Source: a virus (lineage: Duplodnaviria > Caudoviricetes). From it: a stretch of 64,000 nucleotides of DNA. This document shows, one piece after another, positions 1 to 64,000 of this stretch; the first letter of the stretch is position 1, and the number at the start of each line of letters is the position of its first letter. The DNA lies in the IMG/VR virus record IMGVR_UViG_3300025018_000137, positions 1-64,000 of that record; one strand, given 5' to 3'. Below the pieces are notes generated by a model. That model saw only the letters and a program-made list of their open reading frames with translations, searched no databases and was not told where the DNA came from. The position numbers and the translations under genes were made by a program.

Positions 1-67
1 CAGCACGCGCAGGGTACAGCAGAGACAGAATGGCACCAGAGCAGGTCTCACCGCCAGACACTACAGT

Positions 68-146
68 AGTTATGCGGAAAATGTGCCGACAGAGGAGGGT
101 ATTGAAATCAGAGGCGGGGCAGTTATGCGGAAAATGTGCCGACAGA
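68..146. repeat. 26-bp perfect direct repeat, 2 copies (68-93 and 121-146)
   Basis: AGTTATGCGGAAAATGTGCCGACAGA occurs twice, 53 bp apart, just downstream of the terL stop codon. Confidence 0.9.
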
Positions 147-164
147 TAGGGGTATCCCTATCTG
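143..164. other. 9-bp stem hairpin overlapping the terL stop codon
   Basis: CAGATAGGG-GTAT-CCCTATCTG. The TAG stop (158-160) lies in the stem. No U-tract follows. Confidence 0.6.
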
Positions 165-3085
165 CGCGGTCCGAGGTGTGCACGGTCAGAGGAGAACCTG
201 TCGTCTTGCTTGAGAATTCGGCCCCCCTCATCTTCGGTGTTCCAAGTCGCAGATCGATTCATCATCACAAAGAACGCGCCGGCGCAGGCGTCAGCGATAT
301 CCTTGCTGCCGGTGGGTAGGTGATCGACCTTCTCTAGCTTGGCATCCCATTCCAGCTCTCGAAGCTCAGTCGAAAGCTCGGGGTTATTCGGGAGAGCAAG
401 GCGCTCATCGTATAGTGCTTCTCTGAATGCCTTGTAGGCAGCCGAAGGGGCCTTGTCCACCGTTTGCTGAGTGGTCGGCATCCCCTGCTTTCTCCACTCC
501 TGCCTGCTCTCAAGCGAGTGCCATCCGTCGTAGCTGACACAACGGATCGGGTACCCAAGAACCTCCTTGAGCTTGCTGACGAATGCACGGACTTCCGCTA
601 GGTCTACCTCGGCGATGGCGCTAGGGCTCAGCGATACAGCCAGCTCTACTGTACCGCAGGGAAGCATCTCTATTCTGCCCCCCTTCCGTACTCTCTCCAT
701 CAGTCCGTCGAACCTGACCATTGCTATGCCGCATCGGTCCCCTGTGTGAGAAAGGTCGATGTGCACATATCGAGGGCGGGATGGGTTTTTACAGAAGTGC
801 CCGGGGACAAAGGTGGGCATCCCGTGTACCGCCAGATCGACGTTCATCTCTTCGACAATGTCGGGCAGGTCTACGAGCTTGCCCAGCTCTACTGCGGACT
901 CAATGGCAGAACGTCGGCCGATGAACGGACTCTGCGAACGAAGGGACCGACCGATCACGTCGCGTACCGCGCCTTCCGGGTCAGTGCTGAAGTCATCCCG
1001 GTACCTGCCCGGCACGTCGTAGATTTCACACTCTTTGGGTAGGTCTTCGCCCCGCTCGCGCAGCTCTACCGACTTGGCTCCTTCCGAGTAGACGCACACA
1101 TGGAAGTAGTCTTCGGGGTCGGCGTCCTCGGCAGGCTTTACCTCGTACTGCGCTCGGGCGTAGACATACACGTCCTTGATGTTGTGGTCCTTGATGTGCT
1201 GCCGTCGCACATCCGTGAACTCGCCCGGGTAGTTCGTAGACGATAGAGTGCAGATGACGCCCACATTCGGCCCATTCCTCGCGAACCGACCACTCTTCCG
1301 GCGTGTCGTCTTCGTGAAGATTTCAGTCGCTTGGTCAAACTTGGCAGAACGACCTGTCTTGGCTTGCGACCTCCTCGAATTAGCAATGACCTGCATAAAA
1401 TTGATTTCATCAATGATCGCCCCGAAAATTGCTTCACCCAAGATCGAGTCAACATCCGCACCGACCGGAGCAACACGAATGTTCTGCTCGTCGAAGCGCA
1501 TCTCCGCCTCGATGTACTTGTTCAGGCGCATGTGCGCGCGGAACCAAGGCATCTGTTCGAGGTACGTGCGCAGGGGCATGTACAGAACGTTCTTGGTTAC
1601 CTTCGGCTTAGCCGCGAAGATCGGGATGACCAACTGCGCAGCGGTGGGCAAGCCCCAATACGTCTGTGGCTTCCGCAAGCAACCCATCAGATGCAGGTGG
1701 TAGGCCGTGATGACCTTGGCTATTTCGCTCTTGCCAGTGTTGCCAGTGACAACAACTTTCCCGTTTCTCCGAGATACCCACATTCCCGTAGGAACCTTAA
1801 AGCAGTAGCAGAAGCCATCCTGCGACGGGACAGTACCTATGTTCTCTTTCTTAGAGCTGGCGAGCCTCCAAGGCTCGGACTTGACGACGTGCACCACATA
1901 GTCGGTCTTACCGTCTACTCGGTCAGAGGGGTTGATGGTGGCTCGGCGGCCAGTGGCGCAGAAGCAGTGCTGGATGAAATCAGCGCTGCCCTTGTCTCGG
2001 GTATAGAACTCGCCCCGCTTCTCCGTTCCGTCCCATTTTAGGCATTCGCTGGTCACCACCTGAAGTTGGCGCTGACTGGCCGCCCACCAGCCTTCGTAGT
2101 TCTTGTTTCGCTGTGGGGCAAGAAAAGCGACGTCAGAGTATCCGTCAGCGCGTTCATACTCGTTGTAGGGTATACCGCACTTGCTCAGGAGCATCCGAAG
2201 TCGGGCTTTCTTTCGGGCTTTCTTGAGATGAAACACGCAGTATTGAGGACGATGCCCTGCCCTCTTGTAGAAATGTCCATCGGCCATTACTGCCACCATG
2301 AGACGGATTTCGTGATCCGTCAGTGGTAGTCCTGCTCCGCCGCCAACATAGCTCCCTACAAACTCCCCGGATTTCCACCCGTGCTTGCTGGCGTTGTGCA
2401 GGACAACAATATCCTCGGCCGGACGTTCCATTAGTTCGCCAGTCTTGGCGGACCTATAGATCACTCGGTGCCCTGCGCTCAGCAACTGGTCAAACGTTCT
2501 AGTTTTGAACGAGAAGAATCGTTTGTACGGCAGCTTGACGTACTCTTCCGGGTCAACGAATTCCAGCGCCCCGTCCGCAGTGTACTGCCCTACTTTTTGC
2601 CCTGCCCATTCGCCTATAGGTACCCAACCCTCCGGGGTCAGAAACTCGGTGTCCTTATCGACGCAGCCTGTCGCCCCCATCGCCAAGAACTGAGTGTAGG
2701 CCCCGCCCGTCTTGCCTCGGAACCATCCGCTGCAGCACTCTATGATCGTGTTGCGTACCTCGGGCCACACTTCCAGATCGGTTCCGCCCATGAACTCGTC
2801 GGAGTCTAGGAAGGTCTCAATATCGACAGGTAACTGTCGTAGCTGGCCGATGAACGCGAGGTAGGACTTGTTCCCGTGCAGGGTGGCTTGGCGGATTGCG
2901 TAGATGTAATCGTCTACAAACGACAGTCTGCCGTGCTGTTGGCAGAACACCTCCGCCTGACGCTGGAACTCGGCCAGCCGTTCCTCGATCAGATCGGCCC
3001 GTTCCTGCGGGATGCCAGAGAGGGCATGCCTCGCCGGCCTGCGTCGGCGACGGACTGTGTTCGCGTAGGAGAAGGCTTCGTTCAC
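158..3085 (-). CDS. terL: Terminase large subunit, intein-containing (975-aa precursor, about 666 aa after splicing)
   Basis: Walker A GATG/TGKS (interrupted), Walker B AIIDEINF, RNase H-like nuclease motifs YVHIDLS..DRCG and SKDIADA. Directly downstream of an HTH small-subunit candidate. Confidence 0.93.
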   Translation of the reverse strand: MNEAFSYANTVRRRRRPARHALSGIPQERADLIEERLAEFQRQAEVFCQQHGRLSFVDDYIYAIRQATLHGNKSYLAFIGQLRQLPVDIETFLDSDEFMGGTDLEVWPEVRNTIIECCSGWFRGKTGGAYTQFLAMGATGCVDKDTEFLTPEGWVPIGEWAGQKVGQYTADGALEFVDPEEYVKLPYKRFFSFKTRTFDQLLSAGHRVIYRSAKTGELMERPAEDIVVLHNASKHGWKSGEFVGSYVGGGAGLPLTDHEIRLMVAVMADGHFYKRAGHRPQYCVFHLKKARKKARLRMLLSKCGIPYNEYERADGYSDVAFLAPQRNKNYEGWWAASQRQLQVVTSECLKWDGTEKRGEFYTRDKGSADFIQHCFCATGRRATINPSDRVDGKTDYVVHVVKSEPWRLASSKKENIGTVPSQDGFCYCFKVPTGMWVSRRNGKVVVTGNTGKSEIAKVITAYHLHLMGCLRKPQTYWGLPTAAQLVIPIFAAKPKVTKNVLYMPLRTYLEQMPWFRAHMRLNKYIEAEMRFDEQNIRVAPVGADVDSILGEAIFGAIIDEINFMQVIANSRRSQAKTGRSAKFDQATEIFTKTTRRKSGRFARNGPNVGVICTLSSTNYPGEFTDVRRQHIKDHNIKDVYVYARAQYEVKPAEDADPEDYFHVCVYSEGAKSVELRERGEDLPKECEIYDVPGRYRDDFSTDPEGAVRDVIGRSLRSQSPFIGRRSAIESAVELGKLVDLPDIVEEMNVDLAVHGMPTFVPGHFCKNPSRPRYVHIDLSHTGDRCGIAMVRFDGLMERVRKGGRIEMLPCGTVELAVSLSPSAIAEVDLAEVRAFVSKLKEVLGYPIRCVSYDGWHSLESRQEWRKQGMPTTQQTVDKAPSAAYKAFREALYDERLALPNNPELSTELRELEWDAKLEKVDHLPTGSKDIADACAGAFFVMMNRSATWNTEDEGGRILKQDDRFSSDRAHLGPRR
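1739..2665 (-). mobile_element. Intein (309 aa) with LAGLIDADG-like homing endonuclease, inserted in the TerL Walker A motif
   Basis: Starts CVDKDTEFLTP (Cys1 = residue 141) and ends GKVVVTGN, followed by Thr+1. Internal motifs LMVAVMADGHF and CLKWDGT. Excision restores GATGTGKS. Confidence 0.92.
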
Positions 3086-3861
3086 CCGAGCAACCTCATG
3101 CTGATCTGGTCTTCCTCTTCCATTTGCTCCACCGGAAGATCGTCTTCGATACCAGCAATGACGTTTTCCGCCAGACGTACCAGAGTTTCCAGTTGCGAGT
3201 TGCCGCCCTCTTCGCCCGCGCGGTAACGAATGACATCGAACACTCCCGCCGCTTCGAGGAACGCGGTCTGCTCCTTCTTCGCGTGGACACTCGTACGGAT
3301 GGCAGCCAGCTTCGCCGGGATCGGGGTCTTGTTGTGCGTGGCAATACGCAATGCGACGCCTGACACCTCGTCGTAGTAGCTCATCGTGGTGCCGATCAGC
3401 TCGTTTATGTTCAGGTTCGCCGCTTCGCGCCGGAGCTTTTCGTGAAGCTCTTTCCGGTCCCGCTGTACCTGACGAACACTGACGCCGAACTGCTCGGCAA
3501 TCTGGTCGAGCGGAACGTTGCGCTGAAGCAGTCGCGCCAGCAGCTTGAGCCTATACTCGCGGTAGTATTCGGGCGAGGTTTGTCGTACGTGATCCATCCG
3601 AGACGCCGGAGTGAAGTCATCGTCAGCGACGGCGGCTTGGTCAGCGTTCGCGGTCTGGGCAGCAGTAGACAGGTTGGTCCGAGCTGCCACGCGGTTTCTC
3701 GCCGCGTTACGCAAGCCTTCCACCATAGCCCGCGCCTCCTCTTCCGGACTGCTAGCAGAGCTGGCTTCCTCGATCTCCGAGACTACATCATCGACCGGGC
3801 CTTCATTCTCCGGTAGACCAGAGGAGCGGCGTCGACGACGACGGACGGTAACTACGGTCAT
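3082..3861 (-). CDS. Probable terminase small subunit (HTH DNA-binding protein)
   Basis: HTH-like VPLDQIAEQFGVSVRQVQRDRKEL. 4-bp overlap with the terL start. Confidence 0.7.
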   Translation of the reverse strand: MTVVTVRRRRRRSSGLPENEGPVDDVVSEIEEASSASSPEEEARAMVEGLRNAARNRVAARTNLSTAAQTANADQAAVADDDFTPASRMDHVRQTSPEYYREYRLKLLARLLQRNVPLDQIAEQFGVSVRQVQRDRKELHEKLRREAANLNINELIGTTMSYYDEVSGVALRIATHNKTPIPAKLAAIRTSVHAKKEQTAFLEAAGVFDVIRYRAGEEGGNSQLETLVRLAENVIAGIEDDLPVEQMEEEDQISMRLLG

Positions 3862-3868
3862 GGCTGCT

Positions 3869-4666
3869 TCACCGATTCTTCATTGCGGCAAACCCACGGA
3901 ACGGGCCGAACCGGAAGGTGTCGAACTTCCGATCGAACCTTCCACGTAGGGCTCCTTCTATCGAAGCGGCGCTCCGCTCGAACATTGAATTCTGGAGGGC
4001 GGCACTCTTGGCATCGATCTCTTCCTGAGTGTACCCGTTGGACGCCCGCCACTTGTAGTAGTTGCGGGAGATGGCGTTGGCGATTGAGCCCGGCTCTCTC
4101 CCCCAGAAACCGTAGCCGTGCTTCTCCGCGAACAGCAGCAAACCCCCCGGACGGCACAGGCCGATCAAGTTGCGTATCGCCGAGTCCAAGTTGGCTTGGG
4201 GCACGAACTGCAGAACGTAGTGGCAAGCCACCACATCGAATTGCCCGAGCGGGCGACACTCTTCGTTGACAGAAAGGTCGGCATCCTCTACGCGCAAGCC
4301 CGGGAACTCCGAGCGCAGATGGGCTGCCATGTGCGGGGACGACTCGATTGCGGTGCAAGATACGGCACGGGATAGCAGCTCCATGTCGTTCTCGTAGACA
4401 GTGCCGGGCCATGCGGCTTCGTGCATGCTTCGCAGGAACTGGCCCCGCGAGGCTCCGATATCCAACAGGGTAGGCTGGCGGTGCTCCGGCAGTCTGGAGG
4501 ACAGGAACGATACAGCGATCTCGGAATGCAGGCGGTGCATCTCGTGGTACAGGGGTATGCTACGCGTCGCCATGTCCGGGAAAATGCTGGACACTTCGGC
4601 GTCGAAGCTGAACACCTCGCCTTCGGGATAGTGCCTTGGGATGCCGCCTTCTACTTTAATCACCAT
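3869..4666 (-). CDS. cmoA: CmoA-like (carboxy-SAM synthase family) class I methyltransferase-fold protein
   Basis: FSFDAEVSSIFPDMATRSIPLY, LDIGASRG, HYVLQF, PGGLLLFAEK and ASNGYTQEEIDAKSAALQNSM align with the CmoA signature segments ([66 protein letters not shown]; reference recalled from memory). Confidence 0.85.
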   Translation of the reverse strand: MVIKVEGGIPRHYPEGEVFSFDAEVSSIFPDMATRSIPLYHEMHRLHSEIAVSFLSSRLPEHRQPTLLDIGASRGQFLRSMHEAAWPGTVYENDMELLSRAVSCTAIESSPHMAAHLRSEFPGLRVEDADLSVNEECRPLGQFDVVACHYVLQFVPQANLDSAIRNLIGLCRPGGLLLFAEKHGYGFWGREPGSIANAISRNYYKWRASNGYTQEEIDAKSAALQNSMFERSAASIEGALRGRFDRKFDTFRFGPFRGFAAMKNR

Positions 4667-4681
4667 CTTGCACCATCCAGA

Positions 4682-4697
4682 GTGAAATCGTTTTCAA
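4682..4697. promoter_or_regulatory. Palindromic motif copy GTGAAATCGTTTTCAA
   Basis: Exact TGWAAWCGWTTWCA core, 16 bp upstream of the cmoA-like ATG. Confidence 0.75.
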
Positions 4698-4732
4698 ACT
4701 GGATGATGCCACATCGTGACCAAAAGTTCTAG

Positions 4733-5116
4733 CTAAGAGCCTCCCAGTCGATCTACCACAGCAATGGCAACCGCGCTGAGAGCAGTCACGATCGAGGTCC
4801 AGAGAGTCAGCCGACCCTTGGCACTCTGCGGTTCATGCTTCTCCACCCCCCTGAACCGGGCCTCGGTGTCGTCCATATGCTCTTTGTGTTTCTTCTTGAA
4901 CAGAGCGTAGTCTTCGATCATAGGGGTCCGTTCGGCGATCCGTTTTTCCATCTCTTCGACTCGGCGCTCTATCGATGACATACGCTCCGCTAAAATAGCC
5001 AGTTCTTTGGCGGTGGTGGTGGCAAGCTCGCGGAGGCTTTCCAGTACCTCTCGGGTCTTCTCTACGAACGGTAGTATCACGTTACGTATAGCAAAGCTGG
5101 CGGTTTCAGAGGACAT
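4733..5116 (-). CDS. Coiled-coil protein with a C-terminal transmembrane helix (holin-like architecture)
   Basis: Start revised to MSSETASF (5116). Heptad-rich middle and hydrophobic C-terminus LWTSIVTALSAVAIAVV. Confidence 0.6.
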   Translation of the reverse strand: MSSETASFAIRNVILPFVEKTREVLESLRELATTTAKELAILAERMSSIERRVEEMEKRIAERTPMIEDYALFKKKHKEHMDDTEARFRGVEKHEPQSAKGRLTLWTSIVTALSAVAIAVVDRLGGS

Positions 5117-5151
5117 CCCGCCCCCCTCTCTATTTCCGTCAGTCACTTCGA

Positions 5152-5667
5152 TTACTTCCCGGGTTGGCGGGGCAACACACCGTGAGTGACCATGACCATG
5201 CCCCATACTGCGATTTGTGGTTCACCGTGGGACATAAAGACTTGAGGCCACTTATGGACCCCCCAGATTTCGTACATCCCTGTAAGAGAATTCAACCCGC
5301 CTTCCGTGAAGAACTCCGCCTGACCAGTCTCCGCTACCTTCTTATCGTTGGCACGAAAACCATCAGCGGTAAGGCTCGGCCAGTGCTTGGCGTCGTTACA
5401 CCCTACGTAGCCCGCTCCGTACCTATCCCTGTAGCTTTTAGTGGAGAAGACCATCTTATACCCTAGTGATGGCACTTTGCACCATACTGGCAAAATGGAA
5501 TCAGCGAATAAAGAATCGGCGTGCCGAACAATCTCGATCAGCTCGCAAGGTATGTTCTCCACCCCATGACGTAGCAGGTCAAGCGTAGACTGTGAGGTAG
5601 TCTCCCAAGCAGCAAACTGCGCGTCCATTCTGGCAGTCTGCGTATGCGTGCGATGTAACATCGCCAA
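5152..5667 (-). CDS. Stand-alone PAS-fold protein
   Basis: LPVWCK..GYKMVFSTKSY..YVGCNDAKHWPSLTADGFRANDKKVAETGQAEFFTE..VHKWP..VWGMV follows the PAS_4 pattern (P.w.KD..G.y...N......G.td..lwp...a..f..nD..v...g.....eE....K.P....G). Confidence 0.65.
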   Translation of the reverse strand: MAMLHRTHTQTARMDAQFAAWETTSQSTLDLLRHGVENIPCELIEIVRHADSLFADSILPVWCKVPSLGYKMVFSTKSYRDRYGAGYVGCNDAKHWPSLTADGFRANDKKVAETGQAEFFTEGGLNSLTGMYEIWGVHKWPQVFMSHGEPQIAVWGMVMVTHGVLPRQPGK

Positions 5668-5672
5668 ATCCC

Positions 5673-6059
5673 CTATGCAGTTCTGGCTACTTCAAGTTCC
5701 AGCCGGGCCTCTGGCATAGTCTCGTGGGAAAGTATCTTCGGCGGATCGCCAGAGCTGTCGTAGTGCTGGACTCGGAAATCGTAGTACCCCGGCCCGGGTA
5801 GGGTACTCAGTCCGGCAAGATGGAGCACCAACTTCCCTTCGTTCAGCGAGTCGCTGTAGTCAAAGCAACCCGCCTCAGCCGGAACATCAGAGTCGATCGT
5901 AATCAGTCCCGTTGCCGTAACGATAGTGGCCACCACCCGCGCCGTAGCCGTGAAGTCTTCCGGCGTAAATTCCCCGGTCGTACGGCTCCTACCCCCGAAA
6001 TAGAGAGAGATCGGATTCGAGGCACCGGGGTATACCGTGACGCGGAGTTTTCTGGCCAT
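5673..6059 (-). CDS. Hypothetical protein, probably virion-associated (beta-rich)
   Basis: Clean 128-aa ORF, tightly packed in the 11.8-5.7 kb structural-like cluster. Confidence 0.6.
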   Translation of the reverse strand: MARKLRVTVYPGASNPISLYFGGRSRTTGEFTPEDFTATARVVATIVTATGLITIDSDVPAEAGCFDYSDSLNEGKLVLHLAGLSTLPGPGYYDFRVQHYDSSGDPPKILSHETMPEARLELEVARTA

Positions 6060-6062
6060 CTA

Positions 6063-6278
6063 TCAGACTCCCGTCTGCCCCATGATCTGGGCTACCTTCT
6101 CCGGGGACAGGACTACGGCACCGGGACTACGCTGCCCGGTCGGGTACACTCCGTCCGCATCCTGCGCCCACCCCCTGTCGCAGAAGTATTGCCCGATCTC
6201 GTCGGCCACCACTCGTTGCTCGGTGGCGACATAGCTGACGCCATTGTGCTTGGTATCGTCGATCATCAGAATCTTCAT
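6063..6278 (-). CDS. Small hypothetical virion-associated protein
   Basis: 71-aa ORF with good packing. GQYFCDRGWA resembles small phage structural proteins. Confidence 0.6.
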   Translation of the reverse strand: MKILMIDDTKHNGVSYVATEQRVVADEIGQYFCDRGWAQDADGVYPTGQRSPGAVVLSPEKVAQIMGQTGV

Positions 6279-6311
6279 TAGAGTCTCCGTGTTTCAGATG
6301 CGCACTGCTTA

Positions 6312-6671
6312 TTAGGCCGCGTCTAGGATTTCGTGGTCGAAAGCGTTGACGGTGACGGTGCCGCCTGACGTAAGGGCTTGCGAGGCCACCGTGGTTACCA
6401 CAAGAAGGTTCGTGCCGTCGATGATTGCCACATGATCTGCGATACCGGAAGAAGCGATCGCGATGTCGACTTGCTGGGCAATGGTATCCTTGCGCCCGGA
6501 CGTGTCACCGTTCGCCCGAGTGTAGTCGACGCCGGTGATCGCGACAGTAGCGAGGGCAGCGGCGAGAGCCCCTGCTCGGTCGGCCGGCTGTCCCGCGCAG
6601 ACAATTAGGCTGGTGCCATGGGCTGCGTCGAGCGCAGCGTTCATCACCAGATCGTTTACAAACTTGGCCAT
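6312..6671 (-). CDS. Virion structural protein (119 aa)
   Basis: MAKFVNDLVMNAALD..NGDTSGRK..ADHVAI..VTVNAFD resembles conserved small siphovirus structural proteins (recall, not searched). Confidence 0.65.
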   Translation of the reverse strand: MAKFVNDLVMNAALDAAHGTSLIVCAGQPADRAGALAAALATVAITGVDYTRANGDTSGRKDTIAQQVDIAIASSGIADHVAIIDGTNLLVVTTVASQALTSGGTVTVNAFDHEILDAA

Positions 6672-6711
6672 TTCATTCCCTCAGATTGTTCGTAGATGAA
6701 GCGGATACCGG

Positions 6712-9273
6712 CTATGGGATCGGGACCGTGCTGACCACGCCCACCAATGATGACGTGCTGACCATGTACACCTTGTCCCCCAACTGTACCACAACGATCA
6801 GGTCCGGATCGATAGTCAGCCGCCCTATAGTTACCGCCGAGAGCAAATGAGAGTGTAGCAATCCCACAGGGGACATAGAGCTTGCTGTGGCCAACGCAGC
6901 TACGTCGAGTATCTGTGCGTGCAGAACCCCTTCTGGGGACAAGGCAGACGCGACCTCGATCGCAGCTCCGTCGAGCAGGTGGGGGTGCGTTATATCTACG
7001 GGAGAGATAGGGATCGACTGAGACAAGCCCGCTTGTGTAATCGTCTGCAAAATGGAAACGTCTGCCGGCGAAAGCACGTTCGCCTGCTGCAACGATCCGC
7101 CACCAACTACCTGTAGATGCAAGAGCCCGGCGGGCGTCAAGAAGCCAGACACGACGGCGCTGGTAGTCGCCAAATCTTGGGCCTGCACCAGAGCATTCGG
7201 CGTCAGCGAATAGCTGGCGGAAAAGAGCGGGCTATCCACCGTCTGGCTCTGTGACAAAGATTCCGGGGATACTACTGCCGCGACCAGTATCGCCGTGATA
7301 TCCAGAAGCATTTGCTGGCTGATCGAATTCGGGCTGATCGACCCGTTCGACGCCAAACCAGACGTGTCTAAAGACTGTCCTTGCGCAATTCCAACGGGGG
7401 ATATCGCCGCCGCCTCGCTGACCGCAGTAGAGGCAAGCGTGGACACCTGTAGGACTTGGTTCGGCGTTACGACACTAGCCTGCACCAATATTGTGCCGTC
7501 AAGGAGATGCGAAGTAGAGACAGATACCGGAGAAAGTTGCGCGCGCTCGGAGATCGTGGTGATCGCCAATAGATGCCCGTGCTCCAGAGGGGCAGGAGAT
7601 ACCGCTGCAGCCTCAGAAATCGACGTATTACCCAGCGCGTGGCCTTGATCGATAGCGTCCGGGGATACGGGGACAGCTCCCGCCAAAGACCCGGCATCGA
7701 GCAGTTGTATATGGGAAATGCCATCCGGGGACATTACGTGGCTTACGATCAGAAGGCCGGCATCCAACGTAGCTGCGTGCTGTAACTGCGCGGGAGACAG
7801 GCTGGTTCCCGGGATCGTGCCTCCCAGTAGGTCGTAGGCGTCCGGGGAGAATGCATCGGCATCGAAGGCGTCGTTGTCGAAGCCGCCCGCTCCGGACAGC
7901 GGAAGCCCACCGTAGAGAGGAACGGTGAACTCGCCCGTTTTGCCGGCAGCGAAACTCCAATGATCGACCTTAAACGAATGGACGCCAACGCCACCACCCA
8001 CCGAACGGAAAGTGTAATCGGCTGCAATCTCGACCGGCCACGTATCTAAGTTATCGTCTGGGGTAGTCACCTGTTCGTAGACGAACGTCTCTCGTGTAGC
8101 GGCCGCTCCGGCTACAAAGTCGTGGAGACTATCCCCCACCGCCGTTTCTCTGGGGGCGGCGTTATTCCCGAATACTGCCCACCCAGACGGAGGCAGATAG
8201 GAGTGAAATTCAGTGGCCTCGTCCGCAGATGCAGTGTCGGTCAAAAACAGCCTTGGGCGGTACAGGGCGGCTCCGTTGCCCGCCCCGTCGTACCAAGGTA
8301 GATTGCCTCCGTCCCAAGTGAATTGCAGAATACTTTCGTCTTGAAATGTAACAGTCTGGGGCTGTGCGTATTCAGGGCGATCAGTACCCCCGGATAGGTC
8401 TCTGAACTTTCCGACCACATCAGTGACCCGATCTAGGTTCAGACCCTCAACCGTCACTACGTCTCCGTCCCGGACTTCCGTCAGATCTTCGTAATACACA
8501 GGGAAGAAAGACGGGGCGGCACCTTCGTTGACCCCAACCATGATATCCCAAGGGGCCGCATACAAAGCTGCCCACTCGCCGGAGCTGAGTGCTTTATCCA
8601 AGATAGCGGCGTAGTAGAAAACCGGCGTGTTTCCCCAGTCCCTCATTGTCTTAAGTTGAGCGAACAGTACGGAACCGGTGTTGCCGTCCAGAGCGGGGAC
8701 GAATGCTCCGCTGTCCCCAGCCTCGTGCGCTCCGTTGAAGAAAAAGTTGGTGGACCACACTCCTGCGGTGATGGTTACGTCGACGCCTATCATAGCGGGC
8801 ATTCCGTCAGCCAGAACCCCAGAAGACGTAGCAATAGAAGGGCCAGCGGAGCTGCCACCCCCCTCCAGCATCAAGCCGATCTGCGTACTGCTCACCGGGA
8901 GTTTTTTCAGGGCGAATCCGGGGCCGCCGAGATTGAAAGGAGTCTCCACCAAAGAGAATAGGTAATTTACCCCGCCGATTAGGTCCAGATCGCCGTCGAG
9001 GTACAGCACGATAGAGAACTGCTCAGTCCCTCCCAGCGCCGCTACGCCAAAGACGCCGTATTCATTGACGTTGCCCACAACAAAGAACGGCGCAAGCTCG
9101 GTATAGGCTCCAATCCCGTCGTTGCCTAAACGCGAATTCACGCCGCTACTTGCGCTGGCGGCGACCACAGAGCGGAGTGTCTTGGAGTTTTCCAGCACAA
9201 CCAGTTCAAGGATGTTCGAGTTCAGGGCGTGACCGGAATTCAGTCCTATCTCCCCTCTCGGCTTTACGGCCAC
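6712..9273 (-). CDS. Fibre/adhesin-like virion protein: N-terminal LamG/ConA-like domain plus a 22-aa repeat shaft
   Basis: Start revised to GTG at 9273 (M-A-V-K-P-R-G-E-I parallels the paralog at 9900-10748). The C-terminal third is made of 15 x 22-aa repeats. Confidence 0.7.
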   Translation of the reverse strand: MAVKPRGEIGLNSGHALNSNILELVVLENSKTLRSVVAASASSGVNSRLGNDGIGAYTELAPFFVVGNVNEYGVFGVAALGGTEQFSIVLYLDGDLDLIGGVNYLFSLVETPFNLGGPGFALKKLPVSSTQIGLMLEGGGSSAGPSIATSSGVLADGMPAMIGVDVTITAGVWSTNFFFNGAHEAGDSGAFVPALDGNTGSVLFAQLKTMRDWGNTPVFYYAAILDKALSSGEWAALYAAPWDIMVGVNEGAAPSFFPVYYEDLTEVRDGDVVTVEGLNLDRVTDVVGKFRDLSGGTDRPEYAQPQTVTFQDESILQFTWDGGNLPWYDGAGNGAALYRPRLFLTDTASADEATEFHSYLPPSGWAVFGNNAAPRETAVGDSLHDFVAGAAATRETFVYEQVTTPDDNLDTWPVEIAADYTFRSVGGGVGVHSFKVDHWSFAAGKTGEFTVPLYGGLPLSGAGGFDNDAFDADAFSPDAYDLLGGTIPGTSLSPAQLQHAATLDAGLLIVSHVMSPDGISHIQLLDAGSLAGAVPVSPDAIDQGHALGNTSISEAAAVSPAPLEHGHLLAITTISERAQLSPVSVSTSHLLDGTILVQASVVTPNQVLQVSTLASTAVSEAAAISPVGIAQGQSLDTSGLASNGSISPNSISQQMLLDITAILVAAVVSPESLSQSQTVDSPLFSASYSLTPNALVQAQDLATTSAVVSGFLTPAGLLHLQVVGGGSLQQANVLSPADVSILQTITQAGLSQSIPISPVDITHPHLLDGAAIEVASALSPEGVLHAQILDVAALATASSMSPVGLLHSHLLSAVTIGRLTIDPDLIVVVQLGDKVYMVSTSSLVGVVSTVPIP
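6823..7800 (-). repeat. Protein-level tandem repeat: 14 full and 1 partial 22-aa units (h-S/T-P-x-x-h-x-Q/H-x-x-x-L...)
   Basis: LSPAQLQHAATLDAGLLIVSHV / MSPDGISHIQLLDAGSLAGAVP / VSPDAIDQGHALGNTSISEAAA etc. 978 bp = 326 aa = 14x22+18. Confidence 0.85.
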
Positions 9274-9521
9274 AGCGGGTTCACCGACATGGTTTCCGCC
9301 CACGCATCAACGGACGCCGCAACGTACGGTACCGTGCCCCCGTCCTCGATATCGCCCGCCGCAAACACTTCCGTAAGTGACAGAAACCCTGTATTTCCGC
9401 TAGCCGACAAATCGAACGGTGTCGCCGCTCCGGGCAGGTTGCTAGCTTCGCACAGCACATTATCGGGCATCCGAAACGTCATATCACCCTCTCCACTTGT
9501 TGGCCAGTATCCCTGCGCCAA
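9264..9521 (-). CDS. Hypothetical protein (85 aa)
   Basis: Fills the gap between neighbours with short overlaps. Confidence 0.5.
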   Translation of the reverse strand: MAQGYWPTSGEGDMTFRMPDNVLCEASNLPGAATPFDLSASGNTGFLSLTEVFAAGDIEDGGTVPYVAASVDAWAETMSVNPLWP

Positions 9522-9903
9522 TCACCGGTACATCGTTCATTTGCCGCACGTTGACTTCCGCGTTTAGCGACAGCTCAATGTTGACCTGCTCCATATCCGT
9601 GACGCCTTTCAGGATAATCACGCACTTGCGGGCTCCTGCCGCAATCGTGGCGTCCGGAAGCCCCAACTGCACGATGCCGGGCATGTTGGTATCGTCCACC
9701 AGTATCAGCCCTCCTGTCGCCCACGTACCTAGAGTCATGGTAGCGAGTGTGATCGCAACCGCGCCGGTGTCGGGGCGGTAGTAGTACGCGGTCAGGCCGG
9801 CGGAGTTGTAGAGCAGGCCGGTGAACGGGAGCCCGTCAGATACCTTGCGCACGAAGAACTCTACGAGCAAGGACGTAGTGCCCGGGAAAATAGACTCTTT
9901 CAC
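9484..9903 (-). CDS. Hypothetical virion-associated protein (139 aa)
   Basis: Start revised to GTG at 9903, a GTGA overlap with the upstream stop. Beta-rich sequence. Confidence 0.6.
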   Translation of the reverse strand: MKESIFPGTTSLLVEFFVRKVSDGLPFTGLLYNSAGLTAYYYRPDTGAVAITLATMTLGTWATGGLILVDDTNMPGIVQLGLPDATIAAGARKCVIILKGVTDMEQVNIELSLNAEVNVRQMNDVPVIGAGILANKWRG

Positions 9904-10748
9904 TGGAAACCTCCGGACATTTTTTGCATTCCTCCCAACATAGGGACTTGGGTAGCCGGTACGAATCCGCCGCCGCCCGCCGGCGCGACCAAATCCCACG
10001 GGTCTGCATTGATCGCGTCGAGCTGGGCGTCCGACAGGTACGTGTCGAAAATAACTGTGTAGTACGTAACCGGGGTGATTACAAAATCTACGTTCCCGCG
10101 CATACGCAGGACATCAGATGACCCGTCGCTTTTGTTCACGTCATTGGTGACGTGCAGCGTGGTGGTGTTCAGCACCATCGCCTGCCCGTCTATGTAGCCG
10201 TCCCACGCTTGCGACCCGCTCGTAATTACGCAGCGCATCGCTAGTATTGCAGCTTGATCCGACGCAATATACCAATTCGGGGCCATAGAGGATGGCCCGT
10301 TTCCGCTCCACCCGCCACGCGACCTTAGACCAACCGCCGCGCCGCCGCCAAAGTTCATCCCAATATTGTGTCCATAAACCCCGGCTGCTGTGTCGCCATT
10401 TGCCATATCCGCAGTCAGGCTGCCTATGGTTGCAAGCGCTTGTATCGACGCGCCAGGGCTATTAGGGATATCCGAGTACACCACCCACGTATGCGCGGAT
10501 GTACCTGCAAATGATGCGGCGTCGAATAACGCGAGGTCCGCTCCCATATCGACTACGGCAGTAACAGTACCTCCGCCAACACCTAGATCACCGCTGGTAC
10601 CCGTGACCGGAGTAATGCTTGTTCCGGTCGCCCCGGAAACCAGTTCACGCACGGTTCCGTCATCTTCGACCACAAGCAACGCGACCACGTTCGCATACAG
10701 CGCGTGCCCCGTGTTGAGCTGTATCTGCCCCGACGGTTTTGTCGCCAC
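9900..10748 (-). CDS. LamG/concanavalin A-like domain protein, paralog of the N-terminus of the 6712-9273 protein
   Basis: MATKPSGQIQLNTGHALYANVVALLVVE vs AVKPRGEIGLNSGHALNSNILELVVLE; YYTVIFDTYLSDAQLDAINADPWDLV vs YYAAILDKALSSGEWAALYAAPWDIM. Confidence 0.65.
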   Translation of the reverse strand: MATKPSGQIQLNTGHALYANVVALLVVEDDGTVRELVSGATGTSITPVTGTSGDLGVGGGTVTAVVDMGADLALFDAASFAGTSAHTWVVYSDIPNSPGASIQALATIGSLTADMANGDTAAGVYGHNIGMNFGGGAAVGLRSRGGWSGNGPSSMAPNWYIASDQAAILAMRCVITSGSQAWDGYIDGQAMVLNTTTLHVTNDVNKSDGSSDVLRMRGNVDFVITPVTYYTVIFDTYLSDAQLDAINADPWDLVAPAGGGGFVPATQVPMLGGMQKMSGGFQ

Positions 10749-10758
10749 GATCTACGCC

Positions 10759-11193
10759 TTACACCCAGTGGGAGATAAGGGCAGCGAGGAGGGCGGCAAT
10801 TTCCGCCTGTTCCCCCGCAGAGTAGGGGGCCAGTACAACTCCAGCAGTCGATACCGTATACGTGCCGGTATTGTGAGAATTCAACCACGCTTTAACGGCA
10901 GGAACCGCCGTATCACGAATGACCACGTACTCGCCCAACAAAGCCATGAAATCTGCGATGCCGAACAATCGCTCAATTGTCGGTCCCAGCTCGGACGGCC
11001 CAATACCCGCTGACTGCAACGTGGCGACAGTATCCTCGAGCCGCTTGACCGCCATAAGATGCGGGTATACCCACCCGTTGTTCGACGCAAGTTGTTGCGC
11101 CCCAATTTCGGCGGTAGAACGAAGGTCTTCCAGACGCTGATACCACGTCTGTACCAACGCATCAAAGGTTTTCGCTTCTCTCGGGATTGGCAT
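10759..11193 (-). CDS. Hypothetical protein (144 aa, helical)
   Basis: Clean ORF with 1-bp overlap to the upstream gene. Confidence 0.6.
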   Translation of the reverse strand: MPIPREAKTFDALVQTWYQRLEDLRSTAEIGAQQLASNNGWVYPHLMAVKRLEDTVATLQSAGIGPSELGPTIERLFGIADFMALLGEYVVIRDTAVPAVKAWLNSHNTGTYTVSTAGVVLAPYSAGEQAEIAALLAALISHWV

Positions 11194-11480
11194 TACTTTC
11201 TATCTCCCAAAATGTCTCTTTCTACTACGTTCAGGCGGCGATAAGCATCGGCCGCCCCACTGCAATGTTTCTTGTCGATCTTGTCCAGCAACCAGCACAG
11301 CCAATCGCACGGCACACACACGTCCCGGTAGCGCCCCGCCCGCGAACTGATCGTTTCGTATGGGCTGCCGAGCATGAGCGCGTTGGCGAACAGATCGAGC
11401 GCCAACAAGAGGTTCATAGTCCATAAGCTAAGCGCAGCGCAGACCTTGCACTTTTTGCCTTTGAGAGTTGCGGGTTTCAT
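11193..11480 (-). CDS. Conserved phage hypothetical protein typical of tail-fibre regions
   Basis: LLLALDLFANALMLGSPYETISSRAGR...LCWLLDKIDKKHC is a recurring motif in small tail-associated phage proteins (recall). Confidence 0.65.
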   Translation of the reverse strand: MKPATLKGKKCKVCAALSLWTMNLLLALDLFANALMLGSPYETISSRAGRYRDVCVPCDWLCWLLDKIDKKHCSGAADAYRRLNVVERDILGDRK

Positions 11481-11493
11481 CGTGACCTCATGG

Positions 11494-11823
11494 CTACATC
11501 GACGCTCCGGTGGCCGGATCGAGGACTTCGCCCATGTCCTCCCCCGTCAAACCAGAATCTAGGTACACCTTGAATCGTGTTTGACGTACAGAACCGTCTT
11601 GGTTCCTGATCGGGATATACCCGAACGCCACGTAGCGATCATTCTCAATTCTTTCCCACCCGGTCATGGTGAACCGTACTTGCGTAGCTGCGGGCAGGAC
11701 GATCGTATCTGCGGGCTCGATGAATGCCTGCGACCGGGGCAGCCATTTGGCTACTCGGGTGGCCACTTGTTCGACGAGGAAGGTGTTGAACCAGCCCGCT
11801 AGTCTGTCATTCCAAGTGGCCAC
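11494..11823 (-). CDS. Hypothetical protein (109 aa)
   Basis: GTG start with an AGGAG SD, downstream of the promoter at 11852-11881. Confidence 0.55.
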   Translation of the reverse strand: MATWNDRLAGWFNTFLVEQVATRVAKWLPRSQAFIEPADTIVLPAATQVRFTMTGWERIENDRYVAFGYIPIRNQDGSVRQTRFKVYLDSGLTGEDMGEVLDPATGASM

Positions 11824-11851
11824 GAATTTCTCCTACTTGACAAGCAGCAGG

Positions 11852-11881
11852 AATATACCATAGACCGCAGAATACTGGCAA
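11852..11881 (-). promoter_or_regulatory. Putative sigma70 promoter TTGCCA-18-TATATT with extended -10 TG
   Basis: Minus strand ttgccagtattctgcggtctatggtatatt. Intergenic, with a palindrome copy 10 bp upstream of the -35. Confidence 0.55.
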
Positions 11882-11890
11882 TTCGAGGTT

Positions 11891-11906
11891 GTGAAATCGT
11901 TTTCAC
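11891..11906. promoter_or_regulatory. Palindromic motif copy GTGAAATCGTTTTCAC
   Basis: Exact core. Overlaps the stop codon of the ParB-MTase gene. Confidence 0.75.
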
Positions 11907-13405
11907 TTTCTGGACAGGGTAATCCCTAGTCGGTGTGAAAACGATTGCAAGGCTTTGTCGCCGAGCCCCATCGATTCCCCGTCCGACAGGCAAAGTTCCT
12001 CGAACTCGAAGAGAAGAGCGGCGGACATCACCTTCGCGTTCTTCATCTTCGGAGCGGTTGCCTTCCAGTAGAAGACGTTCCCGCCGGGCCAACACTCGAT
12101 GTTGTTCCAGAAGTGGCCAGCGATGGCTTTGAACTCTTCTTGCGTATGGAACTTCTGAATCTTGGGATTGCTGAGTGCGTCCCCCAGACGTACGCCCGGC
12201 TCCGAATCGAACACGAAGTACCCTGCATTCCTGATCCCGGAATACTCGTAGTTGTAGTCAGAGATGTCGCGGCACGTACCGTAGACTGCCGTCTTGATTC
12301 CGCACAGCGCGTGCACGATCGCGAGAACGCATTGCCTGTCACGAGGGAACGGGATGGAATTCATCACCGATGCCAAGAAGATCGAACTGAATGGTCGGCC
12401 TTCCGCCACCTCGTCCAAGAACTCCGACGCCTTCTCCCTACTGTAGCCCGGGTCAGGTACGTGCGCTTCAGTATCCGGGTTGATCCGAAACGGCTCGAAG
12501 TCTACGCACTCGACCCCCTTGCTGCGAAGGTACGGTCCGACCTTGCAGAGACCCGCCCCGAAGTCGCAAACATAGTCGCCGTGCATCGTCCTGAACTTGC
12601 GCCAGTAGTTGGTGCTATACGAGTCCGCGTCACGGAGCGTCTTGCATCCGTTGGCCCAGAACCGATAGGACTTCGGGAGTCTGCCTCGGTTGTTCTGCGG
12701 GCGTCGGTACGCTGAATACCGCAGGAGCTGAGCGAACTCGCCATCGACAGCGTAGTCCATGCTGAGGTAGTTGAGCATGTTCGACGCGAAGTCACCGATG
12801 TCCTCCGGGATTTCGATGGTTGGCCATTCTGTAATGCCCTCGTGGCGGGCCTCGAATAGCCGGAATACCCCGTTGATTACCCGCCCCGTAGGCGTGCGTA
12901 CTATGGGGATTTTTACCCCCTTCCTGCGCATGCTGGACGCGATGAGTAGGGACTTGCGATTGTACTTGTCGGCCATGTCCTTGCCGACACCGACGATCGA
13001 CCGATCCTCGCATCCATACGCAAACCATTCCTCCCCGTCGAAGTCAGGCATCCCTTCGGCTTGACGCATCAGGCTGGTGATGTCGATCTTGTCGGTAGAG
13101 TTGGAGCCGGTATCGAATGCAGTGAAGTCGTTCGTTGCACGATTGAACTGGACGTTGATGCCTTTCTGATTCTTCTCCGAAATATCAACGTAGATGACAG
13201 GGGCGGTGCGAAACCCTAGCTCCCTCGCCCGCGCGTGTCGTTGGTGCCCAGACAAAACCATACCATCTTGGTTGCAGAAGATGGGCTGCACGAAACCCAT
13301 CTTCGCCAGCGAGATACGCAACAGATTGCTGCGCATCTCGTCCGCCTTCCTTGGGTTGCTTTCGTCCGGAAAGATGTCATCCAGAGCTACCCGCTCAATC
13401 ATCAT
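11903..13405 (-). CDS. Tandem ParB-like domains fused to a SAM-dependent (amino-type) methyltransferase domain
   Basis: ParB motif 1 NPRK..VQPIFCN..VLSGHQR; ParB motif 2 IPIVRTPTGRVINGVFR; MTase motif I CDFGAG; motif IV-like IFLASVMNSIPF. Confidence 0.78.
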   Translation of the reverse strand: MMIERVALDDIFPDESNPRKADEMRSNLLRISLAKMGFVQPIFCNQDGMVLSGHQRHARARELGFRTAPVIYVDISEKNQKGINVQFNRATNDFTAFDTGSNSTDKIDITSLMRQAEGMPDFDGEEWFAYGCEDRSIVGVGKDMADKYNRKSLLIASSMRRKGVKIPIVRTPTGRVINGVFRLFEARHEGITEWPTIEIPEDIGDFASNMLNYLSMDYAVDGEFAQLLRYSAYRRPQNNRGRLPKSYRFWANGCKTLRDADSYSTNYWRKFRTMHGDYVCDFGAGLCKVGPYLRSKGVECVDFEPFRINPDTEAHVPDPGYSREKASEFLDEVAEGRPFSSIFLASVMNSIPFPRDRQCVLAIVHALCGIKTAVYGTCRDISDYNYEYSGIRNAGYFVFDSEPGVRLGDALSNPKIQKFHTQEEFKAIAGHFWNNIECWPGGNVFYWKATAPKMKNAKVMSAALLFEFEELCLSDGESMGLGDKALQSFSHRLGITLSRK

Positions 13406-13407
13406 GC

Positions 13408-14124
13408 TCAGGTTCTCCGTGTTCTTCTGGATCGCCGGCCCTCTTCGATGGCCAATATGCCGAGACGATCCTTCAGCAGCTCGATGATCGCCCCCTCTTC
13501 GAAGTCGCCGTCCGTCTTCACGCTGTTGGTCCAGAGACGATATACATCGGTGGGTATCCGGAAGATGAACTCCCCGAGCACGAAGCGAACGGTCTCGGGG
13601 CCGCGACCTACTACTCGCGACGGCGTGTTCTCCTGCGCCGTAAGATCACGGGATACCTCCCCGCTAAGACAGTCGTCGGCGACGGTTTGGCCTAGACAGT
13701 CGATCTCTTCCTGTGCAAAGCCGAAGTTCGTGAAATCGATTCCAGAACCGCTGAGCGCGTGAATCTCCTGCGCGAGTAGATCGAGATTCCACGTCGCCTG
13801 TTCCGCCACCTTGTTGTCGATGATCCGGAACTGGCGGATCGCCTCGGGGGATAGATGCTGCGCGAATACAGCGGGCACTTCATCCATGCCGAGAGTCTTC
13901 GCCCCCTCGACCCGAGTATGCCCCGCCACCAATACGTTGTTTCCGTCTAGGACAACCGGGACCAGAAAGCCGAACTCTTGAATGCTGTTGGCTACGGAAG
14001 CCACCGCCTCGGCATTGTCCCTCGGGTTGAACTCGTACGGCACAATGTCGTCGATACTGACGTACCGAATTTGGATTCTCGGCGGATCGTTCCGCCGGCT
14101 ACGTCTGCGGGCAACACCATTCAT
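13408..14124 (-). CDS. ParB/Srx N-terminal domain protein
   Basis: Start revised to ATG 14124 (GGAG SD). IDDIVPYEFNPRDN..FGFLVPVVLD..LVAGHTR..IIDNK. Confidence 0.85.
   Translation of the reverse strand: MNGVARRRSRRNDPPRIQIRYVSIDDIVPYEFNPRDNAEAVASVANSIQEFGFLVPVVLDGNNVLVAGHTRVEGAKTLGMDEVPAVFAQHLSPEAIRQFRIIDNKVAEQATWNLDLLAQEIHALSGSGIDFTNFGFAQEEIDCLGQTVADDCLSGEVSRDLTAQENTPSRVVGRGPETVRFVLGEFIFRIPTDVYRLWTNSVKTDGDFEEGAIIELLKDRLGILAIEEGRRSRRTRRT
13730..13745. promoter_or_regulatory. Palindromic motif, one-mismatch copy GTGAAATCGATTCCAG
   Basis: Inside the ParB coding sequence. Confidence 0.45.
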
Positions 14125-14134
14125 AGTCATCTCC

Positions 14135-14169
14135 AAAAAAAAAGGGGCAGAGGTTTTACCCCCTGCCCC
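14135..14169 (-). terminator. Rho-independent terminator
   Basis: Minus strand GGGGCAGGGGT-AAA-ACCTCTGCCCC followed by T9, after the 433-aa gene. Confidence 0.9.
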
Positions 14170-14196
14170 GTGGTCAGAAGCCAAGCGGCCGGAGCA

Positions 14197-15498
14197 TTAC
14201 CGCGCCGTACGCTTGGCCTTCGGCTTCGCCGCAGGCTTCGCCTTCGCCGCAGGCTTGGCCTTCGCCGCAGGCTTCGGCGCGGCAACCTTGGTTGCGGCCT
14301 TGGCGGCTGCCTTCACGGCCGGCTTGGACGCCGGAGCGGCCTTGCCCGCAATCGCTTCGGCGCTGGCCTTGGCGGCTTCCCGCTTCAGACGGTTCTGCAG
14401 CCTGGTGACCGACGACACGTCGAGATTTTCCTCGGCCCATGCCGTAAGTACCTGCTCCAACAAGTCGCCGTCGTTCTCGGTGCCGAGGTGTTCCCGCGCC
14501 AGATCGAGGATGGCCCGAACGTGATGGCCTGCGGCCTCGACCAGAGAGAACCGGAAGTTGACTCTCCGAACCACGGTCTTCTCGGTAGCGCCGGAGGTCA
14601 GCGTCTGCCTGCTTTCGCTCACAGTGTCCTTCAGTTCCGAGACCGTGCTGACGGTTGCCGCCGCTATCAGGTCTGCGTGGTTCGTCTCATCGAGAACCGG
14701 GACCACGAGCGCCGCCTTGCTCCAGCCCATCGCCGCAAGATGCTCTTCGCCGTAGCCGTAGCGGCAGAACGTCGTGTAGATCGCGACGAGGTGCATGGCC
14801 ACCCGGTAGTCGAGGTGGAGGACATCCGCGCACCAACGGCGGAATCCGCCGATGCCCGCGTACTCTTCTTCCTCGGCGTACGCCTTGCTGAGACGGATGT
14901 GATAGAGCACCCCGCCGAGCTTCCACTGAGCGCTGGTGGTTTCTTCGGCCAGTTCGAGGGCCTTCTCGGTCAGGTCGCTGCCGTCGCCGATCAGTTCGAG
15001 GATTTCCTCGGACTCTTCACCTTCACCAAGAACGATCATGTTCTTGAGTTCGGGGTCGACTTCTTCGACGCGGGTTGAGGACTTCGAGGCAGCAACCGCC
15101 TTGCCCTTGGGAGCGGCCTTGGCCTTGGCCTTCGGAGCAGGGGCTTCCTGTTCCTCTTCCTCTTCGGCTTCCTCTTCCTCTTCGGCTTCTTCAGCTTCCT
15201 CTTCTTCCTCTTCTTCAGCTTCCTCTTCGGCAGGCTCGATCTCGTCCGAGATCACCGCGACGCCGACAGTCTCGGGGTTCTTCGCTGAGGGCTTCTTCTT
15301 GGCGTTGAAGTCCGGGTTGGCAACCGCGAGCACGATCGTCTCGTCATCGCCTTCTTCTTCCGGGGCCAGAACGCTGACGACTGTGTACTGCTCGCCGACT
15401 TCCAGCAACTCGCCGTTCTCGGGCTGCTCCGCATCCTCGTCGAATCCGAGGAACGTCACAACGCTGCCTTCTTCGTAGCTGATCGTATCTTCGCTCAT
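14197..15498 (-). CDS. Acidic-N / histone-H1-like Lys-Ala-Pro C-terminal protein (putative nucleoid-associated protein)
   Basis: Poly-Glu tract EEEAEEEEEEEAEE and C-terminal PAAKAKPAAKAKPAAKPKAKRTAR (18-bp DNA repeats near 14218-14280). Confidence 0.75.
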   Translation of the reverse strand: MSEDTISYEEGSVVTFLGFDEDAEQPENGELLEVGEQYTVVSVLAPEEEGDDETIVLAVANPDFNAKKKPSAKNPETVGVAVISDEIEPAEEEAEEEEEEEAEEAEEEEEAEEEEEQEAPAPKAKAKAAPKGKAVAASKSSTRVEEVDPELKNMIVLGEGEESEEILELIGDGSDLTEKALELAEETTSAQWKLGGVLYHIRLSKAYAEEEEYAGIGGFRRWCADVLHLDYRVAMHLVAIYTTFCRYGYGEEHLAAMGWSKAALVVPVLDETNHADLIAAATVSTVSELKDTVSESRQTLTSGATEKTVVRRVNFRFSLVEAAGHHVRAILDLAREHLGTENDGDLLEQVLTAWAEENLDVSSVTRLQNRLKREAAKASAEAIAGKAAPASKPAVKAAAKAATKVAAPKPAAKAKPAAKAKPAAKPKAKRTAR

Positions 15499-15564
15499 TC
15501 GCTTTCCCTACCTGTAAACCTTGGGGTTTGCTCACTTGGACCGAAACCAAGAGACTGCCGAACA

Positions 15565-15592
15565 ATTGTATCCCGACTATCCGCCGTGTCAA
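15565..15592 (-). promoter_or_regulatory. Strong sigma70 promoter TTGACA-16-TACAAT
   Basis: Intergenic, upstream of the 433-aa gene. Confidence 0.75.
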
Positions 15593-15602
15593 CCGCCCAC
15601 CA

Positions 15603-16286
15603 TTACTCGAATCGGATTGAAATCGACTTCACAATTTCCTCTGGTTGAATGGTGACGCTGCTCCGCAAGGTATCTGCACGGGATTTGGCGAGTGAATCCT
15701 TCGGCCCCTTCGGGTAGTCAGAACCTAGAACCGCTCGCCCGTACATCATCGCGGAGAACGCGTCTGCTTTGTCGAAATCAGTGAACGCTTTGTCCCATTC
15801 TTGCTTGAGAAATTTTGTTACTTCACCTTTCGAGGCATTGCCTTTCCCGGTGATGAACTTCTTCAAGGTCGATGGGGGAACGACGATTATAGGGATGTCA
15901 TCCGAAAGCACAAGGTGTTTCGTGAGGCCAGTCATTTCGGCTATCTGGGTCATCCGACTGCTGGCCCCCTTGACGGGCATACCAAAGGCGTAGCCCTCCA
16001 CGCAGACGGCATCTAGCCTTCTAATCTGTAGAACTTCCCACACTGCATGGGCAATGATGACGTTCCGGAGGGTATTGTCCGAGAAGCCCTCTACGTTCAC
16101 CGTTTTGGTCTGGACGGTACCTTCAGCGTCGACGTAGGCCATGCCCGTACTGGTCAGGGACATATCTAGGCCGAGAACTGCCGGGTCATTCGATGGAGAA
16201 GCAGGTGCTGACGAAGGGGCACGTCTTCGCGCGGGAAGAGTCTTCGGACTTGCAGTGCCGCCGGGCCGGGATTTCCTTGGTCTCAT
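15603..16286 (-). CDS. RuvC-like Holliday junction resolvase
   Basis: VLGLDMSLTSTG, VCVEGY, E..G..K, PSTLKKFITGKGNASK, DKADA. Start tentatively revised to ATG 16286. Confidence 0.85.
   Translation of the reverse strand: MRPRKSRPGGTASPKTLPARRRAPSSAPASPSNDPAVLGLDMSLTSTGMAYVDAEGTVQTKTVNVEGFSDNTLRNVIIAHAVWEVLQIRRLDAVCVEGYAFGMPVKGASSRMTQIAEMTGLTKHLVLSDDIPIIVVPPSTLKKFITGKGNASKGEVTKFLKQEWDKAFTDFDKADAFSAMMYGRAVLGSDYPKGPKDSLAKSRADTLRSSVTIQPEEIVKSISIRFE
15617..15632. promoter_or_regulatory. Palindromic motif, one-mismatch copy TTGAAATCGACTTCAC
   Basis: 25 bp upstream of the TTGACA -35, inside the 3' end of the RuvC-like gene. Confidence 0.6.
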
Positions 16287-17118
16287 GGTACTTCCTGATT
16301 GCGGCAGCTTCCGCCAGATAGGGCGCAAGGATGGTATCTGCATTCGAGGTGTCGACCTTGAACTCCAGATAGGGGCTCCCGGTCCTCCACTCCTTGCATA
16401 CGTACAGGATCGAAACCCTGTCCGTGATCTTGTGGCCCGCCTCTCGCGCCAACCACCAATAAAACAGAGCCTGAACCACATGATCCGCCTGCGGGGAGCC
16501 GTTGAGGTCTGCAAAACCAGTCGATGAGATTGATTTCACTTCCGCCAGATGAATTCTTTTGTTGTGAAGGATCGCGAGGTCTGTCGAACCGCTGACCTTC
16601 AGCCCCTCATGCCGCAGCAATATCTCTTCGTACTTCGTGAAGTGCCCGACCCGCCCGCATCCAGTGCACGACTTGTTGTGCTTATTCGCCTTGGCTCTCG
16701 TGCACGGCCCTATGGTCGACGGAGCGTGACAAGTGCATCTCCATCGGCCGAACAGCATCGGGAAGTCTATGACGTTATCCGTCACGAAATCCTGCACTGC
16801 CCTGCCTAGCGCGAAAGTCAGGCGCTGCGACTCCCATATCGGCGAAGCAGGAACCGGGACTGCCGCCGCCTCGGATATCGCGACCATCCGCATGCACTTG
16901 TGAATCAAGTCACTAACGTGGGTGTAATCCCCGTGCCGGAACGAATCGTTAGACGGGCGAGAGGTATGGAAGATGCGCAGGATCGGGTCTTTCACCGAGA
17001 TCGGCCCGATCTGCTGTTCCGAGTCCGCCTTGTTCTGGCGGGCAGCCTGTCTAGGATTAACGGCCGGCGTGCGCCGCTCCACCGTCTTGCCTAGTATCTT
17101 TCTGCGATCAACTGCCAT
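16186..17118 (-). CDS. Cas4/AddB-like PD-(D/E)xK exonuclease
   Basis: HVSDLIHKC, GSTDLAI..LAEVKS, Q...Y, and C-terminal HC.......TCPF cysteines. Confidence 0.75.
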   Translation of the reverse strand: MAVDRRKILGKTVERRTPAVNPRQAARQNKADSEQQIGPISVKDPILRIFHTSRPSNDSFRHGDYTHVSDLIHKCMRMVAISEAAAVPVPASPIWESQRLTFALGRAVQDFVTDNVIDFPMLFGRWRCTCHAPSTIGPCTRAKANKHNKSCTGCGRVGHFTKYEEILLRHEGLKVSGSTDLAILHNKRIHLAEVKSISSTGFADLNGSPQADHVVQALFYWWLAREAGHKITDRVSILYVCKEWRTGSPYLEFKVDTSNADTILAPYLAEAAAIRKYHETKEIPARRHCKSEDSSRAKTCPFVSTCFSIE

Positions 17119-17482
17119 GATTGGATACCAGTTCTTCTAGGTCCGACAGCGATAGGACTGCCAGAGAAGTGAGCGACTTGCCGTTCGTGTCGGCAAACTC
17201 CACAACGATGACCGGAAGCTCGGTAGCAGTGAGCGCCGCATCCGTCAGCTTATCGAACATCGCCCGGGTGACTGAAAAGCTCTTCCGCTGAGTGGTCTTT
17301 GCCTCCACCCGGAAGATGCCGTGAAATCTGGTCACGTCTCCCTTGACGTGTTTGTTGCCGGAGCCCGCCGTTACCCTGCCGCCACCGCGCTTCGCCAGCT
17401 CTTTCTCTTGCTTTTTGGCTCGGCGGTGGCTGAGTCCGTTGCTCCCGCTATACGTGCGCGACAGGAACTGGTCGCGACTCAT
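17108..17482 (-). CDS. Hjc-like PD-(D/E)xK resolvase/endonuclease
   Basis: Start revised to ATG 17482 (ATGA overlap with the recA stop). QEKELAK..GSG..KGDV..RVEAKTT..PVIVVEF. Confidence 0.75.
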   Translation of the reverse strand: MSRDQFLSRTYSGSNGLSHRRAKKQEKELAKRGGGRVTAGSGNKHVKGDVTRFHGIFRVEAKTTQRKSFSVTRAMFDKLTDAALTATELPVIVVEFADTNGKSLTSLAVLSLSDLEELVSNHGS

Positions 17483-18612
17483 TCGTACATCTTCCCGGTC
17501 AACCATGAGACGAAGTAGTCGGGCATCTTCAGGTTCTCTGCCTGACCGGCTATCAGGTACCAGTACAAGGCCCGGTACACATCGCGATTGTCGTTCAAGA
17601 ACACTTCGGCCTGCTTGGCGTTCGCGAAGACGTGATGCTCTTCCCCGAATTCCAAGGTCCACTTCGTGCCTCCGCCAGAGTAGATGCCGAACCGCTTTGC
17701 GTACACGAGGAGGGTTCGAGAGTCGTCGATGTCCCCCGTGGAAATGGCCTCTTCCGGCCTATCCATCCGGCACAGACGGAACTCCCCGGTCCTCGGGCCT
17801 TCATTCAGTTTGTTCTTCTGGACGGTGAAGGAATGCTCGTTCTCCACCATCGTGTCGAAGTCATAGGCTCTGTCCTTGCCGGTTATCTCCTTGTTGCGCA
17901 TGTACCACGTAATCGAGGGGAAGTGCTCTACTGCGTACCCGCCCGGCAGGGTACGATTGTCGCCCTTGAAGACTCCGATCTTGGTGCGGAACTGGTTGAC
18001 GAATAGCACTGCGCATTTGTGCCCACGCATGCGTTCGTGAATCATCGCTACGTTCAGTTTGCGGCACAGCATTCCGATGAGACGAGACTGTAGGCCGACG
18101 TGCGAATCGGACGCCTCGCCCTCTACCTCTCGATTCGGCACAAGGGCGGCGAGCGAGTCGACAATCAGAAGGCTGGTCTCCTGCGAGGATATCGTGGCCT
18201 CGGCCATGTCCACCGCAATCTCGCCAGTCTCCGGCTCGGCGACCAAGATTTTGTCAACGTCTACACCGAGCTTTTCCGCCCACGTAGCATCGAACGTCTT
18301 CTCCGGGTCCAACAGAACTACACGCTGATCCGGGTACTGTCTTTGAGCATTGCCTGCGATCTTCATCGCGATCAGGCTTTTACCCGAGTGCCGGTTGCCG
18401 GCCACCTGAGATATGCGGCCTTCCGGTATCCCGCCGAGTAGCGCGAAGTCCAGAATGAACGCGCCGGTAGATATCCTCTCTGGGGCCTTTGATTCCCTGC
18501 CGCTGCGTATCACGCCATCCCCGTACCGTTTGTCGAAAGCAGCCATAGTAGCGGCCAGCTCTCCCTTAGGGTCCGTGTCCTTTTTCTTGGTTCTTCTCTT
18601 GGGCGTGGCCAT
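17479..18612 (-). CDS. recA: RecA/UvsX-like recombinase
   Basis: Start revised to MATPKRR (18612). STGAFILDFALLGGIPEGRI, GNRHSGKS, LIVDSLAAL, FVNQFR, PGG. Confidence 0.93.
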   Translation of the reverse strand: MATPKRRTKKKDTDPKGELAATMAAFDKRYGDGVIRSGRESKAPERISTGAFILDFALLGGIPEGRISQVAGNRHSGKSLIAMKIAGNAQRQYPDQRVVLLDPEKTFDATWAEKLGVDVDKILVAEPETGEIAVDMAEATISSQETSLLIVDSLAALVPNREVEGEASDSHVGLQSRLIGMLCRKLNVAMIHERMRGHKCAVLFVNQFRTKIGVFKGDNRTLPGGYAVEHFPSITWYMRNKEITGKDRAYDFDTMVENEHSFTVQKNKLNEGPRTGEFRLCRMDRPEEAISTGDIDDSRTLLVYAKRFGIYSGGGTKWTLEFGEEHHVFANAKQAEVFLNDNRDVYRALYWYLIAGQAENLKMPDYFVSWLTGKMYE

Positions 18613-18614
18613 CG

Positions 18615-18965
18615 TTATTCGTCCTCCCCAGGGGCGGCGACCCCATAGTATTCCAGCTCTTGGGTTATCCACCCGCCTACCCGCTCCGCACACTGCCGGA
18701 ACACGTCGTCCGCCCGCTCGGGAACGCAAGGCATAGTCAAGCTCGCCTCGATTCTCAGGCTTTCGTAGTTGCCGGTGTTTCTGGTTACGCCCACGGATGC
18801 GCGGACAAATGCGGGTTCAACGTCAAACAGGATGGCCTCTATCGGCACATCGACTATTTTGTCGTCGACGACTTCTCGGGATACGGTCAGGGTTGTGTGC
18901 ACCATGCCTTGCCCTGTGGCACCCCGAGAAGTCGATTTTCTCCTTCTTGCCGTCGCCTGCGTCAT
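18615..18965 (-). CDS. Hypothetical protein (116 aa)
   Basis: GAGGT SD, tight packing. GVTRNTGNYESLRIE resembles a conserved phage hypothetical. Confidence 0.7.
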   Translation of the reverse strand: MTQATARRRKSTSRGATGQGMVHTTLTVSREVVDDKIVDVPIEAILFDVEPAFVRASVGVTRNTGNYESLRIEASLTMPCVPERADDVFRQCAERVGGWITQELEYYGVAAPGEDE

Positions 18966-18986
18966 ACCTTCACCTCGCGCTAGGCA

Positions 18987-19535
18987 TTAACTGAAAAGTC
19001 TCACCCTCGCCGCATTCACCTCATCCGCAATGCGGGCGACAGTATCTTCGTGGTCTCGCCGGAGATACCGGAAGTGCTGCTCGTGCACTGCCAGAACTCC
19101 TGCGATGGCCTCCAGCTCTTCCCGTAGGTACTGCGGCCATCCGTACGTCGTATCCGAGAAGATCGGAGCCGGGATGCTCTCCGCCTTGATCCACGTACGC
19201 AGGGTGAGCAACGTACGGCCTAGTGCCGCTGCTGCTTCCCGAGACGAGAAAGACTCGGCCATGAACGGCTCCACACCTTCCGCGTGAAGTTCCCGCTCCG
19301 TGCCGTCCCCGAGCAGCCCCTGATCCAAGATCGGGGTCACCTCGACTCGCTCTCTTTCCCGATACGTACGGCGCGACTGCTCTTTCAGCCCTTCTCTCAG
19401 GATGTGATCTGCAGCATACGCCTGCCGTCGGCGTTCGTTACGATTTTGGGCAAGCGCAGCCGCTTGCTGTTCTTTGTGCACTGCGCGGATAGACCGGCGG
19501 CGTTGCACTTCTGCACTTCGTCGGGCATTCGCCAT
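18987..19535 (-). CDS. MerR/excisionase-like HTH DNA-binding protein
   Basis: FSSREAAAALGRTLLTLRTWIKAESIPAP...PQYLREEL. Confidence 0.7.
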   Translation of the reverse strand: MANARRSAEVQRRRSIRAVHKEQQAAALAQNRNERRRQAYAADHILREGLKEQSRRTYRERERVEVTPILDQGLLGDGTERELHAEGVEPFMAESFSSREAAAALGRTLLTLRTWIKAESIPAPIFSDTTYGWPQYLREELEAIAGVLAVHEQHFRYLRRDHEDTVARIADEVNAARVRLFS

Positions 19536-20953
19536 TTGAATATCTCCACATTTGACTTTCCGAAATCCTTCAACCGCTGAGCGAGTTGATGCTCGGCACG
19601 AAAGGACATTACGTCACGGATGGTAACCCATATCGGGGTTAGCTTTCCAGATAACGTCCGAAGGATTCTACCGTGTACTTGAACAAATGCGGCCTTCGGG
19701 GTCACATCGATCCCTGCGTCCAGCCCGGGGACATCGACGCCTTTCGAGAATACTGAGTAGGTAGAAAACACGATCCTTGAGCTGGCCAACCTGTCGTCCA
19801 GCCTTTCCAGCTTGTTCTTGCTCTCCTTCGGTACCAGTACGACCGGAGTGAACACAGTGTCTTTCTGCCAGTGGGGCGGGAACCTGTCGGGGCTCCTATC
19901 CTTGGCGTATCTCCACTTCGTAGTCTTGCCCGTGTACACAACCATCTCTTCCTCGGGCACCCCGGTCATCTCCATCAGGGTGTGAAGCTCCTCCAGATGC
20001 TGAACTCTCGCCCCGATTACCAGAATCTTCCTGTCATGCTCGTACAGCCATTTGATGGCCTGCACGATCATCCAGTTCCGGTCGGGATCGGCGGCAAGCT
20101 CACTGACGAACCTGCCGTCTTTCGGCGAGATGTTCGCGTACCACGTCGGGACGTTGCCTTTGTACTCCAATACCCAGACTTTCGACTGTTGACGCTCTTC
20201 TTTCAGAACTACCCGGTGCTGCCCTACGTGATCCATCAATAGCTTGTTCAGTGCGTCCCTGCGATCGGGAGTGGCCGAAAGTGCCAATCGGTACATAGCG
20301 GGGAACATAGCGAGAACGTTGGAAAACTGCTCCGCCCCGCATACGTGGCACTCGTCGAATATCACCGTTCCGAATCTGAAGAAAAAATCATCAGAGTCGT
20401 ACCCGTCGTCCGCTCTCCGGTAGATGGACTGGACCATCCCGATCACGAAGTCGTAGCCTTCCCATTCGTCCTTGCCACCCCCGATGTAACCGATTTCACT
20501 TTTCTCGTAACCGAACAGGGAAACCAAGGTCGCGATCCATTGGTTCGCCAGCTTTTCCTGATCTACGAGTATCAGGGTCTTCATGGACAGATGGGCCGCG
20601 ATGCAGCAACCCATAACCGTCTTGCCCGATCCGGTGTACGCTTCGAGCACAACATCATGCGCGGGGGGTACTTTGCCGCTAGCCGGGGCGAACAAAGACA
20701 AGACTTGGTTCACGGGGGCCTCTTGATGCGGGCGCAATTCAGGCCAGCTAGGGACTTCGTAATCCATTTCATCCCCGCACAAATCCGGCTCGACACCAAT
20801 CGAGCTGGCGAAGGATCGCGGAGCCAGTAGCCATTGCGATTCGTCCGACCGATAGCCCTTGTGCTCGACAGTGGGCTCGCCCAGCTTCTTTACCGAGTAG
20901 GTCAGTCTCTTGCGGTGCTGGTAGTTGTCTGCGATGTGGGTCAGGCCCTGCAC
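19397..20953 (-). CDS. Superfamily 2 (DExH) helicase
   Basis: ELRPHQ, AYTGSGKT, IFDECH, LSAT, FSKGVDVP, QVHGRILR. Confidence 0.9.
   Translation of the reverse strand: MQGLTHIADNYQHRKRLTYSVKKLGEPTVEHKGYRSDESQWLLAPRSFASSIGVEPDLCGDEMDYEVPSWPELRPHQEAPVNQVLSLFAPASGKVPPAHDVVLEAYTGSGKTVMGCCIAAHLSMKTLILVDQEKLANQWIATLVSLFGYEKSEIGYIGGGKDEWEGYDFVIGMVQSIYRRADDGYDSDDFFFRFGTVIFDECHVCGAEQFSNVLAMFPAMYRLALSATPDRRDALNKLLMDHVGQHRVVLKEERQQSKVWVLEYKGNVPTWYANISPKDGRFVSELAADPDRNWMIVQAIKWLYEHDRKILVIGARVQHLEELHTLMEMTGVPEEEMVVYTGKTTKWRYAKDRSPDRFPPHWQKDTVFTPVVLVPKESKNKLERLDDRLASSRIVFSTYSVFSKGVDVPGLDAGIDVTPKAAFVQVHGRILRTLSGKLTPIWVTIRDVMSFRAEHQLAQRLKDFGKSNVEIFKWRMPDEVQKCNAAGLSAQCTKNSKRLRLPKIVTNADGRRMLQITS
20484..20499. 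promoter_or_regulatory. Palindromic motif, one-mismatch copy ATGTAACCGATTTCAC
   Basis: Inside the helicase coding sequence. Confidence 0.5.
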
Positions 20954-20954
20954 T

Positions 20955-21062
20955 TCATCTACCTCTGTTCCGGCTCTGGTCCGACGGCGCGTTGTAGTGC
21001 ACGTCGCGGACTCTTGCCCGGAGCCTTTTCTCTCGATTCGCCCGGATACGCACGTAGCGCAT
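20955..21062 (-). CDS. Possible 35-aa Arg-rich peptide (not in ORF track)
   Basis: AGGAGG-aagc-ATG; MRYVRIRANREKRLRARVRDVHYNAPSDQSRNRGR*. Fills the SSB-helicase gap. Confidence 0.4.
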   Translation of the reverse strand: MRYVRIRANREKRLRARVRDVHYNAPSDQSRNRGR

Positions 21063-21111
21063 GCTTCCTCCTAGACGGGGCGGCTAGGCCAATTCCTGCC
21101 GCCCCTGTTCC

Positions 21112-22254
21112 TCAACGACGGCCTTTACGAGCAGCCGGACGAGCAGCCGGTCGGACTGCGGGTCGGACACCGGCCCGGCGACGAGGCGGGGCTTCTTCAA
21201 CCTCCTCTTCGGCCTCCTCTTCAACCTCCTCTTCGCCTTCTTCCTCGGCCTCCTCGTCACCTTCCTCCCATTCCTCTTCCGCCTCTTCGTCGGCGCTGTT
21301 CCATGCCTCGTCCGTCACGCCTTCGTCATCCAGCTCCGCGTCTTCGGTGGCACGAGAGCCCGGACGCGGCCGGCCTCCTACAACCTTCAGGAGCTGGTCG
21401 TACGTCATGGGAGGGAACACCTCATCGTAGTCGACGGGCTGCGAGGCGTCTTCCTGTATCGTCTTGCCCTCACGGTTGGTGTACTCGCGAACGTACTCCG
21501 ACAGTTCGTCTTCAGACATGAATCCAACCAGATCAATGTCCGACCCTGTGTTCGGAGAGCGCTGATCGTCGCGGAAAATCTTGACGATGGCACCGCGCAT
21601 CGAGCCGTTGTTGCCGTCGCGTACGGCGGAGCTGTCCTGCATCCGAGTCCACTTCGGCTGCATACCGAGCTTGACTCTCATCAGCTTCCGGCTGAACGCT
21701 TCGTTGCCGTCCTTGTCCTCGTAGAACGTAAGGATCGTGAAGATCATCACGTAGGACGGGTGGGAGTCCGGGGCGTTCTCGCACACCGGGCAGAACTCGC
21801 CGTCGTCCGGAGCTTCGAGGCACGGTACGAACTTGGTCGGCCGGTTCTGATTGTTCGGGTCCGGGAGTGCGTGCTCGTGACGGTAGAAGGTGTCGATCGC
21901 TTCGTCCAGAACGACAATCTCGACCTCTTCTTCTGGCGGCATCCAGAAGGACCAAGGGACGTTCGATTGCAGCTTAGCGGCTTCCCGCCGTTCTTCCATC
22001 TTCTTCCGCTCTTCCTCGGCCCGGGCTCGACCCGCACTACCGCCGTAGTTACGGGTAGTAGGTCCGGTCGGTGCTGCGGCGGCTTTGCGGCTCCGCGCCA
22101 CTGCCGGGCGGCGACCTGTCGGGTTTGCTGCGGGTGCGCTTGCGGACTCGGCCCGTGCGCGTCGTGCGGGTCCAGCGGCTGGACGGGCGGTACTCCGCGT
22201 CGCAGGCTTCGCTTTCCCACGTACTGCTCGGTTGGGTTTCCGGTTGATGGGCAT
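21112..22254 (-). CDS. gp32-like single-stranded DNA-binding protein with basic and acidic disordered tails
   Basis: FWMPP..FYRHEH..PCL......FCPVCE (Zn-type motif), acidic C-terminal tract, location in the replication block. Confidence 0.7.
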   Translation of the reverse strand: MPINRKPNRAVRGKAKPATRSTARPAAGPARRARAESASAPAANPTGRRPAVARSRKAAAAPTGPTTRNYGGSAGRARAEEERKKMEERREAAKLQSNVPWSFWMPPEEEVEIVVLDEAIDTFYRHEHALPDPNNQNRPTKFVPCLEAPDDGEFCPVCENAPDSHPSYVMIFTILTFYEDKDGNEAFSRKLMRVKLGMQPKWTRMQDSSAVRDGNNGSMRGAIVKIFRDDQRSPNTGSDIDLVGFMSEDELSEYVREYTNREGKTIQEDASQPVDYDEVFPPMTYDQLLKVVGGRPRPGSRATEDAELDDEGVTDEAWNSADEEAEEEWEEGDEEAEEEGEEEVEEEAEEEVEEAPPRRRAGVRPAVRPAARPAARKGRR

Positions 22255-22603
22255 CTTGGCTTCTCCAATGGGTTAGTATCGTTTGCTTCACTTCATCGGC
22301 TAGCAGCATCGCCGTTCTCTTGGTCAACCCAAGAAGGATCAGTCTGTCGATCCTCAAGTCGAAAAAGTCGAACAGTTCGCATTTGCCCCCGTCGATTCCA
22401 ATCGCTACCGGGAAGATGCTTGTGTCGGGAGTTTTTGCCCCGAAGCACGAAACCGGAACGACCATCATCAGGCGAATCGGAAATCTGGTTTTGGTGTGCA
22501 TCTTGGGATCGTTGATCTGATACAGCACTGGTTCCCGATTCAGGACTTTTGCGAAGATGCTGCTTTGCTGGCCCTCTACTGTCGGGGTTTTACCGACCGA
22601 AGA

Positions 22604-22612
22604 ATTATAGCA
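22604..22612 (-). promoter_or_regulatory. Extended -10 element TGCTATAAT
   Basis: Just downstream of the primase stop and upstream of the SSB region. No -35 match. Confidence 0.4.
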
Positions 22613-22630
22613 CACCTCTTCCACCTATCG

Positions 22631-23896
22631 CTATACTCTTTTTTTCAGCTTGACTCTGCCGATCTTCCTTTTGCGCGGACCGCCGGACGCACCAACGACA
22701 CGATTCTTAAGCACGCCAAAGCCCGCATCGGCTGCCGCCTCATAGTAGCCGGCGCTGCTGGCGGTCCACTCTTTGGTGGGGGCTATCCTTAAGCACTCGC
22801 CGACAATTCGATAAGTATCCATCTGCGCTAACGACACTAATTCGGACGGGTCTTTGGCCCCCTCACCCTCCGGAAAATTTCTGGGGGACTTAGTGTGCAT
22901 ATGCCCCCAATCCAAGTAGTCGACTTTCATAGACTGCCCGATCAGGCTCCACGCTTGGATGGCTGCTTTGTAGCCGGCGGCGTCGTGGTCAAACGCCAAT
23001 ACCACCGAATCTGTAATCGTTTGCAACTCTTTGAATTGCTCTTTCGTCAGTCCGCTGTGTAGGCACGCTACTGCAGGTATCCCAACCGCCCGCAGGGCCA
23101 AGTAGTCCATCGGGCCTTCTACTAGATACAGAGACTTCTGGTGTTCGTGCACGGACGCGTAGGAGATCGCATTTTCCCCGGAGAACTCGTCCGCCCCGAG
23201 AAGTAGCCTGCGTTTCTGCAGGCCGAAATAATCCTTCACTTTCATCCGGTGGTCGCGATGTATAGACCGCCCGGTGTAGCCGTACAGTTTGCCGTTCGCT
23301 CCTCGTACCGGGAACAGAATTCGCTGTTCTTCCGGGTCATACTTCAGACGAGAAAGCGCAATATCGGCGTCTGTCTGTCCCCCGCCGCACCAGTACACGA
23401 TAGGGTGAGGGTGATTCCACTGCTGGAGGGACTGGAGCCGTTCGTCTATGAAATTCCACGCCTCGATGTGCTCAGATAGCTCTTCCCACATTCCCTCTAC
23501 TTCTGGTGGCACTTCCTCCATTTCGGTCTGAGCAGGTGACCGAGATGCGGCGCGCTTTCCGGCTCCGATCGAGATTCGCTTCTTCGCTGGCGCACCGAAC
23601 AGCTCGGTGGCGTTGATGTCTTCTAAGAGCGAGTCGTAGCTGATCCCTCGGAAGTCTGCGAGACGGCGGATCAGGAATGAGATGGGGCCTCGGAACCCGC
23701 AGGTGAAGCAATGTCCGACGCTCTTGTCGTCATCGTGGACCGACACACCAAAGCTGGGCCGAAGGTCTTGGCCGCTGTGTTCCCGGACGTGGGGAGCCAG
23801 CGGGCAAGAGCCCATAACCCACTCCTTGTGGGATTTGTCGTCGATGTTCCTGACGCCGAGTTCCGACATCAGCGATACGATTGCTGCTCTATCCAT
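22631..23896 (-). CDS. DNA primase (Zn-binding domain plus TOPRIM)
   Basis: SCPLAPH..HCFTCG, ILFPVR..G, YLVEGPMDYL, LAFDHDAAG. Confidence 0.9.
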   Translation of the reverse strand: MDRAAIVSLMSELGVRNIDDKSHKEWVMGSCPLAPHVREHSGQDLRPSFGVSVHDDDKSVGHCFTCGFRGPISFLIRRLADFRGISYDSLLEDINATELFGAPAKKRISIGAGKRAASRSPAQTEMEEVPPEVEGMWEELSEHIEAWNFIDERLQSLQQWNHPHPIVYWCGGGQTDADIALSRLKYDPEEQRILFPVRGANGKLYGYTGRSIHRDHRMKVKDYFGLQKRRLLLGADEFSGENAISYASVHEHQKSLYLVEGPMDYLALRAVGIPAVACLHSGLTKEQFKELQTITDSVVLAFDHDAAGYKAAIQAWSLIGQSMKVDYLDWGHMHTKSPRNFPEGEGAKDPSELVSLAQMDTYRIVGECLRIAPTKEWTASSAGYYEAAADAGFGVLKNRVVGASGGPRKRKIGRVKLKKRV

Positions 23897-23908
23897 GTCT
23901 GCGCTCCC

Positions 23909-23924
23909 GTGAAATCGATTTCAC
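23909..23924. promoter_or_regulatory. Perfect 16-bp palindrome GTGAAATCGATTTCAC
   Basis: Immediately 5' of the primase SD (GGGAG), 13 bp from the ATG. Overlaps the upstream stop. Confidence 0.8.
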
Positions 23925-24424
23925 TTCTTCTTCGCGCGGCTCGGCTTCTTCACCGGGGTCGCCGAAGTAAACTTGTACTCCACCGGCTTCTTGGCCCCCT
24001 TACGCTCGTCGATCATGTCGTCAAGCTGCAAGGTGCTCAGGAAACGCTTGGCTGACGCCAGCTCGATCTTGCAGGACTGGAAGAACTGATCTTCGGAGAC
24101 CACATCGTAAAACTGGCGCGGGTCGATGGTCCGCACGAGATTGCTTCTCGGGGTGTACATCTCGTGGACACCATGCGCCGTCTTGAACTCTTCGATCCCG
24201 TACCGAGTCATCATGGTACGGGCTTCATCCTGAAGCACGGACAACTCTGCGGTAGCGGTAGCGATCGCCGCCTGCGCCTCCGCGATCCTCTTCGCTACGC
24301 GAGTCAATGCCGCCTTCGCCGGCCCGTCCACCGTCTCTTTGACTCGCTTGCGTCTGGCTACTCCAGCAACTGGAGTGGCGGTTTTCTTCGATATCAGAAC
24401 TCTGCGAGGCGTTGGGGCTGGCAT
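23921..24424 (-). CDS. Hypothetical protein (167 aa, coiled-coil, basic termini)
   Basis: AGGAGGG SD and its own sigma70 promoter. Confidence 0.75.
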   Translation of the reverse strand: MPAPTPRRVLISKKTATPVAGVARRKRVKETVDGPAKAALTRVAKRIAEAQAAIATATAELSVLQDEARTMMTRYGIEEFKTAHGVHEMYTPRSNLVRTIDPRQFYDVVSEDQFFQSCKIELASAKRFLSTLQLDDMIDERKGAKKPVEYKFTSATPVKKPSRAKKK

Positions 24425-24457
24425 GAGGGTTTCCCTCCTTGATTGATCGGCCCGATG

Positions 24458-24485
24458 ATTGTACTTGTCTAAGATTCTTTGTCAA
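24458..24485 (-). promoter_or_regulatory. Sigma70 promoter TTGACA-16-TACAAT
   Basis: ttgacaaagaatcttagacaagtacaat, overlapping the polA stop. Confidence 0.75.
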
Positions 24486-27151
24486 GCGACCAGTGTAACC
24501 AAATGCTCCTCGATCTCAATCCTGCCGTAGTTCTCAGGTACGACCTGTTCCGGCAGCTCGATATCCATATCCTCGATCGTGCTGAAGTCGAAGTCTTCGT
24601 CCAGATCAAGCCCAGACATTTCGTACTGCTTGCCCGCGTGAGTGCCGAACGACACGTCGGCGACAATGGGGATCGACATCTTGTAGCCCCACAAACCTTC
24701 GATGTCCACGCCCTCCATGTACTCCTTCAGAACCTTCGCGCCCCACTCGACGTGCTCAAGCCGAACGAGGGCGAGCAAGGCGTCATGCACGAACCCGTTG
24801 GGAGTCAACAGTTCCGGGTCGATCTCTTGGTCGATCTCGGCATTCGCCCTCACCCCTAGAGTGGATGCGAACTCCTGCACCGGGCTGTTGATCGCCTGAC
24901 GTTCTGCTTCTTGGCGGATGTACTCTTCGACAGAGCGGATGGCCGGGAGATGACGAACTCGACCCGAGAACGATCGCACGTAGCCGTACTCCCGCGCGAA
25001 CTCCCGAACGGCTTGGTGCCATGCGGTAAGCCCAGAGTAGGTCTGGAAGAATTGCTTGCGGATGCGCTTGGCGTCGTTCTCGGAAAACTCCACCCCGTAC
25101 TGCGTCTTCGCGTACACGATGAACTTGCGCCAGCCCATGCCGTAGATGAATCCGAAGTTCACGGCCTTGGCCTTGAATCGCAGCAAGTCCCGTTCGTCCG
25201 CTTCGAGACTCTGATACTCCGCCTCGGATATGCCAGCGACGATGAGCGCGGTGCGTCTGTGGATGTCTCCCCCGGTTTGGTAGATTTCCAACATCGTTGG
25301 TTCTTGCGCCATCTCAGCGACGATGCGAAGCTCGGCCTGCGACAAGTCACACTGGAGCAAAGCGTAGCCGGGAGGTGCCTTGAAGATTCCTCGGTACAGC
25401 TTGGCAAAGCGTCCCCGCTTCGGGAAGTTCTGGCCGTTGGGATCGCGTGAGGCGCTTCGCCCGGTCACCGCTACGTGGAGCTGGTAGATCGGGTGAATGC
25501 TCCCCTCGTAGATGTAATGCTCACGGAACTTCTTGATGTTGGTTTCGAGCAGACGGTTCATCTTCATCCACTCGGCCAATACCTCGGTGTACGGGCACTC
25601 GTCGAAGAAGAACGGCAGGTGGTCCTTTGAGCTGGTGGTGGGGACACGTAGATGTTCGGGGAGCTTGGAGGTTCCCTTCGTGAACATCTTGGGCTCCAAA
25701 CAGAATCCGTCTGGGTGGTCGAACAGGATATCCCGTATCAGTTCCGGTCTCGTGAGGCTGATCTTCTTGCCCGCCCGGAAATGATCTCGGACCACCTTGC
25801 GAGGCATGTCGCGAACCAGCGTCGCGTGCAGATCGTCAACGTGGGCCTGAAGGTTTTCCTGCAGCGAGTCTAGGGCATTCTCGTCCACGTCGAGCCCTTG
25901 AAGCTCCATCGGCATGAACGAATTCAGGCCCGGCATTGACACCGTGTAGTAGTTGTTTTCCTGCGCCGGGTCGTCAGCCATGATCCCAAGAATCACGTTA
26001 CGAAGACGCAGGGCGGCATCAACGTCCCCGCACCCGTACGACACGATATCGTCGAGAGGGACTTCCGCCATCTTCGATTTGTCGTAGTGGGAATCAAACC
26101 AGTCCGAATACCCGCCCATCTCCGGGACATACATCTTGACCACGGTGGCCAAGTCTTTCGACCGGAGGTTTTCGTCGATGCTTGCCAGCATGACCAGCGT
26201 GTCTTCCATGATCCGTACGCGCAGGCCGAGGCGGGTCCATATCCACATCGCATCAAACTTGACGTTGTGTCCTGTGACCGACACTTCCGGCCGGCAAAGA
26301 AGCTCCTTGAGCTGCCGCCTCAGTTTGTTCTTGAGCCGCTTCGGGGCTGGGTCGTCTGGATGATCCCAAGATATCAGGTACCCGGTACCTTCCTCGGTGG
26401 ATACCTGTATGGTCAGCAAACGCTTGTCTCTTTCGATCCAGCGAAGGCCCTCGGTCTCTACGTCCAAAGATACTACTTCCGGGTTTTGGTCGATGAGGAA
26501 CTGTAGGTCTTTCACCCGTTCGTAGTGCCCGGACGCGTTGTCGCTCGCCAGCTTCTGGTCGAAGCCGTTGTTCATGAGGCGGGAGAGAATCTTGCAGTCG
26601 GCGTCGAAGATGCCTTCGTTCTGCGGGTACAGTGCCACGAACAGCGGATCGATCATCGGGAACACATGGGCGTTGTAATCGGTTACAAACTTGGCGATGC
26701 CCCGGGCCTTCATGATCTGCACGCCCCGCCCCATCAGGATGCTGGCCGTCTCCGCCCCCAAAGGGATGATGACTTCAGGCTTGACCTGGTCGATGACTCG
26801 AAGCATGTACTCGCGACAGCTTGCGGCGATCTCCTTCTTGATGACCGCCTCAGTCTCGTCCCGAACGAAGTGGCAGCGTATGACGTTGTGGAATGCAACG
26901 TCGGACTTGTCCAATCCGTTCTTGGACATGAAGTGTGAGAGCACACGCATCCCGTTCTTGCTGAGATGCTGTCGCTGCCTAGCCGCCCCCTCGTTTTCTG
27001 GCTCCTTGTACAGCACGAGAATCCTAGCCCCGCGAGTCAGCGTGGGCTTGATCTTCTCGCATCCTTCGAGCGGGCATGTCCGGCACGGATGCGGTACCCG
27101 CAGAAGGTTCTTCTTGATCGATATCTCACGGGCAAGTGCAACTTCGCTCAT
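24482..27151 (-). CDS. polA: Family A DNA polymerase with N-terminal UDG-like domain and 3'-5' exonuclease
   Basis: Likely start ATG 27151 (ATGA overlap). Exo SLDVET, HNVKFD, YGCGD; Pol A CDLSQAELR, B KAKAVNFGFIYG (Phe at the Pol I 762 position), C VHD. Confidence 0.95.
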   Translation of the reverse strand: MSEVALAREISIKKNLLRVPHPCRTCPLEGCEKIKPTLTRGARILVLYKEPENEGAARQRQHLSKNGMRVLSHFMSKNGLDKSDVAFHNVIRCHFVRDETEAVIKKEIAASCREYMLRVIDQVKPEVIIPLGAETASILMGRGVQIMKARGIAKFVTDYNAHVFPMIDPLFVALYPQNEGIFDADCKILSRLMNNGFDQKLASDNASGHYERVKDLQFLIDQNPEVVSLDVETEGLRWIERDKRLLTIQVSTEEGTGYLISWDHPDDPAPKRLKNKLRRQLKELLCRPEVSVTGHNVKFDAMWIWTRLGLRVRIMEDTLVMLASIDENLRSKDLATVVKMYVPEMGGYSDWFDSHYDKSKMAEVPLDDIVSYGCGDVDAALRLRNVILGIMADDPAQENNYYTVSMPGLNSFMPMELQGLDVDENALDSLQENLQAHVDDLHATLVRDMPRKVVRDHFRAGKKISLTRPELIRDILFDHPDGFCLEPKMFTKGTSKLPEHLRVPTTSSKDHLPFFFDECPYTEVLAEWMKMNRLLETNIKKFREHYIYEGSIHPIYQLHVAVTGRSASRDPNGQNFPKRGRFAKLYRGIFKAPPGYALLQCDLSQAELRIVAEMAQEPTMLEIYQTGGDIHRRTALIVAGISEAEYQSLEADERDLLRFKAKAVNFGFIYGMGWRKFIVYAKTQYGVEFSENDAKRIRKQFFQTYSGLTAWHQAVREFAREYGYVRSFSGRVRHLPAIRSVEEYIRQEAERQAINSPVQEFASTLGVRANAEIDQEIDPELLTPNGFVHDALLALVRLEHVEWGAKVLKEYMEGVDIEGLWGYKMSIPIVADVSFGTHAGKQYEMSGLDLDEDFDFSTIEDMDIELPEQVVPENYGRIEIEEHLVTLVA

Positions 27152-28437
27152 CGGGTTGGCATCCAATCAAGTGTTCTGGCCGGGGTATGCGTTCCGCCTT
27201 CCGCTTCGTCAGGCTCGCTAACATCCAGATCGATCTGGGGTAGCTGGACGTATGGCTCGAAAGAGAACCGGATCGGGAAATCCACCGGGTCGCCTTCTCG
27301 GGCTGCGAGCTGTCGGATCACTCGTACCCTCGGGTCTTGGATTCGAGCGGGCGCTTTCGAGATACCAAGGATTACCGAGCAGTGCGTGGAGAAGGCGTCC
27401 GAGTACCCGATCGTCTCTAGGTTACCACCGCCACGTACCTTCGTGCTTTCCCTGTTCAACTGGCTGGTGCCTATGATCGGCAAGCGATGGTCGAAGGACG
27501 ATCTCTTCAGATCAGTCAAGATCGCGGTAACCTTGTCTCCGGTGGATGAGTTCTTGGCTGCCGTGGGGCTCCGCATCAAGTACAGCCCGTCAACGAACAC
27601 GATGTCTGGCTGGATGTCGGATATCACCCCATCCAGCTCGTTCGTGCCCTGCGCCATGTTGCTGCCGTACACATGGAAAGACTGGAGACCAGCGTAGTAC
27701 GCCATAGTCTCTTCCAGACGGCGCTCACCATCCCTGCCAAGTCTGCCTTTTCGGACGTTCTCAGCGTTGAGCCGGGCTTTCATCGCGAAGAGGCGCATAC
27801 CGATGGCCTCGGCGGACATCTCCATGCTGGACAGTAATACCGAGAATCCTGCGTCTACAGCGTGCATAACCGACCATAGGAGAAGCCACGTCTTGCCTTG
27901 CTTCGGCCGTCCTACGATGGCGTTCAGATCGGTAGGTAGCCACCCGCCCGATTGCTCGTCCAATGCTTCCCATCCGGTCGGCACCCCGATCAAGCCCACC
28001 GCATGGTGACGCTCGCGATACAGCTCCATGACGCGCTCGCCCAAGGCGGTCGAGTCCAAGAGCGTATCGTCAGTGCGGTTGGCGCGTATCGATCCTGCCA
28101 GAGCGTTGACTGCCTCGAACGCGGCCGGCATATCGCTGGACGACAGGGCATCGCGCAGTTCATTGAACGGGTCCACAAGCGCGTTGTACGTTCTGCGCTC
28201 CCGAACCTTCTCCAGATAGTATTCGAGACTGTCTTCCGCCCGAAAGAATTCTACCCCGCAATCTTCCTCGATAGCGTCAACCGTGGGCAACTCGCCAAAC
28301 CTGCGGCGGTGGTTCCGCACGTAGTTGTACGCGCGCACTTCCTCGTCGCCCATGAAGTCTTCTTGCGACACAGATCGCAAAGCGCCCGGCTGCTGACGCT
28401 CGCATATGACGTACAGCAAATCCATACCGTGGCTCAT
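27148..28437 (-). CDS. dnaB: DnaB-like replicative helicase
   Basis: GRPKQGKT, SMEM, VFVDGLYLM, SQLNR, IGYSDA. Start 28437. Confidence 0.92.
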   Translation of the reverse strand: MSHGMDLLYVICERQQPGALRSVSQEDFMGDEEVRAYNYVRNHRRRFGELPTVDAIEEDCGVEFFRAEDSLEYYLEKVRERRTYNALVDPFNELRDALSSSDMPAAFEAVNALAGSIRANRTDDTLLDSTALGERVMELYRERHHAVGLIGVPTGWEALDEQSGGWLPTDLNAIVGRPKQGKTWLLLWSVMHAVDAGFSVLLSSMEMSAEAIGMRLFAMKARLNAENVRKGRLGRDGERRLEETMAYYAGLQSFHVYGSNMAQGTNELDGVISDIQPDIVFVDGLYLMRSPTAAKNSSTGDKVTAILTDLKRSSFDHRLPIIGTSQLNRESTKVRGGGNLETIGYSDAFSTHCSVILGISKAPARIQDPRVRVIRQLAAREGDPVDFPIRFSFEPYVQLPQIDLDVSEPDEAEGGTHTPARTLDWMPTR

Positions 28438-29021
28438 GTCCGCTCCCACAGACGATAGGTGCCCATCGGGTACAGGACTTCCTCGTTGTTTGTGAAATCG
28501 TCTGCACTAACTCGATAGGTCCAATCCAGAATGGAATGGCTAAGAGAGTTGATGACCGGACCTAACGATGACCAGTGGATCACCCCGCCCCCGTCTTGGA
28601 ACAGGTGTATGAAATCTCTGAGGCGAGAAGTATCACGGGTAGAGTAGGGCCACGCGTCTTCCGTAACTCCGAAGTCTCCCCCGACGATAGAGAGGTGCCC
28701 GTATTCCATGAGCCAGCAATCCAGCAACTTCGTGCCTGCGTGTTCGGATACGGTATCCATCAGCGTAGAGAAGTTGAGCAGCCGGACTTGGCATCCCCGA
28801 AGTACCAGCTCCTTTGTCAATATGTGCATGAAGCATCGCGCATTACCGGGCGGCAAAGTAGTCCAGTCTCCCGCGTCCAGATGGATGCCTTTCTGGTGCC
28901 TTGCCCATCCTGCCGTGGCCACGTAGTCGCGGACTTTGTGGCACCCGATAGTGAGCATGCTAAGGCCCCACGATCCTCTGGCTACTCCGGCGGCTTCGAG
29001 CTGGTTCTCAATCTCAGTCAT
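28434..29021 (-). CDS. Degenerate DnaC/IstB-like protein (putative helicase loader lacking Walker A)
   Basis: Start revised to MTEIEN (29021). Position upstream of dnaB; KGIHL..HILTKELVLRGCQVRLLNFSTLMD resembles the DnaC fold, but no GxxGxGK[ST]. Confidence 0.45.
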   Translation of the reverse strand: MTEIENQLEAAGVARGSWGLSMLTIGCHKVRDYVATAGWARHQKGIHLDAGDWTTLPPGNARCFMHILTKELVLRGCQVRLLNFSTLMDTVSEHAGTKLLDCWLMEYGHLSIVGGDFGVTEDAWPYSTRDTSRLRDFIHLFQDGGGVIHWSSLGPVINSLSHSILDWTYRVSADDFTNNEEVLYPMGTYRLWERT

Positions 29022-29682
29022 GGCGCTTCTCCAGTTTCCCGGAGAGTGCACCGACTGTCTTCGGCCTGCGCTTGACCTTCTGTACCAGCGCCCGGCGTAG
29101 CTCTGCGTTCTCGGCCGCAAGGGACGCTGTACGGGCCTCTAGGCGGTCGTAATCGGCCGTACTGGCGTGAGGGGCGGTAGGGGTAGCGGGTGCGGTACTG
29201 CGGCCGTCCGGGAGGCTCCTGCGCGCATTGGCGGCGCTAGTCTGGTTTAGGCCCCGCTTGAGGTAGCGGGTCCATAGGGCCACGAATCCGAATGAGGGCT
29301 CGGAGGGCATCGTATCCATCCACGCAAGTTCGCCCTGACGAATGTCCTGCCACCTCTCGACTACTTCAGCGAAGAAGGCAGGGATGTCGTAGATCATGGC
29401 CAGTTTGAGATTTCTACGAAATGCACCGATCTCCTTAGCGGTAGGCTGAACTTCGTTGGGTACGTGAACTCTCCACGCCGCGATGATGTCTTGGGTCTTC
29501 AGGGTAGAGTTGGCCCGCCCAGCCCGCTCCAAATTCTTCTTCCGACTCTGGGTAGATACCTGAGCCAGTCGTTCTTCGATGCTACCGTGGTACTTCGCCA
29601 CCCCCGTGCTCCTCAGTTGCTTTGTAGCCCAAGTTAGCCAGTTGTCATCGTCGCCACGGCGACAAGACTTCTGTGTATTCAT
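29014..29682 (-). CDS. Hypothetical protein, possibly the C-terminal half of a replication initiator
   Basis: Begins directly after the iteron-like repeats. The frame is open back to 29754 (..GHHNTQKRIHRMNTQK). Confidence 0.6.
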   Translation of the reverse strand: MNTQKSCRRGDDDNWLTWATKQLRSTGVAKYHGSIEERLAQVSTQSRKKNLERAGRANSTLKTQDIIAAWRVHVPNEVQPTAKEIGAFRRNLKLAMIYDIPAFFAEVVERWQDIRQGELAWMDTMPSEPSFGFVALWTRYLKRGLNQTSAANARRSLPDGRSTAPATPTAPHASTADYDRLEARTASLAAENAELRRALVQKVKRRPKTVGALSGKLEKRHD

Positions 29683-29712
29683 TCTGTGTATTCTCTTCTG
29701 AGTATTATGGTG

Positions 29713-29777
29713 TCCACCTGCTGGATAGCCCCCTATCCACCTGCTGGATAGCCCCTATCCACCTGCTGGATAGCCTA
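29713..29777. repeat. Three tandem iteron-like repeats (23, 22, 20 bp), candidate replication origin
   Basis: TCCACCTGCTGGATAG-C(5/4/2)-TA x3, followed by an AT-rich duplicated GAATACACAGAA (minus strand, about 29670-29695). Confidence 0.75.
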
Positions 29778-30155
29778 GACCGATTTCAAGGCCCTTTCTC
29801 GGATCAAAGGAGCCAGAATTCTCTCTACATGGACACAATATCTGTTACCTCGTGACGTGCCTTTTCCCTTCATGGTGCCCACCAATCCCCTCTCTTCTAC
29901 GTCCGATAGACAGGCCCATAGGGTGCTCTTGCTGACGGGTAGTCCAGAGTGCAGGGCCTCCCCGGTCCTAACATCTGTAACCCCGAAAATGAAATGACGC
30001 TGCGGAATGTACTCCCATTCCTTCCCCCATCGTAGAGTGCGTTCTGTTATGAATAGCAGGACCAGCCCGGAGTTGATCCCTACTTCCACGAGCCATCGGT
30101 TCAGTATCTGTTGGTACACCGGGACGTACAAAGACATCAGTTTGTCGTTGACCAT
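29775..30155 (-). CDS. Lambda O-like replication initiator N-terminal (winged-helix) domain
   Basis: LVLLFITERTLRWGKEWEYIPQRHF..G..SKSTLWACLSDVEERGLV. Start uncertain (30155, 30221 or 30320). Confidence 0.6.
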   Translation of the reverse strand: MVNDKLMSLYVPVYQQILNRWLVEVGINSGLVLLFITERTLRWGKEWEYIPQRHFIFGVTDVRTGEALHSGLPVSKSTLWACLSDVEERGLVGTMKGKGTSRGNRYCVHVERILAPLIRERALKSV

Positions 30156-30179
30156 CTTTACCACTAGCGTTGTGGGCGA

Positions 30180-30205
30180 GAAAAAAGGGGACGTAAGTGC
30201 CCCCC
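30180..30205 (-). terminator. Weak terminator-like hairpin plus T7
   Basis: Minus strand GGGGGC-acttac-GTCCCC-TTTTTTT, after the Ycf46-module genes. Confidence 0.45.
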
Positions 30206-30220
30206 TAAGTGCGCCGACCA

Positions 30221-30550
30221 TCAGTGGCGCGCGAGTACCGTAGCCCGCGCGTGTGCGGCAAGGCTGATCCCTACCGTACCGTGCGGATCGCATTGCGCTC
30301 GCGTGCATGCTTGGAGCCATTCAATCTCGAACTCACGGGCAATCTCGTAGCCCGGGAAGTCCGACGCGACGCGGATCGCCTTCTCCTGTCCGACGGGCAG
30401 TACAAAGAAAGTCTGCCTATCCTCGTCGAATTCGATGGTACTCGCTCGCTCCAATTTCACCTTTCCGATCGCCGTCAACGGGAATTCGTCCATGTGCAGG
30501 GCGCTCATTGCCCCGGCGTTGTCGACGGCGATTACGATCTCTTTCTTCAT
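30221..30550 (-). CDS. Hypothetical protein (109 aa), last gene of the DUF1257/DUF2997 operon
   Basis: Start revised to MKKEIV (30550), GGGAG SD. Confidence 0.65.
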   Translation of the reverse strand: MKKEIVIAVDNAGAMSALHMDEFPLTAIGKVKLERASTIEFDEDRQTFFVLPVGQEKAIRVASDFPGYEIAREFEIEWLQACTRAQCDPHGTVGISLAAHARATVLARH

Positions 30551-30585
30551 CAGTTGACTCCCTTCTGTGCTGAGCGTGGACTTCC

Positions 30586-30798
30586 TCAGAAGTCCTGTTT
30601 GACCGTGGTTCCGATCACCGCGCCGGCCGGAGGCGCATAGTATTCGGGCTTGAGGTCTCGGCTGTCGACACCGCCGAGTGCGATCTCGATCGGGGCCGAC
30701 GCCTCGACGCATGAGGTGCCTTCGCAGTTGACGGCTTCGTTGATGACGACGCCTGCCGGGCTGAAGCGTACCTTGAGGTGCGGACGATTCGGGTCCAT
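30586..30798 (-). CDS. DUF2997-family protein
   Basis: Start 30798 (AGGAG SD). LKVRFSPAGVVINEAVNCEGTSCVEASAPIEIALG..LKPEYY. Confidence 0.75.
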   Translation of the reverse strand: MDPNRPHLKVRFSPAGVVINEAVNCEGTSCVEASAPIEIALGGVDSRDLKPEYYAPPAGAVIGTTVKQDF

Positions 30799-30812
30799 GT
30801 TGTCAGTCTCCT

Positions 30813-30828
30813 GTGTAATCGTTTTCAC
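30813..30828. promoter_or_regulatory. Palindromic motif copy GTGTAATCGTTTTCAC
   Basis: Exact core, abutting the DUF2997 SD. Confidence 0.75.
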
Positions 30829-30872
30829 GCGAACCAAGGCGGGGCGAACCCCGCCGATCCGAGGGTTGCGGC

Positions 30873-31334
30873 TTACGCCGCGATCTGGACGAGCAGTTGC
30901 ATCTCGCCATCCGGCATGACATGACGTTCCATGTCGACGTAGCCCGCGTTCATCGCGGCCTTCTCGGCGCAGATGATCTGGTAGCGCTGGAGCAACTTGC
31001 CAACTGCCAACGTCTCGCGACTTACCTCCTTGTCCATCTCATTTCCGGCTGCGCCGCCCAACTGGCGCTGGACGCTGCCGCCGTAGAAGTCGGTCCGCAG
31101 TTCGCGGGTGCCGTCTTCCATGTCGTAGACCCCGATGTCGTACTGCGCGTTCGGGAGGTGGATCACGGTATGGGTGGATTCCATGCCCGTCTGGCGAGTC
31201 CCGAAGTACGAGCGCGGGGCGCAATTGTGTTTGAGTGAGATGGCGATCCCTTCTGCGGCCAGCTCGGCGACCGCTGCTGCGAGCGCGTCGAGGTCGGTGA
31301 GGGCTGCGGTGGTCACACGGGATGTGTGGCTCAT
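30873..31334 (-). CDS. DUF1257 / Ycf35-family protein
   Basis: MSHTSRV....DLDAL..A...YDIG...DGT.EL..DFY...LLQRY...A...GY...DG...L.V. Confidence 0.75.
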   Translation of the reverse strand: MSHTSRVTTAALTDLDALAAAVAELAAEGIAISLKHNCAPRSYFGTRQTGMESTHTVIHLPNAQYDIGVYDMEDGTRELRTDFYGGSVQRQLGGAAGNEMDKEVSRETLAVGKLLQRYQIICAEKAAMNAGYVDMERHVMPDGEMQLLVQIAA

Positions 31335-31386
31335 GTTCGTTCTCCTTCTGTCTGTGGTCGGTCGGTAACTCTATCCAAGCTCCGCC

Positions 31387-31415
31387 ATTGTCTCTTGTAT
31401 AGGAACTTTAGTCAA
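31387..31415 (-). promoter_or_regulatory. Sigma70 promoter TTGACT-17-GACAAT
   Basis: ttgactaaagttcctatacaagagacaat, upstream of DUF1257. Confidence 0.7.
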
Positions 31416-32087
31416 CTAGGTTTTTTTGCGCCTCACGACGGTTATTTTCCGGGTGCTACGACGCTTGGGGGCGAGCACCCCCATAGCCCCGCCAGTGCCT
31501 GCCCGTACCTCGAAGTCCACCGTGGACTTGCGTAATACAGCGACTTCTACGCATCTGTAGTTGTCTTCGCACTCCATCGTGTCCGGGTTGACCCGCCCCA
31601 TCGCAGGAGAGATGGCAGAGAGCATTTCATGCGTCAACACAATCCCCCTGCCTTGGAACATGACGACCGACGACACGTCGGATACCGCGCTGTGTACGGG
31701 CCGATACCGCACATCGATCATCGCCGCCCCTGAATTCAGGAGAATCGCTACCGCCCCGGTCTCCTGTCTCCCCCCGGTACCAAGTACCTTGGCGTAAGTC
31801 GACCACAGAAGCGTAGGCCCTGTGTCGACCGGGCGACGGTAGAACGTCGCGGACCACTTGCCGAAGTGGTGGAGGTTTCGATGGGCGTTCCAGTGCAAGT
31901 AGCGGATCGGCGTGAGCAGGATCTCCTTCGGCATCGCCATCACTGGACGACCCGATTTGGTCACCCGGTTGAAGTCCGCCACCATAGAGTTAAGCCGGTC
32001 AGAGGACAAAGGGAACGAGGCGTTCCCGTGACCAATACACAGCGAACCCTCCTTGTCGTAGTCGGCCATCGGGATAGTAGATGCCAC
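31416..32087 (-). CDS. Hypothetical protein (223 aa)
   Basis: GTG start 2 bp after the AAA ATPase stop, GAGG SD. Confidence 0.6.
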   Translation of the reverse strand: MASTIPMADYDKEGSLCIGHGNASFPLSSDRLNSMVADFNRVTKSGRPVMAMPKEILLTPIRYLHWNAHRNLHHFGKWSATFYRRPVDTGPTLLWSTYAKVLGTGGRQETGAVAILLNSGAAMIDVRYRPVHSAVSDVSSVVMFQGRGIVLTHEMLSAISPAMGRVNPDTMECEDNYRCVEVAVLRKSTVDFEVRAGTGGAMGVLAPKRRSTRKITVVRRKKT

Positions 32088-32088
32088 C

Positions 32089-33888
32089 TCAATCTTCCTC
32101 TTTCTTCGGCGAGCGCCGCGAGGCGAGACTGGTCACCTTGCCTTGCGTCGTGTTGATCTTGCGCCGCGTGCGCTTGGCTCCGGTCGGCTGCGCCCCGGGC
32201 TCCCCGCGCCGCGTACGCCCATGCTGCCGGTTCTCCTCTTCAGTGAACGAAGCCGCCGTGGCGTTGTCCTTCGCCCAGACCATCATCGACTCCATCTGCT
32301 CGCGGTGCGACTGCGAGAGCGGAACCATGCCCCGGGCGCACTTGTCGAGGTGTACGGCAGAGAGTGACCGCTCCGGCTCCGAGTAGGCCAAGATCAGCGC
32401 GTCCTTGACGATAGCTTCGATCTCTGCCGGTACGTAGCCCTCGGTGATGTTGACGAGGCCGTACACGTCGTTGGGGTCGAGGTTGTCCAACGAGTGGCCC
32501 CGACGGTTCAAATGAATCTCGAACACTTCTTCCCGCTCGATCGCGGTGGGCAAGGTGGTCGAGAAGATGGCATCAAACCGGCCCCGACGCAACAGCTCTG
32601 GCGGAAGGCCATTGACGTTGTTCGCCGTGACGACGTTGAACACGGGAAGGGCGCATTCCTGCAGCCATGTGAGGTACATGCCGAGAATCCGCATCGAGAC
32701 GCCGGAGTCGCCGCCGCCGCCGATCCCGCCCAACCCCTTGTCGATCTCGTCCGCGAAGCATACGCACGGAGCCATCGCCTCGATCATCTTGAGGGCGCTG
32801 CGCATCCGCGACTCTGACGACCCGAGCAGGGCATTGAACATCTTGCCGAAGTCCATCCGCACGAGCGGGATGCCGAATGTGCTCGCAACCGCCTTGGCGA
32901 TAAGCGACTTGCCGGTACCGGGGACGCCGACCAACACGAGACCCTTTGGGGCCTCGATGCCGAATTCTTGGGCTTCGGGCGAGTAGCAATCGGTCCGGAG
33001 CCGTACCCACTGCTTGAGGTGATCCATGCCCCCCACGGAGTCCATGTTGCCGGACTCCATCAATTCCAGAAGGTCGCTGGACTTGATGGCCTCGGCCTTG
33101 GCCGAACGGATGCCGGAGACCAACACCTCTTCGATGTCGGCGTTGGGGTTCTCGCCGGCCTCGGAATTGGCGAATTCCACGATGGTGCGCGCCAAGCCTT
33201 GATCGAAGCTGGAACGAGTCATGCCCGCCCCCGCAACGATGATACGGTCCAGCTCGCTCGAATCGGCGGGGAACACGAAGCGATCATCCTCGCTATCGTC
33301 GCCAAACGCATTCTCGACCATTTCGAGATACGCGGACTTCAGCTCGCTGTGCCCCGGCAGTTCGAGGGAGACGGGGTAGAAGTAGGGGGAGAACTCGGCG
33401 GACGGCAGGGGCTGGTCGTTGGTCGTGAATACAACCTTGATCGCCGATGCGTCCGAGTGCTGCGACAGCTCCATGACTGCCGCCAACAGGGGGGCGTTGT
33501 TGGGGATGTATAAGTGTGCGTTGACGAAGTTGTAGACACGGGTCCGTTCTCGCTCCTCGCTATCCTGCGGGCAATCCCGCAGCTCCATGAGCTTATCCCA
33601 GATGTGCTGCATCGCGGGGATGATTTGCTGCGTGTTCGGCACCGGCGCGGGCGTCGGCGTGAATGCGGTCATCGTAGTGTACTGGCGGAGTCCGCGCAGG
33701 ACGTTCCATTCGTAATACTCGGCTCCCGGGATTGCCATGACAACCGTTTGCAGATCGTTGCATGCCCGGACGACTTCGGTGGTACGGACGTGGATCAGGG
33801 GGGTTCCGGAGTTGATGGCGTTGGCCACATCCTCCTCGAACTTGTCGATGCTGCTGCGATCGACAATGATATTCTGAATGCCAGACAT
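32089..33888 (-). CDS. Ycf46-family AAA+ ATPase
   Basis: GVPGTGKSLIAKA, D.G.......GSSESRMR.AL...EAMAPCV.FADEIDKG, GDSGVS.RILG.YLTWLQE, TANN...LPPELLRRGRFD. Degenerate N-terminal AAA domain. Confidence 0.88.
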   Translation of the reverse strand: MSGIQNIIVDRSSIDKFEEDVANAINSGTPLIHVRTTEVVRACNDLQTVVMAIPGAEYYEWNVLRGLRQYTTMTAFTPTPAPVPNTQQIIPAMQHIWDKLMELRDCPQDSEERERTRVYNFVNAHLYIPNNAPLLAAVMELSQHSDASAIKVVFTTNDQPLPSAEFSPYFYPVSLELPGHSELKSAYLEMVENAFGDDSEDDRFVFPADSSELDRIIVAGAGMTRSSFDQGLARTIVEFANSEAGENPNADIEEVLVSGIRSAKAEAIKSSDLLELMESGNMDSVGGMDHLKQWVRLRTDCYSPEAQEFGIEAPKGLVLVGVPGTGKSLIAKAVASTFGIPLVRMDFGKMFNALLGSSESRMRSALKMIEAMAPCVCFADEIDKGLGGIGGGGDSGVSMRILGMYLTWLQECALPVFNVVTANNVNGLPPELLRRGRFDAIFSTTLPTAIEREEVFEIHLNRRGHSLDNLDPNDVYGLVNITEGYVPAEIEAIVKDALILAYSEPERSLSAVHLDKCARGMVPLSQSHREQMESMMVWAKDNATAASFTEEENRQHGRTRRGEPGAQPTGAKRTRRKINTTQGKVTSLASRRSPKKEED

Positions 33889-33921
33889 TTGTTCTGCTCC
33901 TTCTTGGTTGACGCGCCGACC

Positions 33922-33950
33922 ATTATCCCTTGTATGGCTTTTTTAGTCAA
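33922..33950 (-). promoter_or_regulatory. Sigma70 promoter TTGACT-17-GATAAT
   Basis: ttgactaaaaaagccatacaagggataat, directly after the lysis terminator. Confidence 0.75.
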
Positions 33951-33959
33951 GCCCTTTAC

Positions 33960-33985
33960 AAAAAAAAGCCGCCCCGAAGGGCGGC
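33960..33985 (-). terminator. Rho-independent terminator (UUCG loop)
   Basis: GCCGCCC-TTCG-GGGCGGC-T8, ending the late operon. Confidence 0.92.
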
Positions 33986-34004
33986 CCCATTTCCTACCTC
34001 AGCA

Positions 34005-34682
34005 CTACTTCTTGCTGCTCAACCATTCTGCTGCTCCGGTCAGCAACCCTTTGGGGGGCTCCTTGCCGGCAGCAATCGGCTTGTCATGTGTGCTGCGCGA
34101 ACGTACATGCACGCCCACCACACCAACCGCCAAGGTCATCGATCCGGAGGTATAGGCCATTGCTTCTGCGATTGCGCCGCCGACCGCCTTCATCAGCGCG
34201 GCCACATCCAGCACTTCTGCGGGGGTAATGCCTCCATCGGCCACCGCGCCCAGACCTACGAGCCCGGTGCCGATAACCGCGAGCATCGTCAGCCATACCT
34301 GCGAAGCCAAAGTATAGATGATGGTACGTACGACTTTCGGGCGAGTCCTGCGCACGTACTGGTCGGCGCTATCCAGCTCTGTGCGGTTTGTCTCGCCCCG
34401 CTGGCGCAAGTCTTCCCGAAGAGTTTCATTCTCCTCGGCAGTAACCTGAGCGGCAATCCGGGCCAGCTCTACCTCTCTGTCCGCCTCGATCTGGCGAACC
34501 CGCACCATGTCTTCGGGGTGCGCGTCGAGATGGGCTTCGATGGTGTCTTCGTCGGCGGGCAACCCGAGACCTTCCCCCAGCATCTGCAGCGCTTTGACTC
34601 CTACCCCTACCGGACCCCCGGCGAGTGCGGCACCGAAAAGCTCGGCCCCGCCCTTCAGGAGTTTCTTCGCAAGACTGGACAT
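34005..34682 (-). CDS. Holin, 3-TM gene-transfer-agent-holin-like
   Basis: AALAGGPVG..LG..TIEAHL..PEDMVRVRQIE..YVRRTRP followed by hydrophobic segments. Follows the endolysin candidate. Confidence 0.7.
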   Translation of the reverse strand: MSSLAKKLLKGGAELFGAALAGGPVGVGVKALQMLGEGLGLPADEDTIEAHLDAHPEDMVRVRQIEADREVELARIAAQVTAEENETLREDLRQRGETNRTELDSADQYVRRTRPKVVRTIIYTLASQVWLTMLAVIGTGLVGLGAVADGGITPAEVLDVAALMKAVGGAIAEAMAYTSGSMTLAVGVVGVHVRSRSTHDKPIAAGKEPPKGLLTGAAEWLSSKK

Positions 34683-34691
34683 AGGCTACTC

Positions 34692-35138
34692 CTAGCTGAG
34701 ACGGTTGTAAGCTATCTTCTTCCAGCGAATCTCCAACTCCCACGGCTCTTCGAGGTTGAAGTATTCGATCATCCTTCGTATGGCCTGCGCCGAGTGGGTC
34801 ACCGCCCACTGATCCCCTACCACGCCCAAGAACCTGCCGGGGGCGATGCAGCCTTGAAGCTCCGACGCCCGGTTCGCAGAGTGGATGAGGCAGGAGAATC
34901 TTCGGGAGGTCGGCTCTTCCCAATGGGTCACGCCAAGCGGTTCGCTCACGATGGCCCAAGGCCCCTTCCCTGCGTGCGGCACCATCGTGTATATGCCTTC
35001 TGGCACACAACTGACGTACTTCTCGTTGTTCTTCCATTCCTGCTCGACGGTGTACAGAGCCTCGTTGCCGAACTCCAACTGACCGAAAGTTCCGCAGCCG
35101 GGAACCGATCCGAAACGGGTAAGGGATGCGGTCTTCAT
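34692..35138 (-). CDS. DUF5675-family protein (L,D-transpeptidase-like endolysin candidate)
   Basis: Start revised to MKTAS (35138). TFGQL..YTVE..WKNN...SCVPEG.Y..CLIHSANRASELQGCIAPG. Confidence 0.78.
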   Translation of the reverse strand: MKTASLTRFGSVPGCGTFGQLEFGNEALYTVEQEWKNNEKYVSCVPEGIYTMVPHAGKGPWAIVSEPLGVTHWEEPTSRRFSCLIHSANRASELQGCIAPGRFLGVVGDQWAVTHSAQAIRRMIEYFNLEEPWELEIRWKKIAYNRLS

Positions 35139-35149
35139 TTGGCTCTCCA

Positions 35150-35165
35150 GTGAAAACGATTTCAA
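35150..35165. promoter_or_regulatory. Palindromic motif copy GTGAAAACGATTTCAA
   Basis: Exact core, immediately 5' of the DUF5675 SD (GGAG). Overlaps the upstream stop. Confidence 0.75.
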
Positions 35166-35389
35166 ACTTCGTATCTGCCGCCTGCCGGGCGAGGGCGTCT
35201 CCGCCCCACTATCGACCCCTCCTTGACTCGAACCAGATCGCCGGGTCGGTACGTCGCCCCGTTCGCGAGAAACACAGAAACGCCGTTACGCATACGCACG
35301 GATACTCTCTGTCCGTCGGCGGCGACTACGGTGCCTTGTTGGCTGGTCGAAGACCCTAGCAGAGCTTTCAGAATTTGCGGTCTGTTCAT
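35162..35389 (-). CDS. Small tail-tip-associated hypothetical protein
   Basis: Start 35389. GTVVAADG..V.V..G..V..GS OB-like pattern. Confidence 0.65.
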   Translation of the reverse strand: MNRPQILKALLGSSTSQQGTVVAADGQRVSVRMRNGVSVFLANGATYRPGDLVRVKEGSIVGRRRPRPAGGRYEV

Positions 35390-35390
35390 G

Positions 35391-35699
35391 TCACACCGGA
35401 ACAAGCAGGGTTATATTCAGGTACGCGGCCGGGGGCTTGAGATCGACGTACGCAGAGATCGACTCTATCTTGCCTCTGGCCAGCTCCCCGGTCAACAGGT
35501 CGTCGAACTCTACTAACTGCCCTAGTTCCACTCCCGACTGGTAGGGTATGCGTATGTTCTTCGTCAGTACGTTGGTCGATGCCTCGTCCAGCGCGGTAGC
35601 TCCGCGAGCAAGGGCCACGGACAGTTCCGAGAGAAGAGGCTCAAGTATGTCCTCGCCCGGTTTGGTTCCCGGGCCGCGAACCACAAGGATATCCGTCAT
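35391..35699 (-). CDS. Tail-tip hypothetical protein (102 aa)
   Basis: ATGA-type overlap within the tail operon. Confidence 0.65.
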   Translation of the reverse strand: MTDILVVRGPGTKPGEDILEPLLSELSVALARGATALDEASTNVLTKNIRIPYQSGVELGQLVEFDDLLTGELARGKIESISAYVDLKPPAAYLNITLLVPV

Positions 35700-36241
35700 G
35701 TTGCCAGCCCCGTGAACTGCACCGCAATCTGGTACTCCTCCTGCCCGACAAGAAGAGTATTCGTCAGCTTGTAGGCGATCGCCGAGGAGTTGTACTCCAA
35801 CAGCCCTACGCCCACATACGGTGCGACGAGCGTCGGGCCGCTACTGACCCTCAGCTTGCTGTCGTTCAGCCGAATGACATTCCCGAGGTTGTTGCCCAGC
35901 CATGTGAAGTCGAACAGTCCACCGGCATAGTTTAGCGGCTTCTGGACTGTCGCCTCGTAAACATTCGAGAACACCAAGAACTCGCTCTGGTCTACAACCT
36001 GAGTCGGGATGCTGTTATCCCGAAACACCGTACCGTGCGACGCGATCACCGAGGAGATGGACACGTTGCCCGAGATGTAGGCGAGGATGTAAACGTCTTC
36101 ACCGGGACTGAATGTAGTCTTGCCTTTGTTCAGTCCTGTATCTCTTCCGTCGATTTCGGCGATCAGTACGTCCCCGCTGGTGTCCGAGCCCTGCCCGAAC
36201 CCCACGACCAATGTTTGGGTTATGACCCGTGGGTCGGCCAT
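35696..36241 (-). CDS. Tail-tip hypothetical protein (181 aa)
   Basis: Start revised to MADPRV (36241), TGATG overlap. Confidence 0.65.
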   Translation of the reverse strand: MADPRVITQTLVVGFGQGSDTSGDVLIAEIDGRDTGLNKGKTTFSPGEDVYILAYISGNVSISSVIASHGTVFRDNSIPTQVVDQSEFLVFSNVYEATVQKPLNYAGGLFDFTWLGNNLGNVIRLNDSKLRVSSGPTLVAPYVGVGLLEYNSSAIAYKLTNTLLVGQEEYQIAVQFTGLAT

Positions 36242-38262
36242 CAGATTTCCTCCAAAATGAATTGCGCCGGAAGACCGACCGAGCTTGCCACGGCATACTG
36301 CAGGTACCTCGTATTGTACTTCAGAAGCATGAGGCCATAGCCGACCGTTGGATCGGTAGTCCGGAAAGTGGTGGCGTCCGGCTCGAACACGATTCCGCCG
36401 AGCGATTCGCTCAGCCATGTCAGAGAAGAAACCGAGTATATCGGGTAGGCCACGCTGCCCTGCCCGTTGATTACCTCGATCAACTCCCCCTCGTCATCAG
36501 AGCCTGCTTCCTCTCGGATGGAAACGACAGTCTGGTATGCCGGCGCTACCGACACCTCTCCGACCGGGCTGGTTACCTGCAGGCGCACATTGGTCCGGAA
36601 CGGAGACGGGTAGACATTGACGACGCCCGAATCAGGGACCGATTCGCTCGCGATGTACTCCAGCCGATCTTGGAAGTCCGACTCTACGTCGACAATCCGG
36701 AAGCTATCGTACACTCGACGGGGAACCAATTGCTCGGACAGCTCTAGGATGTCCTCGACTTCTGCCAGCACCAGATCGGGGGTGGCGTCATCGTAGCGGT
36801 TCGTGGCTACCGGGAACTTCTTTCGGGCCAGAAACGTGCCATCCTTCTTGGATTCGAGGACGCCGCCCGCTGCTTCCACGATCGTCCGGGCGAACACCAA
36901 AGGAGATGCTTGTTCCGCTGCGAGGCGATACGCGGGGATTGTCCAGTCAACGATCTGCCAATCGATCGTAGTCCCGGGGATTACCGAGGATAACGCGGCC
37001 TCAGCAGCAGCTCGGGCAGTGACTGGTACCTCATACGTGACGGAGTAGGGGTCGGCCCGTGGGGTCTCGTAATCACGGGTTTTTGAGACACCCGAGATCG
37101 AAGACACCAACGAGTCTACCGCGCTCCGGACGACCTCTTTCGAGTCCACGACTAGAACGTAATCATCCCCGAATAGGCTGAGGGTGAATTCTTCCCCTTG
37201 CACGAAGTCTAGGAAGTCATCATGGTTCGCTATCTGTAGGTTCCCGATCCAGTGGACCTGATCCTCAGTTCTGGAAATCCGAACACTCCGCACGTCGATC
37301 GTACGCCCGCGCAACGTGATCTTCGGCTCCCCGGTAAGCACGAACAGCGAACTGCCGGGCATCAGCCATCGGGAAGAGAACACCGACAAGATAGGATCGA
37401 AAGCCAGCATGTCGTATCCGGCCGCAAACTCTTGAGGTATCCGGTTCGTCAGGTTGTACACCCCATCGAAAGCCGCAAAGCTCGGGCCACGAATGGGGTA
37501 CTCCACCTCGAACGACGCCTGAAGCCAGAGGCCGTACGAGGCGTCGAAGTCCGTGGACAGCTTTGCTCGTAGGTCTAGATCGTAAAGCCCGACGAACTCC
37601 GCCCCCAAACGGCCGCGTATGTTCCAGTCAGTCTCAAACTCTACCGAGAAGGTGTAACCCCATGTCGCGTCAAAACTCTGCATCGTCTCTGCCCCTAGCA
37701 GTCTGTGCGACAAAACGAATTCAGCTTGCACCGATCCGGTAGCGAGCATGTAGGTCGCGTCGAATACGCCGGACAGTATCCCGCGCACATCGTATGGTGA
37801 ATCGAAAACCCCGAGAGTACGGTTGAAGGTGTAGGACGATTCCAGTTCGGTCTGGACCAGACTCCTGAGCGAGTACGGGGCCTCGAACTCCGCCGGCACC
37901 AACCCGCGCAGGGAGTAGGGGGCCTCGAACTCCGAGAACAGCTCTAGCTTCAGGCGGTACTCTGCGTCGAACTCGGCGCTGGTACCGAGAATGAGGCGGT
38001 ACGACGCATCGAAGTCTGTGGAGACCCCGGTCAGGGACCACAGGGATGCGAACTCTTGCTGCCGAAGTGCAGGTATCTTCCAGCTAGTGAAGAACTCAGA
38101 CCGTACGGTCCCCTGCGCTAGAGCGTATCGAGCCTCGAATTCTGCCGTCAGGTTGCCGAGGACCAGCAGTTCGTAGTCAGCGACGAACGCGGCCGAAATT
38201 CTCTGGGGGATTCTACCCCCCGACTCGTTGAACCCTGCGCTGTTGAACTCGAAAAGATTCAC
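36241..38262 (-). CDS. Tail protein with about 14-aa repeats and a hub-like C-terminal domain
   Basis: Repeated xEF(D/E)AxYxL units in the N-terminal 270 aa. Located in the tail operon. Confidence 0.7.
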   Translation of the reverse strand: MNLFEFNSAGFNESGGRIPQRISAAFVADYELLVLGNLTAEFEARYALAQGTVRSEFFTSWKIPALRQQEFASLWSLTGVSTDFDASYRLILGTSAEFDAEYRLKLELFSEFEAPYSLRGLVPAEFEAPYSLRSLVQTELESSYTFNRTLGVFDSPYDVRGILSGVFDATYMLATGSVQAEFVLSHRLLGAETMQSFDATWGYTFSVEFETDWNIRGRLGAEFVGLYDLDLRAKLSTDFDASYGLWLQASFEVEYPIRGPSFAAFDGVYNLTNRIPQEFAAGYDMLAFDPILSVFSSRWLMPGSSLFVLTGEPKITLRGRTIDVRSVRISRTEDQVHWIGNLQIANHDDFLDFVQGEEFTLSLFGDDYVLVVDSKEVVRSAVDSLVSSISGVSKTRDYETPRADPYSVTYEVPVTARAAAEAALSSVIPGTTIDWQIVDWTIPAYRLAAEQASPLVFARTIVEAAGGVLESKKDGTFLARKKFPVATNRYDDATPDLVLAEVEDILELSEQLVPRRVYDSFRIVDVESDFQDRLEYIASESVPDSGVVNVYPSPFRTNVRLQVTSPVGEVSVAPAYQTVVSIREEAGSDDEGELIEVINGQGSVAYPIYSVSSLTWLSESLGGIVFEPDATTFRTTDPTVGYGLMLLKYNTRYLQYAVASSVGLPAQFILEEI

Positions 38263-38281
38263 TACTGGAGCCTACGCAGGG

Positions 38282-40153
38282 TTACTTGATCCGGCTGGTG
38301 CTAACCACGTCCTCGGACAGTTTACCATTGATGAGAACTGAATCGACATCGCTCCCAGTTGCGAAACCGATTGTCGGAGTGGGCATCTCAGGGTCTGAAC
38401 TCAGAAAGTTGAATCGGAAGTTGAACTGCCCTATGCCAGTAATGTTCGCCAACCCTGCATGTTCACTATCCAGAGGGGTGTCGGACCGCCGTGAACTGAT
38501 AGGTGCATTGTCCGTGAAATTGATTACAAATATCAAGCCATCTTGCTTCGTGCTGACCGGAGAAAATCTATTCTGTACGCTAAAGTGAATTCCGTTAGCT
38601 ATCCAACTCTCCACAAAAGCAGAATTCCACGGCGTAGTGAACGGCGTTCCTCCGGCTGCTCCAGACTCATACGGGCTGGTCTTCAGTGCTTTCGGTATCC
38701 ACAGCGAGTTTGTGTGGCCAAAAGTCCCACTGTTACCGACGAAATTCCCGTTAGTTATCCCGGGGTTCGGCTCTGGCCCTTCGGCCACTGCAGAGTAAGG
38801 GATAGGGGAGAACGTATGGATTACCTGTGTACCCCCCAGAGGGGTTTTTGCCTTCAGCGTGTGGGTGTAGGTGCCGCTTCGGCCGGACTCACGAGACCCG
38901 GAAAGGGTTTCTCGAATCTCAGACCACACGTAGAACTGGCCTTCTAGGTCTGCGTAGTGCCAAACAATGTAAGTCACATCTCTGGTGAAATCGGTGGTAA
39001 CCGTGTAGGTGTCGTAGGCATCGTCCGTGAGGGAAGCAGACAGCGACCCGATTATCGTGTCGATGTTGCCTCCGCCTGAAATTGTCAACCCCGGGGCAGA
39101 GAAAGAGTGCCCGACATCGGCAGAGAATGAGGTGTTTTCCGTGTACACGCTATTCGGGAATTTATTAGGGGCACTTGGATTGCTTATCGCGTCATTCTTG
39201 CTATCGCCAGAGGAGAAGTGGTAAGTGCCCACCTCGAAAAGACTGACCCCAGATAGATCAACCTCCAAGTGAACCAAGGTATCCCCGGCATACTGCGCGG
39301 CCAGCTTCAGGGGGGCGACGGTGGCGTACGAATCTCCAGAAGTAGTCGTAATGTCCATAGACGGCACGACGGTCCCTGCGCCAGCAAGGTCACTCCCGGT
39401 CTGGATAGCGTGATTGAAACCGAGGGTCGGTATGCCCCCTCCTATCTCTACTGCCTTGATCGCAGAAGTCTGATTTGAGTCGATTGTCCAGACGTATTCT
39501 AGGTAGGTTTCGATGCCGCCGCCAAGATTCGTGCCGCCATTGTACAGGCCCACCGCTTTGGTGCCTGATCGGTTGAAGAAGATCGGAAATTCCCAGTGTC
39601 CATCTGCGATACCCAGATCATCCACCAGCGCATGGGTCGCCCCGAACTGGGCGAATGCATTCGCAATGCCGGGGGTGAGATCGCGGACAGGCTTCTTGTA
39701 GAATCGCACGTCGGTGCCGTCGTTCGACGCGTACAGTACAAACTGGATCGTTTCAAGCGGTGCGAGCGGGTCCGGGCCGTCAGCCAAGCACATACCCGAG
39801 ATGACCTGACTACTGCCGTATCGAATACCATCAAGATAAAACCAGCGCTGCTCGAACCCGACGGGCAGTCCAGACATTCGCATAAGATGCGCGCGATCGA
39901 ACGGGTATTGCGATACCACGGAGTACCCGTAGTACCCGTTCCAGCCAAGGCGGACTCCGGAAGCATCGCGCCAGAATACATTAGCGCCAATCTCTTCCGT
40001 AGTCGCAGCGCTGGTGTTCCACGTACCGGGGGGAGTGAAGTTGGTGATCTGGCGTTCGGTGTCAGTCTCGATGACGATCTTGCCGTCCGCAGCAATCTGG
40101 AAACGAATGATCCGCCCGAACTTGTGCTGCGGTACGCTCTTGATGGCGGCCAT
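38282..40153 (-). CDS. Minor tail / receptor-binding-like protein (623 aa)
   Basis: Beta-rich, Gly/Thr/Ser-rich, within the tail operon. Confidence 0.65.
   Translation of the reverse strand: MAAIKSVPQHKFGRIIRFQIAADGKIVIETDTERQITNFTPPGTWNTSAATTEEIGANVFWRDASGVRLGWNGYYGYSVVSQYPFDRAHLMRMSGLPVGFEQRWFYLDGIRYGSSQVISGMCLADGPDPLAPLETIQFVLYASNDGTDVRFYKKPVRDLTPGIANAFAQFGATHALVDDLGIADGHWEFPIFFNRSGTKAVGLYNGGTNLGGGIETYLEYVWTIDSNQTSAIKAVEIGGGIPTLGFNHAIQTGSDLAGAGTVVPSMDITTTSGDSYATVAPLKLAAQYAGDTLVHLEVDLSGVSLFEVGTYHFSSGDSKNDAISNPSAPNKFPNSVYTENTSFSADVGHSFSAPGLTISGGGNIDTIIGSLSASLTDDAYDTYTVTTDFTRDVTYIVWHYADLEGQFYVWSEIRETLSGSRESGRSGTYTHTLKAKTPLGGTQVIHTFSPIPYSAVAEGPEPNPGITNGNFVGNSGTFGHTNSLWIPKALKTSPYESGAAGGTPFTTPWNSAFVESWIANGIHFSVQNRFSPVSTKQDGLIFVINFTDNAPISSRRSDTPLDSEHAGLANITGIGQFNFRFNFLSSDPEMPTPTIGFATGSDVDSVLINGKLSEDVVSTSRIK
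38514..38529. promoter_or_regulatory. Palindromic motif, one-mismatch copy GTGAAATTGATTACAA
   Basis: Inside a tail gene. Confidence 0.45.
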
Positions 40154-40154
40154 A

Positions 40155-41153
40155 TCAGAGCCCCGGGATGTTGCCGAAGCGCGTCCGTATGTCAGACTTG
40201 ATGACGTTCAGATCGAGCCGGCTGTAGGAGTCATGAAACTCCGTGTTCAGGAACGACGTGGCGTCGGCGAACGTCGCGGTAAGATCGGGTACGAACCCGG
40301 GCGCAGGGCCTTGCTCAACGGTGAAGTCCCTAGTATCCATGACTACATGACCCAGCGACCCATTCTGGACACTGCCAATCTCGTGGACTCGTTCATACTC
40401 CACGTAGGTCGAGGACATCGTGGGTGCCCCGCCCCCATACGTCCCGCCAGAGTCGAAAGTGGGGTGCCTCTCCCACGCGCCGTTTTCATTCACCTGAACG
40501 ACGGAGGTTACCCGATACAGCTCCTTGAAGCGGATGTCCGGCTCGTTCTGGCTCGACGGAGGAATGTCGATGACAGCCGAGGCCCCGTCGTACAGGGCCA
40601 ACACCATGCCGTAGTTGCGCTGTAGGTACAGACCCTGCACCGAGTTGCCGCCGGGGATGAATTCCGGGCGGTATCGGTACACACGGTACGGGGCGACGTA
40701 CGTGACCTTGATGATTCCGAAGAATGCCTTGTTCGCTTTCAATTCTGCGCGCTTGTCGGTAGAGACGAAGGACAGGCTGCCCACTGGGCCTCCGTTGGCG
40801 TCTAGCGCCTGCTCTACCGAAAAAGTCGGAGTGGTGCTGCCCCGAGGATACTGCAAGCTGGAAGTGTCGCTGCCGTTGAAGACCACGTACTCACTTCGGT
40901 TTAGGCTCAAGACTTGGTTCGTGTCCTGTACAGTTCCGCGAGTCGTGCGAATGGTAGCCTTGACGGAAGGGAACAGCCGTATAGCCCGCCAACCGAAAGT
41001 CGGCTCGATGAGTTCGAGTGCCCCCAGCCCTACAACCGGAGGCGGAATGTCATCCAGCCCGAGCGGGTCGTTGGACAGCTCCAAGGACAAGGAGAGCCCA
41101 ACACTACCCGTCTGGAACGGTACTGGTACCGTTCTTTCGAGCTTGCGCTGCAT
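40155..41153 (-). CDS. Minor tail protein (332 aa)
   Basis: Tight packing in the tail operon. Confidence 0.65.
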   Translation of the reverse strand: MQRKLERTVPVPFQTGSVGLSLSLELSNDPLGLDDIPPPVVGLGALELIEPTFGWRAIRLFPSVKATIRTTRGTVQDTNQVLSLNRSEYVVFNGSDTSSLQYPRGSTTPTFSVEQALDANGGPVGSLSFVSTDKRAELKANKAFFGIIKVTYVAPYRVYRYRPEFIPGGNSVQGLYLQRNYGMVLALYDGASAVIDIPPSSQNEPDIRFKELYRVTSVVQVNENGAWERHPTFDSGGTYGGGAPTMSSTYVEYERVHEIGSVQNGSLGHVVMDTRDFTVEQGPAPGFVPDLTATFADATSFLNTEFHDSYSRLDLNVIKSDIRTRFGNIPGL

Positions 41154-42154
41154 TACACGTTTTCGCCGTTGATGAGCAGTGAAAAGCCGTTGGACGACAG
41201 AGCGGCAGCGCCCGCAGGTACTGTGCGCTTAAACCAAAGTCCTGCGGCGGCGGGGCTGGTAGTGAACGTGATCGTGTCCCCGGCTTGGTACGTGCCACCA
41301 AACCCTGCAGAAGCCAAAGTGAAGTACGGACGAGAGAAGTCCGTGTTATTCGGGGCGAAGTCGCCCGATACCGTACCAGAGCCGAGCGAACCGAGGGTAT
41401 CGCCTGTGCAGTTGAACGCCGTAGCCGAGGTGAAAGTTAGCGTCCAGTTCTGTTCGACCCCGGCAATGCTGTCGACTATGACCGGGTTACCCGTGTCGTC
41501 ATACGTACCGGACAGTCCGCTAGTGACCACGAACGACGTGTAGGAACCGACCAGATCGCCCACCGAAATGCCAGAGGCAACAAAGGTGTTCGCGGATGAA
41601 TAACCATTGGCCAGCGCAGTCGTGAAGGTCATGGTGACAACATCGGACACCACGGAATCGATGGTGTTGATGACGAGGTATTCCTCGTTTCCCGCACCCA
41701 GTGCCGACGGCTTATCGGTGATACGCACATTCATGCCGGGCTGGAACATACCGACAAGCGCCGCGTCTTCGACCTGCACTGCGATCTGCGTGACTGCCGA
41801 CAGTACCGTAGCGTTCAGGTTGCCGACGCCGTAGATTTGTTCGGACCCGAGGATATCGCCTTGCTGGTCGGTCTGGGTTGCCGCGAACATCACCGCGTAG
41901 TCATCGGCCGGAGTCGGCTTGTGCATGAACACGATCGTGTTGAACAGCGTTTCATTCGCCGAGTTGTCCACTTTGATGAACGCTTTGCGGTGCTTGACGC
42001 TGCCCGCCGTACGTTCCGCTTGGGAAACGTCAGGGAAGATGTTCCCGGAAGCGCCCGAAGTCTTGGCGGTACCAGTCAGCCTGCCGCCGTTCGTGCTGGT
42101 GTCGTTGTTCGCTGCGGGGTTGTAGACTTTGATTTCGCCAGCAAGAATGGCCAT
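41153..42154 (-). CDS. Minor tail protein (333 aa), resembling chi/BcepNazgul-type tail-tip proteins
   Basis: NDTSTNGGRL...NIFPDVSQAERTAG...RKAF N-terminus (family resemblance recalled, not searched). Confidence 0.65.
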   Translation of the reverse strand: MAILAGEIKVYNPAANNDTSTNGGRLTGTAKTSGASGNIFPDVSQAERTAGSVKHRKAFIKVDNSANETLFNTIVFMHKPTPADDYAVMFAATQTDQQGDILGSEQIYGVGNLNATVLSAVTQIAVQVEDAALVGMFQPGMNVRITDKPSALGAGNEEYLVINTIDSVVSDVVTMTFTTALANGYSSANTFVASGISVGDLVGSYTSFVVTSGLSGTYDDTGNPVIVDSIAGVEQNWTLTFTSATAFNCTGDTLGSLGSGTVSGDFAPNNTDFSRPYFTLASAGFGGTYQAGDTITFTTSPAAAGLWFKRTVPAGAAALSSNGFSLLINGENV

Positions 42155-42166
42155 GTGAGTTCCTTT

Positions 42167-42182
42167 GTGTAATCGATTTCAA
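42167..42182. promoter_or_regulatory. Palindromic motif copy GTGTAATCGATTTCAA
   Basis: Exact core, intergenic, 13 bp upstream of ATG 42154. Confidence 0.75.
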
Positions 42183-42189
42183 TCCACGA

Positions 42190-42594
42190 TCATACCGTAA
42201 TCAGTTTGATCGTACCAATGAACCAGTCATTCGGGGCGTCGTAGCTGCCCGGGCTCTTGGCTTGCAGCGGGCTGAAAGACAAAGCGGGGGGCTCATGGTG
42301 GGCGTACCGCACCGTGTAGGTCTCTCCGTGGTAGACCAGCTCATACGCCTGATTGTCCGCCTCGGCCTGCAACAGAAGACCGTCAACCATCGTCCGGTTT
42401 AGCCAGCCTGTCTCGGCGGTGGCCTCAAGCATAATGGAGTCTCCCTGCTGCAAGGCGCGGGAGAACAGAACGATACCGCCGCCCAAGGTTCGCTCTGCGC
42501 TTTGCGCCACGCGCTGCGACTGGTACCTATTGGTCCATTGCAGGCTGTTATTGAGCGCCAGCCCCCCGAGGGTGATATCGCCTGTCTCGATCAC
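42190..42594 (-). CDS. Distal-tail-like protein (134 aa)
   Basis: Follows the tape measure region; ERTLGG.IV pattern. Confidence 0.6.
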   Translation of the reverse strand: MIETGDITLGGLALNNSLQWTNRYQSQRVAQSAERTLGGGIVLFSRALQQGDSIMLEATAETGWLNRTMVDGLLLQAEADNQAYELVYHGETYTVRYAHHEPPALSFSPLQAKSPGSYDAPNDWFIGTIKLITV

Positions 42595-42607
42595 GTCGTT
42601 CCCCTAC

Positions 42608-42844
42608 TCAGCCTTCGTACGGGCTTTTGGGCTGCGCGATGCTGCGCACCATCCGCATGAACCCATTTTCCATCTCGGTCCGGGCTATCGCCAGCTCTCG
42701 CTGGTCTATCCGCTGATCTCTGCGGAGAGTCAGCCACAGCGATGCAACCTGCTTCTCGACCGCCTTGCACTGATTGATGAGGTCGATCTCTTGGTGCCCG
42801 AAGTCTCGATACCCATCGATCTGCTTGTGCTGATTGTCTACCAT
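42608..42844 (-). CDS. acb2: Anti-CBASS protein Acb2 (cyclic nucleotide sponge)
   Basis: DNQHKQIDGYRDFGHQEIDLINQCK and RELAIARTEMENGFMRMVRSIAQP match the Acb2 N- and C-terminal signatures ([49 protein letters not shown]; recalled). Start 42844 (ATG) or 42853 (GTG). Confidence 0.9.
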   Translation of the reverse strand: MVDNQHKQIDGYRDFGHQEIDLINQCKAVEKQVASLWLTLRRDQRIDQRELAIARTEMENGFMRMVRSIAQPKSPYEG

Positions 42845-42845
42845 C

Positions 42846-45800
42846 TCACTCACCTCTGCTCAAGTTTCTCAGCGCCCGGGTCAACCCCGACACCATTTCG
42901 CGATCGCCGGACATCCGGAACGAACCGCCACCTACGTTGAGATTTACATCGACGACATCCCGTACTCCAGTGGAGCCTGCCCCGTCGACGGAAACAGATG
43001 GGGCGCGTACTGCACCAACGAATCCGCCAGATGCGAATCCCGGGAACTGCAATGCACGGCCTCGCTTCGCCAGTTGCTGCAATCGGTAGAAGAAGCTCGG
43101 GCCGAAGTGACGCACAGTCTTGGCGTCCATCACGAACTCTTTTGCCGAAAGCATGGCCATGATCGAATCAGAAGTCGGCGTGCCCGGTCCCTCGACCAGA
43201 CCGCCAGATGCGAACCCTGCTCCGGGGCCAGAACCCCCGGGTCGCCTTCTCCTGCTGGTCTGGCTGCCAAAGTCCAGCTCTACCGGCAGCTCGAACGTGC
43301 CGTTTTTGGCCTGCTGGATAATGCTCTGCTGGATGTCAGGCAAGAGCGTATTGAGGTGGACCGGGGGCGGGTCCAGCTCGCGGAACTGCTGATCGAAGGC
43401 AGCGCCCATCGCGCCGACCCCTTCTTTGATCTGCTGCTCGATCAGCTCTCTAACGCCGATGTCGACAAGGCCATCTCGGACCGCTTTGATACTTTCGTTG
43501 ACGGAGCTTTCCGACGGCAGAATCGGGGTGACATTGCCCGGAACAGAATCTAGCAGATTCTGCAGCTCCTCGGCGGTCGCTACGCTCAGCTCAAGATTGT
43601 CGACTACACGCTGGGTTTCGTCCGTGATGAGTTTGAACTGCGCAGCGCTCAAGCCTGCCCGCTCAACCAGAACAAGCAAGCGCGCGTTGGCCTGATCCAC
43701 GCGTTGCTGGAAAGTGTTGAGCGTTTCGACAGCCTTGACGAGAGGGCCGGTCTGCTCGTTCAGAGAAGTGATCGCCTTGTTCTGCGCACTAAGGGTCGCT
43801 TCGCCTAGCTGCTCGATCTGGCTCTTCAGCTCTTCGATGTAGGCAGGGTCGACGATCGGCTTGGTATCTTCCAGTCTGTTCTGGCCAAGGAAAGTCGATA
43901 CGCGATCATTGAATTCAGCTTGCGTAATCGTCGCCTTCTCTGCAGCAACCTGAGAATCCCGCAGTAGCTCATTCAGAACCCGCGCCCGCTCGATCCTCTT
44001 CTGCTGGGCAGACTGCCCCGCCGCAGTGCCGATGTCCGCCTCTTCGACTTCCTTCGTGACTTTTAGCAGTTCTTGCTGAAGCTCTTTGGTCCGGGCGAAT
44101 GCTTGCAGACGCTTTCGGTCTAGCCGATCCGCCTCTGCTCTGGCCGCAGTCTCCTCGATCTGAACGTTGCGTATGCGGACGAGTTCATCGCGAGTCTTCT
44201 CCAGGCCAGCGGCGTACCTACGCCCGGATGCCGTACTCTTGTCGATAGCGTCGATCTGGCGCTGGAATCTCTGCTCAGTCAGGGCCAACTCGCGCCGTAG
44301 CGGCTCCGTGGCTTTGTCCGTTGCCACGTCGATCTGGAAGTCGAGAGTTCGCGTCTTGGTGATGTTGTCCAGTTCTTCAGCAAGCGCCGCCAGCCTGGTC
44401 TGGGTAGTACGGGTCTCCGTGGCGAGGTTATCGAACACACCCTTGATGGACGCGGCAGTAGAGTTTGCGGCATCGGACAGACGCTTGAAGCCTGCGGTAT
44501 TGCTCCCGGCCCGAGCGGCAACCGCAAGGTTGTCCACCAGCGCTTGGCTGATCTCTGAAATGGCCTCGGCCCCGGAGTTCGCCCCTACTTGGGTGCGTGC
44601 CAGCGCGTCGGTCAATTGCTTGAACGATCGGTCGGAGGTTCTACCTATGTCGATCAAATCGTCCAGCACACCGCCCCTGATGCGTTTGCTAAGTCTGTCG
44701 AAGTCGGTGCCGAGCTTGGAGTTAAGCTCTGTGATTCTGGCTTCCAGCTCGCCGATACGAATAGCCCCTTCTGCGAGGTCGCTGGTTCTGGCACCGAATG
44801 TCTCGGGGTTCTTGTCCCGTAGTAGGCTATCTTGCAGTTCCGTCTGCGCTTTGAGTTCTCCTTCCAGCGCAGCGGTAACGGCATTTAGGTTGCGCTTCAG
44901 TGAGATGACTTGGATGTCGTTGGCGGTGAAAACGCTTGCAATCTCTTCCGCTTGCGCGCGCAAACCGTCGGAGAGAGTAGACCCCACAGTCTTCGTACTG
45001 TCGATGCTGGACGCAATGGCGGTAGCCGCCTGCTCCATCAGCGCAATCTCCGCCCGGACACTGGCTATCCGTCGCTTCAGTATCTCCTCTTCTTGGCGGT
45101 TTATCGGCTTGATGAATCCCTTCGCCCTGCCCTCTTCGATGAGGCTGTTCACTTCGGCGAGTTTCTGTAGCAGGCGAGCGCTCTCCGTACGGCGCTCGAC
45201 AATGCGGTCGAACAACCGATCGTTCACATCGGCAAGCCGTACGATCTCGGCCGCGGCACCACGAATCACGCTGTCGAGCTGGATGAGGTTGTTGACCGCT
45301 GTCTGCAGTTGCGAAGTGAAGTCGCCCGCGCCGGTGCCGATCGCAGACGCGTCTATCTTGATGAGCCCCCCGTCGACGTTCCCTTTGCTCACCGCCTCGC
45401 GGAAGTTAGCGAGGTCTCCTTCGATCTGTGCCAGCATTTCTTTGGTAGTCTGGCTGGTCTCTTCCAGCGTGTGGTTGAACCCGGTGACGAACGCAGACAA
45501 GAAGTCTCGTACGCCGGGGAAGAGGTAGGCCAGTAGTCCACCTGCCGCCAAGACGCCAAGCCCGACCGGGCCGAATAGCGCAGCGCGGATAGCAGACATT
45601 GCGATGGCGAAGGTACGGGATAGTGCCAAGAATGCACCGCCCACCAACGGCAAAGCCTGCGGGAGAGAAAGCAGGACGACTACAAAGCCGTTGAGTATCC
45701 GGGCTGCGTTGGCGATGCTCGCGCCGAATCTAAGCGCCCCAACCAACAAGCCGGCCAGTGCGGCGAACCCCGCAGTGACTACCTTGATACCGGCAAGCGC

Positions 45801-47021
45801 CGTGAACAGCTCAAGCATGATTTCCAGTGAGGGGAGGAAATTCGTTACCGCCACCGTAGTCTCCACGATCGCTTTTGCGACCGTTAGGAAATTCTCTGCA
45901 AGCGCCTCCACCCGAGCGATAGTCTCGGGGTCGGAAGCGAATGCCTGTAGAGCAGACAGAGCGCTTCTGATCGCGGGCAGGAAAACGGTGCCGGCAGCGA
46001 TGCCTAGATTTTCAAACTGCCTCGTCGTCAGGTCTACCTGACGAGATACCGATCGCTGAAGGCGCTCGAATTCTTTAAGCGAGGACCGCCCGTCATCGAA
46101 CGCAGCGTTTGCAGATGCCACCGTACGATTGAGGATTTGAAAGCCGTTGGCGGCATCTTCGACGAGGCGCTGACCGAACGCAAACTGCCGGCCACCGCCG
46201 AATAGCTCTTGGATTGCCTCGCCCTGAGCTACGGTATCCAGCTCGGCGATTGCAGCGGCAGCATCTTTGATCGCCCCGAGGCCGTCCGCGTTCAGTCGAC
46301 GTACCCACTCTTCGGTGGTGGTGCCTACCGTATCCGCGAACTTCTTGGCCGCAGTCTGGGCGTTTGAAAACGTTTTCACCAACGCCGTACCGGCGACTTC
46401 CGGCGTCTGGCCAAGCTCAAGTGCCTGCGCCGCAAGCGCAGCAGCGTCGGCGAATTCAAGCAATCCGCCCGCCGAACCTACTCGGCGAACCACGTCGACG
46501 ATCTGGTCAGCGGTGGCTACCGTAGTGTTCGACAGTTCATTGAAGGCGGAAGACACCTTCTCTGCCTGTTCAATGGGGATATTGAACAGGTTAGTGATCT
46601 TGGCGATCGAATTAGCGGCCTCGTCGACCGAGAGGTCCGCCACCACCGAAAAGCGGGCAATGGTCTCGGTAAACGACTCAATTGCCTCTCTGCCCTGCCT
46701 GCCCAGACCGAGCTGTCCAGCGCGAGCCCCGATCAGGGCCAAGTCGGAAGCGGCAACACCGAGGTCAACCGACATAGCGCGGATGGAATTTGAGAGCTGG
46801 CCGATTGACTCATCCGAGAATTCAGTAGTCTTCTGAATCTCGAATAGAGCCCTCTCGAATTCCACCGCCTGCGTGACAGGGAAGGAAATGGTAGCGAAGG
46901 CCGCTCGTAGAGACGCGACCGCCCCGACCACCCGGATGATAGACGACTCCACGCTTCGTATCGAGCTGGAAGCCGCGTCCCTCGCGGTCAGGCGAATCAG
47001 TGCGTCTAACGTAACGGCCAT
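42846..47021 (-). CDS. Tape measure protein (1391 aa)
   Basis: Ala-rich helical protein with TP901-type core, ending in the FASGG motif region. Follows the tail chaperones. Confidence 0.93.
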   Translation of the reverse strand: MAVTLDALIRLTARDAASSSIRSVESSIIRVVGAVASLRAAFATISFPVTQAVEFERALFEIQKTTEFSDESIGQLSNSIRAMSVDLGVAASDLALIGARAGQLGLGRQGREAIESFTETIARFSVVADLSVDEAANSIAKITNLFNIPIEQAEKVSSAFNELSNTTVATADQIVDVVRRVGSAGGLLEFADAAALAAQALELGQTPEVAGTALVKTFSNAQTAAKKFADTVGTTTEEWVRRLNADGLGAIKDAAAAIAELDTVAQGEAIQELFGGGRQFAFGQRLVEDAANGFQILNRTVASANAAFDDGRSSLKEFERLQRSVSRQVDLTTRQFENLGIAAGTVFLPAIRSALSALQAFASDPETIARVEALAENFLTVAKAIVETTVAVTNFLPSLEIMLELFTALAGIKVVTAGFAALAGLLVGALRFGASIANAARILNGFVVVLLSLPQALPLVGGAFLALSRTFAIAMSAIRAALFGPVGLGVLAAGGLLAYLFPGVRDFLSAFVTGFNHTLEETSQTTKEMLAQIEGDLANFREAVSKGNVDGGLIKIDASAIGTGAGDFTSQLQTAVNNLIQLDSVIRGAAAEIVRLADVNDRLFDRIVERRTESARLLQKLAEVNSLIEEGRAKGFIKPINRQEEEILKRRIASVRAEIALMEQAATAIASSIDSTKTVGSTLSDGLRAQAEEIASVFTANDIQVISLKRNLNAVTAALEGELKAQTELQDSLLRDKNPETFGARTSDLAEGAIRIGELEARITELNSKLGTDFDRLSKRIRGGVLDDLIDIGRTSDRSFKQLTDALARTQVGANSGAEAISEISQALVDNLAVAARAGSNTAGFKRLSDAANSTAASIKGVFDNLATETRTTQTRLAALAEELDNITKTRTLDFQIDVATDKATEPLRRELALTEQRFQRQIDAIDKSTASGRRYAAGLEKTRDELVRIRNVQIEETAARAEADRLDRKRLQAFARTKELQQELLKVTKEVEEADIGTAAGQSAQQKRIERARVLNELLRDSQVAAEKATITQAEFNDRVSTFLGQNRLEDTKPIVDPAYIEELKSQIEQLGEATLSAQNKAITSLNEQTGPLVKAVETLNTFQQRVDQANARLLVLVERAGLSAAQFKLITDETQRVVDNLELSVATAEELQNLLDSVPGNVTPILPSESSVNESIKAVRDGLVDIGVRELIEQQIKEGVGAMGAAFDQQFRELDPPPVHLNTLLPDIQQSIIQQAKNGTFELPVELDFGSQTSRRRRPGGSGPGAGFASGGLVEGPGTPTSDSIMAMLSAKEFVMDAKTVRHFGPSFFYRLQQLAKRGRALQFPGFASGGFVGAVRAPSVSVDGAGSTGVRDVVDVNLNVGGGSFRMSGDREMVSGLTRALRNLSRGE
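46364..46379. promoter_or_regulatory. Palindromic motif copy TTGAAAACGTTTTCAC
   Basis: Exact core, inside the tape measure gene. Confidence 0.65.
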
Positions 47022-47392
47022 TTTCTCAGTTCCTCGTCTTGGCTATCGAATCCCTCGAAAACCTTCGACAGACCTTTCTTGTCCTTTCCCATCAGTCCGG
47101 AGATGGCATTGGCCAAGTCCGCCACGAATTCACTGCGCTCCCTGATCCTCGCCCGCATCGCAGAGCGGTAGAAGTAGTCGAACTTCTGGTACGACCACTT
47201 TTGCAGGACTTCGTGTTCCGGGAAGCCTCTGGAGACCAGCTCCATCACCCCTGCGGTCACGTAGTCAGCGAAAGCCTCAGCATCCTTGACCTTTCGCTTT
47301 TTCTTCTTGGCCTCGTTAGCCCGCGCTATTGCGCGGCGGTGAGCACGGGCGGGGTCGGCTGAAACATCGTCGCCACCCTCTTCGTAAAAAAA
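47006..47392 (-). CDS. Tail assembly chaperone extension (gpT-like), reached by -1 frameshift
   Basis: No good independent start. Lies in the -1 frame relative to the upstream chaperone from the T7 run. Confidence 0.8.
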   Translation of the reverse strand, partial: FFYEEGGDDVSADPARAHRRAIARANEAKKKKRKVKDAEAFADYVTAGVMELVSRGFPEHEVLQKWSYQKFDYFYRSAMRARIRERSEFVADLANAISGLMGKDKKGLSKVFEGFDSQDEELRKWPLR

Positions 47393-47781
47393 CGCTCGTT
47401 GACCTGCCATAGCAGACCCACCACGAGTATCAAGTCGTCCAGCTCCATCTGCTCAACCTCTTCGGTGGAGAGGTCGGTCATGGTGGAGATCAGCCCGATC
47501 GCGTGCGGGAAGTTCTTCTCCACCATGTCGAATACCGCGTCCGAGTCGGACATCAGTCCCTTGGCGAATGCTTCCAGCCCCATCTCCGACTTGTCGTCGA
47601 GGTTGATCGCCGAGAACGCCGCCCGCAGCAACACCAGTGCTTTCCCGAAGTCGACAGTCCGAATCTTGCGGATCATCGCAGCGTTCGAGATGCCCGCCAG
47701 CTTTACCGGGAAGTTCTCGCCCGAGGAAATCATGTCTGCGTATTCTGCAAACGATTTCACTTCTTCCTGTTCGTCGCTCAT
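47326..47781 (-). CDS. Tail assembly chaperone (gpG-like)
   Basis: Between the major tail and tape measure genes. Start ATG 47781. Confidence 0.8.
   Translation of the reverse strand: MSDEQEEVKSFAEYADMISSGENFPVKLAGISNAAMIRKIRTVDFGKALVLLRAAFSAINLDDKSEMGLEAFAKGLMSDSDAVFDMVEKNFPHAIGLISTMTDLSTEEVEQMELDDLILVVGLLWQVNERFFTKRVATMFQPTPPVLTAAQ
47386..47392 (-). other. Programmed -1 ribosomal frameshift site T TTT TTT
   Basis: Frame 0 cgt ttt ttt acg (R-F-F-T); -1 frame ttt ttt tac gaa (F-F-Y-E). Canonical position between tail tube and tape measure. Confidence 0.8.
47745..47760. promoter_or_regulatory. Palindromic motif, one-mismatch copy CTGCAAACGATTTCAC
   Basis: Near the 5' end of the chaperone gene. 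Confidence 0.5.
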
Positions 47782-47853
47782 TTTCACCTTCCTAATGCAA
47801 AAGCGCTCCCCAGTTGGAGAGCGCTACACCTAGACCCTTGGTAGCCCTACGGA

Positions 47854-48627
47854 TTACGCCGTCGAGCTGGTACGCCGTTCCACGAAGAATTCGCTGCCGG
47901 TGGCCGCGAGATTCAGAGCGTCCTTCAGGATCGTGCCCGTCATCGAAATCTGGCTGACTTCATCGTTGATGAGCGGGACGCCCTGCGACGGATCGAACTG
48001 AGCGCGGAAGATGTCCACGATCAGCTTGTCCTGCGGACTGGTCACCGTGTTGATGCCTTGGAATCGCATGAACAGCTCGATGTTGGTCACCGTGAACATC
48101 GACTGCCGATAGTGCGACAGGAACGTGTAGTCGATGACCAGATCGGCGTCGGCCGCGATCGAACCCGACGAAAGCGGCGTGATGGTGCCGTTCTCGTAAT
48201 CCACCGTGTAGTCCGTGCCCAGCACGTACGTCGGAATGCCGCCGGTCAGGCTGACATCCGGGGGGACCGCACTGTTGAGGTTCACATTCGCCAGCGGGTA
48301 GATCAGATCGAGTGCGCCCAGCGTCAGCGCTTCATCCACCACCGCAGCGCCAGTCACAACAGCCGTTTCGCCGAAGAAGGCCAGGGCCACGTTTTCCGGG
48401 CTGAGGCTTTCCAGCGTCATCGAGAAGGTTGCGTTCAGTTCCTGCGTCAGCGTAAGGTCGATGGCGCGCGAACCCGACTCGGATTCCTTGTGCTCGAACT
48501 TGGTCACGTCGACCGAGATTTCGAGGCTGGGAACGTTGCCGATGTTCCGCAGGCCGAGAGGGCGACCGTTGGCATCGCGGGTGCCGACCAGCACACTGCC
48601 TTGGCCCGAGTAGTAATAGTTGCTCAT
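47854..48627 (-). CDS. Major tail (tube) protein
   Basis: YYSGQGSV...G.P.GLRNIGNVPSL.I....HKESESG.R. Confidence 0.85.
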   Translation of the reverse strand: MSNYYYSGQGSVLVGTRDANGRPLGLRNIGNVPSLEISVDVTKFEHKESESGSRAIDLTLTQELNATFSMTLESLSPENVALAFFGETAVVTGAAVVDEALTLGALDLIYPLANVNLNSAVPPDVSLTGGIPTYVLGTDYTVDYENGTITPLSSGSIAADADLVIDYTFLSHYRQSMFTVTNIELFMRFQGINTVTSPQDKLIVDIFRAQFDPSQGVPLINDEVSQISMTGTILKDALNLAATGSEFFVERRTSSTA

Positions 48628-48641
48628 GTCTGTCTCCGTTG

Positions 48642-49118
48642 TTAGGCGTCAGTTCCGCGCTGAGGCTCGATCATCTTCCAAACCTGCGCGTAGTAAATTA
48701 CACCGTTTCCGTATCCGTCGACGGGCGTATCGTTCACCCAAACCCAAGGCCGCGTTCCGACCCCAACGTACCCGAGTATCTTTGCTCTCAGAGCGTCCAG
48801 TAAATCAGTGGCGATCACCTTGGTGTCCCCGACGCCGTATATCCCATTGTAGTTCACCCCTACCACAATAGAGAAGACCCTTTCAACAAATACTACACCT
48901 TGGGCCGTCTGTCTACTCTGGCCAGCGGGAGATACGTCGTTGCCGGGTGCGGGCTGACTCCCTTCGTAGGTGACGACGAGCAACGGGAAAGTAGCCGATT
49001 CGCTGGACGACAACACTTCGTCGGCGTTGAAAGCGTAGAAGCCCGGGTCTTGGAATTCGCGCAATCCTTCGGCCAGAGTTTTCAATTCTTCTACGAGCTG
49101 ATTCGTGGTGGCCATCAC
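48642..49118 (-). CDS. Tail terminator-like protein
   Basis: Position; DLLDALRAKILG..YAQVW pattern. Confidence 0.65.
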   Translation of the reverse strand: MMATTNQLVEELKTLAEGLREFQDPGFYAFNADEVLSSSESATFPLLVVTYEGSQPAPGNDVSPAGQSRQTAQGVVFVERVFSIVVGVNYNGIYGVGDTKVIATDLLDALRAKILGYVGVGTRPWVWVNDTPVDGYGNGVIYYAQVWKMIEPQRGTDA

Positions 49119-49648
49119 TTATCCTTGATTCTTACAGGATTACGCCCTCTGCGGGACTCGACCTTCTTGAACCGTTCTCTGATCTTCTGTTGCAGAATCT
49201 TCACGTCGGTAACGCCGAAGCCGAGGAACGGGCGGGCAGGGATCGGGGCCTTGGCCAGTCCAGAGTATCCGCCGAACTGGTGGACCGCCGCCTTGGCTCC
49301 CTGTTTACCCCCCGTGACGCCGATCCGTACCACGTTGGCTACGTTGGCTCTTATCCCCGTTTTAGCTCGCGCCCCGACGATCCGCACAGCGTCGCGCAAT
49401 CGTCCACTATCCACGAGAATGTCGGACCTGTCAGGGTTATTACGCTTAAATCGGGAGTTCTGGGATAGGGGCTTCCATCTCTTGCCGTCTGGGCCATACT
49501 TGGTATCGAAGCGACGCTTGATACGCTCCAACATCAGCTCTGCAAGCTCACGATCGTTGACGACATCGCGAACTTCCGCCCGGGCATCGGCTAGGAAGTT
49601 GGATAGCTTCTTGACGCCACGAAGATTGGCGTCGCCCTTGAAGGCCAT
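49115..49648 (-). CDS. Virion morphogenesis / neck protein (gpS/gpG-type)
   Basis: GPDGKRWKPLS, ILVDSGRL, AAVHQFGG, IPARPFLG. Confidence 0.85.
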   Translation of the reverse strand: MAFKGDANLRGVKKLSNFLADARAEVRDVVNDRELAELMLERIKRRFDTKYGPDGKRWKPLSQNSRFKRNNPDRSDILVDSGRLRDAVRIVGARAKTGIRANVANVVRIGVTGGKQGAKAAVHQFGGYSGLAKAPIPARPFLGFGVTDVKILQQKIRERFKKVESRRGRNPVRIKDK

Positions 49649-50307
49649 CAGGCGGTCACGACTTCCGTGAACTGCGGGTTGTTCCCCACCATCCGGCTCC
49701 GGATGTACTGGTTGACCTGCGTAACACGGATTCGGTGCATGGCGTCGGACACGGCGGTGATGTCGACTTTGCCGTTCGGTGCGGAGAACGCACGCATAGC
49801 GCCAATCGCCAGACTGATCGCCGCCTCCTTCAGCCCGTCCGGCACCCCGCCGTAATATTCGCCGCTCGCGACAAAGCCGTGCGTGTAGTGCACAGCCATC
49901 GAGCGTCGGAATTCTGCGAGGGCGGGGGCGAAGAATAGAACGGCTCGGCCAGTGATGAGTTCCACTGCATACTCTTCCTCTTCGGGGTCCAGTAGCAGGG
50001 AGTTGGCATCCGCTATGGCGGCTATGCGTTGGCCGTTGGTGGACTGGTAAACCTCGAAAGTAGCATTCGGGTCTACGAAACTTCCAGTCAGGTTGAGGCG
50101 AACGAGTGGAGAAGTGCTCGAACCATCGTTGCTGTAGCAGCCCCCGAAGTAATCGATGCGTTCTGCGCGCTGGAACGAATACCCAAGCCGGGCTTCCAGT
50201 TCTGCAGTGGCTGAATGCAGTGCCGCTTCTGCGTGGGTCACGAAAGCTGCCGTGCCCTGCTGCATCCCATTCCTTGCTACGACTTCATCGGGGGTAGCCA
50301 GCAACAT
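49648..50307 (-). CDS. Head-tail connector/adaptor protein
   Basis: Position; Y.HGF...VPDGLKEAAI. Confidence 0.7.
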   Translation of the reverse strand: MLLATPDEVVARNGMQQGTAAFVTHAEAALHSATAELEARLGYSFQRAERIDYFGGCYSNDGSSTSPLVRLNLTGSFVDPNATFEVYQSTNGQRIAAIADANSLLLDPEEEEYAVELITGRAVLFFAPALAEFRRSMAVHYTHGFVASGEYYGGVPDGLKEAAISLAIGAMRAFSAPNGKVDITAVSDAMHRIRVTQVNQYIRSRMVGNNPQFTEVVTA

Positions 50308-50309
50308 GA

Positions 50310-50822
50310 TTACTTCCTGCGTTGACGCCGTGCCGGCAGAGCCATGTCACGCGCTTGGCGGTTCTTCTCGACCTGCGCCCGCTCCGCAGTATCAGGATGC
50401 GCTTCACCTGCCGCCAGCGCTTCCTCGCGTGCCAGCTTCGCAAGCTGCGATTCGGTCATCGTATCCGGATCGGTGCTCTCGAACACGCGGCGGTAATCTT
50501 CCACCTCTTGGTCCGTAGCCACCCGGAAGTACGGGATCATCTCGCCCTTGCGGGAGTCCGGGTCCGGTTGCTGCTGCTGAAGCAGCCGCCGACCCATCAA
50601 GGGGGTAGTACGCACGGTTTCGCCGCGTTCGATAGCGCGGCCTTGCTCCAAGTGCGAGTTCACGAATCGACTGCACCCGGACAGAACCATGTAGACGAAC
50701 TGCTTTTCGTCCTCCTGAACGATCGGGATTTCACCTACGTCGCGCAGCGGTACCGATTCCTTCGGATCGCTTCTGCGAGTTGCGGCTACGTCTGCCGCGC
50801 TTTTTCCTTTTGCACCTGCCAT
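50310..50822 (-). CDS. Hypothetical protein (170 aa)
   Basis: Between the capsid terminator and the connector gene. Confidence 0.65.
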   Translation of the reverse strand: MAGAKGKSAADVAATRRSDPKESVPLRDVGEIPIVQEDEKQFVYMVLSGCSRFVNSHLEQGRAIERGETVRTTPLMGRRLLQQQQPDPDSRKGEMIPYFRVATDQEVEDYRRVFESTDPDTMTESQLAKLAREEALAAGEAHPDTAERAQVEKNRQARDMALPARRQRRK

Positions 50823-50848
50823 TTCGGTTTACCTTTCACCTTCACCAA

Positions 50849-50877
50849 GAAAAGCCGGGGGGCCTAAGCCCCCCAGC
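50849..50877 (-). terminator. Rho-independent terminator after the major capsid gene
   Basis: GCTGGGGGGC-TTAG-GCCCCCCGGC-TTTTC. Confidence 0.8.
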
Positions 50878-50892
50878 ATGCCGGCATCAACA

Positions 50893-51837
50893 TCAGTTGA
50901 TGTTGATGATCTTCACCACCGCTTCTTCGTCTTCGTACTGCACGTCGACGCGGGTCGACAACACGATTACGAATTCGCGCGAGCGGATCGAGCGCTCCGT
51001 CTCCACCATGATGTCGCGGTGGATGCCGAACATGATGTTCTGCGGGAACGTGAGCAGAGCGGTGTTCGGAGTCATGAACGGAGTGCGGTCGATTGCCACA
51101 CCGTATGGTGTCAGCGATCCGGTCGTTTGCAGGGCCGAGTCGCCGAGGCCGGTCGCGCGGTTCGATACGTTGGAGCGGTAACGAATCTCGTCCTGCACGG
51201 TCATGAAGTGGCGAAGCGAACCCATGTTCCGGAGGTACCGTTGCGGCATCGCGAGATGCGCGTCACGGAACATATCCGGGTTCGGCCCGGCGTTCAGGTT
51301 GTCGACCACGTTGGTCGTCGCCTTCTTCACGAGACCGTCGACCAGAGCGAGGTAAGCGTCGCCCGAGCCGGTGTCGCCGCGAATCGCCCACTCTTCGAGG
51401 TCTTGCGCCGCGCGCTCTGCCATCAGGCGCATGACGTGGCTCTCGAAGTTGCCGCGCTCGATGTTGTCCTCGACAACCTCGTACGGAATCCGCACTTCGG
51501 CCATCACTTCCTTGGACACCAGCTCGATCTGCCGGGTCACGGGGGCCGAGCGATCCGCCACGCGGAGGTTCCGCGCGTTGTCGCCGTCATCCTGCGCACC
51601 GCCGGCGATGCGAGCCGCCCGCAAGATTCGCTCGGCGAAGCCGATCTTGTGCACATGGTAGGTCGGCGAGTTCATCGGAATGACGCGCACTTGGGACAGC
51701 ATGGTCGGCTGTTCCTGCACTTCGTCGATGAACGTCTGGGACTGCTCGGGCTGCAGAAGACCCCCGTTCGTGGTGAGGGCGGCGATCGTGAGATCGGCCC
51801 GCTCCATCACCTCTTTCACTTTCTTGTCTGTGGTCAT
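50893..51837 (-). CDS. Major capsid protein (HK97 fold)
   Basis: GGLLQPEQSQTFID, EDNIE..FESH, IRGDT, NIMFG..RDI..E.ER. Confidence 0.9.
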   Translation of the reverse strand: MTTDKKVKEVMERADLTIAALTTNGGLLQPEQSQTFIDEVQEQPTMLSQVRVIPMNSPTYHVHKIGFAERILRAARIAGGAQDDGDNARNLRVADRSAPVTRQIELVSKEVMAEVRIPYEVVEDNIERGNFESHVMRLMAERAAQDLEEWAIRGDTGSGDAYLALVDGLVKKATTNVVDNLNAGPNPDMFRDAHLAMPQRYLRNMGSLRHFMTVQDEIRYRSNVSNRATGLGDSALQTTGSLTPYGVAIDRTPFMTPNTALLTFPQNIMFGIHRDIMVETERSIRSREFVIVLSTRVDVQYEDEEAVVKIININ

Positions 51838-51874
51838 CTTTATCTCCTGAAGAACCAGTGTCGTTGCTGTGGGG

Positions 51875-53365
51875 TTACCGGCGAGCCGGGTCGCGGGCCG
51901 AAATCACCCGGGCAGCGTCCCCACGGAAGATCGATCCGCGCATCGGGTCGCGTTCCTGAATTTCGCGCTGGATGCGCTGCTCGTTCTCGTCATCGTGTTC
52001 ACCTTCGTCATCATCCGCGCGCGACACCGTTTCTTCCGCGCTCTCCTTCAGTTTGCCGACGGTCTCGTCCAACTTCTCCAGACGGGCCGAGATACCGCGA
52101 AGCACTTCGGCCAGTGCGGGTTCATCAACCGCATCCAGATCGGGAGCCGGGGCCGGGTCAGCACGAAGAGCGGCAACCACCGCTGCGGCCGTCTGGTCTG
52201 CCGTGTCCTTGGCCAACTTCTCGGCCTCGGCACGGGTGATGTACTGAGGCGCATCGTCATTCATCGCCGGCGTGTCGCCCACGGTACCTTTCGGTGCAGC
52301 GTCGGTCTTGCCTGTCATATCTTCGTTCCTCGTGTCATCATCGACAATTGTGGGGTTTTCCTGTTCGGTCTCCCCCTCCAGATCGCTGCGCACATCGGCG
52401 CTTTGATTGTTCAGGGCTCCATCGGGGGACGCGTTGCCGTCTGTGGCCCGGGGAAGTGCAGACATCATCGCCCGCAGGTACACCGAAAACTCTTGCAGAG
52501 CATTGTCTACCAGAGCTTGCCGGTCTGACAAGGGCAAATAGCTGTAGAAGAGAATGTTGTCCAGCACATCCCACAGAAAATTGACCGCCTCGCGTGCGTC
52601 CTGACTGAAGTAGTTGTCTGACAGGGCTTGGAAGAAGTCGACATGCCCCCATCCGTAGCGGCCGTACGCCTCCTCGACCACAGAGCGGTAGATCACGGCG
52701 GGAACGTCATTGCGCTTGGTCTGCGCGAACGTGCCTACCACGCCTTCCTGAACGCCGAAATCCTTGGTTTCCGCGTCGCAGTCATGGCGTACGTAGAGGA
52801 ATTCCTTGCCGATGCTGAACAAGTCTTCTTCGTTGAAAACGATTTCACAATCACGAAGGTAGTTCTCGCAATCTGCCCGGGTGGCGAACTTCTCCGCGCT
52901 GAACGTCAGCTTGACGAGACCGATGGACGGCACGTCGGGCGGCACGTCTTCTTGCATCTCGGACCGGGAAATCTGAGCGGTGATCCCGTCCGAAATCATG
53001 ATCGTGGACGAATCGCCCAGTAGGGCTTCGTCCAGCGCGATCCGACGGAACATGACAGCCGAGTCGGAAACCACGATCTCGTACTCGTCTTCCTTCAGCC
53101 CGAAGCTGGTGAAGTGCGACTGCGCATCTTCTTCGCTGGTACCTGCAGGCAGCGTGATCGTCAGGAGCGGAGTGTCATACGTCCGCGCCTTCTTCTTGCC
53201 GTCCGAGCTACGCACAATCGCAAAGGGGCTCCGATTGGCGGGACGCTTCACGATTGAAAGATAGTCGGGGCGTTCCAGCTCCATGAGGGAAGCCGCGCGA
53301 ACCTCAGTATCCACAGCGCGAGACACATCACGCCGAACAACCTTCTTACGCCGCTTTACTACCAT
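51875..53365 (-). CDS. Scaffold/prohead-associated protein
   Basis: Start revised to MVVKRRKK (53365, GGAG SD). N-terminal YLSIVKRPAN resembles the prohead-protease C-terminal motif; acidic coiled C-terminus upstream of the capsid gene. Confidence 0.7.
   Translation of the reverse strand: MVVKRRKKVVRRDVSRAVDTEVRAASLMELERPDYLSIVKRPANRSPFAIVRSSDGKKKARTYDTPLLTITLPAGTSEEDAQSHFTSFGLKEDEYEIVVSDSAVMFRRIALDEALLGDSSTIMISDGITAQISRSEMQEDVPPDVPSIGLVKLTFSAEKFATRADCENYLRDCEIVFNEEDLFSIGKEFLYVRHDCDAETKDFGVQEGVVGTFAQTKRNDVPAVIYRSVVEEAYGRYGWGHVDFFQALSDNYFSQDAREAVNFLWDVLDNILFYSYLPLSDRQALVDNALQEFSVYLRAMMSALPRATDGNASPDGALNNQSADVRSDLEGETEQENPTIVDDDTRNEDMTGKTDAAPKGTVGDTPAMNDDAPQYITRAEAEKLAKDTADQTAAAVVAALRADPAPAPDLDAVDEPALAEVLRGISARLEKLDETVGKLKESAEETVSRADDDEGEHDDENEQRIQREIQERDPMRGSIFRGDAARVISARDPARR
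52833..52848. promoter_or_regulatory. Palindromic motif copy TTGAAAACGATTTCAC
   Basis: Exact core, inside the scaffold gene. Confidence 0.65.
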
Positions 53366-53951
53366 TACGCTCTCCGAGAAGGGGGAATCTATGTCGGTGA
53401 CTACGCACGCCAGAGTTGCCCAACGCCGTGTACGTCGTACTGTCAATCTCGTGGCTATGGCCGTCTACGAGGTCAGTTCCTCCCGTCACGACCCGGCCTT
53501 CTTGGCTCAGAACCGCGAAATACTTGTGAGTGTGGCCGTCCACGATATCCGGAAAGGTCTCGCCCGATACGTGCCGAACCTCTTCGGCCAACACTTCGAT
53601 AGGGAGCACCGATACCAGAGCTTCGTAACTGAAGCCGTTCAACTCGCCGGACAGGATGTCGGCCCATAGCGCGTCGTCGAGTACATGAATACCAACGACC
53701 CACGACCCTTCGGGGAAATTGGGGTCACCCGGCCTCGCCAAGAAGCTCTCGACGATCCGGACTTTCGGGCCGACATCCTCATTGTCGTGATCCACGTCGA
53801 TCTTGAATCCATTGAGCATAAAGCCGTACGCAAACTGCCTGACCGACTCCTTGGTGTGAAAGTCCCCGTACACGTTCAGAGTGTCGGGGATCAGTACGGC
53901 ACCGAAGGCGAGCCTTTCGTACTCATTGGCAGCAGGACTGAACTTCAGCAT
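53346..53951 (-). CDS. XkdF-like putative prohead serine protease
   Basis: FGAVLIPD...GDF...IDVDH..VESF..PEGSWVVG..LW..I.SGELNGFS. C-terminal DGHTH/DGHSH/HRH repeats. Confidence 0.85.
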   Translation of the reverse strand: MLKFSPAANEYERLAFGAVLIPDTLNVYGDFHTKESVRQFAYGFMLNGFKIDVDHDNEDVGPKVRIVESFLARPGDPNFPEGSWVVGIHVLDDALWADILSGELNGFSYEALVSVLPIEVLAEEVRHVSGETFPDIVDGHTHKYFAVLSQEGRVVTGGTDLVDGHSHEIDSTTYTALGNSGVRSHRHRFPLLGERNGSKAA

Positions 53952-53967
53952 CTGAAATCGATTTCAC
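53952..53967. promoter_or_regulatory. Palindromic motif copy CTGAAATCGATTTCAC
   Basis: Exact core, abutting the XkdF-like ATG where an SD would normally be. Confidence 0.75.
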
Positions 53968-54023
53968 AACTACAACGTCGAGGTACCCACCATGCAGGCG
54001 GGATAATACGTGCAGAAATTCGA

Positions 54024-55763
54024 TTATGCAACAGCAGCAGTTGGCGAGGAGTAGCCGGAATGGTCCGGGGTGGCGTCTGCGCCGCCTTCGTAGGTCAGGT
54101 CCGTTCCGTCGTCTGCGTTCACCAAACGGGATACAACGCACCCCAGAGGCCAGCCTTCCGTAGAGCGGAGCGTGATCGAGGGGAGGTCTTTGCCAGCGTA
54201 GATACCGGCGTTGCCGGCCAGCAGCACGACGGAATCTCCTGCCTCGTCGATGTAGCCCGATAGCAACAGATTCTCGTTCATCACGTCCGGGGAAGTCCCG
54301 TCTACGTGCATCGACTCCACGCCCGATACGATGCTCGCCATGAAGTTTGGCAAGGTCTCCACCGCGATCGCGTCTTCCAGCGCGTCGTTCGTCGAGGACA
54401 AAATGTCATCGATTACATCGGCTGACCAGAGGTTGGCTAGGTACAGCGTGCTGACTGGAACTCCGTTCAGCGTCTCTGCCTTGGAGTACGCAAACCAGAA
54501 GCGCTCGCCCGCCGTACCCTGCGACCATACTCCGTGATGGCGGGCAACGTCAGTACGCGTATCGCCCAGCCCCGGGAGCTTGGCAAGAGACGTCGCCGCC
54601 GACACGTTCCTCGGCCATAGCAAGGTCCAGCCGGACTGCACTGTGCCCTCGTAGTACCCGAGAATCTGGTCTCCCGCTACGGTCAGCGCCGTACCGTCGC
54701 GGCCTACCGCGAGGATGTTGATGTTCCCGGGGGAGCCGCTTGCGCGGTTCAGTCTGCAAGGGACAAGCTGCGAACTCATGGAGTTGGAATTGGCGTGTTC
54801 CAGCGTCCATGCACCGCCGACACTGTACGGGAGGGCTTGGCTGTATATCCCGGTATCTACCACTAGGTAGAAGCGACCCTTGAACTCTACCGCCTGAAGC
54901 ACGCCAACGGACGGGGAGCCTAGAGTGGCTTGGGATATCTTGCTCGCAACGGCATTCCAAGAAAAGATGCCGAACCCTTCGGTGCGCTGGTAAACCCAGA
55001 CAGCGTTGGTGGTGTCCCAGTTTGTCTTGTGGACGAAATATGCCCAGCGAGCGTTCGTGGTGTCGTAGACAATCCTCCCGGTGAGCATACGCTGAGTGCC
55101 GCCCGGAACAGTCCGGGTGGTAGGAGAGATGACGGTCTCGAAGGTCAGTCCGTCGAAGGTGGCAAGCACACCTTCGATGTCGTTGCCCGCCGCGTTACGG
55201 TACCAATACTGGATGCCCAGCATTCCGTTTGCGGCGGTGATCTCGATGTGCGGTGCGCCGAATACGTCTGCGGCCGGCGTGGCGTCCATCGGCCGCAGTG
55301 CTTTCCCTGTCTTCAGGCCCATCGTGTCCTGAATAGCGACGGGGGGAGGAAACCATGTGTATCCCCTGTCACTGGAGAACAACAGCTCGTCCCTACCAAA
55401 CACCCAGTTCCGCACAACTACCGCGAGCAGTCCTCTTTGCGGGTGAGGCACATCGCGGACCTTCTCGATGGTTCCGGCTGTGATACGCCCTACCAGAGTG
55501 GTACCTGTATCCCACTGTTTTGCAGTGGTCCCCTCTTGGGCGCGTTCGAGCGTTAGTACGTCGCCAGCCCGGGCGGTGACCTTGATGATCTCCCAGTCTG
55601 TCTCGAGGGTACTGCCAACTGCCCCGGTCAGCAGCAGGTATTCATCGCCGGTCAAGTCTCCAATCCGGGCACCGTGCCCGGAAGACAGAGAACACGATGT
55701 CTGGGCGATAAAGAGCGTGGACGCCAGTGTTACCTGCAGATTGTTTCGGTATACCTGCACCAT
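54024..55763 (-). CDS. Fibre/decoration-like virion protein (579 aa)
   Basis: N-terminus WEIIKVTARAGDVLTLERAQEGT..W..G..GRITAG is typical of phage fibre attachment domains; beta-propeller-like remainder. Confidence 0.65.
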   Translation of the reverse strand: MVQVYRNNLQVTLASTLFIAQTSCSLSSGHGARIGDLTGDEYLLLTGAVGSTLETDWEIIKVTARAGDVLTLERAQEGTTAKQWDTGTTLVGRITAGTIEKVRDVPHPQRGLLAVVVRNWVFGRDELLFSSDRGYTWFPPPVAIQDTMGLKTGKALRPMDATPAADVFGAPHIEITAANGMLGIQYWYRNAAGNDIEGVLATFDGLTFETVISPTTRTVPGGTQRMLTGRIVYDTTNARWAYFVHKTNWDTTNAVWVYQRTEGFGIFSWNAVASKISQATLGSPSVGVLQAVEFKGRFYLVVDTGIYSQALPYSVGGAWTLEHANSNSMSSQLVPCRLNRASGSPGNINILAVGRDGTALTVAGDQILGYYEGTVQSGWTLLWPRNVSAATSLAKLPGLGDTRTDVARHHGVWSQGTAGERFWFAYSKAETLNGVPVSTLYLANLWSADVIDDILSSTNDALEDAIAVETLPNFMASIVSGVESMHVDGTSPDVMNENLLLSGYIDEAGDSVVLLAGNAGIYAGKDLPSITLRSTEGWPLGCVVSRLVNADDGTDLTYEGGADATPDHSGYSSPTAAVA

Positions 55764-57490
55764 TACCGAGTGCTCACGATCTGTGCCGTCTGGTCCCTAC
55801 TTGGTTCGCCGGCCCGGTCTCTCGGGCCATCCTTTTCTGGGTCAGCTCCGCCGGGCGATCCGTCCTGCATTTCCCTATCGTTGGCGTCCGTTCTGCGAAG
55901 TGACAGAGACAACGGGCGATCCATCCACTCTTCCCAGCCCTCTGCGCCCATCTTCGGGTATTGCGCGATTCGGACCTGCATCTGCTGGTTGATGAGATCG
56001 ACGGCTTTACGCGGGGTCAGAGCCCCCATTGAGTTGGCTTCGCGCAGCGCTTTTACTACTTCTGCCGGATCGGTCAGTTTTGGACCTTTACTCTCGATCT
56101 TCACCGTCTTCAGGTTCAGGCCAGCTTCATGATTGACGAAGGCGTTGTTCAGCCAGTCGTTGTGTGCCGCCCTGTTCGGCAGGAACACTTGCATCTCCGC
56201 CAGAAACGCAGATACGTTCGCCGTGGCGAAAGTCACATCCTGCGATTCGCCAGTGATGATCGGGGGTAAGCGGAACGCAGAGCGCAGCTTGGCCCGGTTC
56301 TGTTCGTCGTACGTGCGGAACAGCCCGTCGCTTGGACGCTGATCTGACATCTTCTCGATGCGTAGCTGGGCTACGCCCCCGTCATCCAGACCTTGGCCTT
56401 CGCTAATCGCCTCCAGAAGCATCATTTTGTTCTGCCGGCCTCTGCCGCCAGACTCGATGACGTTTTTCAGTTCCTCGAACGAAGCGCGGGTGAGACGACC
56501 ATTGGATACTGTGATGATGGACGGCGGGACAGTGTTGTCCTCGAAGTAGCGAAGGTTCACTTCTTCCGATTCCCGCGAGCCCATAATCGTAGGCGCGAGA
56601 TGAATCCAGCGCGGCATGCCGTACGGGTCGTCGCCTTCTTGAGTGCGCCACAGGATTTCGGTAGCCTTGTACTTCTCCGAGATTCGCCCGGTCTCTCTCG
56701 ACTGGTAGTTACCCGTGCGCCAGTCCATTGTTCTCGGGTCGCCGAACTCCTTGAACCATACGATCTGGTTGGCGGTGCGCTGCACGAACTTGCGGAACCG
56801 CCTGCGCTCTCGCACACGGGATCGCTCGCCCCCGCGTTCGATCTCCCTGACCACTTCCACAGTCTTGCGCTGCCGCGATGTCATCTGGAGACTCGACGAG
56901 GACACATGCTTGAGCATGGTGGCCTTGCCCGCCCGATTCCTGACCACTTCCAGAGCGCGAGCCCCGTGCTTCTCGAAATCGAAAATCTGCTTCTGCTCGA
57001 TCTGGGAGAACGAGTTGTCGGTATCTGCGTGTTCGAGCCACGACTTCAGCGTAGCTTCTTCTACGGGGTCGATCTCCACGCCTTCCGCGAAGGCGACGAC
57101 CTTGGAACCGTAACCAGCGATGTTGGTCTTCATCGCGTCGACGAGTTGGGGCAGCATGTTCGATCGGCTGTAGAGATAGTTGACAGTCGATACTGCCACC
57201 GATCTTTCTAGCATCGTGCCAGAAGAAGAACCGAATCCACTGCGGGACTCTTCCGGGCTAGCTGCGCGGCCCTCGTCCTCTCGGATGAACGATGCGTCCA
57301 TGCGGCTGTTCATGCGGTCCATGCGGCGCTCGTCAGGCGACCCGCTGGGTAGCCCTATGATGTTGCGCAACTGCTTATCGGCCCGCCTGCGGCGACGTAT
57401 GGACTCGCTTACGCCGTCCTGCACTGCTCGGCGTCTACGGGAAGGCGGGGTGGTGCTGATGCCGAGGCGTGCGTCGTAGAATTCACTCAT
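55763..57490 (-). CDS. Portal protein (PBSX/XkdE-like)
   Basis: Start revised to MSEFY (57490). LEVVRN..GK, YGMPRW, N.RYFEDNTVP..I.V.G, FRLPP..G..TFATA. Confidence 0.88.
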   Translation of the reverse strand: MSEFYDARLGISTTPPSRRRRAVQDGVSESIRRRRRADKQLRNIIGLPSGSPDERRMDRMNSRMDASFIREDEGRAASPEESRSGFGSSSGTMLERSVAVSTVNYLYSRSNMLPQLVDAMKTNIAGYGSKVVAFAEGVEIDPVEEATLKSWLEHADTDNSFSQIEQKQIFDFEKHGARALEVVRNRAGKATMLKHVSSSSLQMTSRQRKTVEVVREIERGGERSRVRERRRFRKFVQRTANQIVWFKEFGDPRTMDWRTGNYQSRETGRISEKYKATEILWRTQEGDDPYGMPRWIHLAPTIMGSRESEEVNLRYFEDNTVPPSIITVSNGRLTRASFEELKNVIESGGRGRQNKMMLLEAISEGQGLDDGGVAQLRIEKMSDQRPSDGLFRTYDEQNRAKLRSAFRLPPIITGESQDVTFATANVSAFLAEMQVFLPNRAAHNDWLNNAFVNHEAGLNLKTVKIESKGPKLTDPAEVVKALREANSMGALTPRKAVDLINQQMQVRIAQYPKMGAEGWEEWMDRPLSLSLRRTDANDREMQDGSPGGADPEKDGPRDRAGEPSRDQTAQIVSTR

Positions 57491-57854
57491 TGCGGCCGTT
57501 CCCTTGGGGACGCCGGAATACATACCCCTGATCTCTCAGGTGCTGGTTGAGGTGCAGGATTGTGCCGGCAGCGGTGGGAACAAACAGATCAACGATCCAT
57601 CCGCTCTTGTTCTGTACGCCCACGCGGATCGTGCACTCCCGGTTTTCCACCAGTCCACGAACAGCGTCGCGTACTAATCCGCCGGGGGAGTCCGGAGATG
57701 CTTGGAATCCAGTCGGGGTGTCTACGCCTGAGAGGCGGATGCGGACTTTCTTGTACAGATCGTCGACGCCTAGATCGACCATCATGGTCATGTCGTCCCC
57801 GGACACTGTGCGGATCACGCGCCCGGAAAGCTCTGGTGATCGGTTCTCGGCCAT
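57483..57854 (-). CDS. Thermonuclease (SNase-like) domain protein, possibly inactive
   Basis: VIRTVSGDDMTMMVDLG...IRLSGVDTP. The canonical DGDT is SGDD here. Confidence 0.7.
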   Translation of the reverse strand: MAENRSPELSGRVIRTVSGDDMTMMVDLGVDDLYKKVRIRLSGVDTPTGFQASPDSPGGLVRDAVRGLVENRECTIRVGVQNKSGWIVDLFVPTAAGTILHLNQHLRDQGYVFRRPQGNGRNE

Positions 57855-57895
57855 AGCGCCCTACCATTTCAGATTAGGGCGCAGTCTAGGTGAAA

Positions 57896-57911
57896 GTGAA
57901 AACGATTACAA
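57896..57911. promoter_or_regulatory. Palindromic motif copy GTGAAAACGATTACAA
   Basis: Exact core, intergenic, at the head of the portal/capsid operon. Confidence 0.75.
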
Positions 57912-57921
57912 CAAACGAGGG

Positions 57922-58168
57922 TCAGGATGCATTTTCCTTGTCCTCGACCTGCTTCATCATCCGTACCAGATGCGCGTACAAGTCGCCCCGGGTGGGCATA
58001 AGCACGCGCAATGTCTGCATCTTCCGGATTTTTCTGGCCCGGTACGACACAGACAACTCGAAGTGAGACGTGCCGTCCGGCTGTTCCACCCGGTTGCCTA
58101 CGTGTATCGGCAGATCGCCGTAGCTGGAGCGCACTATGTACACCGAGCTTATGCCGGACTCGACCCCC
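57922..58168 (-). CDS. Hypothetical protein (start uncertain)
   Basis: Track ORF 57922-58317; GTG 58168 abuts the upstream stop. Confidence 0.4.
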
Positions 58169-58169
58169 A

Positions 58170-58547
58170 CTATGCCGTACTTCCCGGCTTTCGCCTGCGA
58201 CGCGGCGGCAACGAGTCGACGGACGAACGCTTTCTTCTCCGAGGCACGACGGGTTGCGATTCCTGCTGCTGCTGCATCTCCGAACGCCGTATCTCCGGCA
58301 GATACTTGAATTCCCACTGCTCTACAATCCTCCCCACTGATTTCGGGTCTTCCGGGTAGTAGCCGGACAGAAACCCCTTCACGAACCCCGGCCGATTGTC
58401 GAACCGGCTACCTTTTTCTCCTTCTACGCGGAGCAGCATCTGAGTCGCCCGCTCCAGAAGTTGCGCCTCTCGCGCTAGTCTTTCTTCCCTGCGGCTGGGC
58501 TTCTGCGCCCCCGGACGCTTGCTCGGCAGTTTCTTCCTCTTCGGCAT
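58170..58547 (-). CDS. Basic hypothetical protein
   Basis: Start MPKRKK (58547), GAGG SD. Confidence 0.55.
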   Translation of the reverse strand: MPKRKKLPSKRPGAQKPSRREERLAREAQLLERATQMLLRVEGEKGSRFDNRPGFVKGFLSGYYPEDPKSVGRIVEQWEFKYLPEIRRSEMQQQQESQPVVPRRRKRSSVDSLPPRRRRKPGSTA

Positions 58548-58857
58548 GCTGTGTCTTACCTCGTTTCTTGCCTGCACTTCCGTGCATGGTGTTCTTGCCC
58601 ATCCGAAACGCGTAGAGCGGGCAGCTCGTCGCCGGGCAGTCTGCTATCGCCCGGACCATGCCGCCCATGCATTGTACGCAAAAAGCCCGGATGCCAGTGA
58701 TAGGGCTGCTGATCTTATCGATGTACTCGTCGACAAGCTCCTGCTGCCGGGCTATCACGCTGTCCATCGCCCGGTCTTCCTCGTCCAACTCCGGTTCTAC
58801 GACAACCGGCGGTGGCAGAGGTTCGGGCTTCTTCTTCTTCCTTCTCGATACCGTCAT
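58408..58857 (-). CDS. Hypothetical Cys-cluster (Zn-binding-like) protein
   Basis: Start MTVSRRKKKK (58857, ATGA overlap). IRAFCVQCMGG...DCPATSCPLYAFRMG. Confidence 0.7.
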   Translation of the reverse strand: MTVSRRKKKKPEPLPPPVVVEPELDEEDRAMDSVIARQQELVDEYIDKISSPITGIRAFCVQCMGGMVRAIADCPATSCPLYAFRMGKNTMHGSAGKKRGKTQHAEEEETAEQASGGAEAQPQGRKTSARGATSGAGDSDAAPRRRRKR

Positions 58858-59249
58858 CTTTTCTTCTCCACGAATGAGGGCTTGTCTGATTGGCGCCAAA
58901 GCAAGGTGCTCTGCTGCCACCGTTGGTACGACGCTATGACCGCCCAATTGTTCAGGAACGGTACTTCCACTACGCTGACGATCCCCGATAGATGCGGGCC
59001 TACGCCCATCTCCAGCGCGGAGGACACGAACGTTTCGAATTGAGGGGCGAAGTCGAACGATGCCAGATCGAGGTCGTAGAGCATCTTGCCTACGTCTACG
59101 CAACGCGCTACGACGGCAACCTTCGACACATATGAACTTTTCTTCCTACCGGACCCGCGAGGACGAAGAAGGAAGCTATCTCTGGCCGACGCCAACAGCG
59201 GACGCTCCCCGGCCGCAATCATCACCGCGTCCGGAAGTTCTACGCTCAT
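58854..59249 (-). CDS. Hypothetical protein (131 aa)
   Basis: ATGA overlaps at both ends. Confidence 0.55.
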   Translation of the reverse strand: MSVELPDAVMIAAGERPLLASARDSFLLRPRGSGRKKSSYVSKVAVVARCVDVGKMLYDLDLASFDFAPQFETFVSSALEMGVGPHLSGIVSVVEVPFLNNWAVIASYQRWQQSTLLWRQSDKPSFVEKKR

Positions 59250-60727
59250 CGGGGCTCCTCGTCCACAGTCGTTGGTACTCGCACAGCAACTACGGAGTTA
59301 TACCGATCGTCTCGCGAATACCTCGAGTCTAGGTACGTACGTTGCCAGCCCATGCGATCGGCGTACGACAGCATGGCCCCGGTCGCGGTCTCGCGGAAGA
59401 TACTGCTATCCAGCTCTCGGTGCGCTGGGGGGCCTGCGTTGCCGAAGACGGCGATCATATACGTGCCTTTGCCAGAATGGTCTACATCAGTCATTACATT
59501 CGACGGCATAAGGATGGACCCGAAGGAGGAATAGACACCGAAACACCCGAGGATCGACATCCTCGGAACACGCATTCTGGCCGGGTCTGCTTTCGGCGCT
59601 GCTGCGTAGTAGTCCAGTAGTAGCGATATCCGCGATGGGTCGGTCTGCGTCCGATACCAACTCAGGTGCTGCGGGGCAGTGTCGACAAGATAGTAGGCAG
59701 ATAGTAATCTGCCGATGTTGAAGCCTGCCGCCCGAAGGTTATGGACCGCCTTAGCATTTGCGGAAGGGAAAGACGGCTTGCCCGACAGGATTTCCGGATG
59801 CCGTACGAGGTCCGACAACAGAACTAGGGGGTGCAGACGGATGTGCTGTATTTGCCGCTTCCCTCTTCCGTGATAGCTGGGCCACCCTTGGCCTCTCCAC
59901 CCTTGGCCTCTCCACCCTTCTTCCTTGACTCCTATGGACCCTTCGTGGAGCTGGGCTTCCCCGATCAGGGTAGCGGCGCGCTCGCTGCCTAGCTGACCGG
60001 AAAGGTACAGGGGCTTCTCCCTCTGCCTACCCTGATACACGTTCAAGTACATTTTCTTACGGGCGTGCGACCCTTCCTTCGGGGTCGCAATGCAGATCGC
60101 CTCGGACTCGGAGTAGGTGATGGCCCGCTCTATGCGATCAGCATGCGAATTCAGGGCCTGCATGATCCGCGCCGGGGTTCCGGTGACGGGGGGAGACCTT
60201 CGGGCTAGGCCCGGGATAGCCGCCGAGAGCGGCCGGTAATCCCGCGAAATTCTCCAGCCGTACTGCTCGTGGAATACGAAGTCTGCGGCCGACCCGTCAT
60301 CCCACCTATGCAGGCTAGGGAGCTTGGGGTTTTTCCACCGGACAATCTTTTCAGATAGCTCCGGGGAGATGAGCCCGTAGGTAACGGAGCAGTGCCCGAA
60401 CAGATCGTAAAGCAGATCCGAGAACCGGCCCATAGTCCGCATCTGGAGGTTGACGGCTGGATTGTTCCGGGCTGACAGGTTCGAGGTCCGGACTCTACGT
60501 ATCACCGAGTCGTTGAACAGGAAATCGTAGAGGAAGAAGTGCCGACCGATCGCCCCGAACGCGGGAGCGCATGCTGTACTTTGGGCGGGGAGCCACGCCC
60601 AATCTTCCGGCTGCGACCCTTCCCATCCCGGGGATAGGCACTCCATTGCGGCTTCCGCCGCCTTGTTGACGTGGGGATCGTGAATCAGGCCCGCGATACG
60701 GGGAAGGCCCATAGAGGGTATCGGCAT
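59246..60727 (-). CDS. Hypothetical protein (493 aa)
   Basis: Long ORF with GGAG SD. No recognisable family; contains a 15-bp tandem duplication at 59882-59919. Confidence 0.65.
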   Translation of the reverse strand: MPIPSMGLPRIAGLIHDPHVNKAAEAAMECLSPGWEGSQPEDWAWLPAQSTACAPAFGAIGRHFFLYDFLFNDSVIRRVRTSNLSARNNPAVNLQMRTMGRFSDLLYDLFGHCSVTYGLISPELSEKIVRWKNPKLPSLHRWDDGSAADFVFHEQYGWRISRDYRPLSAAIPGLARRSPPVTGTPARIMQALNSHADRIERAITYSESEAICIATPKEGSHARKKMYLNVYQGRQREKPLYLSGQLGSERAATLIGEAQLHEGSIGVKEEGWRGQGWRGQGWPSYHGRGKRQIQHIRLHPLVLLSDLVRHPEILSGKPSFPSANAKAVHNLRAAGFNIGRLLSAYYLVDTAPQHLSWYRTQTDPSRISLLLDYYAAAPKADPARMRVPRMSILGCFGVYSSFGSILMPSNVMTDVDHSGKGTYMIAVFGNAGPPAHRELDSSIFRETATGAMLSYADRMGWQRTYLDSRYSRDDRYNSVVAVRVPTTVDEEPR

Positions 60728-60747
60728 TCTGTGCGCTCCTATCCATG

Positions 60748-61248
60748 TCAGATGTAATCGATTTCACCATCGTCTCCCGAGTCGAGAAGCGAGATTTCTA
60801 GGTTCGTGGTCGCGTATATGTACCCGTCAGGAAGCATATCGCGACGCACGCCCATTTCGGTGAGACTACGTGTCAGCTCGTCGAGCATGGGCTGCCGGAA
60901 GTGGCCAACCAGCCCTTCATTCAAGGTCGCAAACTCCTCCGCCGCTCTACGCATACCGCTTGTTTGGTAGGTGGTGCGGGCTATGTCGGAAACAGAGTGC
61001 GACTCCGAGACGTAATGCAAGATCACCGCTACCTGTACCGCCAGAGTATGGGCCATGCCCTCCGCAGCCTGAACCCGGGCCGAAAGTCGAACGACTTCCT
61101 GCGCCAAGTCCTGCAAACGTCGCTGGTCAGCCCGGGTACCTGCTGCGGCACCGGCGCGTCCGGATGCTCTGCCTATCGATACCTTGGCTCTCTGAGCAGT
61201 ACGAGTAGGCTTCTTCTTCCGACGACGTACAGGTCTGTCGGTCATCAA
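60748..61248 (-). CDS. Hypothetical coiled-coil protein (166 aa)
   Basis: GGAGG SD, overlap with the upstream stop. Confidence 0.65.
   Translation of the reverse strand: MMTDRPVRRRKKKPTRTAQRAKVSIGRASGRAGAAAGTRADQRRLQDLAQEVVRLSARVQAAEGMAHTLAVQVAVILHYVSESHSVSDIARTTYQTSGMRRAAEEFATLNEGLVGHFRQPMLDELTRSLTEMGVRRDMLPDGYIYATTNLEISLLDSGDDGEIDYI
60752..60767. promoter_or_regulatory. Palindromic motif copy ATGTAATCGATTTCAC
   Basis: Exact core, in the last codons of 60748-61248 and 25 bp upstream of the next ATG. Confidence 0.7.
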
Positions 61249-61991
61249 TCGTCCTCCGCGAGTTCCGCGATGTACTTTTCCACGCTATCGTTGACTAGAG
61301 CGTGAGTGAACGTGGGCGTGAAGTCCGCTTCGATCAGCTCGCGGTCTGCCGGTTCGATCCCCAAATATACCGACAGAGCCTCTACTACCGCCGATACATC
61401 GCGTCTGCGCTCCAGTTCGCGGTCCACGTTGCGGACCTTGCCCTTGATCGAGGCGTCACAGCGGAGTGCCGATACTTCGCTCTGGAGCGCAAGTAGCCTT
61501 TCCCGCAGGCAGTTGTTCTCGTTGAGGTGCCTTTCCGAGTAGGATTCCGCCGACGACAGTCGGAGCCGTAGGCCGTGGGCCGTGTCTTCCAGCTCCGATG
61601 CTCGGTCCCGAAATTCTTTGCGCAGCGCTTCGGTGACCTCATTGGCCCGGGTCTCCACGATGCTGTCCGCGATCCGCTCGATCGCCGTCCGCCGCTGAGT
61701 CGGAACCTGCGCGCGGCCTAGCTTGATCTTGCGACCCGCAGCCTTCTTGAGTGGGACCGGACGATGGGCGCGGGCCGATTCGATCAGGGATATGAGCTGA
61801 AGGGAGGTGTGGACAATGGGGACTTTCGGGGACACGGCAACGACGCCGTGTACGATGTACTCCGCCCCCTTTGGGAGCTTCGAGGCAAAGGTTACTTCGG
61901 CATGCGGGAATCCTATCTCACGAAGTTCTTTCTGTGCTTGCGCCGCGAAAGCGATAGTGTCGACCGTCAGCGGTGTGTTTGCATCCATCAT
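61245..61991 (-). CDS. Hypothetical coiled-coil protein (248 aa)
   Basis: AAGGAG SD, clean ORF. Confidence 0.7.
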   Translation of the reverse strand: MMDANTPLTVDTIAFAAQAQKELREIGFPHAEVTFASKLPKGAEYIVHGVVAVSPKVPIVHTSLQLISLIESARAHRPVPLKKAAGRKIKLGRAQVPTQRRTAIERIADSIVETRANEVTEALRKEFRDRASELEDTAHGLRLRLSSAESYSERHLNENNCLRERLLALQSEVSALRCDASIKGKVRNVDRELERRRDVSAVVEALSVYLGIEPADRELIEADFTPTFTHALVNDSVEKYIAELAEDD

Positions 61992-62047
61992 CTGATGTCT
62001 CCTTGGCTGTCCTGTGCGTCAAGTATACCGTACCGAAGAATTCAATA

Positions 62048-62536
62048 CTACTTCTCAGTGCTTTCCTGTGCCGAAGATTGGTTCCTGTCCAGCGCCTCGT
62101 TTAGCTCCTCAACCAGTTCGTAGCTGGGCGGGCACACCAAGAAGTACAGAGTGTATGCCGCGACCGCGACCGGGGCCATGATCGACAGTAGCCCGGACCC
62201 CCACGTTGCCGGCCCGGGGGATAGCAGGGTATGGAGTAAAGTGACGGCGACTACAGGCGATGCGAACTCCGTCATGGTGCCGAGGGCATTCCAGATCTTG
62301 CCTTCCCGGATAAGGATTGACGCCATAACCCCGTCGATCTCCAACTGCCGGTGAGCGCTGCCGTCCACTAGCTGTATTGCAGAAACGAATATGGCGGGGA
62401 CGAACGACAGGACAAGCAGCAAGGCGGGCATGGCTGACAACTCCCCGAAGGTGGAGTACGCATACCCGTACCACAGTGCGGCTCCCCCGAGCGCGGGGGC
62501 TATCCCGGTCATCCTGATATTCAGACTGATTTGCAT
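62048..62536 (-). CDS. Hypothetical membrane protein (about 4 TM)
   Basis: AAGGAGG SD; four hydrophobic segments. Confidence 0.7.
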   Translation of the reverse strand: MQISLNIRMTGIAPALGGAALWYGYAYSTFGELSAMPALLLVLSFVPAIFVSAIQLVDGSAHRQLEIDGVMASILIREGKIWNALGTMTEFASPVVAVTLLHTLLSPGPATWGSGLLSIMAPVAVAAYTLYFLVCPPSYELVEELNEALDRNQSSAQESTEK

Positions 62537-62622
62537 TTTGATTCCTCCTTGGGGCTAGACGAGCATGGACAGCAATAGGACCGCCCATAGCATTGCAGAC
62601 TGCACGAAGTACGCCCGACGGC

Positions 62623-62799
62623 TCACGATCTTGGACGATCGAGAAGTTCCGTCCGGACTACCACGTATTCTTTGGGGGCGTCGAAGCCGATCCGGATAGA
62701 GTTCCGGGCGATCTGCAGAACCTTTACTTCGATGTCCGGCCCGCCGTTGGGGCACCGAATCAAGATGGATTCTTCTTCTCGTCGACTGAGTACCAGCAT
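62623..62799 (-). CDS. csrA: CsrA/RsmA-family RNA-binding translational regulator
   Basis: Start revised to 62799 (AAGGAGG SD). MLVLSRREEESILI...IEVKVL.....IRIGFDAPKEYVVVRTEL. Confidence 0.92.
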   Translation of the reverse strand: MLVLSRREEESILIRCPNGGPDIEVKVLQIARNSIRIGFDAPKEYVVVRTELLDRPRS

Positions 62800-62847
62800 A
62801 TTCTTTCCTCCTTGTGATTTGTCCGTCCATATTTGACGGCGAATAAT

Positions 62848-62876
62848 ACTATACGACTGATAGCCCCCGAAAGCAA
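62848..62876 (-). promoter_or_regulatory. Sigma70 promoter TTGCTT-17-TATAGT upstream of csrA
   Basis: ttgctttcgggggctatcagtcgtatagt. Confidence 0.6.
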
Positions 62877-62964
62877 CTGCCATCCCGCGTCGGTAGTGTC
62901 TCAGTTTGAATTCCGGGGCTTGTAGGGGCCGCGCTTCTTGGGTGCCGGTGCCCGCCCGTCCCAT

Positions 62965-63276
62965 CGTTTGACTTTGAAGATATTTCCGGAGAGAGAAGAT
63001 GATCCAGATCGGGGGTTTCTGGCTGCTCCAACCCGCGAACCTGTTGTATCTCGCAGCAGAGGAGCCGAAGCCATCGAGTCAGTCGTCGCCAGCCAAGAAA
63101 AGATGGCTTCGATAATCTGCAGCCGGGCAAACATTGATCCCGAGGAAGCGAGTGGACTCTTCCGAAGTCAAGCCACGAAGGGAACCGAGTTCGCACTCGA
63201 AGAAGGCATTTCCCATGAGGTACGCCAGTTCGTCGTCAAACAAGGCGTTCCCTTTCAGCAGCTGGTATTCCAATGA
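62965..63276 (+). pseudogene. N-terminally truncated ClpP-like protease fragment carried inside the IS remnant
   Basis: SQEKMASIICSRANIDPEEASGLFRSQATKGTEFALEEGISHEV...VPFQQLVFQ resembles the C-terminus of ClpP-like proteins. No SD or start. 5' boundary approximate. Confidence 0.45.
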
Positions 63277-63482
63277 TTTTTCAATCACTTATCTTTCCTC
63301 GCTATCTGACGAGCGACAAGTCATCGCGGGTCAACAGCGCCGCACCCAAACACTGTGTGCCACTCGAATCACCCGCATACCGCAGATCAGGTTGTTCGCG
63401 CCAACTTGGTGATGTCGAGAACGGTGCCGATTGTGAGGCAGAGTAGGCCATAGAGCAGAGGGCGTCCAATGATCAGAAGTTC

Positions 63483-63517
63483 GCCCACGGTGCATCCGCC
63501 AAAGATGCACCGTGGGC
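63483..63517. other. 14-bp perfect inverted repeat (hairpin, 7-nt loop)
   Basis: GCCCACGGTGCATC-cgccaaa-GATGCACCGTGGGC. Confidence 0.8.
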
Positions 63518-63808
63518 TGGCATGGTAGTCGCGGTCTTGCCGTGCCACCGCCCTACAGCAAGGGGGACGCAGAGTTTAGCGCATCTTCGAGGTGGGAATC
63601 AATAGACCGAGTCACACGAGGACGCAACGAATGTTTGTATTCGTTCGATCGTACCTTCGTTCCCGTTTCGGGAAGTTGGAACGAGTCCGCGCTCACTACC
63701 GGGCATACCCGGTGCGTTGATCGCGGTGACGGAACCGGCGGCGGAGAAGCGCCACAACCCACCCCAGAAGATCCGCAATCCCCGCCTATTTCAAACTGAG
63801 ACACTACC

Positions 63809-64000
63809 TCATCCCGCGTCGAGAATATTCTCGATCTGAGACACGAGGCTTTCAAACCCGTCCTCTTCGTAGTTCAGGACCGGGGCGAGGCCGAGGTCTG
63901 GACGCGAGCACGGCAATGCTCTGCCGGTGTCCTTGTCGATCAGGAAAGGGACGCTCATCGAGAACCCGCGATGTGCCATGACGTTCATGATTTCCTCGTC
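63809..64000 (-). CDS. 3' end of a phage gene running off the window, stopped at the IS junction
   Basis: ...DEEIMNVMAHRGFSMSVPFLIDKDTGRALPCSRPDLGLAPVLNYEEDGFESLVSQIENILDAG*. The TGA is formed at the element boundary. Confidence 0.5.
   Translation of the reverse strand, partial: DEEIMNVMAHRGFSMSVPFLIDKDTGRALPCSRPDLGLAPVLNYEEDGFESLVSQIENILDAG

Follow-up and report, generated by a model that had tools for sequence, protein, structure and literature searches.

Polybasic terminal tails on unrelated DNA-acting and packaging proteins as a heritable trait of a Samunavirus-like siphovirus lineage

Introduction

Disordered basic tails and arms, of which the N-terminal arms of homeodomains, the tails of histones and HMG proteins and the arginine-rich motifs of viral proteins are examples, are flexible elements that add nonspecific affinity for nucleic acid, and in which charge and position are conserved and sequence poorly so. 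To our knowledge bacterial proteins have them less often than eukaryotic ones, and we know of no report that describes them as a coordinated trait of one phage, from its replication and recombination proteins to terminase, portal and scaffold.

Among more specific systems, gp32 of phage T4 combines a basic N-domain bearing the 'LAST' motif, (Lys/Arg)3(Ser/Thr)2 with the sequence K-R-K-S-T, with an acidic C-domain onto which other proteins of replication and recombination dock (PMC12893549). In the phi29 terminal protein, the N-terminal domain binds DNA regardless of sequence and thereby localises to the nucleoid (PMC4357725), and NLS-like sequences have been described in phage terminal proteins (PMC4357725, PMC3609834). 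Nucleolar proteins carry Arg-rich linear motifs (R-motifs) that bind the acidic tracts of nucleophosmin (PMC4786410).

A sequence-only reading of the window, by which is meant the whole 64,000-nucleotide stretch of viral DNA analysed here, had noted Arg/Lys-rich tags at the ends of about 20 unrelated proteins and proposed that they constitute a shared sorting code. The present analysis examines those tags in the phage and its relatives, and compares them with the systems outlined above.

Materials and Methods

The gene call was uniform, with all 88 of 88 genes on the minus strand; gene starts were taken from a simple in-house caller, and single N-terminal tag calls may therefore be wrong. Runs of at least four K/R residues were counted as terminal when located no more than 30 residues from a terminus, and compared with within-protein shuffles. 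A net-charge score of +4 or +5 and above per 8 residues, no more than 25 residues from an end, was determined for 85 proteins with a cut-off of 60 residues, CsrA (58 aa) falling below the cut-off and hence being left out. Controls consisted of GC-matched random viral contigs and of RecA-centred modules from unrelated phages. An acidic tract was defined as at least nine D/E in 12 residues.

The phage belongs to a siphovirus lineage of Samunavirus-like phages and uncultured relatives. The record extends to 75 kb at an estimated completeness of 76% and complete relatives to 85–104 kb, figures that render the earlier description of a small siphovirus inexact. The polymerase is family A-like, and no sliding-clamp gene was seen among the proteins scanned (about half of the proteome).

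Results

Terminal Lys/Arg clusters were confirmed for 16 of the 17 carriers named beforehand, in each case at or near the terminus of a credible gene. Runs of at least four K/R residues numbered eight at N-termini, three at C-termini and two internally, against shuffle means of 0.6, 0.63 and 3.0 respectively; the terminal total was thus 11 against approximately 1.2 expected, with no internal excess. By the net-charge score, 23 of the 85 proteins, around a quarter, reached at least +4 in 8 residues near an end (7.3 expected), and 13 (15%) reached at least +5 (1.4 expected). The latter figure compares with 9/267 in GC-matched contigs (p = 3e-4), 29/700 in one control set (p = 2e-4) and 77/1671 in another (p = 2.5e-4), corresponding to 3–5% of control proteins overall. 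Relative to two independent control sets, the tags were in excess by a factor of three to ten. The N-terminal excess was absent in controls (1/267 at +5), and basic C-termini were mildly commoner in control phages than in their shuffles. The polybasic tails are a real trait, selected at the protein level.

Carriers were concentrated in the replication/recombination and packaging/head modules, where they accounted for 18 of 38 proteins versus two of 28 in the tail and lysis modules (p = 4e-4). Both of the latter were weak matches, which upholds the claimed absence of tags from capsid, tail-tube, tail-tip and lysis proteins; Acb2 (42608–42844) was likewise without a tag. When compared with each other, the carriers exhibited no shared sequence similarity. 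Tags were as frequent at C-termini as at N-termini, several carriers held two, and no fixed motif beyond charge, nor any fixed non-basic position, was found in them. The tails are predicted to be disordered, and are S/T- and P-rich and hydrophobic-poor, a context absent around the basic termini of controls. Where checked, they lay beyond Pfam limits and in stretches with pLDDT below 50, as the proposed location outside folded domains implies.

The packaging and head module, in which an S78_2/XkdF protease gene is located between the portal and scaffold genes, contained the following features:

3029–3052, minus strand: TerL N-terminal polybasic tag (gene 158–3085, aa 12–19, net +6)
3823–3846, minus strand: TerS N-terminal Arg run, if the ATG at 3861 is the start (gene 3082–3861)
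50313–50336, minus strand: C-terminal tag of a 170-aa head-module protein (gene 50310–50822, net +5)
51980–52015, minus strand: acidic tract of the putative scaffold (aa 451–462)
53333–53356, minus strand: N-terminal tag of the putative scaffold (gene 51875–53365, aa 4–11, net +6)
57380–57451, minus strand: portal, two Arg runs within its disordered first 40 residues (gene 55763–57490)
58411–58434, minus strand: C-terminal tag of a 149-aa protein (gene 58408–58857, net +6)
58828–58851, minus strand: 149-aa protein as above, N-terminal tag (net +6)
61213–61236, minus strand: N-terminal tag of a 165-aa protein (gene 60748–61245, net +6)

The N-terminus of TerL scored +4 to +5 in four of six relatives. 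For TerS, the HTH domain of which occupies aa 104–143, the caller preferred a start at 3726, and the tag is present only from the ATG at 3861, a start favoured by the N-termini of +4 to +6 recorded in 6/6 orthologs. The portal start was the same in the database gene call (P0001), with pLDDT below 50 over aa 1–89, and a GGAGG ribosome-binding site precedes the ATG of the 165-aa protein. Scores of at least +4 were obtained for 22 of 53 putative scaffold orthologs (4/6 in whole-genome relatives), and orthologs of the 149-aa protein were basic at the N-terminus in 5/11 cases and at the C-terminus in 4/11. The final two codons of gene 50310–50822 overlap the ribosome-binding site of the next gene. 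Tags had also been assigned to an ORF at 58170; the alternative frame of gene 57922–58317 codes better at that position, and those tags are therefore probably an out-of-frame artefact.

The features located in the replication/recombination module and in other proteins were:

13414–13437, minus strand: ParB-N protein C-terminal tag (aa 230–237, net +6)
14092–14115, minus strand: ParB-N protein N-terminal tag (gene 13408–14124, aa 4–11, net +5)
14209–14232, minus strand: Lys/Ala/Pro-rich (H1-like) C-terminal tail (protein 14197–15498)
17083–17106, minus strand: N-terminal basic tail of a PD-(D/E)XK-type exonuclease (gene 16186–17118, net +4)
18580–18603, minus strand: RecA N-terminal tag (gene 17479–18612, aa 4–11, net +6)
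18924–18947, minus strand: N-terminal tag, form (K/R)4(S/T)3, of a 116-aa protein (gene 18615–18965, net +5)
19451–19474, minus strand: helicase C-terminal stretch, weakly basic (gene 19397–20953, net +4)
19485–19505, minus strand: N-terminal Arg cluster of a putative 'MerR-like' ORF (18987–19535)
22634–22678, minus strand: Toprim primase C-terminal tag (gene 22631–23896, aa 407–421)
23927–23950, minus strand: C-terminal tag of a 167-aa protein (gene 23921–24424, net +5)
24338–24406, minus strand: 167-aa protein as above, basic tail at the N-terminus (aa 7–29)
29059–29082, minus strand: basic C-terminal stretch of a 195-aa protein (gene 29014–29601, net +5)
31419–31469, minus strand: double C-terminal tag of a 223-aa protein (gene 31416–32087, aa 207–223)
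32101–32175, minus strand: C-terminal basic tail of a Ycf46-like AAA+ ATPase (gene 32089–33888, aa 572–596)

Pfam matches begin at aa 18 in the ParB-N protein (ParB_N) and at aa 19 in RecA, the Toprim domain ends at around aa 326, and the AAA lid domain of the ATPase at aa 504. Charge was retained in 6/6 orthologs by the C-termini of the H1-like protein and of the ATPase (both +3 to +5) and by the 116-aa protein (+3 to +7); orthologs of the exonuclease scored +3 to +5, those of RecA within the lineage +3 to +6, and the C-terminal tags of helicase orthologs were stronger (+3 to +5) than that recorded here. Basic N-termini were found in the ParB-N orthologs of G001, G003 and PA_L9; the G001 ortholog of the 167-aa protein combined an N-terminus of +5 with a Lys-rich C-terminal end, and the primase tag was variable between orthologs. 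The ParB-N C-terminal tag overlaps in part the Shine-Dalgarno site of the next gene. The frame of ORF 18987–19535 is coding and its start must be 19535, 19508 or 19481, the tag being present with the first two only; its label is only putative since it has no Pfam match.

Poly-acidic tracts were located in the putative scaffold (above), in the H1-like protein and in a gp32-like SSB (gene 21112–22254), which is basic at both ends:

15142–15237, minus strand: poly-acidic tract of protein 14197–15498 (aa 88–119), a candidate polyanionic partner
21115–21186, minus strand: basic C-terminal tip of the SSB (aa 357–380)
21193–21291, minus strand: poly-acidic tract of the SSB (aa 322–354)
22147–22242, minus strand: basic disordered N-terminal region of the SSB

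The top four structural matches of the SSB were T4 and RB69 gp32 (Z 5.1–5.8), the core giving a VIA Z of 5.8 over 168 aligned residues at an rmsd of 4.9; one His (H128) and two Cys (C155, C158), all conserved and located in the core, recall the gp32 zinc site. Its exact start is uncertain (22254 or 22101), aa 1–71 have pLDDT below 50, and its orthologs end in Arg-rich tips. The acidic tract of the H1-like protein appears in the DNA as a GAA/GAG-type repeat family, D1. Acidic tracts were present in 3/88 proteins here and in one to three proteins of most relatives, as against 4/2594 control proteins.

Across orthologs, a tag recurred at the same terminus in 56% of cases versus 11% for untagged termini (odds ratio 10.4, p = 3e-17), and only 5/70 distant phage RecA homologs were basic at the tail position. 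The most widely conserved N-terminal tags were those of the portal (74%) and scaffold (42%), each with more than 50 orthologs. At least four K/R were present in the first 15 residues of 87 of the 99 portal homologs with complete N-termini, at a mean of 4.55 versus 2.03 for internal 15-mers. Lys and Arg proved interchangeable: tag sequences could not be aligned between orthologs, and the Arg share of tags largely tracked the K/R usage of each genome, with a modest Arg preference, both of which fit charge-based binding. A semi-regular basic-basic-aliphatic-basic-basic pattern in about one third of portal homologs, and an R-I-R-R-S/T-like core repeated on several proteins of PA_L9, hint at more specificity than bare charge.

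Tagging stayed strong in the closest relatives, tags of net +5 occurring in 17% of proteins at GC 0.50 and 11.7% at GC 0.40, and was weak in a relative at GC 0.61, with 3.6%; tag codons were a mixture of CGN and AGR, and no repeated DNA cassette was found behind them. The CGN/AGG codon bias originally considered does not account for the tags, which are rare in GC-matched controls and remain frequent in relatives at GC 0.40–0.50. The tails are a heritable trait of the lineage and not a by-product of composition.

Discussion

The proposed sorting code stands in part: the tags are real, selected at the protein level, common to unrelated proteins that act on DNA or take part in packaging, and missing from those of the tail and of lysis. 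Sorting to a compartment or condensate, proteolysis and encapsidation found no support, and 'code' overstates tags that have charge in common but no set motif. Plain electrostatic tethering to DNA is the more economical account of the data. A disordered polycationic tail at the extreme N- or C-terminus would bind polyanions, chiefly DNA, nonspecifically and act as a short tether, raising the local concentration on phage DNA of RecA, ParB, primase, helicase, exonuclease, gp32-like SSB, terminase subunits and portal; what would count is charge and placement at an end, not exact sequence, Lys and Arg serving equally. That the tails of some 15–20 unrelated proteins are such tethers is the likeliest reading, to which we give about even credence; that DNA is the ligand, and that the carriers benefit by being concentrated on it, is what we infer. 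Precedents are the phi29 terminal protein (PMC4357725) and the K-R-K-S-T motif in the basic N-domain of gp32 (PMC12893549). Against it, the putative scaffold and the AAA+ ATPase are not obvious DNA binders and yet have tags among the best conserved, and the unusual wealth of poly-acidic tracts in the lineage offers an alternative ligand.

Those tracts underlie a less probable reading, which we consider rather doubtful, whereby the basic tails would be client motifs that bind acidic stretches of three proteins: the gp32-like SSB (its C-terminal tail), the H1-like 433-aa protein (its acidic block) and the scaffold (its acidic end). Tails, tracts and DNA would together form a multivalent network or condensate in which proteins of replication, recombination and packaging collect. 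The enrichment of acidic tracts lends circumstantial support to the suspected link with the tags. An acidic tail on an SSB of gp32 type, the paired tags that multivalency requires, and the eukaryotic analogue of Arg-rich motifs and nucleophosmin (PMC4786410) point in the same direction, as does L190, the most distant relative examined, which lacks both the acidic SSB tail and tags on neighbouring proteins. Over seven genomes tag frequency rises with acidic-tract length, a trend short of significance (rho 0.61, p = 0.15), and since these genomes are related the correlation is weak evidence; G002, moreover, has many tags yet only one short tract. The tracts also lie in proteins with basic tails of their own, and may consequently act intramolecularly as autoinhibitors, as has been proposed for gp32, and we know of no condensate in siphoviruses of this size.

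It is improbable that the tags are assembly or encapsidation signals, those of at least the portal, the scaffold and the proteins at 58408, 60748 and 50310 either guiding their carriers into the procapsid or to DNA that has been packaged, or marking sites trimmed by an XkdF-type prohead protease, with the replication-module tags an unrelated DNA-binding phenomenon. The wide conservation of the portal and scaffold tags, the protease gene between these two genes and the opposite charges of the scaffold, basic at the N-terminus and acidic in the C-terminal region, would suit such a role; however, enzymes of replication and recombination make up half of the carriers, C-terminal tags are as common as N-terminal ones, no cleavage motif lies beside the tags, none is present on the major capsid protein or on any tail protein, and no virion proteome was found for a relative.

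Least credible of all, and already largely refuted, is a functionless by-product, due to the purine richness of the coding strand, to biased Arg codons, to Shine-Dalgarno sites within the ends of upstream genes, to 5' codons rich in A/G that favour initiation, or to mis-called starts: the coding strand is purine-rich, a few C-terminal tags (50310, ParB C-terminus, last residues of the AAA protein) overlap the next ribosome-binding site, control phages have their mild C-terminal excess and the 58170 tags are read out of frame, but a compositional cause is excluded by the shuffles and by the GC-matched controls, controls have no N-terminal excess, tagging persists at GC 0.40–0.50, conservation is confined to particular orthologous termini, capsid and tail-tube proteins, expected to be the most abundant structural proteins, are untagged, and most C-terminal tags far exceed a ribosome-binding site in length or precede a gap.

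With respect to known systems, the tethers proposed here resemble T4 gp32, a phage protein of DNA metabolism that has a short basic motif and then Ser/Thr at its extreme N-terminus, several tags having the LAST-like form of a K/R run and then S/T, although the strict pattern was matched by only 4/85 proteins versus 2.1% of controls. The SSB likewise parallels the basic N-domain and acidic, disordered, recruiting C-tail of gp32 with its basic N-region and hyper-acidic tail, but adds a basic tip after the acidic tract; and whereas LAST was described for one protein and for SSB cooperativity, basic tails are found here at either end of approximately 15–20 unrelated proteins. As in the phi29 terminal protein, basic residues of phage replication proteins, there conferring sequence-independent DNA binding, resemble a eukaryotic NLS; the phi29 case concerns one protein class of protein-primed phages and a folded or helical domain instead of a short end-tail, and lacks the proteome-wide pattern. 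The nucleophosmin system shares the distribution of Arg-rich motifs over many unrelated proteins and of poly-acidic tracts over a few abundant nucleic-acid-binding ones, and hence an electrostatic client-scaffold logic; the resemblance is one of design only, between a eukaryotic system with demonstrated phase separation and one known from sequence. Like the tails of homeodomains, histones and HMG proteins, the tags are flexible and positively charged, and it is their charge and position that are kept.

Genome context and gene calls

The parent IMG/VR record, 75,142 bp in length with completeness estimated at 76%, is represented here by its initial 64 kb, throughout which the GC content is 0.58. 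Genes were identified with our own caller, which is based on codon usage and Shine-Dalgarno sequences, was applied identically to every genome studied, and may misplace individual starts. All 88 genes called lie on the minus strand; the coding strand is purine-rich, and the GC and AT skews of the plus strand are negative along the whole window. The nearest isolated relatives are the Pseudomonas phages of Samunavirus (capsid identity of 49% to both PA_L9 and SM1), followed by siphoviruses of the Vibrio SIO-2/VHS1-like, Streptomyces and Rhodobacter kinds (80-110 kb), and a megablast search of the DNA against isolated phages returned no match. Annotation confirmed RecA, ParB-N, the Toprim primase and the AAA+ ATPase, as well as a polymerase of the family-A type, DnaB, a second helicase, two resolvases, an exonuclease, an XkdF-type prohead protease and a PBSX-type portal. 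The principal proteins considered are:

158-3085, minus strand, terminase subunit TerL
13408-14124, minus strand, ParB-N
14197-15498, minus strand, H1-like protein
17479-18612, minus strand, RecA
19397-20953, minus strand, helicase
21112-22254, minus strand, candidate gp32-like SSB
22631-23896, minus strand, primase
32089-33888, minus strand, AAA+ ATPase (Ycf46-like)
51875-53365, minus strand, putative scaffold
55763-57490, minus strand, portal

Several features of this map were recorded in passing. TerL is 975 aa long, compared with 643 aa in Samunavirus, and its N-terminal half (aa 134-471) matches a PhoH-like PHROG; upstream of its GTG the frame stays open for 155 codons devoid of ATG, GTG or TTG, and overlaps TerS in another frame. 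At 19397-19535 the last 85-139 nt of the helicase gene are shared, in a different frame, with the ORF that follows it, an unusually long overlap. The stretch 22255-22624, part of ORF 22049-22624, has a good coding score (+15) and was dropped by the caller on account of its overlap with the SSB start: either the map lacks a gene of ~110 aa, or the true SSB start is the downstream one at 22101. At 58318-58440, between genes 57922-58317 and 58408-58857, a third frame codes best; the stretch could be intergenic, or could hold a small unannotated gene whose start would be the ATG at 58439.

Repeated elements were also evident. The 14-bp palindrome TGAAATCGATTTCA occurs within 1396-60766 at 19 sites with no more than two mismatches (0.14 expected), among them 23910-23923 and 53953-53966; many of the copies immediately precede a gene start or fall at a gene end, and they are probably a network of operators or other protein-binding sites. 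Three tandem direct repeats of 22-23 nt, two of them identical, occupy 29707-29773 between genes 29775-30164 and 29014-29601; their iteron-like appearance suggests a possible origin or regulator site. Two 35-nt direct repeats, 91% identical and 53 nt apart, follow closely after the TerL stop codon, at 68-155.

Enrichment of basic clusters at protein ends

A sequence-only reading of this DNA had described Arg/Lys-rich clusters (hereafter tags) near the ends of about 20 unrelated proteins. Counting bore this out: runs of at least four Arg/Lys residues numbered eight at N-termini, three at C-termini (in each case within 30 residues of the end) and two internally, against 0.6, 0.63 and 3.0 respectively when residues were shuffled within each protein. 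Measured as net charge in an 8-residue window lying within 25 residues of an end, 23 of 85 proteins reached at least +4 (7.3 expected) and 13 at least +5 (1.4 expected), in a proteome whose composition (6.9% Arg, 4.0% Lys) is not unusually basic.

Two control sets, made up of fragmentary loci, were taken through the same pipeline, namely 72 random viral contigs picked through a GC-rich 14-mer and 72 RecA-centred loci from unrelated phages, and tags of at least +5 were found on 3-5% of their proteins compared with 15.3% here (Fisher p 2e-4 to 3e-4). The contrast was largest for N-terminal tags, carried by 8 of 85 proteins here and by 1 of 267 in the GC-matched set. Relative to shuffles the controls displayed only a mild excess of basic C-termini, part of which probably arises from ribosome-binding sites inside the ends of upstream genes; a few tags in the window likewise overlap such sites.

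Five whole genomes of relatives (G001-G005) and PA_L9, which are not independent samples, were then compared.

Frequency of +5 tags in relatives of differing GC content
Genome, GC content, proteins with +5 tags
G001, 0.50, 17%
G002, 0.40, 11.7%
PA_L9, 0.55, 7.1%
G005, 0.59, 6.2%
G003, 0.48, 5.2%
G004, 0.61, 3.6%

By the +4 measure, 21-32% of proteins were tagged in all six relatives compared with 11-16% in the controls. Tagging follows lineage, not GC. The frequency differs from what arginine-codon bias gives, whereas a match with that expectation would have undone the earlier proposal; both the GC-matched controls and the relatives spanning a range of GC exclude codon bias or GC as the cause.

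Nature of the tags and of their carriers

Tags either begin 3-7 residues past the initiator Met or finish at the stop codon, and half of them are C-terminal. Among their non-basic residues Ser/Thr is raised (in most of these genomes 0.20-0.26 compared with 0.13-0.15), Pro is enriched as well, and hydrophobic (0.25 compared with 0.35) and acidic residues are depleted; the basic termini of control proteins have an ordinary composition. Arg and Lys mostly substitute for one another; the proportion of Arg tracks the usage of each genome with a modest preference for Arg, and the codons are a CGN/AGR mix. A repeated DNA cassette was rejected as the origin of the tags, the codons being heterogeneous and no repeat family covering them, as was paralogy, there being no similarity among the carriers. 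Genome-wide, the Ser/Thr residues beside basic runs create R-R-x-S/T sites of the type preferred by basophilic protein kinases.

The tags fall outside Pfam domain limits in RecA, ParB, the primase and the AAA protein, and in the models of the SSB and portal they occupy stretches of pLDDT below 50. Carriers are concentrated in DNA-facing modules (replication/recombination, 12 of 22; packaging/head, 6 of 16), which together differ from tail/lysis/fibre proteins at p 4e-4; in the early/unknown group, 3 of 19 are carriers. The reported absence of tags from tail and lysis proteins is borne out by a count of only 2 of 28 in the tail/lysis/fibre module. The capsid was correctly described as untagged: a basic terminus is absent from the major capsid protein and, among its 48 orthologs, from 47, a finding which also excludes a protamine-like or ARM genome-binding capsid tail.

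For 16 of the 17 carriers named individually, the clusters do lie at the end of a credible gene. The Arg run of TerS is present only if translation begins at the ATG at 3861, a start supported because all six orthologs are strongly basic at the N-terminus. ORF 18987-19535 proved to be truly coding, but must start far enough upstream for the tag to be included from two of the three starts available to it; no support was found for its 'MerR' label. The exception was ORF 58170, whose two clusters were probably read out of frame, since gene 57922-58317 has the better-scoring frame at that point.

Conservation across orthologs

A terminus tagged here was also tagged in the orthologs from the six relatives in 56% of cases (49/87), compared with 11% (32/291) for untagged termini, giving an odds ratio of 10.4 for same-terminus conservation (p 3e-17). 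The tags of orthologs cannot be aligned, and only charge and position are conserved. Steadiest at the N-terminus were those of the portal, scaffold, TerS, TerL, RecA, ParB, the exonuclease and a 116-aa protein, and at the C-terminus those of the AAA+ ATPase, helicase, SSB and H1-like protein. Others shift: polymerase, helicase and RuvC are tagged in relatives but at best weakly in this phage, the only one in which the primase tag is strong. In all, some 15 orthologous families are tagged, including portal, scaffold, both terminase subunits, RecA, ParB and the AAA+ ATPase.

Across 58 portal-homolog loci, a basic N-terminus was found in 74% of portals and 42% of scaffolds, but in only 0-9% of capsid, protease, tail-tube and neighbouring proteins. 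At least four Arg/Lys are present in the first 15 residues of 87 of the 99 database homologs of the portal whose N-terminus is complete, and 34 show a partial basic-aliphatic-basic pattern. Distant phage RecA homologs begin directly at the N-terminal helix and are basic there in only 5 of 70 cases, so that related phages retain the tags and distant homologs lack them, the check that the earlier reading had proposed.

The candidate gp32-like SSB and poly-acidic tracts

The SSB label of protein 21112-22254 finds no Pfam match. Its AlphaFold core (aa 101-294) aligns best with T4/RB69 gp32 (VIA Z 5.8; 168 residues; rmsd 4.9); the four best-ranked VIA matches were all gp32, and other OB-fold SSBs came next. 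The core also contains one His and two Cys that are conserved (H128, C155, C158) and recall the gp32 zinc site. Foldseek with the same model gave no match at E ≤0.001, gp32 emerging only through VIA re-alignment, and phmmer searches against the PDB with portal and SSB gave no match for either. The gp32 alignment and the His and Cys residues lend moderate support to a gp32-like SSB. The protein also has an N-region that is basic and disordered, and an acidic tract of 33 residues; in relatives, its orthologs (L187:6261-7496 and L188:6425-7639) contain Arg/Ser-rich repeats alternating with acidic blocks.

Poly-acidic tracts occur on 3 of 88 proteins here (the SSB tail, the H1-like protein and the scaffold) compared with 4 of 2594 in controls, and the lineage is ~10-30x richer in them than the controls. 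A complex prediction for SSB aa 290-380, the acidic tail, with RecA gave no answer (score 0.00) and weighs neither way, fuzzy electrostatic contacts being beyond what such models score.

Interpretation

The data make it an even prospect that the tags are flexible polycationic tethers binding a polyanion, of which DNA is the simplest candidate because the carriers act on or face DNA. Such tails would hold the proteins of replication, recombination and packaging to the genome of the phage.

Docking of the polybasic tails on the poly-acidic tracts of the lineage, a sharper form of the earlier suggestion that acidic tracts act as partners, is the main alternative, a tentative one for which the evidence is only circumstantial: basic tails and poly-acidic tracts co-occur in the lineage, one distant relative lacks both, and a trend across related genomes is non-significant. 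The design recalls the acidic tail of T4 gp32 (PMC12893549) and the Arg-motif clients of nucleophosmin (PMC4786410). It is unlikely, though conceivable, that a two-part charge code builds, together with phage DNA, a membrane-less replication and packaging factory, in which polybasic end-tails on replication, recombination, terminase, portal and scaffold proteins would form one part and poly-acidic tracts on the gp32-like SSB, the H1-like DNA-binding protein and the scaffold the other. On that reading, phosphorylation of the Ser/Thr beside the basic runs might tune the charge. An assembly or encapsidation role, which would concern the head-module subset of tags, is improbable, and a functionless by-product is largely excluded.

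One device is carried jointly by some 15 orthologous families and was retained while genome GC drifted from 0.40 to 0.61. This suggests a shared physical requirement, that of being on DNA or co-located with it, which ties packaging to replication and recombination in phages without the nucleus-like shells that jumbo phages have. Since the lineage has cultivable Pseudomonas phages (Samunavirus), the idea is directly testable. For annotators of this lineage it offers a working rule, that a protein with a basic end-tail is DNA-facing, and an aid in choosing the start codon.

Comparison with known systems

The tags were compared with several established signals. Tat signals, in which an N-terminal RR motif precedes a hydrophobic h-region and a cleavage site, are incompatible with the polar, acidic or Pro-rich sequence that follows the tags, the depletion of hydrophobic residues and the C-terminal position of half of them. 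A short linear motif binding a hub or clamp was rejected, since it would require fixed non-charged positions common to the tags, of which there are none, and ortholog tags cannot be aligned. As to a cognate hub, no sliding clamp emerged when PHROG and Pfam were run on about 40 of the 88 proteins, several proteins remaining without assignment. Propeptides of the T4 CTS type, which are N-terminal on head-packaged proteins and removed at a protease motif, are disfavoured by tags on replication enzymes and at C-termini and by the lack of a common flanking motif. The LAST motif of T4 gp32 (three Lys/Arg, then two Ser/Thr) mediates cooperative ssDNA binding; a pattern like it is present in the termini of 4 of 85 proteins here, 8 of 112 in G001 and 15 of 700 in controls, most tags being basic runs without the Ser/Thr pair of that motif. 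The K-K/R-x-K/R core of a classical NLS occurs in most tags, but the likeness is compositional only: such signals are read by importins for nuclear import, and the relatives infect bacteria (Pseudomonas, Vibrio).

Disordered basic tails are a known kind of device, familiar one protein at a time. We know of no description of a coordinated, lineage-conserved tag set over some 15 orthologous families, and a literature search for a comparable set found no such account; searches on Samunavirus biology, basic portal N-termini and SIO-2-like virion proteomes yielded nothing usable.

Two single-protein precedents are established. In the phi29 terminal protein, basic residues bind DNA independently of sequence and direct the protein to the nucleoid, and such stretches of phage terminal proteins look like NLSs (PMC4357725, PMC3609834). 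T4 gp32 requires an N-terminal K-R-K-S-T motif, and its acidic tail is where other proteins of the replisome and of recombination dock (PMC12893549); the SSB at 21112-22254 likewise joins a basic N-region and an acidic tract, a resemblance confined to that one protein. Nucleophosmin pairs acidic tracts with Arg-motif clients (PMC4786410), and a client-scaffold system of this type involves direct multivalent binding and phase separation as well as poly-acidic tracts on partner proteins; of these features, poly-acidic tracts are present here, at 3/88 compared with 4/2594 in controls.

Follow-up and report, generated by a model that had tools for sequence, protein, structure and literature searches.

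A phage module of a CmoA relative, a ParB-like protein and a double-ParB methyltransferase fusion, with a possible role in DNA modification

Natural carboxymethylation of DNA was first described in 2025, and for one type of enzyme, CmoX (PMC12783734). In Synechococcus phage S-B43 the trio CmoA-CmoX-CmoY yields 5-carboxymethylcytosine and its glycine amide; CmoX has a C5-methyltransferase fold with an SPPC motif and R350, and ParB-domain proteins (ParBc) accompany CmoA-CmoX clusters (PMC12783734). Elsewhere, a phage ParB activates a thymine dioxygenase on double-stranded DNA, in a setting whose co-occurring domains include terminases and HAD (PMC13229309), and ParB-Methyltransf_23 has been catalogued as a fusion enriched in phages and prophages, from a set in which SAM-methyltransferase fusions bound ATP (PMC12704722). 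The carboxylate of the CmoA cofactor is held through a salt bridge to Arg199 (PMC3663124).

Here we describe a locus that shares parts with each of these systems. It lies in a viral DNA stretch of 64,000 nucleotides (positions 1 to 64,000 of IMG/VR record IMGVR_UViG_3300025018_000137; hereafter the window), and its features are:

158..3085, minus strand: large terminase-like protein of 975 aa with a PhoH-like/ATPase insertion (PHROG matches)
3082..3861, minus strand: HTH protein of 259 aa, placed like a small terminase subunit (HTH Pfam matches at residues 104-145, all below cut-off)
3869..4666, minus strand: CmoA-family protein of 265 aa, third member of the module (TIGR00740, PDB CmoA, family profile)
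4733..11823, minus strand: inserted genes, ~7 kb, splitting the module (tblastn synteny against SM1, HJ05 and ~80 viral loci)
11891..11906, no strand: palindrome copy with 1 mismatch, overlapping the fusion stop codon
11903..13405, minus strand: ParB-ParB-methyltransferase fusion of 500 aa (phrog_5475, function unknown, 1e-114, full length)
12041..12736, minus strand: class I SAM-dependent methyltransferase domain of the fusion, residues 224-455, Methyltransf_23-like (fold and motifs)
12761..13048, minus strand: domain 2 of the fusion, residues ~120-215, a degenerate ParB-like core (hhalign)
13121..13405, minus strand: domain 1 of the fusion, residues 1-95, a ParB/Srx nucleotide-binding fold (fold and profile matches)
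13408..14124, minus strand: stand-alone ParB-like protein of 238 aa (PF02195, phrog_620, fold matches)
13730-13745: weaker palindrome copy inside parB, with 2 mismatches and one arm broken
14135..14169, minus strand: intrinsic-terminator-like hairpin (14144-14169) and T-run, between an upstream 433-aa gene and parB

Like the S-B43 system, the module places a phage CmoA-family enzyme beside a SAM-fold transferase, with ParB proteins near and in a DNA-modification context. Unlike it, the candidate transferase combines two ParB domains with an unrelated domain of Methyltransf_23 type, the window's protein lacks Arg199, no CmoX-type C5-methyltransferase (PF00145) was found in the window's record or in five complete relatives of 93-104 kb (PF01555 is likewise absent from these five), and no CmoY-like ligase of the Asn-synthase type (PF00733) was matched in 24 related viral records. 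The lack of a match to such a ligase is counted against a DNA-modifying role; in some relatives the fusion/CmoA junction carries an insertion, and it holds ThyX (L036, L011) or, in L097, a GGACT-like gene, and no ligase. Across the 75-kb record (76% complete) PF00145, PF01555, PF02086 and PF00303 were unmatched, and neither thymidylate synthase, ThyX nor a C5, N6/N4 or D12 methyltransferase was found.

The resemblance to the ParB-dependent thymine dioxygenases (5mYOX176/ParB176) lies in a small ParB, with nucleotide-binding and C-terminal domains and no obvious DNA-binding domain, beside a candidate DNA-modifying enzyme, and in the terminase, HAD and kinase genes common as neighbours (PMC13229309). 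Unlike those dioxygenases, the fusion enzyme itself carries two ParB domains; TET/JBP (PF12851) was unmatched in the window's record, in a search rendered uninformative by control genomes that were unmatched too. The fusion belongs to the same class (PF02195 plus PF13489) as the surveyed ParB-CTPase-methyltransferase fusions (N6_N4_Mtase, Methyltransf_23); the survey lists it without a pathway, and in its text we found neither a tandem ParB duplication (the word ‘tandem’ is absent) nor obligate CmoA-family and free-ParB partners (PMC12704722). With the bacterial CmoA/CmoB pathway of tRNA cmo5U formation (PMC3663124) the module has in common a CmoA-type enzyme and a candidate transferase of class I methyltransferase fold, but the fusion is not CmoB-like in sequence, is joined to ParB domains and sits at a phage replication/packaging junction, and the Arg199 site is variable. 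Finally, ParABS and KorB share with this locus an N-terminal ParB fold with GxxR and a palindrome dispersed in the genome, whereas ParA and a recognisable HTH are missing here, TIGR00180 falls far under its cut-off and the palindromes lie at translation starts.

A three-gene neighbourhood beside the terminase genes

The two minus-strand ORFs, 13408-14124 then 11903-13405, are spaced by 2 bp (parB TGA at 13408-13410, fusion ATG at 13405), in agreement with an initial annotation that had paired parB with a double-ParB/methyltransferase gene across such a gap. A GGAG stands 6 nt 5' of the parB ATG at 14124, as read from the sequence. The terminator proposed ahead of parB is likewise present, as a terminator-like stem of 10 pairs, 8 of them G-C, and a T9 run that extends into the parB ribosome-binding site; parB and the fusion gene would be expressed by terminator read-through from the upstream 433-aa gene, and the CmoA-like gene would be transcribed together with terS/terL. 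In the window the CmoA-like gene lies far from the fusion gene because of the 7-kb insertion (4733..11823), which has no counterpart at the same junction in the relatives compared by tblastn (SM1, HJ05 and ~80 viral loci). A megablast search of phage records with this region returned no match.

Related loci were surveyed with the help of tblastn (80 IMG/VR loci and 19 loci from bacterial MAGs, the latter including chromosomal contigs of 0.57-1.76 Mb), and partner statistics were drawn from the 87 related loci in which both genes could be scored. In these 87 the fusion gene and stand-alone parB are found beside a CmoA-family gene, and terS/terL nearly always come next downstream; in L095-L098 the order is rearranged with the gene set unchanged. 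The link that the initial annotation had drawn between parB, the fusion and a distant CmoA-like gene is thereby upheld, even where order has changed. The trio co-occurs in phages and prophages from several bacterial phyla, lytic phages of ~100 kb among them; both its domain architecture and its constant co-occurrence are matters of observation. Because cultured phages carry the module (Pseudomonas phages SM1, with gp051-055, PaMx31 and BHU-15, and Aeromonas phage HJ05, with genes 1-5), ideas about its function are directly testable. The window copy is a derived example, split by insertion and with a CmoA relative that lacks the carboxylate-binding arginine, and is useful mainly as a contrast case.

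The 975-aa protein of the window matches two large-subunit families, phrog_9 (1e-8) and phrog_17415 (1.6e-7), as well as phrog_32482 (2.7e-44), and in one set of loci (group 1) the 259-aa HTH gene is kept, with the CmoA-like gene on one side and terL on the other. In a second set (group 2) the gene at its position is a phrog_57 terS, a HAD-like gene lies inside the module, and terL matches other PHROG terminase families than that of the window; queried by tblastn, the window terL had no match (E<=1e-5) in the group 2 loci, and the group 2 terL had none in the window. Adjacency to the terminase could stem from inheritance or from a common insertion site, and not from function, a point that also weighs against the DNA-modification reading.

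ParB-like and methyltransferase domains

In the stand-alone ParB a ParB/Srx N-domain (~13798-14073) is followed by a helical segment and by a linker that is acidic and disordered; the C-terminal domain, small and conserved, ends in RLGI. PF02195 scores 33-35.5 bits on it against a cut-off of 26.3, its PHROG matches are phrog_620 (8e-48) and phrog_498 (5.5e-38), the latter representing the N-terminus of ParB-fused DNA methylases, and its AF2 model (pLDDT 82) resembles PadC 6ryk (VIA Z 13.7) and KorB-CTP 8qa8 (12.7). Box II, the P-motif GxxR whose arginine this fold requires to bind NTP, takes the form AGHTR, with G70, H71 and R73 invariant in 22 sequences. No HTH is recognisable by Pfam in either ParB protein, and in the stand-alone one PF17762 is unmatched and helices 114-160 match HTH folds at Z ~4, which is noise level. 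TIGR00180, the profile of canonical partition ParB, reaches 24-28 bits, below the cut-off of 58.45, and ParA (PF01656) has no match in the 75-kb record (76% complete), as initially annotated. A plasmid-type partition function was rejected because no ParA was found in this incomplete record and no HTH is recognisable. An RLGI C-terminus common to the stand-alone ParB and the fusion was also considered and proved not significant (hhalign E 0.08).

The fusion represents a large and old family, with homologues in at least 164 clusters at 50% identity (E<=1e-30) from lytic phages and prophages, most of them ~500 aa long and matched over nearly their full length; across 87 homologues, with identity down to ~31%, it retains 50 invariant columns, and its AF2 model has a pLDDT of 83. 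The two ParB-like domains that had been proposed from their GHQR and GVFR motifs are borne out by hhalign, the second as a degenerate one. In domain 1 the NPR, SGHQR and NR-TND motifs are invariant, the fold is matched by sulfiredoxin 6ky4 (VIA Z 10.7) and KorB-CTP 8qa8 (10.3), and the profile of the family alignment A1 finds Noc, Spo0J and ParB at 1e-6; PF02195 remains under its cut-off at 20.6-22.2 bits, and hhalign joins the domain to the stand-alone ParB with a probability of 99% (E 2.5e-18). Domain 2, which is detectable by profile-profile comparison only, has no NPR box and retains N178, G179 and R182. It aligns with domain 1 at 96.6% probability (E 5e-10), SGHQR falling on NGVFR, and with the stand-alone ParB at 95.9% (E 5e-9). 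The arginines of both GxxR motifs, R56 in SGHQR and R182 in NGxxR, are invariant in 87 fusion proteins.

Ahead of the methyltransferase domain lies an Arg-rich segment that is invariant (R229, R234, R235); motif I of the domain reads D281-F-G-x-G285, D281 being invariant in the 59 sequences of A1. Invariant in 87 fusion proteins are F282, G283, G285, E304, P305, N349, S350, P352, F353, D356 and R357; strong purifying selection acts on the SAM-binding motifs as well as on the nucleotide-binding motifs of the ParB domains. The closest folds by VIA, with Z from 12.9 to 10, include 7bgg (12.9), 3sm3 (12.6), METTL6 (12.5) and Trm9 (11.3), and Foldseek puts ToxA, O-methyltransferases and PhzM first and CmoA 4iwn at rank 31; the neighbours listed are mostly small-molecule methyltransferases, with some that act on tRNA or RNA (METTL6, Trm9, cmo5U methyltransferase, Hen1, cap methyltransferases). 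PF13489 is precomputed on some fusion homologues, and the nearest Atlas clusters are Methyltransf_23. The 50 best Foldseek or VIA matches include no DNA amino-methyltransferase; families outside that list may still be related. After strand 4 the fusion has N349-S-(I/V)-P-F in place of the amino-methyltransferase motif IV (D/N/S)PP(Y/F/W), and no Pfam family of DNA methyltransferases matches it. By this motif and the fold neighbours listed, the domain is of the Methyltransf_23 small-molecule/RNA type and not an N6-A/N4-C amino-methyltransferase, contrary to the label that it had been given, and the N6-A or N4-C chemistry proposed with that label is therefore unsupported. No target-recognition domain is evident in the fusion, and this, together with its small-molecule and tRNA/RNA nearest folds, is weighed against a role in DNA modification.

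The CmoA-family partner

CmoA is the best NCBIfam match for every partner protein. TIGR00740 scores 65 bits on that of the window and 54-168 bits on its relatives, against an equivalog cut-off of 193.3, and the family profile A2 matches CmoA structures 1im8/4gek at 1e-56. When the window protein is aligned to PDB CmoA 4gek (3e-9), KR falls on KS and N132 on H, so that the equivalents of Arg199 and Asn132 are Ser and His. The initial annotation had proposed transfer of a carboxymethyl or other group from the CmoA-like product; carboxy-SAM in this phage is at odds with the Ser at the Arg199 site and with a TIGR00740 score of 65 bits against 193. The loss of both residues and the distance from the CmoA cut-off are also held against a DNA-modifying role.

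Over the 87 loci the Arg199 site is occupied by Arg in 18 (as Lys-Arg), Thr in 33, Ser in 7, Asn in 1, Glu in 24 and Ala in 4, leaving 69 partners without Arg, and the type of residue (Arg, Glu, Thr/Ser/Asn or Ala) is fixed within each clade. Among the cultured carriers, SM1 and PaMx31 have Thr and HJ05 has Asn at this site. The LQF motif and the Lys before this site are invariant among the partners, which argues that the protein is still under selection as a CmoA-type enzyme. A covariation test found no column of the fusion that separates loci with Arg partners from those with non-Arg partners, and thus a carboxylate-specific pocket is not visible in the sequence; that no column tracks the partner's Arg state is a further point on the debit side of the DNA reading.

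Proposed function and competing readings

The likeliest reading, to which we give about an even chance, is that the three-gene module acts on phage DNA, modifying it once replicated and near the time of packaging. The CmoA relative would turn SAM into a donor for the fusion, which would be the transferase in the role that CmoX or CmoB has for CmoA. The donor would be carboxy-SAM where Arg199 is kept, and with Ser in the window phage perhaps SAM itself or a different S-substituted analogue. We further propose, by analogy with KorB and the ParB-dependent T-dioxygenases, that the ParB domains bind a nucleoside triphosphate and keep the enzyme on double-stranded DNA or activate it there, the free ParB being a putative helper or partner. 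Of the initially proposed DNA-modification role, the general idea has gained precedents (PMC12783734, PMC13229309), and N6-A/N4-C chemistry, carboxy-SAM in this phage and loading at palindromes are not supported. If true, the reading would add a second route to cofactor-dependent DNA modification, one in which a CmoA relative works with a transferase that is unrelated to CmoX and fused to ParB, and would provide a concrete function for the catalogued, unexplained ParB-Methyltransf_23 fusions. It is decidedly unlikely, though conceivable, that the family alkylates DNA with diversified chemistry, its clades making different SAM analogues and marks and the tandem ParB serving as an intramolecular NTP-gated clamp in place of a target-recognition domain.

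That the target is instead RNA, a nucleotide or a small molecule, with the fusion as a CmoB-like transferase for tRNA of the host or the phage or as a modifier of a nucleotide bound by ParB/Srx, seems to us rather unlikely. The native CmoA pathway leads to tRNA cmo5U (PMC3663124, PMC12783734), the fold neighbours named above point the same way, ParB/Srx folds include kinases (SerK, sulfiredoxin), and a HAD-like gene lies within the group 2 module; on this account the HAD-like protein of the prophage clade would trim a phosphate. HAD domains are, however, also found in DNA hypermodification clusters (PMC13229309), the cited ParB-domain partners that modify nucleic acids act on DNA (PMC12704722, PMC13229309), and the stand-alone ParB finds its closest match in the N-termini of phage DNA methylases (phrog_498). 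We also consider it unlikely that the fusion is an ordinary SAM-dependent DNA methyltransferase and the CmoA-like protein a separate entity, either a second methyltransferase or a consumer of SAM that blunts those host defences which depend on SAM; the window phage, with Arg199 missing, would then make no carboxy-SAM. Such independence would suit the Ser and His at the Arg199 and Asn132 sites, the 69 of 87 partners without Arg, the lack of covariation between partner type and fusion, the physical split of the module in the window phage and the possibility, already raised, of SAM depletion by phage CmoA (PMC12783734). Against this, a shared pathway is favoured by the CmoA-family gene, which remains the neighbour of the fusion gene in different phyla and despite rearrangements, and the Lys before the Arg199 site and the LQF motif are invariant.

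Two further readings turn on the ParB proteins themselves. If they were accessories of packaging, they would tag the concatemer or retain it for the terminase, and methylation would be secondary; the module does lie directly upstream of terS/terL in two lineages whose terL genes are mutually unmatched by tblastn. We regard this as very unlikely, since L095, L096 and L098 keep the trio with the terminase inverted or elsewhere, the catalytic SAM motifs are invariant and terminase adjacency is common in DNA-modification clusters (19% of 5mYOX contigs; PMC13229309). Loading and spreading of ParB at palindromes, KorB-like control of transcription or plasmid-type partition is highly improbable. KorB, itself a ParB, acts at dispersed operators (cited in PMC13229309). 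The 16-bp palindrome GTGAAAnCGnTTTCAC is strongly over-represented, with 19 matches at <=3 mismatches against 0.24 expected, and copies flank the operon; the two that the initial annotation had placed at the fusion stop and within parB were both located, the latter being the weaker. Its hexamers GTGAAA/TTTCAC correspond to the consensus parS half-site, in everted order. Yet the best copies are positioned 0-25 nt upstream of start codons, beside a Shine-Dalgarno sequence, 7 of the 12 best within 15 nt, neither ParB has a recognisable HTH (Pfam; fold matches at Z ~4), no ParA was found in the 76%-complete record and group 2 relatives have the module without the palindrome. The palindrome as a ParB loading site, as initially annotated, was accordingly rejected as unsupported because its copies sit at translation starts, and it is placed like an expression signal rather than a loading site. 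A promoter-like site at 11881-11852 faces the inserted block, with the palindrome copy at 11891..11906 just upstream.

Layout and products of the ParB-methyltransferase operon

The genes of this region all lie on the minus strand where, as the initial annotation described it ('amino' label excepted), a ParB gene is followed 2 bp later by a gene for a ParB-ParB-methyltransferase fusion:

15592-15565, promoter-like TTGACA-16-TACAAT, the nearest strong site, ahead of the upstream 433-aa gene
14169-14135, minus strand, hairpin of 10 pairs (8 G-C) with T9, directly before parB
14124-13408, minus strand, parB, ATG at 14124 with GGAG 6 nt before it
13405-11903, minus strand, fusion gene, starting 2 bp past the end of parB

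No promoter-like site was found between the hairpin and the start of parB, and the nearest strong one precedes the 433-aa gene; expression of parB and the fusion is therefore most simply explained by read-through of the hairpin, in keeping with the initial proposal of an operon fed through a terminator. The 433-aa protein itself (14197-15498; phrog_17202) contains a poly-Glu tract and Lys/Ala/Pro repeats.

The free ParB scores above the Pfam ParB_N cut-off, its PHROGs matches are ParB-like partition proteins, and phrog_498 (ParB-fused phage DNA methylases) is matched over the N-terminal 180 residues of those methylases at 5.5e-38. In its AF2 model (pLDDT 82) the ParB N-domain resembles CTP-binding PadC (VIA Z 13.7) and KorB-CTP (12.7), and is followed by three helices with HTH likeness at noise level only (Z about 4), a disordered acidic linker and a small conserved C-terminal domain. 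ParB proteins that activate phage thymine dioxygenases have been described with the same layout, a nucleotide-binding and a C-terminal domain but no evident one for DNA binding (PMC13229309). In the window phage both ends of the protein bear Arg-rich tails (13408-13450, 14080-14124), the C-terminal one being absent from all aligned relatives.

The fusion matches phrog_5475 (function unknown) across its whole length, and its model (pLDDT 83) has three parts:

residues 1-95, ParB/Srx domain (Z 10.7 to sulfiredoxin, 10.3 to KorB-CTP)
residues 120-215, second, degenerate ParB core, from profile-profile comparison
residues 224-455, class I SAM methyltransferase

The same comparison matches domain 2 to domain 1 (probability 96.6%, E 5e-10) and to the free ParB (95.9%), and the GHQR and GVFR motifs initially assigned to two ParB-like domains are indeed both GxxR P-motifs, one per domain. 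Fifty columns are invariant among 87 homologues ranging down to about 31% identity, including NPR, SGHQR and NR-TND in domain 1, N-G-x-x-R in domain 2, an Arg-rich segment ahead of the methyltransferase domain and, within the latter, E304-P305, N349-S-x-P-F-x-x-D-R and the F-G-x-G of motif I. The supposed motif IV behind the amino-methyltransferase label is N-S-(I/V)-P-F, not (D/N/S)PP(Y/F/W), and the enzyme does not appear to be of that type. Its listed Foldseek and VIA neighbours are mostly small-molecule N- and O-methyltransferases, with tRNA/RNA enzymes (METTL6, Trm9, cmo5U methyltransferase, Hen1 and cap methyltransferases) also present and CmoA at Foldseek rank 31; some homologues carry PF13489, and its closest clusters in the Atlas belong to Methyltransf_23.

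Conservation of the module in phages and bacteria

The fusion has full-length homologues at 51% identity in Pseudomonas phages SM1, PaMx31 and BHU-15, and at 33% in Aeromonas phage HJ05. In SM1 (gp051-055) and HJ05 (genes 1-5), ParB and fusion are followed, in this order, by a class I methyltransferase carrying the annotation 'tRNA methyltransferase', then a small and a large protein. Each of the five is matched by a gene in the window, the last three being:

3869-4666, minus strand, methyltransferase counterpart, a CmoA relative
3082-3861, small-protein counterpart
158-3085, large-protein counterpart, terminase-like

The window's copy of the module is derived, with unrelated genes spanning about 7 kb (4733-11823) between the fusion and the CmoA-like gene, and this junction behaves as an insertion hot spot. 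The insert has its own promoter-like site (11881-11852); among relatives the junction holds ThyX (L036:11932-12579 and L011:2800-3579) or a GGACT-like gene (L097:9449-9880). The window's terminase-like protein is 975 aa long, versus about 640 aa in SM1 and HJ05, and contains an additional stretch of about 300 aa in its interior; its residues 134-471 match the PhoH-like PHROG phrog_32482.

A scan of IMG/VR returned 80 related loci, which fall into two groups. In group 1, phages of about 100 kb with 49-63% identity, the genes run recA, resolvase, exonuclease, RuvC-like, 433-aa homologue, ParB, fusion, CmoA-like, HTH, terL; in group 2, at 33-35% identity and with many loci classified as proviral, they run ParB, fusion, a gene for a 160-aa HAD-like protein, CmoA-like, terS (phrog_57), terL (phrog_15), portal. 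Bacterial MAGs supplied 19 further loci, some on chromosomal contigs of 0.57-1.76 Mb, and an exhaustive search yielded at least 164 fusion clusters at 50% identity (E<=1e-30), most of about 500 aa with a near-full-length match. In four loci from Verrucomicrobiota, Anaerolineae and Victivallales MAGs, order and strands are rearranged and ParB, fusion and CmoA-like genes are still found together, three of the four also retaining the HAD-like gene. That they stay together when the locus is reshuffled is the chief reason for believing that the three genes act together. The link initially drawn between the operon and the distant CmoA-like gene is upheld, the genes sitting together in 87 related loci in which both could be scored.

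In every group 1 locus the 433-aa gene is the immediate upstream neighbour of ParB; it is missing from group 2. The HAD-like protein, found between fusion and CmoA-like genes throughout group 2 (e.g. L063:11515-11997) and missing from the window's lineage, has motif I as D-L-N-x-T rather than DxDxT, and weakly matches the phosphatase portion of polynucleotide kinase (phrog_415). One Anaerolinea MAG encodes a canonical ParB (ParB_N + HTH_ParB; L098:2588-3550, minus strand) beside the rearranged module.

The CmoA-like partner and the predicted role

For the window's partner, TIGR00740 is the best NCBIfam match and CmoA structures are the best PDB matches; a profile of 23 partners matches CmoA (1im8, 4gek) over its full length at 1e-56, the next family following at 1e-20. 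None of the scored partners reaches the 193-bit cut-off of the CmoA equivalog model: the L063-type clade scores 154-168 bits, a second clade 116, one group 1 member 100, the window protein 65 and a fourth clade 54. Arg199 of E. coli CmoA, the family's distinguishing residue, forms a salt bridge to the cofactor carboxylate (PMC3663124). Among 87 partners the preceding Lys is invariant, and the Arg199 site is occupied by Thr (33 partners), Glu (24), Arg (18), Ser (7, the window's included), Ala (4) or Asn (1). The residue is fixed within clades as Arg, Glu, Thr/Ser/Asn or Ala (A2 partner alignment; 87 loci), while fusion identities across group 2 clades stay at 50-77%; the partner thus evolves, or is swapped, more quickly than the transferase.

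The Arg clade is the one spread over several phyla. From the graded scores and the variation at this site, carboxy-SAM synthesis is credible in the Arg clade and doubtful in the window phage, for which it had been proposed and whose partner combines Ser with a score far below the cut-off. No fusion column tracks the partner's Arg/non-Arg split, so a carboxylate-specific pocket in the transferase is without sign in the sequence.

The virus's own record (75 kb, 76% complete) yielded no hits to DNA methyltransferases of the C5, N6/N4 or D12 families, to ThyA or ThyX, or, as initially stated, to ParA, and its only ParB_N genes are the free ParB and the fusion. Five complete relatives (93-104 kb; four with terminal repeats) likewise lack C5 and N6/N4 methyltransferases; TET/JBP searches gave no match, nor did their control. 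An amide ligase of the Asn-synthase type (PF00733) was looked for in 24 related viral records and not found. The CmoA relative is therefore without a CmoX partner, and the ParBs without a conventional DNA enzyme to assist, the fusion itself excepted.

A full-text search for CmoA, phage, ParB and methyltransferase in combination retrieved only PMC12783734, on a CmoA-CmoX-CmoY system; many CmoX neighbourhoods there contain genes with ParB domains, but the survey was seeded from CmoX, so CmoA genes without CmoX fell outside its reach. Elsewhere, a ParB was shown to stimulate a DNA dioxygenase acting on dsDNA, terminases and HAD domains being frequent near such pathways (PMC13229309), the ParB-Methyltransf_23 fusion is a phage-enriched architecture, and ParB fusions to bacterial SAM methyltransferases bind ATP (PMC12704722). 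The initial prediction of DNA modification is judged the likeliest reading of the module.

The dispersed palindrome

The palindrome GTGAAAnCGnTTTCAC has 19 matches with up to three mismatches, against 0.24 expected; its 12 best copies (16 bp each) are at:

4682, 11891, 15617, 23909, 30813, 35150, 42167, 47745, 52833, 53952, 57896, 60752

Seven of these precede a start codon by 0-15 nt and sit immediately 5' to the Shine-Dalgarno sequence (for example 23909, 30813, 35150 and 42167, with 4682 before the CmoA-like gene), and two, 11891 and 15617, just upstream of sigma-70-like promoters. TTGAAATCGATTTCAA occurs at similar places in some group 1 relatives, such as immediately ahead of the fusion gene in L022 and L026, and the palindrome is absent from group 2 loci. 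The initial annotation had ParB loading at these palindromes; their position at translation starts and promoters, and the module's presence in group 2 without them, argue against this, and nothing was found to link them to the ParB proteins. The pattern is instead that of a lineage-specific expression signal, which suggests an operator or mRNA element. Palindrome loading thereby joins the proposed methyltransferase type and carboxy-SAM in the window phage as wrong or unsupported, and the copy noted inside parB does lie in that protein-coding stretch but has one arm broken. Many palindrome-preceded genes are on the minus strand, and the palindrome's hexamers correspond to the parS half-site, arranged in everted order.
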